From Kudoa neothunni (lineage: Eukaryota > Animalia > Cnidaria): 64,000 nucleotides of DNA. The position numbers were made by a program, and so were the translations under genes. The stretch covers positions 4,887,200-4,951,199 of the forward strand of contig OZ199840.1 in NCBI GenBank assembly GCA_964304625.1. The letters are read 5' to 3'. Each line of letters opens with the position of its first letter. The stretch's first letter is position 1. Below the pieces are notes generated by a model. It was not told the DNA's origin and made no database searches. It saw nothing but the letters and a program-made list of their open reading frames with translations. Below are positions 1-64,000 of the stretch, piece by piece.

Positions 1-808
1 TTAAACCATCCTCAGAGGTTTTTTGAAGTCAATTTGGCCCCAGATTATTACTTGGCAAATTAATTACAAATATTTTTTACAAATTCAATTTCTTTGTATT
101 TTCTTTTTTTATCGACTTGGTTTTCAGTAAAACAATAAATTTAACAATTTAATTTGTTAAACTTTTAAGTATTTATTTGCAAGTTATAAACAAATGATCG
201 TAAAGTATAATCAACTGGTTAGTAAATAATTTATTGTTTAAAGCAATAATTTTGGATTTTTTAATGAGAAACCCCCCTTTTAATTTAATTTGTTATAAAA
301 AAACAATTTAGTATATGATTGAAACACACAATAACTATTTATTTTCACGAATACCATAATACTTTTTCCGTTTGTTTTTCTCCAATTTTTAACTAACTGA
401 AACCTCCTATTAAAATCTAATTGAATGACTATCGATGAGTAAATGTAGCATATTCGATGATGAACTAGAATTGCCAGGAAGCGATCCTTCTGACTACTTT
501 TGGAATCATGAGAGTATGTATGTGAAACAATGGAGATAAATAATTGGAAATTTGAATGTCAGAAAACCTGGAATTACCTGGGATTTCAAAATACCTTGAA
601 AAACACATTTCGGCTGAAAACATTTTGAAATTACCTCCTGGTCCTGCCGTATATTGTTATCAACGAATCCAAAATATGTAGACTTCTGTTCACATTTTTT
701 TTGAAACTATCTGTAAAAAAATCGACTACATTAATCTTTTTCGAAAACATCATTTAAAGGACGATTGTATAAATATGGATTCTATTGATTTGAACGGTTA
801 TTTGGGTA

Positions 809-1301
809 AAGTATTTCTCGATCAAATTGCAAGTCACTTCAGTTTTACAGTATTATAGTGGCTGTAGAATAAAAAAATGAAATGATAGGACGCTGATTCA
901 AAATGATGAATAAATTTATTGCAACCACATCCATATTCGTCCTTTTTTTGATTCAATCGAATAAATTTTTGCTCAACTTAAATTCATAATAAAAAGTAGA
1001 TAGCCAAAAAATCGTGAAAAAATCTATTGAGTGTATCGAGAAAAACCCGAATAAGGTTTCATTGGCATATTTCCAAAATTATTTAAAACATCCTAAGTCT
1101 AACTTTGTTTCCGCTCATCAAAAGAAAAAATTAACATTAGAATTATTTTGGAGCATACATGTGTCTAATTTTTTGTTGTATCAATTCGAGAAAACATTTA
1201 ATTTCGTGAGAAATTTTCGTGCTTTATTGAAAATTACTGCGACTTAAGCTAGTATAATTACAAAATACGCCAGAAATTTGCTACTCAATCGAGAAATACT
1301 G
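809..1301. mobile_element. Non-autonomous Tc1/mariner-type element (TA TSD)
   Basis: Terminal inverted repeats AGTATTTCTCGAT (810-822) and ATCGAGAAATACT (1288-1300), flanked by TA on both sides. The paralogous relic near 39295 lacks the insert (empty site). Confidence 0.75.
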
Positions 1302-1479
1302 TATCTCATTCTATTGGCTATGCAAAAGGATCGCGAGAAACCATTATCTGAACCATTCAGTTTGTCAGAAGGTCGGATTATTTATTGAAAAAATGTAATT
1401 GTTTAAATAGTTAGATAATTCGGATAAAACTTTTAAAAGTTTCATATAATCGTTTTATTGGTGTGAGAAATATAGTTTT

Positions 1480-4226
1480 GGCTAAATTACCGTGGCTGAC
1501 TCGTTTGGGGTAAAATAGACAAACTTTTGAAAACATCGTAAAAGTTAAAATATATGATTGTAAATCATTATATATTTAAATGACGATGATAATTCTTTTC
1601 CGGAATATTTTCTCCAATACATAATGTAGTATAGGTAACTTACGATGATAGTTAGGTACATTCGGTAATGTTTTTGGTTGTGTTTTGATTGTGGTTCTCT
1701 TTCGCTATTACCCATAAAATCAGCCACACAATGAAGAGTCTCTAGATTTTTATTTGTTACGTTCTAATATTTATGCTTAAAGTCCCCCAAGTAGCTTTAA
1801 TTTTGTTAGTATATATTCCCTCAGAGGGAACAAACTTCATTCGTTAAATAACTACTCCATGTACAAAACCCAACCCTGCGAAGTTATCATATCCTTTCCA
1901 ACCGCCCGTCCAAATGATCGACTCTTCTTCGACTTTGTCAAGGGTAATTCTTTCAAGAATGTCTTTATTTATTCGCTGAATTAAGCCCAAGAAACAATTT
2001 CCATTCTCGTCGATACCACCAACCATCCAATATTGTTTATAACAAAGAATCCTTCCAATGTTTTATTTTCTTTTAGATATAGCGGTCTTATCAATTTGAA
2101 CGATTATTGTTCGTCCACAAATTTTCGAAAATTCCTCACCCAATTCAGAGGCCATAAAACAATGTATTACATTTTTTCAATCACATATGATGGAATTGGA
2201 TGATATTCCAACACGGTTTCGAATTTCCTCATAAGTTATGAGTCATGGATGGGTGTTGAATTATCGAAACGATAAATATGAAGATTTTCCACAACCGAAG
2301 TCTAGAAATTTCGAAAATTGTTCCACTTCGAATAGATGTCTTCTTTCTGCATAAAATGTATTTATACTAATATCCATCATCAGTATCTTCTCTTTTAGCA
2401 AAAAAATTTTGACCGCCACACAAACATTTAGAATAACTTGGTATCAGTATCAATCCATGATTTTGTAATGTCTTTATTGTATAATCTAAATTATTGATAT
2501 TGTCAATATTCTCGAAAGTCAGCCGGCGAATTTTCGCCTGCTGCGCCCACAAAAATGGCGTTCAATTATAAATACATGAATATAAAAGGCAAACAAAAAA
2601 ATATTTGTAGGCGAAAGTTAATTTAATTATAAAATATAATTCTAGCTCAGTTCTCAATTATACATCAAGGAAGTAGCTTCCAAATAATACGTTTCGTAAT
2701 ATTTCTCATAATTAAGACATATATCTTTAATTTTGTCCATTTTTAGTGCATGGTGTTTTTCAGATAAGATAGAACTTGGATTGCACATGTGATATTGAAT
2801 ATCTTGTTCGGTATTACCCTGAGCTTCTTTTAATACCTCCACAAATGTTTGCAGGCTAGCATGGTTCTGATCGTATCGATTACGATAATGACAGTTGAAT
2901 CCTTCTGCTGAATTCGAGATAAGGTTTATTCCCTCAACAACACGATCGAAATCATTCCAATTTTCTGTTGAAAATCTTGGGCAATTTATACAATTGTTTT
3001 TGAAATAAGTTATAAACGATGCTAAATTGACATCAACGAACTTATTTCTTTTATTTTTCCACTTGGTAAACTCATTACGAACGAAATCGATGGGAACAAA
3101 GACTAGAGACATGAAACGTTTGATATACATTTTGAAATCAGTGTTTTTTCATGTAACTTGGAAAATCCTTATTGTTGTACTCGTCTCCAGGCGCATTGTC
3201 CAAAATGTGTAAAAGGCAGAATTTTATGGACGTATTATTTGATGCCTTTTTAAAGGTATTGAATACTTGAATTTCAAAGTCTATAATCAAAAATTTGGGA
3301 AACATCACTTTCTTATCTGAGAGAATGGACAAAACTTTGGTACACATTGCTTCGGTTCTATTTGCCATTAATACATAGATAAATGGAAAATCCTTGCCCA
3401 ATATCTTCCCATGAATCATGTACAATTGTGAGAACTTTCTTGGCACCGCTTTGAACGTTCCGTCCGATATCCAAACATATGAATTATTCAAATGTACAAG
3501 ACTCTGGGAGTAGAAAAAATGATGACACATTCAAAATCCTTGGAATCGGAGTCGTATAGCACTAAATCTTCATTTCTGAGTGATTTGATATTTAAGTCGT
3601 ATAAATTAGACTCGTAATTGACATCAATGGAGTTCCTTTTCGTAGAATTTTGAATATTTTTATAGATTGCATTCATTGAAATTATCGGGAGATCATGAAA
3701 ATTGATAGACTTTGTAGCCATAGAATAAACTTTATTAGTTGGATATTTCGTGCTTTCAGCCAAATTCTTGATTTTTTGATTAAGAGTAATTTTTTATTTC
3801 ATTATTGGATAGAGAGTGCTTTTGGGTTCCTTTCCCTTCAATTTGCGAGATATCAATCAACGGTGAAGTTCTAAGCCTCCCTTTACATGTTCTGTATTGA
3901 TATCACCAGTTACCATTTAGAACAATCCTTCACAAACAAAATCTATTGAACATGATCTTTACCCCCATTTCTTATGGGTTTAAATATCAAATAATTTGGT
4001 TTATTAGAATTAAATCCATGGAGCATGTTGAGTTTTTGTTCGCGCGAGTGCGCATGGTACATAATTAACATGTTAAATCGTCGAACATTTTGTGCGCACG
4101 AGTGTACAGAGGATGCCGGCGAAATTTCGCCAAGCCGTATTTTCTTGTTAAGATCCATCGCGCCACAAATGTGACGATCAGTTGCGAATATTGCTGACGC
4201 GAGTCACAGCCATTGTAATTTAGCCC
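1480..4226 (-). mobile_element. Merlin (ISXO2/IS1595-like) DNA transposon, disrupted
   Basis: TIRs GGCTAAATTAC..TGGCTG at both ends and 9-bp TSD TATAGTTTT (1471-1479, 4227-4235). ISXO2-like motifs VQID, WMVGGIDE, IIWTGGWKGY..GFVH. The N-terminus MDLNKKIRL (ATG 4158) rejoins TFENIDN in frame once the nested MULE is removed. Confidence 0.9.
2526..4132 (-). mobile_element. MULE/Mutator-like transposon nested in Merlin, fragmented transposase
   Basis: Motifs WISDGTFK, FSQLYMIH, PFIYVLM, IIDFE, CLLH, NSAEGFN in ORFs 2654-3763. Ends GCGAATTTTCGCC and GGCGAAATTTCGCCA. Direct repeat AGCCG at 2521-2525 and 4133-4137. Confidence 0.85.
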
Positions 4227-4830
4227 TATAGTTTTATATTTATCAACCAAATTAATTTAAAAATAATATCATTTATTTCCTACGATAATTTTTGGAACAA
4301 GATCTGAAAGCATTAGGAAAATTCTAACGTCGGTAAAATGATACGTTTATGAATATTTTACCAAAAACTTTGTGGTTGAAATTCAAAAAATACTATCACT
4401 TTATTTTTGAAAACATTTTTTAGTAAAATCGTAAAATAAGAACTTGGATCAAAATTAACTCCAAATAACCTACGAAGATAAAAACTCATCTGAAATACGC
4501 ATTTGTATTTAACGAATTTTGGTATAACATAATTCGCATTTTCAGAGGAATATTCATTAGTAAAAAATTACAACATTATTGTTGTTGACTGCTAGTCAAC
4601 AAGATTAACACGAAATATTCATTATTAATTCGTCGTGACTTAAATTGTGTGTTTGTGTGCCAGAGCAGATTCAATTAAATATAAAATTACGATATTATAG
4701 ATTACCTAAAGTGACGATCAAACATTGTGAAATTAAGAATAATTATAAAAAAAGACAAAGAAATTTTCAAAAATTAGCCATAAAACATTCAAAATAATAA
4801 AACTAATATATATTTTTTGATATTTGTTGG

Positions 4831-7765
4831 TTAATTCTTCTTCTTTATGAAAACAACTATAACCCCCGCAAGAACAACCACACCTGCAGCTGCAGCAGCT
4901 ATTATTATTCTATATAATTGATTATTTTAATATATATATCAGCAATATTATTTTTACATGGTATTTTTGGATCTAAAATAAAAATATTAAATAAACTGGT
5001 TAAATGAGAATTAGATTACGTAGATTTCATTGTGTCGAACCGTTTCTCCTAAAATGAAATAAATATTTCAATGACGATTCATATTTACCTTTCTTGATTT
5101 CACTATTTCCTTTGATTGATTGGTCATTGCTTACGTAAACCGTTAGATGATAATCGTTTGTGTCTTCAACGTCATAAATTTCAAATTCGTTACATTTTGG
5201 TAGACTTGCACAACCTCCATCGTTTTCCCCATTGCATGATTTAATTAAAACTTTATCAGTATTGGTTGAATCTCTTAATTCCCAACCACAAGTGCTTTTC
5301 AGCAACTCCCCTGTGGCAGTACCGTGGTGATTTTTAATTTGTTTCCATCACGCTTAATGCTCACTATAATTTGTTTGTTTAAATCTTGGTTTGTTGGTAG
5401 GGGATCTAATTTTAATTTTTATATTATTTATAATCAGAATGATGTTATAAAATTTTCGAATAAATTCTACTTTCCGGAATTTCAAGGTTTACTTTCACTC
5501 TTCCATTAACTGAAGTTACTGCTACACGATACTTTTTTAATCGGTCGTAATTGTTAGTGAATAATATTTCGGAACATAAAGGAATCTCAGTGCATGAAGA
5601 TAACGATGGTGAAATAGTTTTTTTTGTTGTCGAGGTAGTTTGACCAGGAGCCGATCTAGCTAACGTGATTTTATCATATTTCGATCTAACAGTGGATCCT
5701 TTTGTTGGTTCTGTAGAAATAGATGCCTGTGGACATTGATAAATCAACTTATATTTGTCTCCATTTTTAATTTCCACATTGTAATGACACTCAGCTGTAT
5801 CATCCGGAGTAGATAATGTGCCTATTATTTTGAAACCTTTATCAACAAATTGTTTCTCAAGTGTGAGTTTTGATTTCACTAAAAATTCATTATTTATTTT
5901 TTTAATTAATTATATACCTGTTGTGATCTGATGTATTTTTGTGCCATAGTCTTTATGAGCAACAACTTTAAGGTCATATTCTGTTCCTGATTTAATCCAA
6001 CAATTGTTTGATTCTCCCTGCAATAACCTCGACAGGGATAGCTACCGACGCACATTGCACAGACATACACATCTTTTCCTCGGGGGACTAACATAATAAG
6101 CACATGTAATGTCACTAGCAGTTAAAACTGCATCTCCACCTATAGCCTTGATAGAAGCAGTTCTCTCTCCTAACGTTGGTGTTACAGCAGGGAATGTTGT
6201 TGTATCACTTTTTTCTATATAATTATCAAAAACAATTTTTACTTATATTTTTACTCGTTCGAAAGAATATATGCTCTTTAAATCCGGTCGGGATGCCAGT
6301 GGCACTTGTAGTAGGTGCAATTGTAAGTATATATGGTTTACCACTTGAAAGTCCTGTTATTGTTAAAGCAGCGCTGCAGTCTGTTGAACTGGTGCCAGCC
6401 GAAACTTCACATGTAACTCCGGTTCCAACACTTGGTAGTGGTTTGTCTGCTGCATAATATTTCACCGAACAACTGTCAAATTTAATGTTTCCCGCTGGAT
6501 TAAATAATTTAACGTTTAAGGTGACACCATTTTTGTTGATATTTGTTAATAATGCCTCCTCGGCAGCTGTAGATTCGGTCACCACTAAGAGGTATTATTT
6601 AAAAGTTAAAATACTCAAATTACCAAACTTTTTCTGTTCGTATCCGGAATACGTTTGGGTATTTCATTGTTAAAGGGAAATGTCTGGATTGGATCAATAT
6701 ATCGACTACAGTTTTTGACCCAGTAAAAATTAATATGACATCATTACAAGGAGCGTAACAATCTTAGTCGTTCCACCACAATTTGATGTATATACATTGG
6801 ACGTAGTAGCGCTAGATGCCGGCTCATGATATTTAATACTGAATCGACATATTTCGAAGGGAAATTTGTTTGTGAATTTTATCAGATATTTACTTTTATC
6901 ATTATCATTATATTTAACATAATATTGTGGTTTATAAACATCCATATTCATCAAAGTATATGCATTTTGCAATTTATAAAAGAAACTTGGATAGCCACCA
7001 CATCTCATTTCGTAATGAGGTATCATCAAATCAAATTCTACCAGGTCATTACTGTCGCTTGCAGCAGTGCAACTATTTGAAACAATTCCTGCTGCGTATT
7101 GTACTCCTTTATAATATATGGAACATGCAACTGGTTTGCATGTGATGGTGCTTAACTTTAGTTTCTTGTCTGCTGTAATTGTTATTGTAACTTGTGGATT
7201 AATCAATAATGCTAATGACGTATTAATAAAACAGAAAACGTCACTATTTTACCTAATTCAAGTCCGAACACTGTCCCACCATTTGTTGTCTGGGTAGGAG
7301 CTGCACCACCTTCCCCTGTGAATACCACCACATATTTAGTCCTTGGTGAAAATTTATCGAATGCAAATTTATTGCCATCCCCTCCACATGTTCTACAACA
7401 ACTATTATTTGCACATTCACCGCCGGTTGGAGCAGTGGTATCAACGGCTTCATAACTACTAAGGTTTTCAGCAGACTTTTTGATACAACACTTTTTAGGA
7501 TCACCGAAATCACTACCAGTCAGTTTTAACTGAACATTTGTTCGGCTATCCTTCGGAATAGAATAACTGAGTGCCTTTGTAGGAGCTTGTGATGGAGTCG
7601 GAGGTTTTGTTGCAACCACTGTTTGTGTCGGAACCGAAGTTTGAACTTGAACCGGTCCTCCATCAAGTGAAACGAACTCAGCTATATTTTATTAAAAATA
7701 GAGTTTAATTGTTAATTACAAGAAGTGACCAAGCATATTCCAAACAAGTGGACTAATAGTTTCAT
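4831..7765 (-). pseudogene. FN3-like module type I membrane protein, copy 1 (10 exons, frameshifted in this assembly)
   Basis: ATG 7765 (MKLLVHLFGICLVTS), same exon layout as copy 4, ends IKKKN-TAA at 4831. At least six 1-nt indels versus paralogues (about 6765, 6660, 5991, 5300, 5310, 5040), mostly in homopolymers. Could be a real pseudogene or assembly error. Confidence 0.75.
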
Positions 7766-7784
7766 TTTATCTTATATGTAATAT

Positions 7785-7872
7785 ACATACGAAAACTATC
7801 GTTTCATTTATCAAACTGAATATTTCAATTGGGCCTTAATGAATAACACTAATGGGATTAAAATTCGCAATA
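7785..7872 (-). promoter_or_regulatory. Conserved upstream block of the membrane-protein family
   Basis: Block TTGCGAATTTTAATC...CCAATTGAAATATTCAGTTTGATAAA...ACGATA.TTTTCGTA recurs about 20-110 nt before the ATG in copies 1, 3 (25052-25135), 4 (28155-28240) and 5 (43010-43093). Function is inferred from position only. Confidence 0.5.
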
Positions 7873-8546
7873 AAACAAATATAGTTGATCAAAAATAAAT
7901 CTAGATTTCAATCTTTAACATTACTTATTAATATTTTTTTTAATATAAAATAGGTAACTTTTAAATCTTCTATATTAATGTGGAATCTTGACATTTGCCT
8001 AATAGTGGGTGGTGGGGCATTTAAAGTTTCGGTTGTTTAAATAGACAACGCTCAATCGAACATATATTTAAATTAGCGCAAAAGCCCCGCTTCGCATAGG
8101 TTTTCTTGCCCAACCAAGTAGACTAAAGCCTTGAATAGGCCAAGATCATTTTAAGTGTAAAGTAAATTAAGAGTATTTGGACAAATAGAACAAAGATTAC
8201 GCAAATAAAATTTGATCTATTTAACTAATATAAAAATGGTGTAAAACCTAAAGAAAACATTTATTAATTCGTTTTTGGTTATAAAGTTTAATATTACGAC
8301 ATATATTTATAATCTACTGAAATACCTAACTTTAGTATGTGAATATATCATCTACTTAGGTTTCTTGACCGTTAATTGTTATGTTTTACCTAGTATGTTC
8401 ACAAAAATGTACATTTAAAGAAAGTAAACATAAATATCACTGGAATTTGCTTTAATTTATTTTTATTTTGTAACGCATTAATATATAAAATGCGGCAACC
8501 AATGAGTTAACTGATAGGGCTCTGTTATTCATTATAAAGAAATTTT

Positions 8547-9606
8547 GGTTAAAGTTCAGTTCCCCCCTTCGGCGTTCGCCGGTTACCCGCCATCGATACT
8601 AATCAAGTCACGTTTCATAACATATAAACCCAATAAAATCTGGTTTCCTTTAGTTAGACGTAATTAAACAAAATATATCAATTAAACAAAATATAATGTG
8701 TTATTTTAACTGTTAAAAAATTATAAAATAAGGTGTCAATTTATGTGCGTAACAATTTAACTTGATATAAGTTAAATAAGTTTTTGTCATTAAATTTGAG
8801 AATTATATATAAACGAATATTTTGGATAGTATTATAGATATTTTTGATTAATTATAGATTTTATTTGTTATTTATTAAAATAAATGATAGATAACGGTAT
8901 AAAATCTAAAGTAAGATTACATTTTTAATATAAATAGTAAATATTTTTTATATTTTACATGTTCTTTCTAAAAAAATGTATAAACTAAAACAACATGTCG
9001 ACTCATGATATTTTTATCTTAATATAATTTTAATAGTTTTTAAATGGATAAAAATCATATATCATGCCATTTCTTTTTTAATTGTATCCTAATGAGACTA
9101 TGTTAATGTAAAATAATCTCTTTTAACTTAGTTTTCGGAAGATTTTATTGTTTTATACAAAAACTTTAATTATTTGATAAATATATATATATATATATAT
9201 ATATAATCATTCTAAAAAATAATAGGTTAACACTTACTACTAATTAAAATAAACTTAACAATGCCGTAATTTACTAAAGATATTTATTCATTGACGATTG
9301 GAAAAAGACATAATTATATAGATTTTTACAATAAAATAAAGTCTACAAAATGTAAATATGTTTAATTTGACCTCCACAGGAACAAACCATTGATGTTGGT
9401 AGCAAGTCAAGTTGCTGGAAAAAATAATTAAATCTTCAGGATGATCCTTGAAGTAACATAAGTCTTCAAAATTTAGATTATCTAAATTTTCGTAATTGAA
9501 GATTGCAGGAAGCATACTCCGGAAAATGTAAACAGCCGGAACCCCAATTAGTACCGATGGCGGGTAACCGGCGGACGCCGAAGGTGGGAGGAACTGAACT
9601 TTAGCC
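8547..9606. mobile_element. Merlin-type MITE nested in the Helitron
   Basis: About 60-bp TIR GG(T/C)TAAAGTTCAGTTCC..CCTTCGGCGT.CGCCGGTTACCCGCCATCG, perfect 8-bp TSD GAAATTTT (8539-8546, 9607-9614). Empty site in the paralogous Helitron near 63825. Confidence 0.85.
9181..9204. repeat. (AT)n microsatellite
   Basis: Direct reading. A similar tract lies at 58829-58860. Confidence 0.95.
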
Positions 9607-10484
9607 GAAATTTTGGGGTAATTAATGTAAATAACCATGGTTAACTCAAAAAGTAAAAGAATTTTAAACGTTTCTTAAATAAAATGGAAATTACACGTGA
9701 ATCCGAATATGCTCGGCTTATGATTTTAAAGTTATTTTTTGATCTGAACTTTAGTTATTTACTGTTATTTTTTATGATTTAAAGAAATTTTAAAAAATTT
9801 TGATAGAATAATCAATTAGTAGGATAAATTGTAGGCAACGACTGTTCCAATAATTAATTGGACGCATAAACTTGATCTAATATATTTAAAAATGAATAAA
9901 CTCTACTGAGCATTTAAAATTTCCTATTTAGAGCTCTTAAAATATCGATTTTCTCCTTGATATTCGTAGTAATCTCTAAATCATAACTTATAAATATGTC
10001 TATTTTGTTAAACATCAACAAATGAATTTTATATTAATGTTGGGCTACATAACCTAATATAACATTCCTTGTCTGAACCAATTCAGTTACAAAAATACTT
10101 TTCAATAATTTTAAAGTAAGATAAACACTACGATACATTTAAATCAACTATTTATAAATTTAACGAAAGGTTCTATATGTTTTTCATAACTCCTCTAATC
10201 ATACCAATCATATCGTATGAAAATGTTGATGTCATTTTGCAGAATGCAACCCTTATAATTTTTTGCGTATTTTTCTGTATTAAAATAAAATTTTGTCTTT
10301 CCATAAGTATGCTCAAATGGAACGGCATGTCTCTCTGTAAAGAATGAAAAATGCGTACATACACCCGCACACACAGATTACCGATTTGCTTTATATAGTA
10401 GATAAAAAATCAGACTAAAAGACTAATAAAAAAAATTTTTTTCTCTTTCTAAATTTATTGTGCGATTTTTTATAAATGCCGAGT

Positions 10485-13400
10485 CTAATTTTTCTTTTTG
10501 AAAACCACAAATCCGATTGCGCCTGCAATCATAACTCCAATAACCGCAACCACTATTATTCTAAAATATTTTTATTTAAAACTTAAATAATTTTTCTATC
10601 CATACATGATAAGGGTTTTAGAACTAAATAATAGATTAAATAATTAATTAAATTTTCAAATATTAAACGAACCTTGAGCTACTTTTTGCACCTAATAACA
10701 ATAATTTAAAATATCATTAGGTAAATCAAGTTTTACCTTGCTCGATTACAGCCTCGCCATAAATTGATGGATCCTTAGAACTGTAGACAATCAAATGATA
10801 ACTGTTACCATCTGCTATCCCTCTAATTGTAAACGATTTGCAAGTTGGGAGTGTTCTACATCCCGTATCGCTTGACCTCATACATTGTTTCACTATTGGC
10901 ATCGATTTAGCACTGGAATTGAGTAGTTTCCATTTGCATTTTGACTTGTCATCGAGACTGGATGGAAGTGTACTTTCTATATTGAATACCTCACCATCTC
11001 TTGTTATAGTTACAAATATTATTTTCTCCTTTTCTGTCGGGTTACCTTTTGGAGCCGCTATTTGATTATTTTAATATCTATGTCTTAATATATTTTAGTT
11101 ACTGGGTAATATAGTGATTTCCTTGGGTGATGATTTTTCCACTGCAACGACCAACACTTTATATTCTTCTTTTGCATCATAATCATTGAATATAATCGAA
11201 CTACATAACGGAGGCGACGAACATGTGTTTGAACTTTGAGGAGCTGCTGTTGTGGCATCTGTGGTGGTAGTAATAGATGCAGTTGTTACAGCTTCATTTT
11301 CCTGAGTTTCACCAGCTCTTGCAATATTTGACCTAATAATTGTTGATTTAAGACTAGAAAGTTGGATAGTGCTAGCTTTTTTTGGACTAGGGCTAGGTTC
11401 GGACTCAATTGGTGAGTTCGGTGGAGTTTGAAGAGCTTCAGGAGCAGATGATGGTATCTCAGGCCCCTCACACGTATAAACGTTATTGAACTCGTCATTA
11501 TTCTTGACTTTTATTGTATAACGACAAATGGCTTCAGGAATTTTTTTCGATAATTGTGCATTCAGCTCTAGACCTCTCTCGGTATATTTTTGTGAAAACA
11601 TCAACGTTGCCAGCCCTATTTTTAAATAATGTATAAATCATTTGATAGATATACTCGTTTTGACATTTCCATATACATGCTCTTTATATTCTTTGTCAGC
11701 AACGACTTTAATATCATATGAAGTGTTTGGTTCGAGATCTATTATGGTTATTGAATCCCTACATCTTCCCCTACAAGGGTTCGTCTCAGTGCATGGAACA
11801 GCGTAAAATGTATCTTTATCTGTTGGACTTACGTAATACTCGCAGTTTGGCTCAGCTTTCTTATCAGCTAAACGTTCACCTCCAATGGCTTTTAGCGTAA
11901 TTGTCGAATCTGTTTTAGTTGGAGAGGTGGCTTCGAAGACTTTATTGTCATCTTTTTTTTCTTTAAAAAATTTATAACTTTAATCATTTTTTGTTATTAA
12001 TTATTTACCTGTCTTTATAAGTATTTGTTCTTTAAAAGGGGCTGGCTCTTTTATGTCGGATTCAACTTCAATAATATAAGGTTTCCCTTCAGCAAGCCCT
12101 TCAATCACCACCTTTGTACAATCCGTGTCGCAGGTGGTACTAGTGGTACCGCTTTTGGCTCTGCAAACTGAAGGAGTAGATGACTCTGGTTTTATTTTGT
12201 CTGCAGCATAATGTTTGATAGTACAAGTCGCAAACTTTGTAACTCTATCTGCTGTGGGCTTAAAAAGTGCCAGATCTATTGATACACCCTGATACGTATA
12301 CGTAGATAATAATCCCTCTCCTACCTCAGTAATAGCTATATAAATGTGTTAGAATATTTTATTATTTACTATATAGATACCAAATTTGTTCTGAGTAAAT
12401 CCATCTAAACCATCCGCAGTTTTTGTGAGGTCGTGATTTCTGGTTTGAACTAAAACTTTGTATATTTCTTTTGGTGCAGTTACTGTAAGTTCAATGTCTT
12501 TACACAATGCGTAACACATTTGGTCTGTATTCCCACATTTAGATTCAAATGGCTGATCATTTCCTGCATTTTTCCCATCTTTAATACTGAACACGCATAT
12601 TTCAGACGATAGCATTGATCCTGTGAATTTAATTAACAACTTTGTAGAATCTGTCCTTTTAATAACATAATATTGAGGTTCGTAAATAGCCATGTTTTTC
12701 TTAATATATGTATTTGGCATATTATAAAAGAAACTAGGGTAATTCTCACATCTCATCTCATAATGTGGAATTAACAGATCGAATTCCAAAACGTCAGCTG
12801 AGTTATCTACATCGCATGATTCTCCTTTTGTACCAACACTAAACTTGGCATCCTTGTAATAGACGGGACAATCAACGTTAGTGCAAGTTTTTGTTAAGAG
12901 TTTTAGTTTTTTATCATTACCAGATATTGATACTTGAGGATTTACTATTAATGCTAAAATTAAAATCATTAATTGATTAAAATTTTTATTTAATTACGTG
13001 TTGACAACCCAAACACTTTCCCCCCTTTTGTGTGCTCACTCCCACTAAGACCTTCCTTATCTGCACCAGCTTTTATGTATACGTATTTTGTTCTCGGTGA
13101 AAGGCTGTTAAAGGAAACTTGGCTTTTTTGCTTGGTACATTCGATTATACATTCATTAGTGTCACTGGCTTCATTCCCAGGACAGCTTACAATTTCTTCA
13201 AAAGCGGTTGCAATTTCTAAATTTACGATGGTTTTTGCTTCATTTGATATCATTATGCGGCACTTCTTTGCAGCCGTATATTTTGTGCCATCAAGTTTAT
13301 GCATAAATTGATTTTTGTTACTAGTTTTATCATATATAATCTGGTAAGTTAACGTAGCCTCCGGCGCTGCCGAGGCTACGTTAACTTACCAGATTATATA

Positions 13401-13493
13401 GTGATAAAACTAGTAACAAAAATCAATTTATGCATAAACTTGATGTAATAAATATATACTAAAAGAGTAAAACAATGATCGAATCTTCAGCAT
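10485..13493 (-). CDS. FN3-like module type I membrane protein, copy 2 (divergent paralogue)
   Basis: Same intron positions and phases as the other copies. Textbook FN3 motif ITIIDLEPNTSYDIKVVA. Micro-exons of 19 and 18 nt, then TM IIVVAVIGVMIAGAIGFVVF-KKKN-TAG (10485). The 5' end is uncertain: candidate ATG 13493 with an 84-nt first intron (13376-13459). Confidence 0.8.
13289..13445. repeat. Near-perfect 157-bp inverted repeat (hairpin)
   Basis: Arms 13289-13365 and 13369-13445 are complementary except for two single-base bulges. 3-nt loop GCT. Confidence 0.95.
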
Positions 13494-14306
13494 AATTAGT
13501 GGTATTACAGTTAGCAATGGTTTCGTTCGGATACATGAATGCCATAATATGATCAAAACTTTTCGGATGGACGTAAAATTGGATTAAAAAAGTTTTAATC
13601 GTTAATTACATGATATTTATTTAAATATGAATTGATTAATAGTGAGATTAAATATTAACGAAAAATTATATTATTCATATATTCGTTAGGTAAAAAATCT
13701 GTTATGCTGAAAAGTAATTAATCGGCAAAGTAATAAAATTTAATCAAAAATTTCCCCTCCATATCAGAATCAATGGTAACCCGTTTCGTTTGCGTCAAAC
13801 AGTTTCGCTCTAAAGCGAGAAATCACCTGATATTCTGTAGCACGGCTATTCTAGTTTTGAAAATTTTTCAGGGTTACATGTCAACAATGCTGATGTCAAA
13901 ATCCTCAAATACTATAATCGCCAATTATAAATCATTAAATTTAAGAATTAAAACATGTTTTTTACAAATTAACAATATTTAAATGTTGTTTAAATACAAA
14001 ACCAATAAATCACAATGCGATTGTAACTTAGAATTATTATGATTAAAAAAAGAATAATATGAGATTTATCATAATCGTATTTGGATTTATAGGTGTATGT
14101 CATTAGAATTTATGTTACAAAATCAGAGGCAGTTAACTACATGTAGGGCTGGAAATTTTCGACGTTTATTTTTATGTAAATCGAAGGTATTTATCGATCG
14201 AAATAAAAATAATTCGAAATTCGACATTTATCCACTTCTATTTAAAGAAAGAAAAATGCTAAATGAAAAAAAACCAAACAGATTCGATAATCTTGAATTA
14301 AAATAA

Positions 14307-15966
14307 TTATAATGGACCATTGAAATTCAGCATCGCCAATATTGTAAGGCGATCATCACCTAAATTTATTCTTTCATTTACGAAAACGTATCGGAGTTTT
14401 GAGAAACTCCGTTCAACGTTGATTGATGGCATTGGCAGGGTCAATATATCTTGACAAAATATTAAAAGTATAGGTAAAACAATTGATCGCATTTTCCAAA
14501 AATTAGGATCGATTGATCTTGTTAAATCTTTCGCCTCATTGCATATCAAGTCGAATTCATTCTTAAGTTGTTGCCTGTCTTCAATCTGTAAAAAGTAACA
14601 AAGATCATCGACATTCTATCTTTCAATTAAAATAGAAACACTCATTTAGATTTTTAGATATTGAACATTTTAGTTCATTAATAATATCGTCGCATAAATG
14701 TTCACATTTAAGTAGAAGATTACTTCTACATTGAAATGAAATGAGATAGATAATGTCCTTGTGATTTTTTAGGAAATAGTTCTTGTTGGTTCCAAGTTAT
14801 TCTCTATCCAGTCACAAATTTTCGGAATACAATTCTCTTCGGTTTAAATTATTTTTGAAAAATTAAATAATGGAGTAAGTCCGTCGATTATAATATTTAA
14901 AGAAAAGTAAAATTTCATTAAATTTTTCTCCAAATTTATCTCCTTTTATATCTTTTAAAAAGTCGATAACTGTTGGGTAATACCCCTTTACTTGCTTTAT
15001 ACAATTAAAGAAACTATACCACTGTACATCTAATACTCTCGGAATTTCTTTGAAACTATCAAAATTATTATCTTTAAGGTGTATCAAAAAAGAATGTTTC
15101 GCTTTCCTATTTTTTTACAGTAAGGATGAAAATTTCATGCATAAATTTCTAACATCTTTAAAGTGAAGGTCAACAGCTTTTTGAACAGCTCGATGAATAA
15201 TATGTGAAAAACAAGAGATTCTGACTATATGAGGATGAGGATACATAACTTTCAACTCGATATAATATTTTTTCATATAAGATGCCGAGTCAGAAATAAT
15301 AGCGATTCAATTTTTCCAATCAAAATCATATCGTTTTAAAATTTCATACAAATGGCTAGCAACAATAACAGAATTACATTGTATAAGTCCCGAAGAATCT
15401 AACATAATAGTTTTGCGTCTATCTGAGGAACTATCACGGAAGTAGGCCAAAGTGTTAAAAATTGGGTCGGTTTTTAGCATCTTGGACTCGTCATTTATTA
15501 AACTAAAACGTAAATCAGGCAACATTTGTTTAATCGTGGTCACGGCTTCCTTTTATATCGTGGGAATATGCTTTTCAATTAAATATTTCCCTTCAAGTAG
15601 CGACCGTGACGCAGGACAATACGTAGAAATAAATTTCTTTAGATTGCTTTCTTTATTAATCGAAGAAAATGGAGGACCATCAATAGCAACTACTTTAACT
15701 ATATCTATTTCTATTTTATTTGAAATCGTCGCTTCTCGATAGAGCATATTAGTTAGAGGGTTTATTTTCGATAAATTCGATTTGATGAAACAATGTTTTT
15801 GAGAATTAACGTGCTCCTGTATTCTATTGTGTTTCTTGAGTATCATCAATTTGAAATATCTACATATTAGTACATCACTAGTGGCTTCTAAATCACTCCA
15901 TTCCATTAAATAATTGGTTATTCCACGTCGTTTCTTTCCCATTTTCACACGTGTCGAATGCGACAA
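14307..15966 (-). mobile_element. hAT transposase relic
   Basis: N-terminal Zn-finger-like LICRY..IQEHVNSQKH, catalytic-region LINDES, SCFSH, and C-terminal dimerisation motif ILTLPMPSINVERSFSKL. Many stops and frameshifts. TIRs not resolved. Confidence 0.8.
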
Positions 15967-16340
15967 AAACGGGCGCTAATCGAAAATCTTGAATCCTACT
16001 TTAATAGATTTGATTTAGTTAGGTCGATTTGAGGATGGAGCGTCGAAGTAAGGCTCAAAACAGCCTGGGAATACTTAATTGTGATAACGTAACATCAAAA
16101 ATTATTTTAATTTTAAACCCAACAATTATTGTTAAATCAACATAAGGCTGACTTTTAAGATAAACCTATATTGTAAATTTTGGCACGAATATTTAAAATC
16201 TAACAGAAAGAAATGTGTTTAAGTATTAGGAAAATTACAGTTCTAAGCATTTTCGGCATTAGGAGAAATTAGTTTTCGTGGCAATAGACAGCCCCAACAT
16301 CGGATTATACGCTAGCGTGTTAATAGCCACTGCCATTATA

Positions 16341-17861
16341 TAGGGTTTCCCGATCAATGTGAGAATTATTGCAATAAAACCGAGAACTTTTGCAATTAAT
16401 GCAAGAAAGTTTCGATTAAACTGGTCTTAGTATAAAATAATTTTTATTTCGTTTATTGTTTAACTAACATTAGCTTCCATCCTTAACCTCCTCGGTATAG
16501 ATTAAAAATGGTGGTTCCCCGATTATAACACGTGATAGTTCCTGATCAAGTCAAGATTTAATGTTTTTTGATTCATAAAGTAAATAACTATATTTAAATT
16601 ATAATGAGTTTATTTAAAAATATATTATTTATATTTATTTCGCCGTCAACTTTTGATACTAGGATGGAACTAAACTCAGAAAATATCCGAAATAAAAAAA
16701 TGATGTCTACTATTCCTGATGAAGATAGAGTTAAAATTATCAACAAGTCACTCGAAGGAAAATCTACGAAACAAATATCTGAAGATCATTCCATTAATTA
16801 TAAGTGTGTTTGGAGAACCATAAACAATTATAACAAGAATGGTTGCATACGTATCCAGAACCGTGGTGGCGATAAAAAGTCAAAGTTGTCTCATGATCAA
16901 AAACGTGAAATTTTATCATTGGTTGACTCTGATTGTTTATTGAGGTTAAATGACATGAAAAGAATGATTCAGGAAAAATTTAATATTTCTGTGAGCAAAA
17001 GAACACTTGACAGAATACTTCAAAATTTTCATTATACAATAAAATGTACTGTACCGATTCCTGAGCGTAGAAATTGTGTGTCTACAATCGAAACTAGATA
17101 TACCTACGCAAAGGATTTTAGAAAATTCGAGCTGGACATGGAGGATAACACATTTATCTTTATGGATGAAGTAAGGTTTCCTGTTGTTACGCGACCAAAA
17201 AGAGAACGGGCTGCTCGAGGTGCTTCTTCATATGTTTCTGTTTCGGCCGCAAGAAGCAGAAACATTTCAGTAGTGGCAGCAATGAATAAATATGGAATGA
17301 TATTTCATAAAATTCAGGATAAGGCGGTGAACGGTGAGGATTTTAAAAGTTGTCTAATTGAAATAAAGGAGGCATATACTTTAAAAAACATTAATGATCC
17401 TATCTTTATTTTGGACAATGCGCGTATTCACCATTATAAAGGACTTAAAGACACTATAGACTTGCTCGGACTCAAGTTATTCTTCTTGTCGCCATACTCC
17501 CCATTTCTGAATTCAATAGAAAATATATTTTCTGTTTGGAAAAATTTGGTAATAAGAGGAGAAGCCAAAAATGAAATGGAACTTAAGGAGTTAATCTCTG
17601 ACAAATTTGATGAAATTACCTCTTCCCATTGTGATAGCTTCTTCAGAAAATGCTAAGGTATCCCCAAAAGGCTGAAAATAGGGAAATAATAAATCAGTAA
17701 TATATTTTTATCCAAATATACTTAAATATATATTGGTTGTTATTATATTATTGAATAGTTTTTATGCGCAATTTAAGTCTAAGTTAATTAAAATGAGTCT
17801 CATTAATTGCAATAGTTCTCGGTTTGATTGCAACAATTCTCACTTTGATCGGGAAACCCTA
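16341..17861 (+). mobile_element. Tc1/IS630-family DNA transposon, nearly intact
   Basis: About 61-bp TIRs TAGGGTTTCCCGATCAA.GTGAGAATT... with 4 mismatches and a TA TSD. Confidence 0.95.
16604..17656 (+). CDS. DD34E transposase
   Basis: HTH-like N-terminus. Catalytic FMDE, ILDNARIHH, LSPYSPFLNSIE with 34 residues between the second D and E. Probable 1-nt loss in an A-run near 17650, since the alternative frame continues MLRYPQKAENREIINQ. Confidence 0.9.
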   Translation: MSLFKNILFIFISPSTFDTRMELNSENIRNKKMMSTIPDEDRVKIINKSLEGKSTKQISEDHSINYKCVWRTINNYNKNGCIRIQNRGGDKKSKLSHDQKREILSLVDSDCLLRLNDMKRMIQEKFNISVSKRTLDRILQNFHYTIKCTVPIPERRNCVSTIETRYTYAKDFRKFELDMEDNTFIFMDEVRFPVVTRPKRERAARGASSYVSVSAARSRNISVVAAMNKYGMIFHKIQDKAVNGEDFKSCLIEIKEAYTLKNINDPIFILDNARIHHYKGLKDTIDLLGLKLFFLSPYSPFLNSIENIFSVWKNLVIRGEAKNEMELKELISDKFDEITSSHCDSFFRKC

Positions 17862-18228
17862 TAATTCGTTGAGTTGAGCGAAGTTCTATTATTTTGTCAG
17901 ATTGTCTGACTGGATTCAGACTGCTGGATAAAATGTATATTTGCACTGTGTTGTAAACCACAGCCAAGAATTTGTGAGCAGGAGCGTTGTAAAGACGAAT
18001 TGTATTGAAACCACCCTTGGAGCTCGCAAATAAAAATTTTGATGTATTCGAATTAAGAGAACTCATTTGACGTCTAGCTACCCATTTAATGTATAATTAT
18101 AAAATTAGCTATTAAATCTTTGCAGAAACCATAAAAACAGCAAATCATATTCGTAAACTTTAATCTCTCTTATGCTGATTTATCTTGGTTTGTATACGAA
18201 AATTTTTCCTTATTAATTTGATCTAAAG

Positions 18229-21759
<3,531 letters not shown>

Positions 21760-22111
21760 ATCTTAAGTAATCTTTAGCCTTTGTTATGATCTAATGTGTA
21801 CGTTAATTTTGTAATATTTTCTCGAATTACAAACCAGATGTCACCCATTGCATAAAGAATTTGTTAGTTTATTCCATATTAATTTTAAAAAAATTTACAC
21901 CATTACAATTAGAAAGATATTCTAAAACGGATAATAAAATATTAATTTTAAATACAACTTATTAATTAATTGAAATACTAAAGTCACCTAAAGTAACTAT
22001 CAAACTCTTCTAAATTAAGAATAATTATAAAAAAAGATGAAGAACTTTTAAAAAATTAGAAAGAAAAATTTCTAAATCATAAATAAAAATCGTCAATTAA
22101 ATATTAGTTGG

Positions 22112-25030
22112 TTAATTCTTCTTCTTTATGGAAACGACTATAACCGCTGCAAGAACAACCACACCTGCAGCTGCAGCAGCTATTATTATTCTATATAATT
22201 AATTACGTTAATATGTAACAACAATATGTATTTTTACATGGTATTTTTGGATCTAAAATAAAAATATAAATAAACTGGTTAAAGGAGAATTAGATTACGT
22301 AGATTTCATTGTGTCAAACGTTTCTCCTAAAATGAAATTAATATTTCAATGACGATTCATATTCACCTTTTTTGATTTCACTATTTCCTTTAATTGACTG
22401 GTCATTGCTTACGTAAACCGTTAGATGATAATCGTTTGTGTCTTCAACGTCATAAATTTCAAATTCGTTACATTTTGGTAGACTTGCACAACCTCCATCG
22501 TTTTCCCCATTGCATGATTTAATTAAAACTTTATCAGGATTAGTTGAATCTCTTAATTCCCAACCACAAGTGCCTTCGGCTACTCCCTGGGGCAGTAACG
22601 TGGTGATCTTTAATTTGTTTCCATCACGCTTAATGTTTACTATAATTTGTTTGTTTATATCCTGGTTTGTTGGTAGGGGATCTAATTTTATTCATTTATA
22701 TTATTTATAATTGTAATATTATGAAATTTTTGAAAAAAATTTTACTTTCTGGGATTTCAAGGTTAGCTTCCACTCTTCCATCAACTGTAGTTACTACTAC
22801 ACGATACTTTTTTAATCGATCATAACTATTAGTGAATAAGATTTCGGAACATAACGGAATCTCAGTGCATGTAGGGGGAGATTGTGAACTAGCTTTATTT
22901 GTTGGAGGAGTAGTTTGATCAGCAGCCGACCTAGCTACCATGATTTTATCATATTTCGATTTAACAGTGGATCCTTTAGCTGGCTCTGTAGAAATAGATG
23001 CTTGTGGACATTGGTAAATCAACTTATATTTATCTCCATTTTTAATTTCGACATTATAATGGCATTTAGCTGTATCATCTGGGGTAGATAATGTGCCTAT
23101 TATTTTGAAACCTTTATCAACAAATTGCTTATCAAGTGTGAGAGTCGATTTCACTAAAAATTCATCATTTATTTTTTTATCTAATTATATACCTGTTGTG
23201 ATCTGATGTATTTTGGTGCCATAGTCTTTATGAGCAACAACTTTAAGGTCATATTCTGTTCCTGGTTTTAATCCAACAATTGTATGTGTCTCCCTGCAAT
23301 AGCCTCGACAAGGATAGCTATCGACGCACATTGCACAAACGTACACATCCTTTCCTCTGGGACTAACATAATAAGCACATGTAACGTCATCACTTGTTAG
23401 ACCTTGTTCTCCAACTATGGCTTTGATTGAAGCAGTTCTCTCTCCTAATGTTGGTGTTACTTCAGGAAATGTTTTTGCGTTGTCTTTTTCTACATAATTA
23501 TCAATAAAAGTTATTAATTATTTCTAATTTTTACCCGTTCGAAAGAATATATGCTCTTTAAATCCGGTTGGTACGTTACTTGATACTGTGGGTGTAATTG
23601 TAAGTATATATGGTTTACCGCTTGAAAGCCCAGTTATTGTTAAAGTTGTGCTGCAGTCTTTTGGACAAGCAGTATTAGAAGTCGCACAATTAGCTTCTGC
23701 CCCATCAGTTGGTGGTGGTTTGTCTGCTGCATAATATTTCACTGTACAAGTTGAAAATTTAGTGACTTCATTTGGGTTAAATAGTGGAACATTCAAAGTA
23801 ACGCCGTTTTTTTTTATGTTTGATAATAATGCATCTTCAGAAACAGATGATTCAGTCACGACTACGAGAACTTATTTTAAAGTAAAAATACTCAAATTAC
23901 CAAACTTTTTCTGTTCGTATCCGGGATATTTAATGGTATGTAATTGTAATGGAAAGTGTCTGGATTTGATCAATATATCGACTACAGTTTTTGAAGCAGT
24001 AGAAGTTAGTACAACATCATTACAAGGAGCATAACATTCTTTATTTGTTCCACCACAATTCGAAGTGTACACATTGGACGTAGTAGCGCTAGATGCCGGC
24101 TCATGATATTTAATACTGAATCGACATATTTCGAAGGGAAATTTGTTTGTGAATTTTATCATATATTCACTTTTACCATTATTATTATATTTAACATAAT
24201 ATTGTGGTTTATAAACATCCATTTTCATCAAAGTATATGTGTTTTGCAATTTATAAAAGAAACTTGGATAGCCACCACACCTCATTTCATAATGAGGTAT
24301 CATCAAATCAAATTCAACCATGTCATTACTGCTGCTTGCAGTAGTACAACTACTCCCCACAGGTCCTGCTGCGTATTGTACTCCTTTGTAATATATGGGA
24401 CATGCAACTGGTTTGCATGTGACAGTGCTTAATTTTAGTTTCTTATCTTCTGTGATTGTTATTGTAACTTGTGGATTAACCAATAATGCTAATGACGAGT
24501 TAAAAAACATAAAATATCATTAGTTTACCTATTTCAAGTCCAAACACTGTTCCACCATTAGTTTTTTGGATTGTAGTTGCCCCAGCTACCCCAGTAAAAA
24601 CCACCACATACTTTGTCCTTGGTGAAAATTTATCAAAGGTCCATTTATTATCGTTTCCTTCACATGTTCTACAACAATTCGCTGCGCATTGACTGTCGGG
24701 TTGAGAGCAGGTATCTATGCCTTCATAACTTCTAAGGTTCTCATCAGATTTTTCAATGTAACATTTGATGGAATTGCCAAATTCACTACCAGTCAGTTTT
24801 AATTGAATTTTTGGCCCGTCATTCTCTTTTAGAATAATATAGCTGAGTGCCTTTGGTGGAGCTTCTGCTGGAGCCGGAACCGTAGCTCTTCCTCCAGAAG
24901 AATGTTGAACATCTGCATCTTCCGCATCGAGTGAAACAAGCATAGCTATATTTTGTTTAAAAATAGAATTTAATTTTTAATTACAAGAAATGAACAACAA
25001 AATTCCAAAAAAGTGTACTAATAATTTCAT
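22112..25030 (-). CDS. FN3-like module type I membrane protein, copy 3
   Basis: ATG 25030 (MKLLVHFFGILLFIS), 10 exons colinear with copy 4, open frame in the exons checked, ends IKKKN-TAA at 22112. Confidence 0.88.
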
Positions 25031-25349
25031 TTTATCTTATATGTAATATTCATACGAAAATTATCGTTGCGTTTATCAAACTAAATATATCAATTGGGTA
25101 TTAATGAATAATACGAATAAGATTAAAATTCGAAAAACAAACATATATAGATTATTAAAAATAAATCATAAATTTATATTTTAACATTGCCCTTAATATT
25201 ATATTTTGGAATATAGAATTAATAATCTTTTTATGTTCCATATTTGTGTATAATCTTAACTTTGCCTGATAGTGGGAGATGGAGCATTTATTGTTTAAGG
25301 TGTTTTTATATAGGAAAGTATCATTCGAAAATATATCTAAATAGTAATA

Positions 25350-25929
25350 CTGTCGGCAACTGATTTTACGCACTTTTTAAAAAAACAACTTAGTGGTTCT
25401 CATATTAAATGTGTATATTCTAAGGTTTATTCTAATTAATATTCCCCATTTTACAGATATAAAATCTTCATTTAATATTAAATAATGCCAAGGTACGGAA
25501 AATTCGTAGTGACAAATTTTACGTACATGTTTATTCCGATTTCTATACCACTTGCAGATTTTACGCAATCACTAACAATGATCACTGACAGCAGAGGCGT
25601 TGAACATTAAAAGAAAAATATGAAATATTGAAGTTCTCTGAAATTCTTTCTCCTAAAATTAAAAAATTGCTATTCGTCAATTCGAGAGTTCCATGTTGTA
25701 TTCTTTTTATGAAATAAAATAAAGGATGAAATTGACGAAATGTTACTCGAGTAGAAAATAAATTAGAAATTCATTATTATTGTGTATATATAAATATAAA
25801 TTAATAAAGTTTACTTAATTTGTTTACGTGATTTTTAAAGTCAGTGATGTAGTTTTAACAAATAAAAATCTGTTTTTTCCTTTTTTTTGCACACGCGTCT
25901 ATATAGTACGTAAAATCGGTTACTCGTTG
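25350..25929. mobile_element. MITE with TA flanks
   Basis: Imperfect TIR CTGTCGGCAACTGATTTTACGCACT versus CAACGAGTAACCGATTTTACGTACT, TA on both sides, internal ATTTTACG repeats. Confidence 0.55.
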
Positions 25930-26600
25930 TATATAAAATTTTAACTGTTATATCTCCATTTTCCTTGGTGCATTTTCAAGTTTATTAATATTTTTTAGAA
26001 TATAACCAATTACCAGCGTTGCCAACCCTAATTGCACAAATAAGAATTTTTTGTAAAAAAGGAACTAATATTTAATTATATGTGTAAATATCACGTTAAT
26101 TTATAATTAACTCATAAACTTCGAATTTATGACATCATTTGGTCGATCTGTAGAAAAAGTTTCTCATTTGAACAAGGTTATCTGATGTAGAATACAATGT
26201 TCTATTTCTTTGGATGTTTTCGATAATTCCAGAAAAGAAAACGCTCTTTTCGGAGAAGCGTTAATCAGAGCTAAAAGAGGTAAAGATGTGCCGTATTTTT
26301 CGATAAACAATGGCCAAAAAGGCGATTGTTAATAATTTAATCAAAAAAAATTTGTTCGTGAGCCTTTTCAATTCCTTTAATTTCAAAAAATTGTATTACA
26401 GTCTTTCGTTCTATTTTTGAATAATACGTAACAACTATACCTAGATGAGGTTTTATTTTATGTGCGACCATTCATTCATTAAAATTAAGAAAAATTAGTC
26501 AAGTAGATAATATTTAGATTTTAATTTGTTTAGGTAATACCTAAAATTGGAATTTTTTGGAAACTGATAGCAAACACTTATAATGATAACTTAGTAGAAA

Positions 26601-28005
26601 ATGCCCATTCATTCGTGCAAATTTCGTTTTTTCGTGTTCGCGTCCTCTTTTAGTTACATTATGTCAAACTGGAGTGTGGAAAGTGTTGAAGAAACTTTGA
26701 AAGCTGGTAGACTTTTCTCTTGGAAGAATCTACAACGTCTTCTAAACATTGGGACAATTTCTGTTCCATCATTACTAAACACGGGGATGAAACATCCTAA
26801 ATTGATTCCATTGTTTGCACAAAGTGCAACAAAGCATTCCCTCACAAGTCGTCTTTCGAGAATAGGAAACTTCTTACTCGTAGTAAGTTACATACACAAA
26901 CAAATGGATATAAAAATTAGTGAATTATTTGTTTCACCTCCGTCTACTGTTAATTTAAACGTATCAGATCAGGTAATGATTGACATTAAAATTGCTAATT
27001 TTGTAGGTGAAACAATCTCCCCGTTTACAATAAAAAAAAGTTCATCGTTTACAGAGATGGTAAACTTTACATTTAACTTAGGCAACAAATTCAATGAAAC
27101 TAGTGCTAGGCTTAAGATTTTATCCAAAAAATGCGTTAAAAAAATAATTATAAATGAGTATGAGCGCATGTATTTAAAAATGGAAAAATTAATGAAAACA
27201 ATAAATCACAATAGTATGTGCCTAATCGTTGATATTTGGACTGATAATGCCAAAATTAACTCATTCATTGATATATCAGTGTTGTTTGTTAAAAATTTCA
27301 CCCTTCAACATTTCAAATATGACATGATCTATTTTCCTATAAAACACTGCAGAAAATATAAATAGAATCTGCAAGGAATTTTGTACTAAATTTTCACTTG
27401 GAAAATCTGATTTAATAATTGTTTGTGACTCCGCAGCAAACAATCTATCAGGTCTAAAAGAATTCAACACAACGAGATGTGCTGCTCACCGCCTTTATAC
27501 TGTTATATCTCAAGGTATAGCCGTGGGCAGATAGCACATCGGTGTGACACTCGGACTCAGAACCTTGAGGTAATAGGTTCTAATCAGCCAATGGTCAGAC
27601 CACTGCATCCATGTCGGTGGGTGTCTATCCCATATTTGGGAGCTATGGTTAAAGTGTACGCTCGCTGTGGAGTGGGATGCACTGTCAGCCAGATTTGCAT
27701 GAATAGGAGTTTGAATCTCCGGAACCCATCGAAAGGCAAATAATTTGTGGTCCTCACACAGCGAACGTCCTTAAAGGGATAGGGTCTGAGGTGGTGGTCG
27801 CCCTGAGACGAGGATGTTTAATGGGTTAAAACCCCACACTACCACATAAAGATAAGCGACGGGATTTCATGTTACGTCCTGCGGTGCCTAAAGCGTTAAT
27901 GGAAGAGGTCTGACCAGCCAGAATTCCACAACCTAATAAGTTGCGCCAGGGTTTTTGCCTTGTAAACAAAAAAAACATTAACAAACAGCAAAAACTTAAA
28001 CAGTC
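26601..28005 (+). mobile_element. hAT (Hermes-like) transposase fragment
   Basis: LIVDIWTD, IVCDSAANN and RCAAHRLYTVISQ motifs. The frame resumes as ALTNSKNLNS after the SINE. Confidence 0.7.
27515..27975 (+). mobile_element. tRNA-derived SINE-like element
   Basis: GC-richer island with Pol III A-box-like TAGCACATCGG and B-box-like GGTTCTAATC at tRNA spacing, and an A-rich tail. It splits a codon of the hAT frame. No clear TSD. Confidence 0.7.
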
Positions 28006-28259
28006 GCATCATCCACTACTGGGAAAAGTTGAGATTTCACACCATTATGGAATATGAAGAGATTGTTAATTCCATATTTCTAAGTAAAATATTTGTAAGA
28101 ATTTCTAAAAATAGAAATTTTAGATTTATTTTTAATAATCCATATTTGTTTTGCTTGCAAATTTTAATCCTATTCATAAAATTCTTTAATGTCCAATTGA
28201 AATATTCAGTTTGATAAATATTACGATAATTTTCGTATATAAATTACACATAAAATAAA

Positions 28260-31110
28260 ATGAAACTACTGGTGCACTTCTTTGGAATTTTATTTCTTAT
28301 TTCTGGTAATTAATAATTAAATTTTTAATATTTTAATAAAATATAGCTACGTTAGTTTCACTTGATGTGGGAACTGTTGATGTTCAACTTCCTGTTGGAG
28401 AACAAGCTGCGGCTGCGGTACAAACTCAAAGTTCTAAACAAGCTCCTGCAAAGGCACTCAGTTACTCCGTTTTAAAAGGAGAGAGTGAAATAAAGGTTCG
28501 ATTAAAACTGACTGGTAGTGATTTTGATGGATCTAAAAGATGTTATATCCAAAAGTCTGCTGAAGACGTTAACAGTTATACAGACATAGATACATGTTCT
28601 GGTAGTGTGGGTCAGTTCCCAAATAATAATTGTTGTAGAACATGTGTGGGAGATGACAATAAATTGACCTTTGATAAATTTTCACCAAGGACTAAGTATG
28701 TGGTGGTTTTTACTGGGGACGCTACAGCAACAACAATCCAAAAAACTAATGATGGAACAGTATTCGGACTTGAATTAGGTAAACTAATGAGGTTTTATGT
28801 TTTCTTAATTCGTCATTAGCATTATTGGTTAATCCACAAGTTACAATAACAATCACAGAAGATAAGAAACTAAAATTAAGCACTGTCACATGCAAATCAG
28901 TTGCATGTCCCATATATTACAAAGGAGTACAATACGCAGCAGGAACTGCTTCAAGTACTAGTAATGATAACGAAGTGGAATTTGATTTGATGATACCTCA
29001 TTACGAAATGAGATGTGGTGGCTATCCAAGTTTCTTTTATAAATTGCAAAACACATATACTTTGATGAATATGGATGTTTATAAACCACAATATTATGTT
29101 AAATATAATGATAATGGTAAAAGTAAATATTTGATAAAATTCACAAACAAATTTCCCTTCGAAATATGTCGATTCAGTATTAAAGATAAGGATACTCCAG
29201 TTGATGCGGGTACAAATAATGAATATACTTCAAATTGTGGCGGAACAAAAAAAGAGTGTTACGCTCCTTGTAATGATGTCGAATTAACTTTTACTGCTTC
29301 AAAAACTATAGTCGATGTATTAATTCAAACCAGACATTTTTCTTTGAAAAAAGATAACACGAATTATTCCGGATATCACCAGAAAAAATTTGGTAATTTG
29401 AATATTTTAACTTATAAATAATCCCTCTTAGTTGTGACTGAACCTTCCGCATCTGGGAGTGCATTATTATCTAACACCAAAAAAGATGGTGTCACTTTGA
29501 ATGTTCCTCTATTTAATCCATCAGAAGACAACAAATTTGACAGTTGTACGGTGGCCTATTATGCAGCTGACAAACCACCACGAACTGATGGGGCAGGTGC
29601 TAAATGTGGTGGTTCGACTAGCTCATGTAAAACTGACTGCAACACTGCTTTAACAATAACTGAACTTTCAAATGGTAAACCATATATACTTACAATCACA
29701 CTCACAAAAACAACTGAATCCGCCTCAAACTTTAAAGAGCACATATTCTTTCGAACGGGTAGAGATATATATAAGTAATAATTTGTATTGATAATACTAT
29801 AGAAAACGATAACACAAAAACCTTTTCTGCTGTAAAACCAACTTTAGGCGAAAGAACCGCATCGATCAAGGCTATAGATGGCGTCGAATCTTTAAAACCT
29901 GTAGATATTACATGTGCTTATTATATTAGTCCCCGAGGAAAGGATGTGTACGTTTGTGCAATGTGCGTCGATAGCTATCCCTGTCGTGGTTACTGCAAGG
30001 AGACACAAACAATTGTTGGATTAAAATCAGGAACAGAATATGACCTTAAAGTTGTTGCTCATAAGGACTATGGCACCAAAATACATCAGATCACAACAGG
30101 TATATAATTAGTTAAAAAAATAAATAATGAATTTTAAGTGAAATCAACACTCACACTTGAGAAGCAATTTGTTGATAAGGGTTTCAAAATAATAGGAACA
30201 CTGTCTACCCCAGATGATACAGCTAAATGCCATTATAATGTCGAAATTAAAAATGGAGACAAATATAAGTTGATTTATCAATGTCCACAGGCATCTATTT
30301 CTACAGAACCAACAAAAGGATCCACTGTTAAATCTAATTCACCATCGTTATCTTCATGTACTGAGATTCCTTTATGTTCCGAAATATTATTCACTAACAA
30401 TTACGACCGATTAAAAAAATATCGTGTAGCAGTAACTACAGTCGATGGAAGAGTGGAAGCTAACCTTGAAATCCCAGAAAGTAAAATTTTTTCAAAAATC
30501 TCATATTACAATTATAAATAATATAAATGAATAAAATTAGATCCCCTACCAACAAACCAAGATTTAAACAAACAAATTATAATAAGCATAAAACGTGATG
30601 GAAACAAATTAAAAATCACCACGGTACTGCCACAGGGAATAGCCGAAGGCACTTGTGGTTGGGAATTAAGAGATTCAACCAATCCTGATAAAGTTTTAAT
30701 TAAATCATGTAATGGGGAAAACGATGGAGGTTGTGCAAGACTTCCAAAATGTAAAGAATTTGAAATCGTTGACGTTGAAGACACAAACGATTATCATTTG
30801 ACGGTTTACGTAAGCAATGACCAATCAATCAAAGGAAGTAGTGAAATCAAGAAAGGTGAATATGAACCGTCATTAAATTATTCATTCCATTTTAGGTGAA
30901 ACGTTTGATACAATGAAATCTACGTAATCTGATTCTCATTTAACTAGTTTATTTATATTTTTATTTTAGATCCAAAAATACCATGTAAAAATACATATTA
31001 CTGCTATATATTAACATAATTAATTATATAGAATAATACTAGTAGCAGCTGTTGTAGGTGTGGTTGTCCTTGCAGCGGTTATAGTTGTTTTCATAAAGAA
31101 GAAGAATTAG
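28260..31110 (+). CDS. FN3-like module type I membrane protein, copy 4 (817 aa by my splice model)
   Basis: Exons 28260-28305, 28347-28778, 28820-29392, 29432-29758, 29803-30099, 30139-30480, 30541-30855, 30896-30923, 30970-30984, 31032-31110. All introns are GT-AG, 39-60 nt, and the 2454-nt total stays in frame. Signal peptide MKLLVHFFGILFLISA, FN3 motif [41 protein letters not shown], tail KKKN. Confidence 0.92.
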
Positions 31111-31652
31111 CCAACTAATATTTAATTAATAACTTTATTTATTATATAGAACCTTTCCTAGCTAAATGTTTGAATTTTACCTCGTCTTTTTTATAATTAT
31201 TCTTAATTTCATCAAAGTTGATAGTTAGAGTAGGTAATTGATAGTATCCTAACTTAACATTTAATTGAATTCGCGCTAGCACACAAATATTCAATTTAAA
31301 TCACGGCAAATTAATGATGAATATTTTCGTGTTAATCTAATTGACTAATAGTCAACAACAACAATTTTGGAAATTTCACATACGTATTTATCTTTTAAAA
31401 TGTTAATTATGTTTGTAAAAAATTCATTAAATACGAATGCTAATTTAAAATTTTAAATGTGTTATTAGATTTGGAGTTGTTACTTCCCCTAGGACTAGAT
31501 AAACCGCACATGCGGATTATTCGGATCCGTTAAGGGTGCCAGAGGTTGGGGTTTTTATGGTCACCTTGGGTTCTTGGAGGGTTTTTTCATTTTTAAAAAA
31601 TCTTAGATTTTTATAGAAAACTAGTAAACTTTTAATAATAGCATAAAATTTT

Positions 31653-34600
31653 GGTAATGGTATAGTGTGTAGCTCCCAAAATTCTGCCCCTTGCGCATCT
31701 GTAAATTTACCGAAATAAGACCGATTCGAATATTTACAATTTTAAAATATGGGCCAACTATACATCTTTTTCAAATTACAATTATAAAATTTTTTCATCA
31801 ATCTTCGTTCGTCTCATCGCGATACGCTCACTAGAATGCGCATTCAACATTGATGTAATTTTCTACTTGTAATTTATTTAATAATGAACTTTTAACTTAA
31901 GACCCATTAAATTATTATTATTTTAATAATACTTTTACCTCATGGTAGTATTGTTAGGGTGATTTATAATAAAACGTCTCTTTTGACAAAAATAAGACGA
32001 TAGATGTAACTTTTATTGCACATACCTATATATAACATTTGTTTAACAAATTTTCTAGCTTATGAATTTTTTAATTCCTCGTTGAATGTGTCTACAGTAA
32101 GTTAAGCGACAAATAAATGGATCATATCTATTTTCTTACGTCATTGACGCAATTTAATGAGGCAATAATAAATATAATAATGTATTATTATCGTGATTAA
32201 CCCTCCAAGTAAAATGGGATGTATTTCCACCCCAGGAGATTGTTGATGACAATTTTGTCCCATTACAGACGCGATAGATACAATTCATATTTCTGCTAAA
32301 TTTTTAAATTTATGTAACACGTAAAACGCGAAGACAAAATTAAAATTTTTTTTATTGTGACTTTAATTAACGCTAAAACAGCTTCCGAGTAAAATTGGGG
32401 TGTATTTACATCCCAAGTTTTTTGATATAATTATTTAAACTATTTTTAGAAATATATTTGGAACTTTTAGATAATTCTAATGGTAAAATAACCCCTAAAC
32501 TGACAATAACTTATTTAGTTTAATGAATACGCGCGCGAAAAGTAATGAGTTAATGTGATTACAGTGGTAGTTGTTCTGATTATGATTTCTTATTTGATGA
32601 TAATATATCATCAGATAATGAACATTGTACCATTAATGTACCACCATTCTCATTAGTTGATAAACATGGAGTGCTGTGGACAACCGAAAAACCCATAGCC
32701 TCTAGAACGTCAGCTGGAAATGTTATAAATATTCATCCAGACCTTTCTCATCATATATCTCAAAATGTTGACGAATCTGTTGACAATGCCAAGGTGTTAT
32801 TTAATCATGATATGTACAAAGTTATTTTAAAATTAACAAACGAATATGGAGAAAAATTGTTTGGTCATGCTTGGATAAAATTAGACGAAACCGAACTTGA
32901 TAGCTTTATCAGATGTTTAATTTTAATGAGCATATATAAAATCAACCATGAACCTGTTAAGGAATTATTTGGATATGAAGAAGGACGAAAAATATACCTT
33001 GATCTTTTGTCATTAACAAGATTTCGACAAATTATAGGGGCACTTCACTTTGATGACTCTGAAACTAACTTACTTGAGAAAAGTTAACGCCAAATTTTGG
33101 CATATCGGGGATCTTTGGAACATTTGGGTTGGTTTACTTAATCGTAGCTTTCGCCCATATGAAGATCTCTGCGTCGACGAACAACTTGTTGCATTAACAG
33201 GTCGCTGCAAATTCAGTGTATGCCTATGAAGCCTGCCAAGTATGGGATTAAGTTTTTTCTTGGTTGAACCTAGATCAACATATGTTTGCAATTTGTCCGT
33301 CGTCTTGGGTAAGCGGTCTCAGAATGGCACAAGAACTGTTAATGATGGGAAAAACATTGTTTTGCAACTTACTGAACCAATCATAAAATCTGGACGGAAC
33401 ATTGTTTGTGACAACTTTTTCACATCAATTGAGTTAGCTGATGAGTTGTTAAATAAAAAACTTACAATTATCGGAGCCATGCGTGCAAACAAGCGTGACA
33501 TTCCATTCTATCTACGACCTCAAAGAGACACCCCGTTATATTCGCCTCTTTTTGTATTTAATAACAAATAGATGATATTAAGTTATTTACTGAGGAAGAA
33601 CAAGCCTGTATATATGCTTTGTTCATCTTCAAGTAATACACGCTGCAACTGAAGTGCCATTTAAGCCTGACATTGTATCACAGTATAATTCGATAAAAGG
33701 GGGAGTTGATACCATCGCAAGGTTAGTGGCTTCAATTAGTGTCAGAAGAATCAATCGTCGTTGGCAACAAATTTTGTCTTTCAATATGATCGATATTACC
33801 TTGATAAATGCTTTTTGCATATTCAAGGAACTCTTCTGTTTGTCTTATCAGAAGAGATTTCTTGAGAATGATGATTGAGCAAATGGTACGTCCACTGTTA
33901 TCAATAAAAAGTCAAAGTATTCAACCCTACATTAGACTTATTGTAGCACGGGAAACGACTCTTCAAGGCAGATGTCGATTATTTGAGAGAAAAAATGACA
34001 AAAAACTTCCTAAAAGTGTGGATTTTGTGATAATTTTTATTGAATAAAATAGTCGTAATGTATTCGTCTTATCTGTTGTAATAAATAATACACATATTAG
34101 TTTGTCTATTTGTTGATTTTTATGTGTACTTACAGTTCTAAAAAATTGGTCAATTTTCTTTGTACGATTAAGGTTGAGCATTAATAGATGCATGTAAATT
34201 TTTCTGAGCGCCAATACATCCAAGTATACCCACGCGTACGCATCGAATGTTTAACAATGTTTTCTCGTTAATTACACAAAACTTTTTCTCATTACACGGG
34301 AATTTATATCTATTATTTACCAATAATTTGGTTAAAAAACCTGGGGTGTATTTACACTATAATTTTACTCGGAAGGTGTAAATTTTCATGTGTCTTAGAG
34401 GGCTAAGTATAAATATGTTAAACTCGTTTTTATTGATGCTCTCGATAAATCGTCGTTTATGATTTTAAAAGTACTCATAAATTTCTTCGATATATCCCAT
34501 ATAATATTGTAATTATACAAAAAACCGATAACGAAATTAATTTATGTTTAAACCAGGTGCCTGCCTCCATGAGCCAAATATGGTTTAGCTTATAATTATA

Positions 34601-35758
34601 GACAATCGCACAACTACTAATTATAAAACCCAAATACATTGAATGTCATACTTAATTATGCTTGGTTCTAAATTTCTCAACAACTTCAAAATAAATAACA
34701 AATAAGTAAGTCGAAACAGATGAATAAATTAATATGTAATTATTTAATAGCCATCTACCACATGAAAATAAACAAGATATTGAAAACAAACAAAATTTTA
34801 TTTTAATTCATGGTTAAATGCCAGTCACTCGGGTACAAGGTAGGTATCTTGTTAAGAATACAACCTAAAAATTCACAATAATCATTCTAAATTGATCGCA
34901 ACCATTCTTCATGTAGATAACAATCCAATAGATTTTTAAGTACACTTTGAGTATATATATGAATATTTTCCGATAATTTGGTTGCCATCTTCAGATGATG
35001 AATCATTACTTATTCTTCTTCTTATATTTTTAATTTTTAACGAATTACGCCTGCAACAATTTTCGCATTTGTCAGGGCTTCGGAGTAAATTTTTCTCGAC
35101 TACGAATTTCATTAGTTTTCTCTCTATCAAGTAGTAAACTGTAAAATTGGCGCTGACCCTTGATTAACATCATGATGTGGAGACAGTCTAACAAAGCGCC
35201 AGCCAGAAATCATGCATTCTCAGAATTCCTATTACTGTGGTTAATATTATACATTAAAACCCGTGAGTTTTGTTTTTAATTAAGAAAAGTATGGAGATTA
35301 AGTATTCACTATTTATTCTTGTATATTGAATTAAGGATTCACAAGGGAACATAAGTTATATTAAAATTATAAATTTAGATAAGCATTAGAGAGCAATAAA
35401 AGTATTCACTGATTCTACATATTCTCCATACATAATAATGCTGATTCCTATCAAAACCTATTAACAAAAGGTAAAAATATCATTAAAAAAATAATAATTT
35501 AATGAGCAATAAGTTAAAAAGTCATCATCAAATAAATTACAAGTAGAAAATTACATAAATGTTAAATACGCATTCTAGTGAGCGTGTCTCGATATGAATC
35601 GAATGAAGGTTAATGCAAAAATTTTATAATTGTAATTCTAAATTAATGTGTGGTTAGCCCATATTTTAAAATCGTAATAACTCAATTTTTAATAAAATCA
35701 GGAAGATAAGAGTTGCGCAACAGGCTTTATTTTTGGAGCTACATATTATACCATTACC
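31653..35758 (-). mobile_element. Internally deleted Merlin-type element with about 290-bp TIRs
   Basis: 31653-31940 and 35470-35758 are diverged inverted repeats starting GGTAATGGTATA. Flanks AAAATTTT and AAAATTAC. Residual Zn-ribbon-like ORF (NLLRSPDKCENC) at 34936-35130. Confidence 0.75.
32201..34402 (+). mobile_element. piggyBac transposon, fragmented transposase
   Basis: TTAA|CCCTCCAAG ... CTTAGAGGG|CTAA ends, with subterminal inverted repeats at 32382-32424 and 34335-34375. Motifs LHFDD, VDEQLVAL.GRC, KPAKYGIK, RNIVCDNFFTSI, YNSIKGGVD. Confidence 0.92.
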
Positions 35759-38700
35759 AAAATTACAAGTCGTTTTGATCACATTGTCATTTTGGCGAGT
35801 ACATTTATAACATCTTTTTTAATTTGTTTAACGTGATATTTCCTCAAAAATATTATGTTCTGGAATATCTATAATAGATTTCTTTTAAATTAATCATATT
35901 GATTACTTTTATTTTCAATTTGCGATTGTAACAGTTGCATCGCTAAAGTCTTAAGGAAATCTTTCCTTTGCACTTTTATATTTATTTTGAGACCATATAT
36001 AATGTATGAATTAATAAAAGTTACGTATAATGAAGTGTGAAAAATAACAGCTGGTCTTCTTTTAATTTTTCTATGACTGGAATAACTGGCATACATTTGA
36101 TCTATTGTGTCAACTCTTCCTCTAGAGGATTAGTTGTAAAAATTAATCATCTCAGGAAGCTTTTTTGGATGCTTCGTATCGATAATGGGCTTGTGATGAA
36201 ACCAACTTAGAATAGGGACGGATTTTTTCTTTTTGGATACATAGGATAATAATGTAAGATTTTTTGTAAATGAAAATTTTGATGTAAATTGCTCTCGTGT
36301 TTTTGAAGGTAAATGAGTGGAGGGGATTTCTTTTTTATTCTTTCTTATAGTCCAAACCACAGTCATGCCATTGTTTAGAAATTCTTCAAAAAGTGGGACA
36401 GAAATGAACCAATTGTCAAAAGTTATATTTCTCCCATATTGTAACACTGATTTTACAAGACGCATTATTAAACGCTGTGGAGAATTATCAACTTTATATA
36501 CACTGCCACATTGATTAAGCTCCAATGTATACCTCAAGGTTTAGTGTATAATCTGTTTTAGAGTCACATAAATTAGAATCTTTATGCCATATTTGGAAGG
36601 TTTTGATGGAATATATTGTTTGAAAATACATCGTCCTCAAAACGACCTCAGCATTTCGTCAATAGTGAGATACTCTGTGGGGCTGTAATATTTCATAAAT
36701 TCGGAGTTGATATAATTGAAAATATCTCTTATTTTGGAAAATTTATCCTGATTTGAGTTCACTGATTCGGTAGAATCATCGTTATAGCGTAGGTATCTTT
36801 TTAAAAGTTTAAATCTGTTACTGCTGAACTGAATGTCTTTCTGAGAATAGCGAAACCAAAATCCTCATCAGTCGAAGTTCCTGCATATCTTTTAGATTCT
36901 CTTTTTTTTACCTAAAAAATAGTGTAGACCAATAAATTCCTTCAATTCATAAAAATCGAATTCAACGCAATCCCGTAATCTTGTGAAATTTGATTGTATC
37001 TTCTTCATATGATTATTTGCAAACGTCAATATTCGAGGTAGTATTTCATCAGTAATGAATAGACCCAAAATTCGAGACTATGTATACGTCATCAGGGATT
37101 TTTATTTGATGTTTCTCCATAATCATATCATGCTTCCTTTTCTTTGAAAATAGTCCTACAAGCCTCTGGCACCAATCAAATTTAGTAGTTAGTAACTCTG
37201 GATTCAAAATAGACGACGTGTTATCTCTATGTTCATCTATGTCACTTTGGAGCTATTATTCTCGCATTCATCATCAAAAAAACATGGTACACACGAAATT
37301 TGAGCTATATGAATCTGACTTGGAAAAATCAGATTCATCGTTATGGAAGTTGCAAAATCTGTTTTGACTCATCGAATTATAATATATTATAGAATAGCCA
37401 AAAATCTATATACATAATAAAGTTTTTATGTCTGTCCGTGTGTGTGTGTGTCAGTTTGCAGTAGTACACATGTGCCACGGAGAAATTTTCTTTAAATATA
37501 GCTGTAAGTTTGTATTTGACTAGATAAAACCATTAATGAAAATCGATCATTCACTTAGAAGTATAAATATAGTCAATAACACAGTCCGAAGTAAGGAATT
37601 TTCTGGTTGTCTTCACAAATAGAAGATTAAAAACACCTGAATAATATTGATATTTGTTTACTTCTGATTGATAGCCAATTAATATGAACTTTTACTCACT
37701 ATATAGAAAAAGAATCTCTTAATTATGGTATAAATATTCTAAAAATTTTACATAAGCCTGTTCGGAGAACTTTTGAGACAAATAAACCTATTAACGCCAC
37801 ATTTACAAGAGTTGTCATATTTCCCTTAAAATTTGAAGCATAAACAAGTTATTTGGTATGTATTTTCTCTTTTCGAGCGTTATGGATATAGTTCAGCAAA
37901 AAAGATTACGATCATTTTAAATAAAACACATAATTTGAATCTCTATATGTATCCTAATTATTCCTTACCCCAGACCTTGAGGTTAATATTCAAATTAATA
38001 TACTGTTTTCTTTATGCTTGAATTAATTTATTATGATATAAAAGCTGCATAAAAATACAGTCCCTTCTCAATGCGTGCCATGTAAGTTAATAAGAAATTA
38101 TTGATCTATTCGATCTAACCGATATTTTCATAAAGTTTTCGTTAATCTAAGAATAGTTCAGTACGAAGAGATTTTTTTAGGGCAGTTAAACAGTACGTTA
38201 ATTTTTAAAAGGGTGCACTCGTTCAAGGAAACCAGTTGATGTTTAAGCATTACTGCAATTTTTCAAACCAAAAACACCTTTACATTTTTTATTTAATCTC
38301 ACTTTGTTAATTAAATGTGTATATTTTTGAACCAGTAAGTATTCCTGATAAAAAGCAAGGTTGGATTTATTTATAAATAGGGGAATTTTGTTACAATAAT
38401 GAATACGTAAGTTACCGCTCACAACTTTTTAAAACATCATTGGCATCATTATAAAATTGCGAAAAAGGAGTAACAACTAATATTTAAATTTCGGAGACAT
38501 CTTAGGTTGATTTTATTTTTTTTATCGTTTGTAGACTAATAAATTTTATAACTAGAAGGATTAATTTTTATCGCATGATTTTGAAAATAACTGAAAGTCC
38601 TATTTAAGTTACTTAATGATTTGGTTTCATAAATAACTGAACTTTAATCGCTAATTATATTTCTCTTAAAATTATGGTCATAATAGTTTTGGCCAATAAT

Positions 38701-39110
38701 TTGTAAAATAAACTTAAACATACTCATTAATTTCTCTCCATACCTCTATTTATATTTGAATAGAAAATGTGCGCATAATTTCGTTTATCTAAATCATCAC
38801 ATTGCAAAAATAACGACAAGCTTTAAAATGCATAAATTAAAATATAAAAATAAAATTAAAAGTTAAAATTTCCCATCACACTGTACCACGCAAAACTGGG
38901 CATTAGCGCTATTTACTTAAAAATTAAAAAGGCTATAGTCTACGCCAGGTGTTAGCCTACTTGGCTGAGCAAGGAAGCCTTCGCGAAGCGGGGATTTTGC
39001 GCTAGTATGTGAATAAATGTGGTATATACACAGAAGTTATTGTAGAACACGAGTTATCGCGCAAAAAATATCACTTGGGGTCCGTTGGACCCTACGCGTG
39101 TCACAAAATG
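35759..39110 (-). mobile_element. Second piggyBac, degenerate, interrupted by a Helitron
   Basis: GRNITFDNWFISV, TIRKNKKEIP, LPEMINFYN, KPSKYGIK and C-terminal RCYKC..TTC. Terminus GGGGTCCGTTGGACCC...ATG|TTAA at 39111. The other end is not resolved. Confidence 0.85.
37405..39005 (+). mobile_element. Non-autonomous Helitron
   Basis: A|TCTATATACATAATAAAG followed by a (GT)n tract. The 3' end has palindrome CTTCGCGAAG then GCGCTAG|T. Inserted in an AT dinucleotide with no TSD. Confidence 0.88.
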
Positions 39111-39114
39111 TTAA

Positions 39115-39500
39115 CATACTTCCTGATCCTACCGTATATTGTTATCGACTGATCCATTATATCAAGAATGTTGTTCATATTTTTCTTTACAGCTATTTAT
39201 AAAAAAAATAATCGACTAGATTAAGTTTTTTGGGAAACATCATTTAAGGGACGATTATATAAATATGGATCCTAATGATTTGAAAGGTTATTTCGATATC
39301 CTAATTCTAATGGCTATGCAAAAAGAATTGTGAGGAACCATTATCTGAACCATTCAGTTTGTCAGAAGGTTAAGATGATTTATTGAAAAAATGTAGCTGT
39401 TTGACTACTTCGATAATTCGGATCTAATTCTTAAAAAATTCATGATTGTTTTCTATACATGAGAATATTTATTTTTCAATTTGTCAATAAAAAAGGTTCT
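39115..39500 (+). repeat. Second copy of the piggyBac-like relic seen at 631-1470
   Basis: Shared blocks such as CCGTATATTGTTATC, AAACATCATTTAA.GGACGATT and CCATTATCTGAACCATTCAGTTTGTCAGAAGGT. Confidence 0.85.
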
Positions 39501-39892
39501 CAATTAAAATATGTAAACAGAATATATAATATTGTGTGGTTATGGAGAAATTCGTTTTCGTGGCAATAGCCAGCCCCAACATGGGATTATACGCCAGTGT
39601 GGTAATAGCCCCTGCCTTTAATGAATATTGGTCTAACACAATTTTATCATTTTCAGAGAAAAATATATTTATGAAAATGACAATATTATCGATTCGCCTG
39701 GATTTAAACCGGGCGTTTGTGTATTAGTGCCAATTCAATTAAATATAAATTTAGGATACTATCAATTACCTACTGTAACTATCAACTCTGTGAAACTTAA
39801 GATTAATTATAAACAAGACTGAAAAAATTTCAATATCTAACGAAAAAAGTTTCTATTTAATGAATAAAAATCATTAATTCAATATCAATTGA

Positions 39893-42800
39893 TTAATTCT
39901 TCTTCTTTATGAAAACAACTATAATGGCTGCAAGGACAACCACACCTACAACAGCTCCTACTACTATTATTCTATATAATTAATTATGTTAATATGTAGC
40001 AACAATATGTATTTTTACATGGTATTTTTGGATCTAAAATAAAAATATAAATAAACCGGTTAAATGAGAATTAGATTACGTAGATTTCATCGTGTCAAAC
40101 GTTTCTCCTAAAATGAAATGAAGAATTGGAACACGATTCATATTTACCTTTCTTGATTTCACTAATTCCTTTGATTGATTGGTCATTGCTTACGTAAACC
40201 GTTAGATGATAATCGTTTGTGTCTTCAACGTCAACGATTTCAAATTCGTTACATTTTGGTAGACTTGCACAACCTCCATCGTTTTCCCCATTACAGGATT
40301 TAATTAAAACTTTATCAGTATTGGTTGAATCTCTTAATTCCCAACCACAAGTGCTTTCAGCTACTCCCTGTGGCAGTACCGTGGTGATCTTTAATTTGTT
40401 TCCATCACGCTTAATGCTCACTATAATTTGTTTGTTTAAATCCTGGTTTGTTGGTAGGGGATCTAATTTTATTCATTTATATTATTTATAATTGTAATAT
40501 TATGAAATTTCTGAAAAAGTTTTACTTTCTGGGAATTCAAGGTTAGCTTCCACTCTTCCATCAACTGTAGTTACTACTACGCGGTATTTTTTTAATCGAT
40601 CATAATTATTAGTGAATAATATTTCGGAACATAAAGGAATCTCAGTGCATGAGGATAACGATGGTGAATTAGATTTATTTGTTGGTGGAGCAGTTTTATC
40701 AGCAACCGATCTAGCTATCGTAATTTCATTATATTTCGATTTAACAGTGAGTCGGTTAGTTGATTCTGTAGAAATAGATGCCTGTGGACATTGATAAATC
40801 AACTTATATTTTTCTTCATTTTTAATTTCGACATTATAATGGCATTTAGCTGTATCATCTGGGGTAGACAGTGTTCCTATTATTTTGAAACCCTTATCAA
40901 CAAATTGCTTCTCAAGTGTGAGTGTTGATTTCACTTAAAATTCATTATTTATTTTTTTAACTAATTATATACCTGTTGTGATCTGATGTATTTTGGTGCC
41001 ATAGTCCTTATGAGCAACAACTTTAAGGTCATATTCTGTTCCTGATTTTAATCCAACAATTGTTTGTGTCTCCTTGCAGTAACCACGACAGGGATAGCTA
41101 TCGACGCACATTGCACAAACGTACACATCCCTCCCTCGGGGACTAATGTAATAAGCACATGTAATGTCTTCAGGTTTTAAAGATTCTTCGCCATCTATAG
41201 CCTTGATCGATGCGGTTCTTTCGCCTAAAGTTGGTTTTACAGCAGAAAATGTTTTTGTGTTATCATTTTCTATAGTATTATCAATACAAATTATTACTTA
41301 TATATATCTCTACCCGTTCGAAAGAATATATGCTCTTTAAAGTTTGAGGGGGTTTCAGTTGTTTTTGTGAGTGTGATTGTAAGTATATATGGTTTACCAC
41401 TTGAAAGTCCTGTTATTGTTAAAGCAGCGCTACAGTCTGCTGAACAGGTGCCAGCCGAAACTTCACATGAAACTCCTGTTCCAACACTTGGTAGTGGTTT
41501 GTCTGCTGCATAATAGGCCACCGTACAACTGTCAAATTTGTTGTCTTCTGATGGATTAAATAGAGGAACATTCAAAGTGACACCATCTTTTTTGATGTTA
41601 GATAATAATGCACTCCCAGATGCGGAAGATTCAGTCACAACTAAGAGGGATTATTTATAAGTTAAAATATTCAAATTACCAAATTTTTTCTGGTGATATC
41701 CGGAATAATTCGTGTTATCTTTTTTCAAAGAAAAATGTCTGGTTTGAATTAATACATCGACTATAGTTTTTGAAGCAGTAAAAGTTAATTCGACATCATT
41801 ACAAGGAGCGTAACACTCTTTTTTTGTTCCGCCACAATTTGATTTATATTCATTATTTGTATTCACATTAACTAGAGTATCCTTATCTTTAATACTGAAT
41901 CGACATATTTCGAAGGGAAATTTGTTTGTGAATTTTATCAGATATTTGCTTTTATCATTATCATTATCATTATATTTAACATAATATTGTGGTTTATAAA
42001 CATCCATATTCGTCAAAGTATATATATTTTGCAATTTATAAAAGAAACTTGGATAGCCACCACATCTCATTTCATAATGAGGTATCATCAAATCGAAGTC
42101 CACTTCGTTATCATTTGTGTTTGCGACAATACAACTACTCCCCACAGTTCCTGCTGCGTATTGCACTACTTTGTAATATATAGGGCATGTAACTGGTTCG
42201 CATGTGATGGTGCTTAATTTTAGTTTCTTTTGATCTGTAATTGATATTGTAACTTGTGGATTAACCAATAACGCTAATATCAAGTTAAGAAAACATAAAG
42301 CATCATTAGTTTACCTAATTCAAGTCCAAACACTGTTCCACCATTAGTTTTCTGGGAAAGATCTGTGGCCCCATTCCCTGTGAAAACCACTACATACTTT
42401 GTCCTTGGTGAAAATTTATCGAAGGCAAATTTATTTCCCTCTCCCTTACATGTTCTACAACAACTATTATTATTGCATTCACCGTCGGTTTGAGGAGTGG
42501 TATCTATGTCTTCATAACTACTGAGGTTTTCAACAGACTTTTTGATACAACATTTTTTAGAATCACCGAAACCACTACCAGTCAATTTTAACTGAACATT
42601 TATTCCGCTATCCTTCAGAATAGAATAACTGAGTGCCTTTGTAGGAGTTTTTTCTATAGCTGGAGTTTGTGCTGAAGTTGGAGTTGGAGTTGGTGCTGAA
42701 GTTGGAGTTGGAGTTGGTGCTGAAGTTGGAGTTGGAGTTGGTGCTGAAGTTGGAGTTGGAGTTGGTGCTGAAGTTGGAGTTGGAGTTGGTGCTGAAGTTG

Positions 42801-42989
42801 GAGTTGGAGTTGGTGCTGGAGTTAGAGGTTGTGTTGCAACCACTGGTAGTGTTGGACTCGAAGATTGAACTTGAACAGTTTCTCCATCAAGTGAAATGAA
42901 CCCCGCTATATTTTATTAAAAATGGAATTTATTTGTGATTTACAAGAAATGACCAGCAAAATTCCATAAAATTGTACTAATAGTTTCAT
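39893..42989 (-). CDS. FN3-like module type I membrane protein, copy 5
   Basis: ATG 42989 ([15 protein letters not shown]), colinear 10-exon structure, expanded PT-rich stalk, ends IKKKN-TAA at 39893. Confidence 0.9.
42671..42814 (-). repeat. Coding minisatellite, 6 x 24 bp (PTPTPTSA units)
   Basis: Six perfect copies of GCTGAAGTTGGAGTTGGAGTTGGT. Confidence 0.95.
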
Positions 42990-45149
42990 TTAATTCTTTT
43001 ATAATTTAAATACGAAAATCATCGTTGCATTTATCAAACTGAATATTTCAATTGGGCGTTAATGAATAATATGAATGGGATTAAAATTCGCAAAAATACA
43101 AATATAGATCATTATAAATAAAGCACTGATATCTATATTTAACAATAATTGTTAATATTTGTTTTAATATGGAATAGTTAATCTTTTAATCTTCCAAATT
43201 AGTGTGTAATCTTAAATTTTTCCTGATATTGGGTGGTGGGACATAATAAGTGTAAGTTGTTTTTTAAATAGGAAAATATTAATCGATAATATATTTAAAT
43301 AATAATAAAAAAACTTTAAATTCGTACATCTCCTATTCCTTTTACGCCTTTGTAAGTTCGTTGCTACTTTTGGGGCTCTAACCAATTATTTTAATTTAGC
43401 TATGAATAGATTTAGGTCAAAATATAAATGGAATGATGTAAATAAGGTAATCATTTATTCTAGAAATTATTGACAAAAAGATGGTTTTCACTAAGTAATA
43501 TAAACTACATTGTGAACAGAAAAATTTAACAAGACCATTGAGTAATTTAATGTACTATAACTTACTGTATTTTTGATTTATTTTGCAAAGTAAATAAAAT
43601 CGTTGTTATACAATTGAATACATAAGTCTATAAATTAAAAGAAATGAAATATATAAAAATTCAGATTTGAACATATAAAAGAATAACGCAAAATATTACC
43701 CTTTTCTAAAAATTTTATAAACAAACTTAATCTGATTTTAACTAAAGGTCTGTGAAAAAGAAATTATAGTTTCGCTACTTTAACACGATTTTTAAACTTT
43801 TAAATGAATTTATCCCTTCCAATAACAAGTAAACTTTTCAGATTAGAAACCAATCGAACTTAAATAACAAATATTTATTCAAAGAATGACATACATATGG
43901 TTTTGTTTTAAAAATATACAGTAATGGTTAGTATTCAATTGAATTTCTCAAAGGAAGACTCGCTTTTAAGGATAAACGTACTATTCTATTGTTATTTAAT
44001 TATTTATTTACTTAACTATTCTAGAAATAATTGAAAACCTGGCAATTATATCATTTTGATAGAATAAACCATTAGTTTCTTATTTGACGATGTTTAGGGT
44101 TCCTTAACAATTCAGTTTATTGTTGTTAGAGGAATCTGTTTTAAATTATAATCCCTTGACAAATTACCGTAATAAAGCGTATATGAATGTGTAAAGAATG
44201 AAATAGATTGGTCAGTAGGAAATCGTGATAAATCATTTTACTTAAGAAAAGTAAAATATTAATACGCTTGTAATTTAACAAGATAATTTTTCTATTTTAT
44301 TAAGAGATTTATTTTTAATTTTTAGGCGAATTATTTTTATAGCTTTTATAATAAGAATTTTTACAAAATCTACATATAATACGATAAGAAATTGTTGGTA
44401 ACTTAAACGCGTGATAAATATATTGATGAGATAAATTCTTTAATAAAATCCTATTATTTATATTTTTAAACTTATTTGTATTGATCCTAGTTATTATAAT
44501 GATTCTCATTAAGCCAGAGCTCTAAGTAGCGCTCAACGTTCAACATTGATTTTTTTGGCAATGATCTGGATAGAAACATTCAATTTTAGTATACGATGTT
44601 AAATCGATTATTTTTTTATAATAATTATAATTTTGTAATTTTTACCTTAATTGAACATCAATAAATCATGATTATTTATATACCACTTGTTTTAATTTGT
44701 AATTACATTGTAATTTTTACGATATTAATTGAAATATTTGGTTCTTAAGAAGAAGGTCAGTTTATAATCAACCATCCTCTATATCTAATTCATATTTACG
44801 ATATTATTTGATATATCTGGATATAAGACCATTTATTGACGATTTAACTAAAAAACTGCTGGGCTTGTTATTTTTATATTGGCATGCATCATAAAATTTT
44901 TCCTATGGGTAATGTTGCATATAAATAGAAACATTAAAACGATACCTCAAGATGATAGAACGTCATACAAACATACTTGCAAATCTGAGGATGGAAATAT
45001 GCGTTTTATGACTTTTTCCCGTGTATGTCTTTACCTGTAAGAATTATTTTTGTGTTAATTTCCGTTATTAAATAATTTTATTTTATTAATAAGCCATGAG
45101 AATTCTTCAGTTTTGTCTACAATTATTCTGGACGCCATTATCTAATTTT

Positions 45150-46050
45150 CCCAGATGTCCATAATTGCAACAAAATGTAGAGGAGCTCTGAAATCTAGTA
45201 ACTTGTACGTAGAATCGATAAAAATAATTTCTGGATATTCGTCAAGATATTATTGCATAAATCAAGAAAAAATAAAACTTTAAATTCGTTTCCGTTTTCT
45301 AATATTTTAAAGTCTCGTTTCTTTTTCCGTGTTTGTAAAAATTCTATAAACTTTGGGTAAGATTTCATTGAACAATTTATGTTGGTTATTTTTTTAGAAG
45401 AAGAAGCTTCCAATGTCTACAAACAACTTGTTTTGAATGACCTTTGAATTTTCATTAATTTCTAAAAGTTGAGAAATAAAATTAACTCTATCTTTAATAA
45501 ATTTTTATATTATTCATTACCCCATTTTGATGAATAATTCAAGGAATCTTGTTTATGGGTAAAGTTGAGTGATTTCGACACAAACTTTGTATTTTATTAT
45601 CTACTAAAAATTTCACAAAAAAAGTATCCTTCGCAATAAGAATTTGAGCTTCTTTGATTAACAGATCACGTTCTCTTGAATAATAAACAATATAACTATA
45701 AATATTCATACATATATTAAGTTTTTGAAAATTCTACATTTTTTAGTGTGAATAATGAATACAACAATATTTCATTTGGTAATATTAAATAGCTGAATCT
45801 AACACTTTAAGGCATCGCTTCTTTTCAGTCTCAAGGGTTTTATAGTCTGATAAAGATAAACTGTACATACCATTTAATGTAAATTTCTCAATTTTAGATT
45901 TTAATTCTTCAAGCCCGTTAAATGAATATTCAATGTTGAAGAAATTATTTCAACAATAATATTATGGTTTGTGCTAACCCGTTAGGAAGTCATTTCGAGC
46001 AAACTGACATTTTGTGGATAAAATCACGGTTTCTTCTATCATAATAGGAT
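45150..46050 (-). mobile_element. Highly degenerate hAT-like relic
   Basis: ORF 45195-45413 (KSYPKFIEFL) resembles the KGYYPTVIDFL segment of the hAT at 14863-15087. Weak support. Confidence 0.35.
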
Positions 46051-46379
46051 ATTTTCGATAAATTAATTTAATTGTTGTTGTTATTAATATTAATATGGAA
46101 GGATCCCCTTTTTACATTAATTTTAAATTATAACATCAAGTAACGAATAAAATATTTTTACTCTATATTAAAATAAAATGTAAATTTTATCAACGTAAGA
46201 TTTAATTAAACATTTAAAACGTTCATTTAAATCTGAAAATACACACTTTTAATAATAGAATAATTTAAAAATACAATAAACTGAATATGTACGTGCCAAC
46301 AGACACAACCTATTCTTATAATTGCTCTATCTACCTATTAATACTAAAAGAAAAGCTAGTCTAAGTAATCATAAGTAAA

Positions 46380-46830
46380 TTAATAAAGCCTCAAAATTTT
46401 GGAGCAATTAAAGGATGCATTTGGATTAAGAGACAAAATATTAATGCTTAATTGACAGAAAAATTTATTCCTCAGGCTTTAATCAAGTGGAACAAAGAAA
46501 TTAATGATATCAAAGATAAAAATGTTGCTTTATCTTGACAACTGTGAGACTCATCCTAATTCGAATCTCTCAAATATTACTTCATGTTTATTTCCTCTCT
46601 ATTTTAAAAATGTGTCAAACAGCAAATTGATCAGTGTAGAATCAATAATGCTAAAGTAATTCACAGTAAACTTTTAATTGAGTTTTTTATACAGGAATTA
46701 GAACCTGGCTAGATAGAATGTGAATTACCGAATATTTTTGAAGCAATGTTTCTGCAGAAGCATGCATGAAATCCAATAAAGATTGAGGATGTTGTAAATT
46801 AGTTTAAAAATTCATTATTTTTCCGATGTA
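46380..46830 (+). mobile_element. pogo/Tigger (DDE_1) transposase relic
   Basis: Reads KMLLYLDNCETHP and QIDQCRINNAK, matching the LxxDNCxxH and QPxDQGII motifs. Broken by stops and frameshifts. Confidence 0.55.
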
Positions 46831-47805
46831 GAGAAGGATCAGAAATTGCTATAAACATTTATTGATCAAGTATTGAATTAAAAGGCCAATACGCTTATCA
46901 GGGACCTAGAATTTTGTGCAGCTGAAAATAGAGAATAACACTGAAGTTTTTCACAGAATAATATGATAGTTGCAGAATTTTTCCATTATTCAAAAGATAA
47001 CATTTTTTAATATTTATCCTAAATAAGGAGATATTTAAATTGTAAAGCCCACCTATTCTAAAATAAATAGCACAATTAACTATTGAAATCCTAAAAATTC
47101 AAAAATCAAATTTCTTAACAAATTTACGTTATAAATAAATTAATTAAATCAATCAATTAAGTCAACTGTTTGGAAAAAATATAATCTAATTTCTTCCTTT
47201 TTTATTTTCGCACGCGAAAAGTTGTGACATGCATAATGACTTTGATTACACTCAACCCATATCTCACTGAACTTTTAATTTCCTTCTATTTAAATTACCG
47301 CAGACATTTTTAAATAAAAAAAATTAATTTTTATCCAAAATATATTAAAATAATAGAATATTAAACTATAAAATAAGGATTAATTTACTTATAGGTTTTA
47401 TTCCAATGTGTATATACAATTTGTGTATTTATTGGACTTTATATATTGAAATAGAAACATATGAAAAAAGATAATTTAATAATTAAATTATTGCGACAAA
47501 AATAAGGACAAATATATTTAAATCACAATACCAAAGCAAAAAATTGCATATATGATTTCAAAAAAATTTAATTTTTTTTTTCCTTATTACCAAAATTAAT
47601 TTTGTTATATAGATAATTATAGAAGAACTTGAAAAAAGTATATTCGATATTTTCGTTATTTAAAAAAATATTTGAGTATACATTACCTACATTTATTTAA
47701 TAATAATTTTAAAGGAAAAGAAAAAAGATTAAATAAATAATAACTTACAAGCATGAAATTAATATATTTTATGTACAACTGTTTATTGTATTTATTGACA
47801 CAATA

Positions 47806-50800
47806 TTAATGTGGATTTTTATGTATTTTGCCTCTTTTTAGAAATTTATTAGCTACAAGATGTTTCTTTCCAATATCACTGTTCCAGCGGGTATTTTCTG
47901 CTTTTACGGTGTTTTGAGGCTCTAAATATTTTCACATCAAAGTAAATAATAATTGTAAAAGTATTAGTCATTATTTGTATAGCCAATAAAATTCAGCATA
48001 CCTGGAACCAATAATAAATTATATTTAGCTGGTTCATCGATGTAATTATTTGGATATTCGATCGAAACCGACAAATGATCGACAACAGTTCCCTCTTTCA
48101 TTGTAGCTTGTAATAAGTATAATTTATTCTTTTTCAGTTCAATCAATTCAGAATGTTGTGTAGTAGGATATCTAGGAGTTATTCAGTGAAATTATGTAAG
48201 ATCTAATCATTAAAATACTTGTCATTTTGTCGATATGAGGAATAATGCCCATTGCGAAGAGTGATCAATGATTTGAGATTGTCCTCGGTTTCATCATCAC
48301 TCAATCGAAGTTCGCATTCGTTGTCGCATGACATATAGAAGATGAATTTACCAGAGATGTTTGGCTATTGTAATATAAAATATCAACATAAAAAACAAAA
48401 CTTACTTTGAAGTAGGCTGACCAATCGTTGGCCGTAACCGTCCCCAGCATTTGGAGGAGCCTCAAAACTGTCCAATATCAAAAATTCATCAGGAGAATCA
48501 GGATAGCGGCTGCTATTGTAAAGGTAGTCTAAACTGGAGCTAGTACCCAAATTGAACCAAGCTTCTCTTAACACACCAAAATTGGATTCTAAGTTTTTTG
48601 TGGTCATTCGTACATATCTAGTTCTTAACATAGTTCAAATACCATTTTTTTCAATAGATACACGAGGCTGAATATAATAATCATGCTGATTGACTTCGAA
48701 GTCAGACCATTTGATATCGTTTGAAATCCCACTTATTGCTATTAGTTTTACATCATTAATTCTTTGATATAATTTATCACAATAGATTTTACTAGGAGGT
48801 TTCAAAGGAGCAGGGGTTTGTTCTGAATTGTGCATAGGTGGGACAATGTTTAACGATATCTGAGGGATATCTTCCAATTTAGTTGGTTGATAAGATTCTG
48901 TTATTAATAACAGTTAAGCTTAGAAGAACTTTTATATTTTAATCACCCTGATTATAATTAGGTGCAGTTGTGGTTGGGATCATATTCGTACTAAACATTA
49001 AAGGTACGGGAGGGGTGTTACAAAAGAAATGAGTTTGTTCCTTCGGTACGCATATATTTAATGAGGGATCGAACACATTTCCAATGTCACATCTTTTAGA
49101 AATGGGATTATATCCATTGCACTCAATATAAGCGTTGCATCCATTTATCAAGTCGGGACACACCGAATCCGGTAAAGTACAACATATGGGAGAATTCGGA
49201 TTAGGAACATTAGTTTCAGTCGCAAACTAATTCATACATATTAAACAATAAATGTCGAAAAATAGCTCACATTATTAGCTCCTCTGAATCCTTCTAAAAA
49301 GTGAAATTCTGACGCAGGGTCTGATTTTACCGATTGGTGGTTGGCTGTAATGAGGGATAGGAGGAATGATGGGCTTAATATTTGGAAAGTTTATGTCACC
49401 CAAATTATCTAGTGTATATTTCTGATTGGAATCTACTACAATGTTTCGCTTAGGAGATTCCATTGTTGGTGCACCTTATTTTTTTTTTAATATCAATGTG
49501 TTAATAATTGTAAATTTACTAGTTGTGGTAGTTTCTTCAACTTTGTCATTCTAAATAAGGTTAAGCATTAGTAGCTACTCAAAAAAACTACCATGATTTC
49601 CTTATCTTCTTTGTCTGATGCAGTATCTAATGTGACTGGTGATTTATTAAAAAGAGCTATATTTTCAGGTCCAGTCACAATATTAACACTCCCTTTATTT
49701 TTATCTAGTTCAGAATGGTAAGCTTTATCATTTATTTTGAAAAAGTCATAATCTACATAAACAATAGAAATATTGTAATTAGAAAATTTGCGTTTACTTG
49801 AAATTTTCTTAAATACGTTATTAGGACTGGTTAATTCTACAACACCATCGAAGCAAAACGCTATATTATCTATAGTGGTTTTGTTGAGATCTTTCCATTG
49901 CTCATCACCACCAAATAATTTGAATTTAAATTTATTGTCGATAGTCGTCCCAATAACAACATCCTGTTTATTTGAAACCACATTTTGTAGTTTAATATCG
50001 TCAGGATTCCAAAAATTTCCTTCAATTAAATTAAATTTATTAAATCAAATTATTGTAAGTTGTTTTAAATATAGTTATGTACCAAACGGGTTTTCTTTGT
50101 TGATGTTATTTCGAGAAAATGTTTCATTGCTATCTGTTATGCCCCAGCATCTTCCCTCACCACAGGCAATCGACCTGAAGAGTTTAATGCCGTTAGGCAA
50201 TTTCCACCAGTCATTATTATTCATTTTGGATCTATTTGAAACACATCAAACAATCTTTTTAAAAAAGTTGAGATTTACATTTCAGACAAAGGTCTCACAA
50301 ATATATTTCCATTGACACTCAAAATCCAAACAACTTGGCTGTTCACACAGGAAACTGAGTCCACAGGTTCAGGAGACATCATACGGGTCCAATTATTGTA
50401 CTCTATTTCCATAAACCCTCATTATATTTGAACTATTAAATTTATACTTTTTATGTATCTGGCCAAAAGTGTAGAATTTCTAGTGACCGCCCACACAATG
50501 TCGAAACAAACAATGTATTTATCGACAGGTTCAGTGCCTTCAAAAGGGATTTCAAATTGTAGTGGTGTTGGGTTTTCATTGTAACTATCCATATTGATCT
50601 TAGAATCACTACTGGTAAAAAGATAGGATTGGTCATGACAGTCATAGATTTTGACTGGTTGTGAAACTGTGGGTTTTGTGATCCCCATCTTTTTGGGGCT
50701 TTCCGATTCGGCGATACAAAGGGCTTTTTCGCAATGTGGATGCGACATTGGACACCTACTACAAATGGTTCCCTTTATATAGGGCTGTTTTGCCGGAATA

Positions 50801-51480
50801 TTTCCTCCCGGTACGTAGTTGCAAATGAGAATAGTTTTATCTTCGCTGCATTTTTTAGCAGCACACGCCATTTTGTTGGTTTCAGCCCATATCATTTGTG
50901 TGTATAGACTGCATTTGCCGACGCATTCATTTTTATCGTAATTGTATTTTTTAGATTGCAGTATCCAACGCTTTATACCTTCGAATACGTCTCCACATTG
51001 GTAGGCGTTGCCAGTGGGTCCATTACACATCCCTGATCCCCACGCAATATTTTCACCCACCCACACATGTCGTTGACTACATACAATAAATTTAAACCGA
51101 ATAACTCATGTATTTGAAAACTTTGGCTTTGATTCTTCATTATTGCTCAAACGATCATAGAGTTGATGACGTTGTTTATTGTGAGCCAACTGACATTTTT
51201 CCACATAATTGGTAGTAATATTTTCTAGGGCGTCATCCCACGTTAATTTTTGCATATTTGCAGCTGTGGGATACACGTTTGATCGATAGTGATTGTGTAA
51301 GGCGAGAATAAGTTGTTTTTGAATATTGGTAAGACCATCATCTCCAATGATTGTGCCATCAAGGGTTTGGTTGTAAACAGTGACATCCGAGCTTACCACC
51401 ACCAATACTAAATGTAATCAACATTGAATATCAACCTAATAGATTACATATTATTCCAAATATAATTGTTTTCAAACCTA
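47806..51480 (-). CDS. Multi-exon secreted protein: CAP domain, tectonin-like repeats, CBM14 chitin-binding domain, PA14 domain
   Basis: Signal-like LKTIIFGIILLVVVSS. CAP motifs LHNHYRS..AANMQKLTWD, GENIA, YTQMIWA, ICNYVPGGN. Tectonin-like WWKLPNG..SIACGEGRCWGITDSNETFSRNNINKENPFG. CBM14-like CNAYIEC..CDIGNVFDPSLNIC. PA14-like FEAPPNAGDGYGQRL..FYMSCDNECELRLS..MKEG..DHLSV. Probable stop at 47806. The first exon and some junctions are unresolved. Confidence 0.8.
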
Positions 51481-52358
51481 TAAATCTCAAAGCCATATAT
51501 AGAACTAACCTAAACAATCACTAGTATAAAAAAATTGGATTTGGTAAGGTGTGAATAAGTTTGTATGCCATTGTTAGGCCACAATAAACCTACTCACCCT
51601 TCGAAGCTAATCTATCGCAAATATTATTTGTTTTGTTTATGTTATGTTATGTTACACCAAAAGTTATTTTGAAAATAATGGGGAAAAAATTAAATTAATA
51701 AATTCAAATTGAAGTTTCACAATAGTAATCTATTTTCTGAATTGAATATTATTTTTACCAAGGAAAATTATGGCATTCAAGAAAATCTTTTCGAGCTCCA
51801 AACCATATTGTTATGTTAACAAAATATATTTGAGCCCATTTTATTTTTGTTCATGCCATTTTTCTCTCCCAGTTCATAATCTATACAAAATTTTATAAGA
51901 CTATGTGCTAAATAATGAAATAATTTCGTTGAAATATTTAATTAAAATTGTTAGGCAATGTATCCGCAAAAATTGGTTGGATATTTCAATATAAAAATAT
52001 CAAATTATTTTATCGGCATTGCTCATCGAAAAATCCATTATTTCGATCGAATTTCAATAATAATCTTAAAAAATATATAACGATGGTTTTATAATCAATC
52101 GCAATTTTGTACTTTTTCTATAATTTACATTATCCTCAAACACTCAAAAGGTTTTATTAACAGCAGATTTGAATTGTTAGATTAATTTTGATCTTAAATA
52201 TTTACTTTAATTGAGATAAACAGGAAGAGGCTATTTTTTTATTTTAAGCGTAATACATATTTGATTCTCTGTTGTTATTGGCACAAACATATTTAGTAAG
52301 AAGACACGTTCGTTTTCTTTAAACTCACGTATACTCCCCACAATTCCTATTTAGAAAT

Positions 52359-53370
52359 TAACCCTCCGATGTCTGAAAGTGGCCAAAGGGTCCACTGAGA
52401 TGATTTTCTTAAACCCACTAATGTCCCGAAAATCAACTGCATTCCGAAGGACCGTGAGGTAAAAAAATACCACAGATTTTTATTTTATCGTTTGTTACAA
52501 AAAAATTTCGTTATAAGAAATACTGAAAATTTTAGTGGATATAAAAAAAGAATACAGTGATACAACGTAACTAAATTCTTTAATAATCTCAATAATCCCA
52601 CGAATACCACTTTCGTCAACAACCGTCGCATTAGCTTTTAATTCCGAGTTCGATTGCGTCTGTGTTGTCCTCATTAAACTTTTAAAATAAAAATATTGAT
52701 ATCATATCACCTTAGTCTAATTTTTTACCATTAATAAGCCGCATTTAATGAAAACAATATTCAAAAACATTTATTAACTGGTTCGTACACTAAAATTTGT
52801 TGCATACTGTGCACACAACTTTTGTTTTTTAACAAATTTTCTTGGAATAGGGATCGAAGGTGGTTTAAGATTTTTGGTTTCCATGTTTCTTTCCACTTGT
52901 GGGTCATATAATAATTTCGCTTCTATTTCAAGAGCTTCCTACGGGGTATATCGTCACCAAAAATTCGACTGTATGTCGAATCACGTGATCTATTTACAGT
53001 TTGTAAATGTTATATCGTAGAATCTAAACCACAGAAAATCCTTTAACTCATCATTTAGACTAAAAATCATTTATTCCTTAATTTCGGAAAAGAAAAATGT
53101 GGGGTTTTTTTCTACCCTAAAGTCCATTGGAATGTGGAAAATGTATATTTTCGCCAGTACCATAGTTAATAAATTCTATTTCGTTGTAATTCTAATTCTA
53201 AAGATTAAATCATAGCTAATTTACCAAAGTCGAAGATACATAAATTGTTGATTTTTAAAATTCTCGCGCATGCTTGGGATGGACACGCAATCCACCCAAA
53301 TTTGTTTTAACCCTCGAACACCTGAGGAAAAAAGTTACACGTATACCTGGAGGTGGTCACTGTGATCACA
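52359..53370. mobile_element. piggyBac-like termini and decayed remnant
   Basis: Two TTAACCCTC starts (about 52359 and 53307), each followed by short GG..CC palindromic motifs typical of piggyBac ends. No ORF. Confidence 0.35.
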
Positions 53371-53799
53371 TGAAGAAATGTATTAAAATAATAAAAATCG
53401 TTGTACTTAATGTTAATAACAATTATTTACGTTGTTTTTAAAATTTTAAATATAATAAATTTGATAAAAATAAATCAATGATGCATTTTTGTGAATTTTA
53501 TTTTCGCAAATGCGAAGAACAGGAATAATTATGCTTGTATGTATTTTGAAAAGCGTGAAAAATTATAAATGAACTGTTTTATTATTATTATTTAACAGCT
53601 AAGGTTTTGTTTTTTCATCAAAATCCATGATTTTATTATGATATCTGTTCCACTGTTGACAGAAATATGTTAAACATATAAATTCGTACTTTATAAATTG
53701 AAATTTAGCATTATAAATTAATTTATGAATAAAAAATATATATAGAGTGTAAGGATTTTTAGATTTTGAATGTTTGAGTTATGATAAGATGGTCTAAAT

Positions 53800-55301
53800 C
53801 AATGTTTCCCTACAAATTTTACACTCGTACATCCATGCTAACCTCCGCTCACTTCTCACTCCCTCCTCCGTGTGAAAGTGTAAGCTTAGTTTTATGTATT
53901 ATTTAAAAGCGAAAATAATAATAATACCACTAAAAACGTTATTAAATTATATTTTTTATTATTTTTAATGATATTTGAACTTAGTAGTTTCCCAAGTTAT
54001 TTTTGAAATGCATTAATTAAAACAAAGTTGGTTTAGTTAACTCAATTTTCTATGCACAATTAAAAAAGAAAAAACATCCTTGTTCGCCTTATGACTTAAC
54101 ACTCAACGATTGAAGCTATTATTTATTTCTGCCTGAAAGTACCACTTTTGTGTAGAGTAAAAAACAATTCTAATTAAAAAATGTTATTATAATTATTTAA
54201 TAGCATTAGAAACAACAAATTTATATAAAAGTAATACTGGATTATACTATAAAAAGTTATAGTCACTAGATTAAATTCTGTAATTAAAGGAGCAATTTAA
54301 ATAGGCCAAATAATTATAACAAATTCATATAGTTCATAAAATATCACCATTTCAAAATAAAATATTTTTTGATATTTTATTGAAGTGGCGGCTTTCTCGC
54401 TCTCGCCGGTTTTTAATAAGTAATTCAAAGCGTTGCACACTGTTGGTAAATGATACATGCAAATCGTCTGGGTGGGTTCGGAGGAATTCCGATATTTTTT
54501 ATTTGTATACAATAAAGTCGAGGAGTCAGTCTCAAATACCATATTGTGCGGAAAAAAACTTGCGAATTCCATACTCTATATTAAGTTAGATTTTAATTTA
54601 AACGTTGAGGCAATGGGTTTAGAAAAATCCAGAAAATTTAAAATAGATACCTTCTTAATGTAACTGAGTAAAAATAACTAATTGTTCTATTAAAATTGAC
54701 ATTCGTTTATTTAAGTGTATAAATAAATTCTCTGATTATTGTTGAACTCAAATTTTTAAAGATAATATAGTTAAAATTCATATCAGAAGGCAGGTACAAA
54801 TTCGAGCATAAAACTTAATATGGATTATAATAAAGAATACACAATTAAATGTTGTATCTCAAATTTAGACAGAAGACAAAATTTAAACCACATCATAACT
54901 TTATTTTTAAGGATACAGATAATTTCTAAGTAGATAAAAATGTTGACAACCTAATTACAACTTAAGCATATAAATACGCTACACTATAAGATAACACAGA
55001 TACGATTTTACGTGAAATAACGAGTGATAGACTTTGTAGATTGAATAAACTTAATATAAACCATTACTTTATTGACGCATTTCGTAGAAATAAACAAAAT
55101 GAACGATACATTAAATAAATTTTCATATCTCATTTTCTGAATAGAAACCAATAGATAATAAAACAACCAATAATATTATTGCACGCATTACGTCCTTACA
55201 TGATTTAAACGGGCACTAACGAAAACTCACAATAAATAAATTATGATTAATTCTTAAATTTACTCTCGAATGATAACCGCACCCATTTTAGGGAAACATT
55301 G
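53800..55301. mobile_element. Non-autonomous hAT element
   Basis: TIR CAATGTTTCCCTA and perfect 8-bp TSD GTCTAAAT (53792-53799, 55302-55309) with the central TA of Buster-type targets. Confidence 0.88.
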
Positions 55302-55590
55302 GTCTAAATTAAACTCTAAACAACTATATTTAATTCACTCCTTTTTGTTGATGTGTAATTGAACGAAATTATTATAATATGAATAATTCACATTACAAAT
55401 TAAATTAGTTAACAGAAAAAAGTTGTTGTAGAAACGAAAAAATAAATTTACAATTCTTATTTTACTGCAGAAAAGTTTTTTTATACAATAGCTAATCGAT
55501 TTTACGCAGTTTTCGACTAAAACCTTAATTTTCTAAATCCACTGATTTGATTACATTCATAATATTATCTTTTTATATATCAAATCCTTT

Positions 55591-56022
55591 GTCTGTTAGT
55601 GTGTCTGTCAGTGTGTCTGTCAGTGTGTCTGTCAGTGTGTCTATCTGTGTGTCTATCTGTGTGTCTATCTGTGTGTCTATCTGTGTGTCTATCTGTGTGT
55701 CTATCTGTGTGTCTATCTGTGTGTCTATCTGTGTGTCTATCTGTGTGTCTATCTGTGTGTCTATCTGTGTGTCTATCTGTGTGTCTATCTGTGTGTCTAT
55801 CTGTGTGTCTATCTGTGTGTCTATCTGTGTGTCTATCTGTGTGTCTATCTGTGTGTCTATCTGTGTGTCTATCTGTGTGTCTATCTGTGTGTCTATCTGT
55901 GTGTCTATCTGTGTGTCTGTCAGTGTGTCTGTCAGTGTGTCTGTCAGTGTGTCTGTCAGTGTGTCTGTCAGTGTGTCTGTCAGTGTGTCTGTCAGTGTGT
56001 CTGTCAGTGTGTCTATTTGTGT
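55591..56022. repeat. 12-bp unit satellite
   Basis: GTGTCTATCTGT units in the middle, flanked on both sides by GTGTCTGTCAGT units. Confidence 0.97.
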
Positions 56023-57739
56023 GTGTGCCCAGGGCTGCCTGGGCTTGGGTTTTTCCTCAAGATCTTGCGGTTTTTATTGAAAACCTGTAAATACTGAATA
56101 CAGTAGATGACAGGTCATTCGAAACTTTTGGAAGATACACGCGCTTCATTGTTTCAAATCATACAGGGTAGATGGAGTTGATAATTAATAAAATTTACTT
56201 TTTGTAAAAATATTCCATAACTTTAGTATTTTCTGTGTTTGTATAATTATTTAATATACTTCGTATTTAATATCCTAAAGTATATCCGTATTTATTCGAA
56301 TCGTGCTCGATAAGGTATTGCTTAAGTTTGCCAAAATAAAATAGGACAGTTCTAGAAATTAACATTAATATTTTTTTATATTTGAAATAATAAATATCCT
56401 CTTTGATTTCAATTTCTGTGGCATCATCTGGATATTCATTAACTTTATGATATTTTCACGTTTGTCTGAAAGTTAGTCATTTCCAATAACCACAACGTTC
56501 GATATTATTTCATCATTGTTCATTTCATTTATCACATTAAAAAAACGGTATTCTAAATTTTAATCTTCGTTTTTATCAAAATTATCATAAATAATAGAAA
56601 TATTTTTTATTAGATTTCGCCATAACAAAACAATTAAAAATAGTTGATTTAGCAATCGAGTCTCAAGAATTTGCAATCAATAAAGTGCATTCAAAATATT
56701 AGGAGATAAATGTTCCATCGAAGCTTTGGTGGGAGAAATGTGGAGTTATATCGTATATACTTTATAGTGGAATTTAAACGAGTATATTATACTCTTATGT
56801 ATGGGTCGAAGAGCACTCGGAGTGTTTTTGGGAAGAATAATTAGTTTAATATTTGAATATTCCAATTTTACATGACAGCTTACTTTGTCTAAAGCCAAAA
56901 ATTATTATTTTTTTAAGTATGCCGTATTTTCTAAAACAAACCTGCACTTAAATGCGCTAATTAATTAATTCTTTTTATTTCAAACAAAACAATGTAGATA
57001 AGAGTGATGTATTGCTAAGTTTTGTAGTTCTTGATTTTACCTCTGCTTTTAATAGACTGTCAAAGTAATTGATTATTTTTTATTTTTCAGAAATTGATCT
57101 AACGTTGTTTTGTATTTTTATCTTCAATCAATAGTTTATATAAAAAAATCTAGACACTTGTTCACCCGAAAAGTTATGAACCACACGTCAGTCAATAAAA
57201 ATAAGGGAAACTTACCAAAATTTAATTAACAGACAGCTAATAATTTTTCCACTTAGTGTGTTTACTCTAATGTGTATTTTGAGGTAAAATTTAATAATTC
57301 ATTTTTTTATAATTTCTAATTTTTACATATGTTTGAAAGTTACGAACCACCCGTCATCGACTGTAATAACACAAGTTTTTTTATATGCGGCATTAATATG
57401 TATATTTTGATTAACACATTCTCTTCAAATTATATCATGCAGGATTTAAACATTTACGATATTTAATGACAGCACTTTTGATTATTTAATGTGGCACAAC
57501 TAAATAATTACTCGGTAAACGTTGTCGCAGGTTATTAGAAAATTTAAACGTTATTTCAAAATATATTAAGAATTACGAAGTAATTAATTAATTTTGAGAA
57601 CATTGATTTATACTAGACTAGACATTAAGTACGAATGAGTGTTTGCGATAATATACTTTCTGTGTCGAGAGTTTAATAATGTTTATGACTTGATAAGTAA
57701 ATTTTAAAAATTCTATTAATGGTTTAAAATATGAGAAAA

Positions 57740-58432
57740 GTATATGTTTTCATCATTAATAGCGAATTGGTAGAGCATGCTATAATAGGATAGTTTGAAG
57801 CGTTATAATTTATAATGTGAGCGCTGGGTCCGTGGTTTTTATTGAAACCGTCCTCTATTTTGAACTTCCAGTGATTAAATTCAATGCAGATGGTTGTACT
57901 CTTAATTCATCTAATTATATAAATTAATTATGCTGATATTGAAGCGGTTTTTAGTTGTTTGATTTTTAAAAGTGCACTAATGTTTATGCCGAGCTAAACG
58001 ATGCTAATTTTAGCAATATCAATTAATTTCAATACGTGTTCTTCTATCTCTATTACATTATCTATTTGTTTATCTCTTAAAAAGTCGAATTCTGGCCTGG
58101 CTCGGTAACTGTGTGCACCACTAACTTTTTAAGAGATAGAAGAAAACTTATGAAAATTAATCGATATTGCAAAAATTAGCATCGTTTAGCTCGGCATAAA
58201 CATTCATGCGCTTTATATCATAAACAGCCACAAATCGCGTCGACTTCAACATAAACAGTTTAGATAATTTGGTGAAATAAAAGTACAACTATCCGCATTG
58301 AATCTAATCACGTAAAGTAAAACTTAGTGGACAATTTAATGAAACCTATGAACGCAGTATTTCCATTATAACGCTTCAATCAATGTAACTTTAACGTTCT
58401 CCGCGAATTCGTTATTTATGAGACATATACGT
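57740..58432. repeat. Long fold-back inverted repeat
   Basis: Arms about 57740-58086 and 58125-58432, for example AATGTTTATGCCGAGCTAAACGATGCTAATTTT versus AAAATTAGCATCGTTTAGCTCGGCATAAACATT. Spacer about 40 nt. Confidence 0.85.
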
Positions 58433-58825
58433 TAAAACTTAAAACTCCGCAAATAAAGAGTGTGTTTAAACAGACACCCAAATAGAAACTCCAACCTTAT
58501 ATATAAAGATAGATAGACGCAGTCAATGAACATATGATGGAGCATATAAAAGAGATAGTTAACTTCAACCGGCCATAACCATGACATAAGCAAGCGCTAA
58601 TCCTATGGTTGAACTCATGTAATCCGAAAAACAAACTTTGAATCGACAAAATCACTATTTTATAAATACTTTTTGGAAACTATAGTCGTCCAAAAACAAT
58701 TAAACGACTTTTTTAAACATTACAAATTTATAAAAATTTTATATATGGTTTTCTATAACGAAAAAATTATCTGCACATGTGTACTTAGTGGCATACACAT
58801 ACTAAACAAATATACCGACAGTCCT

Positions 58826-58863
<38 letters not shown>

Positions 58864-60119
58864 GATTAAGAAATTTTTCAATGTTTAATACTCCCAAACA
58901 ACGCTGGGCAGTTCGCGTCAGTTGTAAATAATTTAGACATAAAGAACAGTTAATTATTTTCTATTATTTAAAAATATGCAAATGAAATCTGATAAATCTT
59001 GCACAGTTTGCGATTAAGATCTCGTAAATATTTGTGGTTTGAAAACTCTGAACACAAGAATATTGGATTGATTTCCTTATGTAAAATAAATTTGGATTCA
59101 TTCAAAAGAAATATTCTGAAAAAGGTTCAAATAACGATTGTTATGCTATAGTTTCTAATTGATTTTAAACGATTAAATGTGTAATAGAAAATAAAGGAGT
59201 TCAATTAAAAAAATTATTACTCTGATGGGCTTTTATGATTATAGGTCTCGCTTCGATTTAAAAATGGTTAAATTTCTTCGGTGACCAATATACACCCGAA
59301 ACTCTTGTTATTACTGGTAGAACAAATTGATTGACAAAGCTGCAAGATCTCCATCTCTTTCTCCTAGCGGTCTTATTTGCGCAATTTATATAAAATTACA
59401 TTAATCAATCAACAATGTCATATTACTTGAACATGTACACATATTCTAAGATAATTTTTAATTACCGCCGTGGATCCAATTTACACCTAGAAAATAGAAA
59501 AGAGATCTAAAATGGTTAATGAGTGAATTTTAAATGTCCATTTCTAGGAGTTGTTCAGACTGTCCTTTAATTTGTCATCAAAAAAATTAACGATTATTCC
59601 ACGACAATAAAAATGCACTCATCCAATTCGAGTAGAATAAGCATGAGAGAGTGAAGATTAAACATTAAAAATATATCAAATTTTTTAAAATAATAATGTC
59701 AAAAGTACTGTCAACAATTTATACGTATATGTGTATCTCCGTAGCTCGACTATTAATCATGAAAATAAATTACACAGCACCACTCCCGTATTTTCAGAAC
59801 AATCAGAAAGTTAACTCCCATCTCTCAATAAACGAATAATTTATTTCCCAACGTCCAACTACAAAAGTATTTCGGTTAGAAACCGCATTATTGAAAATGA
59901 TAACGGTCAAAAAGCATAAAGACATTTCTCGAGAACAATAATTGTGAACTTTATTATATTACTTCAATACAAAATATTCAAATTGTCTTTGAACACTTCA
60001 AAAATTAAGTAGAATCGATTAACTTTATCAACTGTGTGAAACAAATTGTTTCAGCGTCAAAAAAAACCAATAATAAAACTCATTTAATAATTTAAAAAAA
60101 GCATACTACACTAAAAAAT

Positions 60120-60461
60120 CTAATACACAACTACCAAACTATAGGTCAATGTCCAGAAAAATACAAACGTAATCAGCTGTGATATGAGATCATTTAGAAA
60201 TAACACGTGGAGCGAGGAGAAATATTTTCCATGTCGAAATCCACATTTGGCAAGAACCATGGCCGAAGATAACAGCGACACAATAAGATACATCAATAGA
60301 CCTTCAAAGTTGATGAGGCCCAACGAACCGCATAAAATTCCAGCGACAACCGCACTCACAATTCGAATAGTTCGTAGCAATTTAACATTTGAAACAGCAT
60401 GTTCACTGTTATACTGTTGTGAATCGATAAGTTTTGATAGTTGTTTCAAGTTGGAGGACAT
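60120..60461 (-). CDS. EMC6: ER membrane protein complex subunit 6
   Basis: 113 aa, intronless. Motifs R..SAVVAGILCGSLGL..FEG, KYF and C-terminal LITFVFFWTLTYSLVVVY match the EMC6/Rab5ip family. First ATG at 60461. Confidence 0.9.
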   Translation of the reverse strand: MSSNLKQLSKLIDSQQYNSEHAVSNVKLLRTIRIVSAVVAGILCGSLGLINFEGLLMYLIVSLLSSAMVLAKCGFRHGKYFSSLHVLFLNDLISQLITFVFFWTLTYSLVVVY

Positions 60462-61684
60462 TTTCACGCAAGTGGAACGTGTAATTTTGGCTGGGTTAGC
60501 GCACGCAGAGATTCATTTTAAATGCGCCGACACAAACATATTGTTATCAAACAAGTATCGACTGATTGCCGCCAAAAAAATTACTGCAGCAGATTACATG
60601 CATTCCAATATCACCCATACAACAATCACCCAGACAAATTCAAATGAATCCCCTAATCATAAAATCCGATAACTAATCCGTTTCTTGTGGAATTATGTAT
60701 AAATGTGATTTAAATTCGAAAATTTTATTATCCACCGAAAAATTCTGTTTTTTATTTTAATGTAACATCGAGCGACACATTGAAAGTAGACTCGTATTTG
60801 AAAGGCGGTTCTACATATGGTTTGCGATAAGTGTCGAGTATTGCCGAATTGATAGCATCATTATTAGCAACTGGGTTACCTCTATAGGATTAAAGACGAA
60901 TCGAAAATAGTTGCTCGTATTTGCTTGGAATAATAGGTACGATTATTATTAGCCACGATTGATATTGATTATTATTTGAATGGTTTAATTCATTATACAC
61001 ATAAAATCCAATATGTCCTATTGAATATTGTCCTTACATCTATTAAATATTATTAGGTGTGATTCCATTCAATTAGAATATCTATTAAGTGCTTTCTAAT
61101 TCATTTTAATTTGTTATTAGGGTAAGTATTTGCGTCAGCAACCTAAAATTTTTCCATCCAATTACACACCTCTACCACATTACTATATTGGTTTATTGCT
61201 GCTGCTACTGCTACTGCTACTGCTGTTGTTGGACTCGTTGATCAATTATCACCACCCTCGTATTGTTGTTATTTATTACAAAGTGAGTTGGATTTATTTG
61301 TTTGGGATGCCGGTAATGTTAGCACACCACGACAACTTAATGTATGCGATGAGATTGTGGGATTTCTCCCACCAAATCTCACCACATAAAGTGTATTGGT
61401 TGTTTGTTGGCACTCCATTTTGTATCTTTTAAAGCGACATTCTAATGGGAATTAGAGTTGATGAATTTTTGGTGGGATATTAATTTTTTTTAATTTCTAG
61501 ATCAAAATCAACTGTTGTGTGTGATCATTTGCTGTTGTTATTGATCGTTTAATATTGGCTATCATTGGTCGACTACAATTTGATGGCAGGAATACGTATG
61601 ATATATGAGGAGGTTGTGTTGTGTTGATCGAGCTGATTTGTAGCAACTCATATTATTTGTGTGTTGAGAGGGGCACCACCAAAC

Positions 61685-62888
61685 ATGTACGAAAATGTGG
61701 TGCTTGAGGAAACAGTACGAATTTCGAATGGAGCATTTGGAGTGGTTTATTCGAGCAAATTGTACAGACAATTAGTCGACAAGCCGATCACTTACACCCC
61801 GTCATCAAACTGCAGTGGAGCGCTAGGTAATTTTTCGGTTGGTTGTGATGTAGATGTGGTTACAGGTGATTGTGTTGTAGCTGCTGTACCAGATGGAAAC
61901 AACAGAGTAATGAACGAAGACAATACACCGTTATCACTCATCGAATTCCGATCCAGCTGTACAGATTACCATTGTGTCGCTATCAAAAAAGTACATCAAG
62001 ATGAACGTTACAAGAATCGTGAGCTTCAAATACTGAAATCCCTCAGCCATCGTAACGTAATCAAACTGCAGTATTATTTTAAAATGGAAGAAAAGGTACG
62101 TATTTCGAATTTTCACACACACACACACACCAGTGTTTATCCATTCACAATATTGATATCTATATAAGTTGATGTGTATATTTGAGTAGGGGGGTAAATC
62201 ATTTGTGTCTTATTTTCGATTACTTCCCATTGACAATCGCACAATTCTATCGTGAAGCTCACCAACGCAATCAATGCTCACCCGAACGAATCAAAGCCAT
62301 TGTGTACCAAATTTTTCTCGGTCTACAATACGTACATTCATTGAGCATATGCCATCGAGATATTAAACCCCAAAATCTGCTGTACAATCCACTAAAAGGG
62401 CTGGTTCAAATCGCCGATTTCGGCAGTGCCAAACAACTGATTCCAGGACAGAAAAGCGTGTCTACATCTGTTCGAGACACTACCGAGCCCCCGAACTCAT
62501 CTTTGGGTTGACCAACTACAGCTGTAGTATCGATATATGGGCTGTGGGTTGTGTGATGGCGGAGATTATCATTTGTAGACCGATTTTTCCTGGAGATAGT
62601 AATGTCGGCCAACTCACTGAAATCATTCGCATAATTGGTAATCCTTCTGATACCGATCTCATGGAAATGAACCCTGATCACCAACCCAATATCAATCTTC
62701 AAGTGAAACCTGTCACCCTCGCCAAACTCATCCCACAACCTCAATGGCATTCCGCTGTTGATTTTCTCAACGACCTCCTTGTGTACAGTCCCTACAAGAG
62801 AATCACCAGTGATTCTGCTGTGTCGCACCCCTATTTTGCTGATGTCAACGAAAAAGCTGCATTTGGCACTCTATCACCCATACATTAG
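61685..62888 (+). CDS. GSK3: Divergent glycogen synthase kinase-3-like kinase
   Basis: [46 protein letters not shown], (S)[30 protein letters not shown]. Intron 62096-62189. 1-nt frame problems at the G-run 62190-62194 and at about 62462. Confidence 0.9.
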
Positions 62889-63362
62889 TGCGCGCTTTTT
62901 TTGCCATAATTTAATCGATGGCATCATTGTCACACTTTGTATATTGATGTATTGGTTGTTACAATTACACGAACAATAACCCTCCAATTCAGACTACAAT
63001 CATTCCCTCATTCAAAATATAACGTTTACTACTCTTGACAAGTATTTTCTCTAATTATTCTGGTTGGTCTCGCAAAATTTAATTGGTTTTCCATTAGATT
63101 TACTTTTTATTGATATGGTTAGATCTACTTTGATTATTTTGTATAGATATTTTTAATTATTATACCTATTTGCGTTTCTATCATTATTTTTCTTCACACC
63201 TTGTGATATTGATATTTATTAGCTGGTGTTTTTGCTGGGGTGCAAATTTATAATGACTCTCTTGCTATTCTAATCTATAAATATTCTGTGTACACCAGTC
63301 ACCAGTGTTTACCAACCCCCCAATCGTGGGTTTTGTGTGGATCATGGAAAATTTATTGCTAA

Positions 63363-64000
63363 CTAGAGAGAGCATAAACTCCACCTCACGTAGGCGTCCT
63401 TGCACGGCCAAGTTGACTAGAGCCTTGAAAAGGCAGGTAGGTAGGTAGGTCATTTTGAGTTTAAAGTTAATTAACAGTATTTGGACAAATAGAACAAGGA
63501 TTACACAAAAAATGATTTATTTATTTAACTAACATAAAAATAAACATTTATTAATTAGTTTTTGGTTATAAATTGTAATATTACAACATATATTTATAAT
63601 CTACTGAAATACCTAACTTTGATATGTGAATATATGATCGAATATGTGATCTACCTAGGTTTCTTGACCGTTAATTGTTACGTTTTACGTAGTACGTTTA
63701 AAGAAAGTAAACACAAATATCACTTGAGTTTGCTTTAATCTATTTTAATTTTGTAACTCATTAATATATAAAACGCGGCAACCAATGAGTTATCTGATTG
63801 GTCTCTGTTAGTCATTATAGACAGATTGTGGTGTAATCAATGTAAATAACTATGTTTAACACAAAACGTTAAAGGATTTTAAACTTTTTCTAAATAAAAT
63901 GGAAAACTACACGTGAATCCGAATATGAATACGCGTGGCTTAGGATTTTAAAGTTATTTTTTGATATAAAGAAATATGATAAAATTTTGAAGAGAAATCA
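63363..64000 (-). mobile_element. Helitron 3' portion, same family as 8073-10402, running off the window
   Basis: Colinear similarity to 8090-8546 joined to 9615-9745. Ends CTCTCTAG|T on the minus strand. Confidence 0.8.

Follow-up and report, generated by a model that had tools for sequence, protein, structure and literature searches.

The five related genes found in a 64-kb window of the Kudoa neothunni genome (the window is the whole stretch of DNA analysed, 64,000 nucleotides) belong to a family of 214 or more genes for FN3-like type I membrane proteins, which probably form a diversified layer, as a coat or for adhesion, where parasite and host meet. The original prediction had described a cluster of five surface protein genes without a family name. 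The copies lie where it had placed them, from the end of the copy 1 stop codon at 4831 to the copy 5 ATG at 42989, but the cluster is one small array and the scale of the family had been underestimated. We infer a surface-coat or variant-antigen role. The proteins would reside on the parasite plasma membrane, in the plasmodium and/or the migrating stages, where they would make up such a layer facing the host and act through display, binding or shielding. As their cytoplasmic part has only four residues, they would not signal on their own.

Ten-exon gene models with introns of 38–64 nt are open in copies 3, 4 and 5 (Table 1). As proposed from the first reading of the DNA, introns 1–7 of these models are all in phase 1; introns 8 and 9 are in phase 2. 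Exon 1 (46 nt) specifies a hydrophobic signal peptide, two micro-exons supply a short juxtamembrane piece, and the final exon encodes a 21-residue transmembrane helix followed by KKKN, in agreement with the single helix and four-residue tail that had been foreseen. The expectation of five spliced proteins of about 820 residues held for copies 3, 4 and 5 but failed for copies 1 and 2. Copy 1 contains at least six frame breaks (two in exon 3, two in exon 5, one in exon 7 and one in exon 8, which measures 29 nt versus 28) and encodes no open protein; two of the breaks sit in homopolymer runs and may be assembly errors. In copy 2, codon 14 of exon 1 (13390–13435) is TAA. Damage to two of the five copies was counted against the proposed role. 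In copy 4, exon 6 is shorter by 66 nt with the reading frame kept. The tandem repeat in copy 5 translates to (PTPTSAPT)n and extends the N-terminus with mucin-like sequence. DNA transposons are present between the copies in the window.

Table 1. Features of the gene cluster (positions counted from the first nucleotide of the window)
Feature	Position	Strand	Description	Basis or exons
Copy 1	4831..7765	-	probable pseudogene	ten exons recognisable; split HSPs, stops in e3 and e5
Palindrome ACGATAGTTTTCGT	7789..7802	-	23 nt upstream of copy 1 ATG	
Copy 2	10485..13435	-	divergent subfamily member	e2–e10 open
Copy 3	22112..25030	-	intact, 839 aa	splice model, every exon open
Copy 3 exons		-		e1 24985-25030, e2 24529-24945, e3 23901-24488, e4 23535-23861, e5 23193-23489, e6 22746-23153, e7 22367-22681, e8 22299-22326, e9 22238-22252, e10 22112-22190
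Palindrome ACGATAATTTTCGT	25054..25067	-	23 nt upstream of copy 3 ATG	
Palindrome ACGATAATTTTCGT	28223..28236	+	23 nt upstream of copy 4 ATG	
Copy 4	28260..31110	+	intact, 817 aa	direct sequence reading and splice models
Copy 4 exons		+		e1 28260-28305, e2 28347-28778, e3 28820-29392, e4 29432-29758, e5 29803-30099, e6 30139-30480, e7 30541-30855, e8 30896-30923, e9 30970-30984, e10 31032-31110
Copy 5	39893..42989	-	intact, 899 aa	splice models
Copy 5 exons		-		e1 42944-42989, e2 42315-42905, e3 41680-42273, e4 41314-41640, e5 40973-41269, e6 40526-40933, e7 40148-40462, e8 40080-40107, e9 40019-40033, e10 39893-39971
Tandem repeat, 24 nt x 7	42661..42827	-	in copy 5 exon 2	Tandem Repeats Finder, 97% matches
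Palindrome ACGATGATTTTCGT, one mismatch	43012..43025	-	22 nt upstream of copy 5 ATG	

A palindrome of the pattern ACG-N8-CGT occurs four times in the 64 kb, against a chance expectation of 0.47, and all four sites lie at a matching offset from the ATG of a family copy (Table 1). It is absent upstream of copy 2. A conserved palindrome close upstream of the ATG is also found in many other members of the family.

Genome-wide searches used copy 3 as the query. The assembly comprises 40.26 Mb in three chromosomes with about 30% GC, and the published K. neothunni genome has three chromosomes, a GC content of 30.41% and a median intron of 49 nt (PMC12239612). An 18.2-kb mitochondrial contig carries a 459-aa cox1-like ORF that is open under code 4 only; no tRNA was found within its first 10 kb. 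Cuticle collagens of the nematode type were not detected. A pattern built on the invariant exon 3 motif gave 214 matches versus one in the control, which sets the family at no fewer than 214 members, a large paralogue repertoire clustered, as in the variant surface antigen class, in tandem arrays, here on all three chromosomes. With exon 2 as the query, 150 scored matches came from 255 first-look candidates, and with exon 4, 150 from 365; 143 of the 150 scored exon 4 matches contain no stop. Among the 51 matches listed on C1, 21 fall within its last 0.85 Mb. The arrays arose by tandem duplication. When 1.84 billion protein representatives were searched exhaustively with profiles, the matches were 17 fragments without a name, which came from four datasets of fish-associated or environmental origin, and no homologues were detected outside a few Kudoa-like datasets. 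These results support the view that the family, so far known from the K. neothunni genome and a few related AT-rich datasets, is unnamed and lineage-restricted, as had been suspected.

The gene structure recurs throughout the family. In 40 of 40 paralogous loci examined, the order of six exons and the intron gaps between them are identical, and the 46-nt signal-peptide exon is also kept; this recurrence exceeds chance by far. On contigs from related taxa, the order and intron gaps of exons 3–6 are retained at 25–47% identity. All 19 C-termini recovered are basic and of four to five residues, of the KKKN, KKRN or KKKRD type. The products are predicted to be type I membrane glycoproteins with a P/T/A-rich, disordered and probably O-glycosylated N-terminus. 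The P/T/A-rich stretch, previously taken for a stalk, exists, but it is N-terminal and hence membrane-distal, so that it cannot serve as one. The ectodomain is predicted to be a rod of about seven FN3-type beta-sandwich domains, each with about two conserved disulfides. The arrangement of one phase-1 exon per module holds generally (exons 2 and 4–7 encode one domain each), except that exon 3 encodes two. The label 'Cys-rich' was too strong: about 31 of about 839 residues are cysteines (about 3.7%), a moderate content amounting to about two disulfides per module.

The fold of the modules was assessed with AlphaFold models, which are predictions rather than solved structures and cover exons 2–3 and exon 7, together with Foldseek, VIA and profile comparisons. 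The exons 2–3 model (pLDDT 73) consists of three beta-sandwiches; its best Foldseek matches were tandem FN3 cytokine receptors (E ~2e-4), and each domain gave a VIA Z score of 6.8–7.0 against FN3. The exon 7 model (pLDDT 83, pTM 0.76) has seven strands. Nearly all of its top 50 VIA matches were FN3 domains and FN3 was also best in Foldseek; the first VIA match was integrin beta4 FnIII-4 (Z 9.2, rmsd 2.4 over 88 residues), and CD45 d3-d4 was among the best structural matches (Z 8.8, 17% identity). At the profile level, exon 5 matched titin FN3 arrays (E 2.6e-8) and fibronectin (~1e-3), and exon 4 matched titin (E 5e-3). The Pfam fn3 model (PF00041) matched 31 of 35 exon 5 members, all below threshold, the best reaching 20.8 bits (E 4.7e-4) versus the gathering cut-off of 25; a single exon 4 sequence gave E 0.04. 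Exons 4 and 5 aligned to each other in hhalign with 78% probability, and the likeness between exons 6 and 7 was confined to the C-terminal motif (E 1.4e-3, probability 17%). An E-F strand/tyrosine-corner motif is near-invariant in alignments A2, A3 and A7, and the titin and fibronectin profile alignments span exactly that motif. All four FN3-like strings pointed out earlier are present, in exon 2, exon 4, exon 5 and, as IIDLEPNTSY, in exon 5 of copy 2. Taken together, the models support the assignment of the tested modules to seven-stranded beta-sandwiches of FN3 type, the fold that the first reading had expected.

Between paralogues, pN/pS was calculated for young pairs. It was 0.29–0.52 per exon, which indicates purifying selection overall. 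In 15-codon windows, it rose to ~0.7–1.0 in loops and to 1.4 in the low-complexity N-terminus, with dS close to saturation in many pairs. Most of the change affects exons 2 and 4, which are membrane-distal, and loops bracketed by Cys; among the large modules, exon 3 is conserved best. Along gene pairs, synonymous divergence varies: between L019 and L020, pS was 0.00–0.01 in exons 6–7 and 0.40 in exon 4. The membrane-proximal exons 6–7 thus look homogenised between neighbours by gene conversion. The low pN/pS with peaks in loops fits a diversified family without proving a system of antigenic variation. No exon had a pN/pS above 1, and immune-driven diversification therefore lacks positive support.

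Instead of interacting with the host, the proteins could mediate contacts between parasite cells, namely cell-in-cell adhesion, the joining of valve and capsulogenic cells as spores form, or Alr-like self/non-self recognition between plasmodia. Membrane-anchored FN3 arrays, to which the fold matches point, are a classic metazoan cell-adhesion architecture, myxozoans are cnidarians with obligate cell-in-cell stages, selection is purifying overall, and a conserved base with a variable distal domain would also suit homophilic recognition. However, more than 200 paralogues far exceed the needs of structural adhesion, homologues went undetected beyond a few Kudoa-like datasets, and a four-residue tail provides no connection to either the cytoskeleton or signalling. 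On balance, we consider this reading somewhat unlikely.

A stronger form of the host-facing coat would be a true repertoire for antigenic variation or clonal surface diversity in a metazoan parasite, in which each cell or stage would express one or a small number of the more than 200 genes, chosen via the ACG-N8-CGT palindrome, and new variants would come from segmental gene conversion, with distal FN3-like modules being shuffled onto a membrane-proximal base that stays conserved. We hold this to be doubtful. Kudoa plasmodia develop inside muscle fibres, where antibodies presumably exert little pressure, and this weakens the analogy with antigenic variation.

It is very unlikely that the ectodomains are decoy receptors for, or bind, cytokines, complement, growth factors or other soluble molecules of the host. 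This idea derives from the likeness of the exon 3 double FN3 to the cytokine-receptor homology module: the best Foldseek and VIA matches of exons 2–3 include IL-12Rbeta1, gp130, the common gamma chain, IL-10R1, IFN-lambdaR1 and tissue factor, the tandem alignments span 150–160 residues, and the module concerned is the best conserved of the large ones. However, two-domain fits with Z of 6–7 and rmsd of 7–11 Å are those of any tandem FN3 pair, sequence identity is 4–10%, and the exon 3 consensus lacks WSxWS and, indeed, any Trp.

Retention in the ER or early Golgi by a C-terminal di-lysine (KKxx) signal, with a role inside the secretory pathway, is highly improbable, even though lysines occupy positions -3 and -4 in 18 of the 19 recovered tails (KKKN, KKRN, KKKRD, KKRD) and yeast Wbp1, which uses KKTN, provides a precedent (PMC3521961). 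The di-lysine abuts the transmembrane helix with 0–1 spacer residues, whereas known COPI cargo has a minimum motif-to-membrane spacing of five (PMC3521961). Basic residues behind such a helix are also an ordinary stop-transfer signal, and ER residents would not be expected to form a hypervariable family with over 200 members and mucin-like tips. Finally, that the copies are non-functional, as decaying repeats or transposon cargo, is extremely unlikely: 45.6% of the genome is repeats, gene prediction there relied on protein hints (PMC12239612), DNA transposons intervene between copies and copies 1 and 2 are damaged, but the idea is contradicted by pN/pS of 0.3–0.5 in all exons, the 143 of 150 scored exon 4 matches free of stops, the conserved splice sites, phases and 46-nt first exon, and the exon order and gaps kept for exons 3–6 in other taxa at 25–47% identity.

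A diversified coat or adhesion layer facing the host, the reading that we prefer, would bear on how myxozoans persist in immunocompetent fish. Candidate families for a variant surface were put forward very recently and in one species only (S. molnari), with 10–27 genes each. With 5,316 proteins predicted in K. neothunni from protein hints and parasite RNA almost absent (PMC12239612), the family of 214 or more genes equals about 4% of the predicted set. Since the published annotation used protein hints only, the family may have been missed or masked; in that case, it would exceed by a wide margin every other gene family described from a myxozoan. Follow-ups could provide defined antigens and markers of the surface for Kudoa, which parasitises commercial tuna among other fish; the family exemplifies FN3 domains reworked by the addition of disulfides, and the palindrome is a testable promoter element. 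Even if the proteins were not on the surface, the family would still stand out as a lineage-specific expansion within the very reduced genome of an animal.

Several known systems resemble the Kudoa family in part. Giardia VSP, Plasmodium RIFIN/STEVOR and 6-Cys, Toxoplasma SRS and the families of VSP-like and RIFIN-like genes reported in the myxozoan Sphaerospora molnari are likewise large clustered parasite families with a signal peptide, a disulfide-rich ectodomain, one transmembrane helix and a very short basic tail, together with a variable distal part, a conserved proximal part and signs of gene conversion. The Kudoa fold is nevertheless of FN3 type, unlike those of VSP, RIFIN and SAG1, and its tails lack the CRGKA and [KR]x[KR]xK[KR] motifs. 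Assignment to Giardia-type VSPs was rejected (~3.7% Cys versus >10%; no CXXC in six module consensus sequences). The S. molnari families, of 18, 27 and 10 genes (bioRxiv 10.64898/2026.02.11.705288; PMC11792419), are far smaller. Among cnidarians, Hydractinia Alr also comprises clustered, diversified single-pass proteins with beta-sandwich domains. Alr domains are Ig-like (V-set-like) and most Alr proteins have signalling tails; fold searches with the Kudoa modules found no Alr likeness. The exon 3 tandem pair, with Cys pairs in its first domain, aligns to the class I/II cytokine receptor module (IL-6R, IL-11Ralpha, IL-10R1, tissue factor), but membership of class I was rejected given the missing WSxWS and the tail of 4–5 residues; Box1/2 is absent as well, Z is only ~6 and the two-domain rmsd is large. 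CD45 and receptor tyrosine phosphatase ectodomains share a mucin-like, O-glycosylated N-terminus ahead of degenerate FN3 domains that contain Cys, and a single transmembrane helix, whereas the Kudoa proteins have no phosphatase or other cytoplasmic domain, number more than 200 paralogues versus single genes, and show no detectable sequence homology. Compared with the FN3 superfamily at large (PF00041; titin, fibronectin, integrin beta4, RPTP ectodomains), the Kudoa modules stay below the curated Pfam score with likeness only in the last third of the domain, carry about two conserved disulfides that canonical FN3 lacks, fuse two domains in exon 3 and bear a long S/T/P-rich insertion in exon 6. 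They have in common with it the E-F motif L/I-x-G-L-x-x-G-x-x-Y-x-[LI]-x-[VI], the phase-1 exon per domain, the tandem array before the transmembrane helix and the seven-strand sandwich, which the models predict in exons 2 and 7 and in each half of exon 3.

We searched the window for the cluster of five genes, each encoding a protein of about 820 amino acids, that the original prediction had described. All five family copies were present, but only copies 3, 4 and 5 are open, copies 1 and 2 being damaged (see the table below); copy 1 does not encode an open protein. The splice models were built by strict criteria combined with manual reading, and the three terminal exons were set by eye and by the conserved micro-exon sequence. 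In copies 3, 4 and 5, a 46-nt exon 1 encodes the signal peptide and is followed by six module exons (e2–e7), by micro-exons of 28 and 15 nt, and by a last exon encoding a 21-residue transmembrane (TM) helix and the tail KKKN. The signal peptide, the single TM helix, the four-residue tail and the phase-1 introns 1–7 were therefore as predicted; introns 8 and 9 are in phase 2. Introns of the family gene models in the window range from 38 to 64 nt.

Features of the window, with positions on its forward strand
Feature	Position	Strand	Description
Copy 1	4831-7765	(-)	Six frame breaks: two each in e3 and e5, one each in e7 and e8
Copy 2	10485-13435	(-)	Another subfamily; exon 1 interrupted at codon 14 (TAA)
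Copy 3	22112-25030	(-)	Open 10-exon model, 839 aa
Copy 4	28260-31110	(+)	Open 10-exon model, 817 aa
Copy 5	39893-42989	(-)	Open 10-exon model, 899 aa
Palindrome ACGATAATTTTCGT	7789-7802, 25054-25067, 28223-28236, 43012-43025		ACG-N8-CGT
Tc1/mariner-type transposase ORF	16598-17653	(+)	352 aa, intact-looking; Pfam DDE_3 (E 1e-22) and HTH_23; between copies 2 and 3
piggyBac-type transposase fragment	32554-33084	(+)	Pfam DDE_Tnp_1_7; several broken ORFs; between copies 4 and 5
piggyBac-type transposase fragment	35893-36864	(-)	Pfam DDE_Tnp_1_7; several broken ORFs; between copies 4 and 5
CAP/SCP-domain gene	about 47800-51500	(-)	Multi-exon; Pfam CAP E 1.4e-6 on 50425-51105
Simple repeat	55529-56094		About 560 bp; several frames open on both strands (translations e.g. 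CLSVCLSV, TDRHTDRH)

Two of the frame breaks in copy 1 lie within homopolymer runs, and the HiFi coverage of the assembly is about 7×. Despite the homopolymers, six breaks in a single gene with clean neighbours point to copy 1 being a pseudogene. In copy 2, the nonsense codon falls in the signal-peptide exon and the upstream palindrome described below is missing; its 5′ end (window 13289-13445) looks rearranged.

The palindrome ACGATAATTTTCGT lies 22–23 nt 5′ of the ATG in copies 1, 3, 4 and 5 and is absent from the rest of the 64-kb window, in which 0.47 matches would be expected by chance. Variants of the form ACG-N8-CGT are conserved at the same position in distant subfamilies. The strict pattern had 37 matches in the whole genome, of which at least 27 were located directly upstream of family genes; the control had 16. 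The palindrome is a candidate for a family-specific promoter or start-site element.

To count the members genome-wide, as the original prediction had proposed, we searched the 40.26 Mb of the assembly, which consists of four contigs (three of 11–17 Mb and one of 18.2 kb) with a GC content of about 30%. This assembly was derived from yellowfin tuna data and comprises three chromosomes and a circular mitochondrion, with a GC content of 30.41%, a median intron of 49 nt and 45.6% repeats; its annotation lists 5,316 proteins, based on protein hints only, with almost no RNA reads (PMC12239612). Three chromosomes and about 40 Mb would also suit a nematode of the Strongyloides group, but that origin was rejected because no cuticle-collagen N-terminal domains were found in the genome. 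The invariant exon 3 motif (YE..C..YP.F), used as a DNA pattern, had 214 matches, as compared with 1 for the reversed control, giving at least 214 members. With exons 2 and 4 of window copies as queries, each search gave at least 150 scored matches (255 and 365 first-look candidates; weakest E among the matches listed, 5e-12 and 2e-13, respectively), and 143 of the 150 listed exon 4 matches were free of stop codons. All these counts are lower bounds. The genes form head-to-tail arrays with a spacing of about 7–10 kb on all three chromosomes, and, among the matches listed, the terminal 0.85 Mb of one chromosome (C1) contains a dense block of members. Exons e2–e7 were collinear with intron-sized gaps in 40 of 40 loci examined, and the 46-nt first exon was present even in distant members. 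Transposon DNA, namely a Tc1/mariner-type DDE_3 ORF and piggyBac fragments, separates copies within the window. The smallest contig (C4; loci L009 and L010), of 18,219 bp, has a GC content of 44%, as compared with about 30% for nuclear DNA, and carries a cox1-like ORF of 459 aa that is open only with code 4 (TGA = Trp); neither a tRNA nor an rRNA match in Rfam was found in the first 10 kb of the contig. It is probably the mitochondrial contig.

In some members (L041:1797-3131, L015:421-1479, L038:2178-3008 and others), phase-1 introns have a length of 3n and no stop codon, such that ORFs of up to 445 aa run uninterrupted across two introns. Retention of such an intron would preserve the reading frame and add a linker of 13–17 residues, a point of note given the reported tendency of myxozoans towards intron retention (PMC12239612).

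An exhaustive HMM search of 1.84 billion protein representatives with the exon 3 profile yielded 17 matches. All 10 that we looked up were unnamed singletons, in keeping with the earlier failure to recognize a named family, and seven of the 17 were traced to Logan SRR31175926 and SRR33849685 and to ENA ERZ795007 and ERZ28624939. Relatives of the family are carried by AT-rich contigs (L051–L057; GC 17–39%) from these four public datasets, where the exon order e3-e4-e5-e6 and the intron gaps are conserved at protein identities of 25–47%. One 7-kb contig also bears the housekeeping genes SNF5 and ribosomal S14. Because these are only 67–75% identical to those of K. neothunni, the contig is from a different but related parasite species, and the family is therefore older than K. 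neothunni. Beyond a few Kudoa-like sources, the exon 3 profile did not detect the family among the 1.84 billion representatives. A protein homologue search with exon 3 of copy 2 gave no match, a negative made weak by the length window of the search, and exon 3 had no usable match when the ESM Atlas was searched for look-alikes.

Fold and profile searches were run exon by exon, with natural read-through ORFs (those crossing a 3n-long intron without a stop) serving as two-module queries. MAFFT multi-exon alignments (A1, A5 and A6) were dropped as folding MSAs, as they mis-stacked exon 5 onto exon 4, exon 7 onto exon 6, and half of exon 6 onto exon 5; this superimposition of different exons hints that the modules are related to one another. 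The model of exons 2–3 (62 rows; pLDDT 73) contained β-sandwiches at residues 26–139, 151–230 and 231–347, and its best Foldseek matches were the tandem FN3 receptors IL-12Rβ1, gp130, Tie2 and IL-17R (E 2e-4 to 1e-3). By VIA, the exon 2 domain matched IFNAR1 (Z 6.8, rmsd 2.8, 89 residues), the first exon 3 domain scored Z 7.0, and the second matched LEP-R FnIII (Z 6.8). By the caveat that the tool itself gives, such Z values are middling, but the assignment to FN3 is consistent. For the exon 7 model (38 rows; pLDDT 83, pTM 0.76, seven strands), FN3 domains made up nearly all of the best 50 VIA matches (Z up to 9.2, rmsd 2.4 over 88 residues), and Foldseek concurred. The exon 5 profile matched titin FN3 arrays (E 2.6e-8) and fibronectin (near 1e-3), and the exon 4 profile matched titin (E 5e-3); hhalign aligned exons 4 and 5 with a probability of 78% (E 1.8e-5). 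Pfam fn3 matched exon 5 in 31 of 35 members, under the curated score. We attributed to chance the weak matches of the exon 5 profile to CSS of Plasmodium (E about 0.05) and to the ligand-binding domains of NMDA receptors (E about 1). Exon 6 has a long S/T/P-rich insertion, and its likeness to exon 7 is limited to a C-terminal Cys-Pro-Cys...Y.L.V motif. The ectodomain is thus predicted to consist of about seven FN3-like domains with about two conserved disulfides apiece, which upholds the proposed architecture if exon 3 is counted as two modules.

Among 11 close paralogues, the median dN/dS per exon was 0.18–0.36, e2 and e4 being the most variable exons, followed by e6, e3, e5 and e7. In 15-codon windows, values rose to 0.7–1.0 in loops and in the N-terminal low-complexity sequence but nowhere else. 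The pooled pN/pS of 13 young pairs (pS below 0.30) was 0.29–0.52 per exon. Neither these per-exon values nor the windows gave proof of positive selection; judged from their coding sequences, the members are functional genes rather than decaying repeats. Within one paralogue pair, pS varied several-fold between exons: it was 0.00–0.01 in e6–e7 and 0.40 in e4 for the loci L019 and L020, and 0.39 in e2 and about 0.1 elsewhere for window copies 4 and 5. Over pairs including L019/L020 and L013/L014 (C3:10.78 Mb; window copies 4 and 5), values were near 0 in e6–e7 and 0.3–0.4 in e2 and e4. Such unevenness along the same pair indicates segmental gene conversion, which would keep the membrane-proximal end uniform while the distal end diverges.

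Because the products combine a signal peptide, a mucin-like tip, an FN3 rod and a TM helix, we infer that they are displayed at the surface; the tail of four or five residues excludes autonomous signalling. A diversified coat or adhesion layer facing the host would be the foremost role of the family. Adhesion or recognition between parasites ranks second, and decoy binding of host factors is a minor alternative. Residence in the ER is likewise minor: although 18 of 19 members have a tail that formally fits KKxx, this tail lies directly against the membrane and lacks the five or more spacer residues that precede the di-lysine signal in known COPI cargo (PMC3521961). What the analysis establishes is the family together with the structure of its genes, the selective constraint and the predicted architecture; antigenic variation proper is hypothetical.

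A literature search combining Kudoa or Myxozoa with fibronectin type III families found no report linking them; a paper on Myxobolus honghuensis mentions an expanded 'tenascin' family, which might be a similar FN3 expansion. In Sphaerospora molnari, VSP-like and RIFIN-like families have been proposed (bioRxiv 10.64898/2026.02.11.705288; PMC11792419). Those families are much smaller than the Kudoa family, which differs from them in fold, Cys content and tail.

What the first reader, a model, noticed from the sequence alone, without database searches (positions are those of the whole stretch)
41379..41515. Paralogues are mosaics: patchwork gene conversion with breakpoints in conserved blocks
Seen: in exon 4, copy 5 matches copy 4 up to YYAADKP, switches to the copy 1 sequence ([22 protein letters not shown], about 5 mismatches in 137 nt versus 6323-6459), then returns to copy 4 after GKPYILTI. 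Pairings flip along the gene: exon 2 (1,5)(3,4); late exon 3 (1,3: YHEPASSATTSNVY)(4,5: DKDT..NNEY); early exon 7 (1,5: AEST..TNTD)(3,4: AEGT..TNPD); late exon 7 and TM (1,3)(4,5). Intron 4 is identical in copies 4 and 5. Inference: segmental gene conversion swaps variable loops as cassettes and generates combinatorial diversity, as in antigenic-variation systems.
Basis: partly seen in the sequence, partly recalled or inferred. Interest (0 to 1): 0.87.

Follow-up and report, generated by a model that had tools for sequence, protein, structure and literature searches.

The report
Gene-conversion mosaics in Kudoa surface genes
Neighbouring copies of a very large, undescribed surface-protein gene family in the tuna parasite Kudoa neothunni have swapped short DNA segments, so one variable loop has a different ancestry from the gene around it; this is a familiar way for parasites to diversify exposed proteins, but nothing here shows a working antigen-switching system.

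Summary
In copy 5 (41379-41515, minus strand) the 137-nt patch differs from copy 1 at 5 sites and from copy 4 at 28. About 435 nt upstream and 540 nt downstream, including introns 3-5, are 97-100% copy-4-like. Across the whole genome, copy 1 is the patch's closest relative (96%, next 80%) and copy 4 is the flanks' closest (97-98%). Permutation tests, segment trees (97% against 100% support) and AU tests reject a single history. Synonymous sites show the same pattern, which rules out convergence.

The genes belong to a lineage-restricted family of at least 150 copies. They encode single-pass membrane proteins built from exon-sized, disulfide-stapled FN3-like modules. The patch is a Cys-bracketed hypervariable loop plus the edges of its framework strands.

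Copy 1 is a pseudogene. A second cluster on another chromosome repeats the pattern: 147 informative sites fall in 9 blocks.

Best reading: interlocus gene conversion on an evolutionary timescale, reassorting loop variants. Still open: whether the patch was imported or is an unconverted relic, and any somatic antigenic variation. This scan's earlier follow-ups reached a similar reading on other windows of the same genome.

The parts
41379..41515 (-). The patch in copy 5, exon 4. It encodes residues 42-87 of the module: the hypervariable loop with three of the module's four conserved Cys, plus the edges of the framework strands. It is copy-1-like.
   Evidence: 5/137 mismatches to c1 against 28/137 to c4. 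The mismatch-tolerant segment test recovers 41510-41381 at P<=0.001. The tree groups (c1,c5) at 97%. The genome-wide best relative is c1 at 96%. The loop has low pLDDT, between strands, in the FN3-like model.
41516..41950 (-). 5' copy-4-like tract of copy 5 (late exon 3, intron 3, start of exon 4).
   Evidence: c4-c5 differ at 2/327 sites in the core. The tree groups (c4,c5) at 100% and AU rejects the patch tree at p<1e-100. The genome-wide best relative is c4 at 98%.
40840..41378 (-). 3' copy-4-like tract of copy 5 (end of exon 4, intron 4, exon 5, intron 5, start of exon 6).
   Evidence: c4-c5 differ at 12/509 sites, with introns 4 and 5 identical. The tree groups (c4,c5) at 100%. The genome-wide best relative is c4 at 97%.
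39893..42989 (-). Copy 5, an intact gene with a 10-exon model: signal peptide, Thr/Pro repeat, six exon-sized modules, TM helix and KKKN tail.
   Evidence: All introns are GT..AG, the module exons are in phase 1, and there are no in-frame stops. The model is inferred from sequence only; there is no RNA support.
6323..6459 (-). Copy 1's counterpart of the patch (partner or donor).
   Evidence: 96.4% identical to the c5 patch. It carries Ser at the near-invariant Cys65.
4831..7765 (-). Copy 1, a pseudogene.
   Evidence: Frameshifts in exon 3 (-1/+1), exon 5 (+1/-1), exon 7 (+2) and exon 8 (+1) put stops in frame. The indels are not in long homopolymers, and the three neighbouring copies are clean.
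29557..29693 (+). Copy 4's version of the loop segment. It has no close relative anywhere in the genome.
   Evidence: The best non-self match is 81% (c3).
28260..31110 (+). Copy 4, intact and inverted relative to copies 1, 3 and 5. It is the partner of copy 5 for the 1.1-kb tract.
   Evidence: The inverted orientation argues against simple unequal crossing-over as the source of the c4-c5 similarity.
22112..25030 (-). Copy 3, intact. It pairs with copy 4 in exon 2 and early exon 3, and with copy 1 in late exon 3, late exon 7 and the TM region.

Best explanation
The window carries four linked paralogues, three intact and one pseudogene, of a very large Kudoa neothunni-restricted gene family. The family encodes type I membrane proteins: a signal peptide, a Thr/Pro repeat, six exon-delimited, disulfide-stapled FN3-like modules, a TM helix and a short KKKN tail. 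The paralogues have exchanged DNA segments by non-reciprocal homologous recombination (interlocus gene conversion). As a result, successive segments of one gene have different closest relatives. In copy 5, a segment of 105-141 nt encoding the hypervariable Cys loop of the exon-4 module shares ancestry with pseudogene copy 1. About 1 kb around it, introns included, shares ancestry with the inverted copy 4. Exchange endpoints lie in the framework-coding blocks that stay nearly identical between copies. Shown: the mosaic structure, its statistical significance, its presence at synonymous sites, its recurrence in another cluster, and the loop's position in the fold. Inferred: that the mechanism is conversion rather than double crossover; the direction of transfer; and the consequence, that loop variants are reassorted on a framework which conversion keeps homogenising, over evolutionary time. 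Two histories fit equally well. Either a short tract was imported from a copy-1-like donor into a copy-4-like gene, or a copy-1-like gene was overwritten by copy 4 in two tracts (or one discontinuous tract) that left the divergent loop unconverted.
For: Mosaic. The two-parent result holds genome-wide. The permutation test recovers the patch, and 10 of 28 pairs carry significant fragments. Segment trees and AU tests (p=0.0006-0.0013 and <1e-50). Synonymous sites follow the mosaic: c1-c5 loop pS 0.10 against flank 0.49 (p=7e-4), and c4-c5 loop pS 0.29 against flank 0.055 (p=0.002). Introns are part of the c4-c5 tract, so this is a DNA-level process. c4 and c5 are inverted. Read level: c5's own patch variant is a 118-nt zero-mismatch unitig at single-copy depth, and a zero-mismatch piece crosses the 3' breakpoint. 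The assembly is HiFi-based with QV 48.5. Replication: among 69 copies, 4 of the 5 pairs with near-identical flanks have a divergent loop. L049 has L053-like flanks (98-99.5%) but a loop 97% identical to a third copy, with loop pS 0.64 against flank 0.026. The second quartet has 147 informative sites in 9 runs against 81.8 +/- 5.3.
Against: No single long read spanning both breakpoints was inspected. The 5' junction is not bridged by any listed Logan piece, and Logan contigs demonstrably mis-phase c4 and c5 across 214 identical nt. All read data come from one fish. Direction and order of events are unresolved: c1-c5 patch 5/137, c4-c5 flanks 14/836 and c1-c5 exon 2 13/151 are not significantly different. 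Region-wide pN/pS in the patch is 0.64, so selection for diversity is not demonstrated for this loop.
Confidence: 0.8

Rival explanations
1. A working antigenic-variation system: silent or pseudogene copies such as copy 1 donate loop cassettes to expressed genes during an infection, as in VSG, vlsE, msp2 or VESA1 segmental gene conversion.
For: The family is a large archive with many copies carrying stops. The patch's partner is a pseudogene with an open exon 4. Loops are reassorted combinatorially. The organism is a parasite of a vertebrate with adaptive immunity, and antigenic variation has been suggested for other myxozoans (preprint 10.64898/2026.02.11.705288).
Against: The exchanges carry 1.7-3.6% later divergence, so they are old germline events. 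Copy 1 has since lost a structural Cys that copy 5 keeps. No variant letters were seen in the patch in three runs, though the test is weak because contigs drop rare variants. There is no RNA (PMC12239612 reports very few Kudoa transcript reads), and no evidence of an expression site or of exclusive expression. Tracts also homogenise conserved exons and introns.
Confidence: 0.1
2. Assembly artefact: the patch is copy-1 sequence, or an allele of copy 1, wrongly placed in copy 5 by a low-coverage (about 7x) meta-assembly.
For: K-mer coverage was about 7 and haplotypic duplication had to be purged. The 5' junction is not directly bridged in the pieces shown.
Against: The patch is not a copy of c1. 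It has 5 private differences, and this version exists in the reads at single-copy depth of 8.5, while the c4/c5-shared flank has about double depth, 13.4. A zero-mismatch piece from another run links c5-specific flank sites to the first copy-1-like site across the 24-nt 3' block. HiFi reads are far longer than 137 nt. The same pattern recurs in a cluster on another chromosome.
Confidence: 0.04
3. No conversion: tandem duplication plus unequal crossing-over (birth-and-death) produced chimeric genes, and the apparent patch reflects that duplication history.
For: The copies are clustered. Single-breakpoint switches, such as exon 2 against late exon 3, could be crossover products.
Against: The patch needs two breakpoints 105-141 nt apart inside an otherwise 97-100% identical block. 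c4 and c5 are inverted, so a crossover between them would invert the intervening DNA rather than copy sequence. The second quartet needs at least 8 switches in 3.2 kb.
Confidence: 0.04
4. Convergent or parallel selection, or local hypermutation, made the loops of copies 1 and 5 alike (or those of copies 4 and 5 unlike) without any exchange.
For: Loops are the most variable parts (pN 0.25 against 0.07 in the framework). Another loop (41843-41874) shows 5 replacement codons and none purely synonymous between c4 and c5. The pair L030/L051 has loop pN/pS 1.3 with unchanged pS.
Against: Synonymous sites agree with the mosaic in the patch. At 25 of the 28 c4-c5 differences c5 carries exactly c1's base.
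Confidence: 0.02

Closest known systems
Interlocus (ectopic) gene conversion in multigene families of surface or recognition proteins (e.g. Plasmodium merozoite surface antigens, PMC10919680; Entamoeba Gal/GalNAc lectin, PMC3125142; MHC class I micro-recombination, PMC2189132)
   Same: Short tracts of about 100-1000 nt are copied between linked paralogues. Phylogenies are patchwork, breakpoints lie in shared sequence, and pseudogenes take part.
   Different: The host lineage is a myxozoan cnidarian, and the protein family is an undescribed FN3-like modular family. I found no published report for this group.
Segmental gene conversion in true antigenic-variation systems (Babesia bovis VESA1/ves, PMC7485966; trypanosome VSG mosaics, PMC3472502; Borrelia vlsE and Anaplasma msp2, from general knowledge)
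   Same: A large archive that includes pseudogenes, short donor tracts covering variable regions, and a conserved framework as the homology substrate.
   Different: No expression site, no evidence of switching within an infection, and no expression data. The events seen here are old and fixed.
Variant surface families proposed for Sphaerospora molnari (VSP-like, RIFIN/STEVOR-like; preprint 10.64898/2026.02.11.705288)
   Same: Expanded single-pass membrane protein families in a myxozoan, interpreted as serving immune evasion, with a short basic tail after the TM helix.
   Different: Those VSPs are more than 10% Cys with CXXC motifs and number 18 genes. This family is about 4% Cys, is built of FN3-like modules and has at least 150 copies. 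No recombination analysis was reported there.
Engineered FN3 binders (monobodies, Centyrins/Tencon), which are the best structural matches
   Same: A constant FN3 beta-sandwich carrying diversified loops.
   Different: This is a natural protein, with an enlarged loop stapled by conserved cysteines. The resemblance is in fold only (9-19% identity).
Hydractinia allorecognition (Alr) gene complex (general knowledge; cited in PMC11792419's reference list)
   Same: A cnidarian cluster of hypervariable Ig-like single-pass receptors with pseudogenes, in which recombination between paralogues has been proposed to generate alleles.
   Different: A different fold family and a free-living host. No functional link was tested here. 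It is an alternative functional analogy (self/non-self recognition rather than immune evasion).

Membership tests
Interlocus gene-conversion mosaic | A segment whose closest paralogue differs from that of both flanks, checked against all copies in the genome | tested here: met
   Patch: c1 96%, next best 80%. Flanks: c4 97-98%, with c1 at 81-86%.
Interlocus gene-conversion mosaic | Clustering of shared sites beyond permutation expectation (GENECONV-type test) | tested here: met
   c1-c5 segment 41510-41381, 74 polymorphic sites with 5 mismatches, P<=0.001; 10 of 28 pairs significant. Quartet runs 78 against 137.
Interlocus gene-conversion mosaic | Statistically supported phylogenetic incongruence between adjacent segments | tested here: met
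   (c1,c5) 97% against (c4,c5) 100%; AU p=0.0006-0.0013 and <1e-50.
Interlocus gene-conversion mosaic | The pattern holds at synonymous and intronic sites (excludes convergence) | tested here: met
   pS contrasts; introns 3-5 identical in c4 and c5.
Interlocus gene-conversion mosaic | Mosaic verified on single sequenced molecules spanning both breakpoints | tested here: inconclusive
   The 3' junction and c5's private patch variant are present in 31-mer contigs. The 5' junction is not bridged by a listed piece, and no raw long reads were available.
Interlocus gene-conversion mosaic | Non-reciprocal transfer with an identified donor and recipient | tested here: inconclusive
   Divergence values cannot order the events, so both import and relic remain open.
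Antigenic variation by segmental gene conversion | Large archive of silent or pseudogene donors | tested here: met
   At least 150 scored copies, many with internal stops; c1, k1 and k4 are pseudogenes. Whether any copy is silent is unknown.
Antigenic variation by segmental gene conversion | Dedicated expression site or mutually exclusive expression | not testable with these tools
   No Kudoa RNA was found: nothing from run X10 was laid, and the genome paper reports very few parasite transcripts.
Antigenic variation by segmental gene conversion | New variants arising within one infection | tested here: inconclusive
   No alternative letters in the patch in three runs of one fish, but contigs drop rare variants and depth is about 7x.
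Fibronectin type III domain | Seven-strand beta-sandwich fold matching solved FN3 structures | tested here: met
   AlphaFold model with pLDDT 73.5. The top Foldseek hits are all FN3 or monobody, TM 0.5-0.6, probability 1.00, best E 5e-4.
Fibronectin type III domain | Sequence match to Pfam fn3 above the gathering score | tested here: not met
   Only exon 5 gives weak hits: fn3 15.7 bits against a cut-off of 25, and FN3_DSCAM 20.5 against 39. Exon 4 gives none. It is FN3-like by fold only.
Giardia / S. molnari-type VSP | More than 10% cysteine with multiple CXXC motifs | tested here: not met
   The exon-4 module has 4 Cys in 108 residues and exon 3 has 8 in 197, about 4%, with no CXXC array.

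The most novel reading that the evidence does not exclude
An animal (cnidarian) parasite runs a protozoan-style variant-surface system. In it, hundreds of FN3-like genes and pseudogenes serve as an archive from which Cys-stapled loop cassettes are copied into expressed genes by segmental gene conversion, giving combinatorial surface diversity used for immune evasion or for self/non-self recognition.
Probability: 0.12. Interest if true: 0.85.

Novelty: new member of a known kind. Interest (0 to 1): 0.55.

Why it matters
Myxozoans are economically important fish parasites, and how they interact with host immunity is largely unknown at the molecular level. The published K. neothunni annotation relied on protein hints from other species, so a family of this size, probably counted among the 'repeats', was not described. 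The result shows that the family's exposed loops are reshuffled between copies. That gives a concrete set of candidate host-interface proteins and a testable question: which copies are expressed, and does the repertoire change during infection? The mechanism itself, interlocus gene conversion, is well known, so the value lies in the lineage and the family rather than in a new principle.

Tried and rejected
1. The no-mismatch GENECONV-style run broke the c1-c5 patch at its 5 differences. I replaced it with a mismatch-tolerant score.

2. Idea: the anchor blocks ([15 protein letters not shown]) are kept identical at the DNA level as recombination sites. Rejected: codon homozygosity is 0.55 there against 0.57 at other conserved positions, p=0.91.

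3. Region-wide positive selection on the patch is not supported (pN/pS 0.64, 0 of 21 pairs with pN>pS).

4. Pfam on six exons gave only sub-threshold FN3 hints. Rfam and tRNA scans of the window found nothing.

5. Organism: Sphaerospora molnari (40.17 Mb) was considered and rejected, because it has 7 chromosomes and 40 contigs.

6. RNA run X10: nothing was laid.

7. Logan contigs cannot be used to phase the whole mosaic, because one contig mixes c4 and c5 across 214 identical nt.

8. Relative dating of the two events was not significant either way.

9. Outside relatives (13 weak hits; two traced to anonymous short metagenome contigs) gave no context.

10. One script call returned no answer and was rerun.
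Full report
WHAT IS THERE

A self-comparison of the window finds four full-length paralogues: c1 4831-7765(-), c3 22112-25030(-), c4 28260-31110(+) and c5 39893-42989(-).

The genome is AT-rich with GT..AG introns of about 40-60 nt. From copy 5 I derived a 10-exon model with the following parts:
- a signal peptide;
- a Thr/Pro repeat (a 24-nt unit, 7 copies);
- six module-sized exons, all in phase 1;
- two micro-exons;
- a TM helix with a KKKN tail.

This model is inferred from sequence only. All database searches and the fold were done exon by exon and by reference. The only joined step was a local frame check in a script.

THE OBSERVATION

It holds exactly.
- In 41379-41515, copy 5 differs from copy 1 at 5 of 137 sites and from copy 4 at 28.
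- Upstream (41516-41842) c4 and c5 differ at 2 of 327 sites. Downstream (41378-40870) they differ at 12 of 509.
- Introns 3, 4 and 5 are identical between c4 and c5.
- 28 of the 51 c4-c5 differences in the 1.1-kb block lie inside the patch (binomial 4e-13). At 25 of those 28, copy 5 carries copy 1's base.
- The breakpoints can be placed within 41505-41515 and 41376-41399, so the tract is 105-141 nt long.

Counts are (13|45) / (14|35) / (15|34):
- exon 2: 5 / 4 / 30
- late exon 3: 33 / 0 / 1
- patch: 0 / 0 / 11
- late exon 7: 4 / 0 / 0
- TM/3' end: 17 / 2 / 1
- early exon 7: 0 / 3 / 3, which is too few sites to count.

IS IT MORE THAN CHANCE, AND IS IT REAL?
- Quartet-informative sites fall in 78 runs against 137 +/- 6.6 in shuffles, 0 of 10,000.
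- A mismatch-tolerant GENECONV-style test recovers the patch at 41510-41381 (P<=0.001). It finds significant fragments in 10 of 28 pairs among eight copies.
- ML trees give (c1,c5) 97% for the patch and (c4,c5) 100% for each flank. AU tests reject the flank trees on the patch data (p=0.0006 and 0.0013). They reject the patch tree on the flank data at p<1e-50.
- Searching the whole 40-Mb assembly confirms the two parents. The patch is 96% copy 1 (next best 80%). The flanks are 97-98% copy 4, with copy 1 at 81-86%.
- Convergence is excluded by synonymous sites. For c1-c5, loop pS is 0.10 against 0.49 in the flanks (p=7e-4). For c4-c5, loop pS is 0.29 against 0.055 (p=0.002).

ASSEMBLY ARTEFACT?

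The only runs holding the sequence come from one sample and are kept as 31-mer contigs. They show the following:
- Copy 5's own version of the patch, including its five private differences from copy 1, is a 118-nt zero-mismatch piece at depth 8.5.
- The stretch shared by c4 and c5 has depth 13.4, and single-copy parts have depths of 5-8.5.
- A zero-mismatch piece from another run (41315-41405) links copy-5-specific flank sites to the first copy-1-like site, across the 24-nt 3' block.

No listed piece bridges the 5' junction. One contig mixes c4 and c5 across 214 identical nt, so these contigs cannot phase beyond 31 nt.

The assembly itself is HiFi with hifiasm-meta, QV 48.5, at about 7x k-mer coverage. 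A 137-nt chimera with private substitutions is an unlikely product of such an assembly. Direct confirmation on spanning reads is still missing.

WHOSE GENOME AND WHAT FAMILY

G000 has contigs of 17,154,348, 12,040,071, 11,048,340 and 18,219 bp. Weber, Paulini and Blaxter (PMC12239612) describe a Kudoa neothunni assembly from infected yellowfin tuna with these features:
- 40.2 Mb in total, with N50 12.0 Mb;
- three chromosome scaffolds;
- an 18,219-bp mitochondrial contig;
- median intron length 49 bp.

The match is exact, so I take the organism as settled.

That paper's annotation used protein hints from other species and does not mention this family. I found no myxozoan paper in the library that mentions fibronectin type III.

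Family size and distribution:
- At least 150 scored matches out of 465 (exon 3) and 350 (exon 4) candidates, on all three chromosomes, many with internal stops.
- Outside this genome, 1.84 billion representative proteins yield only 13 weak, short hits. The two I traced came from anonymous metagenome contigs.

Structure of the exon-4 module:
- It has four conserved Cys.
- It folds as a beta-sandwich with mean pLDDT 73.5.
- Its best structural matches are all FN3 domains or FN3-derived binders (TM 0.5-0.6).
- Pfam fn3 is not reached at the sequence level.
- The patch encodes residues 42-87. That is the low-confidence, Cys-stapled loop (45-72) plus the ends of the conserved strands on either side.

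COPY 1 IS A PSEUDOGENE

Copy 1 has frameshifts in exon 3 (-1/+1), exon 5 (+1/-1), exon 7 (+2) and exon 8 (+1), all with in-frame stops. Its exon 4 is open. The indels are not in long homopolymers, and the three neighbouring copies have none. Within the patch, copy 1 has Ser at the near-invariant Cys65, which copy 5 keeps. So copy 1 has decayed since the shared event.

IMPORT OR RELIC?

The data allow two histories.
- Import: a short tract from a copy-1-like donor entered a copy-4-like gene.
- Relic: copy 5 was copy-1-like, as it still is in exon 2 ((c1,c5) 98%). Copy 4 then overwrote it in two tracts, or in one discontinuous tract, leaving the divergent loop unconverted.

The divergences are c1-c5 patch 5/137, c4-c5 flanks 14/836 and c1-c5 exon 2 13/151. 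They do not differ significantly, so the order of events is open. Copy 4's own loop has no close relative anywhere (81% at best). Either history requires segmental exchange. Because c4 and c5 are inverted, simple unequal crossing-over is unlikely.

IS IT GENERAL?

I compared loop and flank identity in 69 copies.
- Of the five pairs whose flanks are both at least 93% identical, four have a loop of only 80-88% identity.
- In all four, the divergent block maps to the same loop core.
- For L049/L053, flanks are 98.4% and 99.5% identical and the loop 81%. Loop pS is 0.64 against 0.026 in the flanks (p=2e-10).
- L049's loop is 97% identical to a third copy 10 kb away.

Aligning four copies of that chromosome-2 cluster shows near-identical frameworks with hypervariable islands that group the copies differently from island to island. 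The 147 informative sites fall in 9 runs (shuffles 81.8 +/- 5.3). The blocks contain 55, 28, 12, 18, 20 (the exon-4 loop) and 11 sites, and all three possible pairings occur. So reassortment of loop variants is a property of the family.

Not every divergent loop is an exchange:
- L030/L051 has unchanged pS and loop pN/pS 1.3.
- The late-exon-3 loop of c4/c5 has five replacement codons and none purely synonymous.

Point-mutation diversification therefore also acts on the loops.

WHAT IS NOT SHOWN
- The breakpoints fall in conserved blocks, but those blocks are no more conserved at synonymous sites than other conserved codons (p=0.91). Nothing marks them as dedicated recombination sites.
- Conversion here homogenises long stretches as well as reassorting loops.
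- A passive model is enough. Tracts start in near-identical framework and stop at highly diverged loops. Occasionally a tract spans a loop from anchor to anchor. This model is an inference and was not tested.
- Nothing shows somatic switching, an expression site or surface exposure. The one RNA run I laid held no Kudoa reads.

VERDICT

It is a new member of a known kind of process, in an undescribed family and lineage. This scan's earlier follow-ups (s1-687395, s1-687414) reported the same family and segment swapping on other windows of this genome, so the phenomenon is not new to the scan. What this report adds:
- the exact two-parent patch and the pseudogene partner;
- the synonymous-site test;
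- the import-or-relic ambiguity;
- the negative anchor test;
- an independent replicate cluster.

Noticed in passing
L049, L053, L080, L081 (G000:C2 about 6.59 and 6.82-6.83 Mb): Four copies are 97-100% identical over most of 3.2 kb, apart from a few hypervariable islands. Each island groups the copies differently, and all three pairings occur: 147 informative sites in 9 blocks.
   Followed up: yes
window 41843-41874 (-), late exon 3 loop: Seven c4-c5 differences lie in 32 nt of an otherwise near-identical block. All five affected codons are amino-acid replacements, and several states are unique to copy 5. This looks like point-mutation diversification of a second loop.
   Followed up: partly
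window 42661-42827 (-), exon 2 of copy 5: A Thr/Pro repeat (24-nt unit x 7, 97% match) makes exon 2 591 nt long in copy 5, against 417-432 nt in the other three copies.
   Followed up: partly
window about 30,230-30,330 (+), exon 6 of copy 4 (c5 40,727-40,807): Copy 4's exon 6 is 66 nt shorter (342 against 408 nt, still in frame). It is unalignable with the others over the variable part (about 30% identity).
   Followed up: no
window 16604-17656 (+): An intact 350-aa ORF with a DDE_3 transposase domain (E=1e-22) and HTH domains lies inside the gene cluster. It is a possible active Tc1/mariner-like element.
   Followed up: no
window 26601-27365 (+): A 254-aa ORF with no Pfam match lies between the divergently oriented copies 3 and 4.
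   Followed up: no
Its exon-4 module is only 40% identical to copy 5's, and it takes no part in the mosaics analysed here.
   Followed up: partly
L001 (G000:C1:1103100-1107400) and L004 (G000:C1:1344500-1349400): Two of the four closest paralogues on chromosome 1 are also pseudogenes: k1 has frameshifts and stops in exons 4-6, and k4 has stops in exon 6. The k1-k3 tandem copies share long, significant fragments.
   Followed up: partly
window 41505-41917, Logan contig X1 record 3: A public Logan contig carries copy 4's letters at 41843-41874 but copy 5's at 41595 and 41629. This is a k-mer assembly chimera across 214 identical nt, and a caution for anyone using such contigs to phase paralogues.
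   Followed up: yes
window 50425-51066 (-): An ORF with a CAP (cysteine-rich secretory protein) domain, E=8e-7. It is part of a gene noted by another first-stage finding.
   Followed up: no
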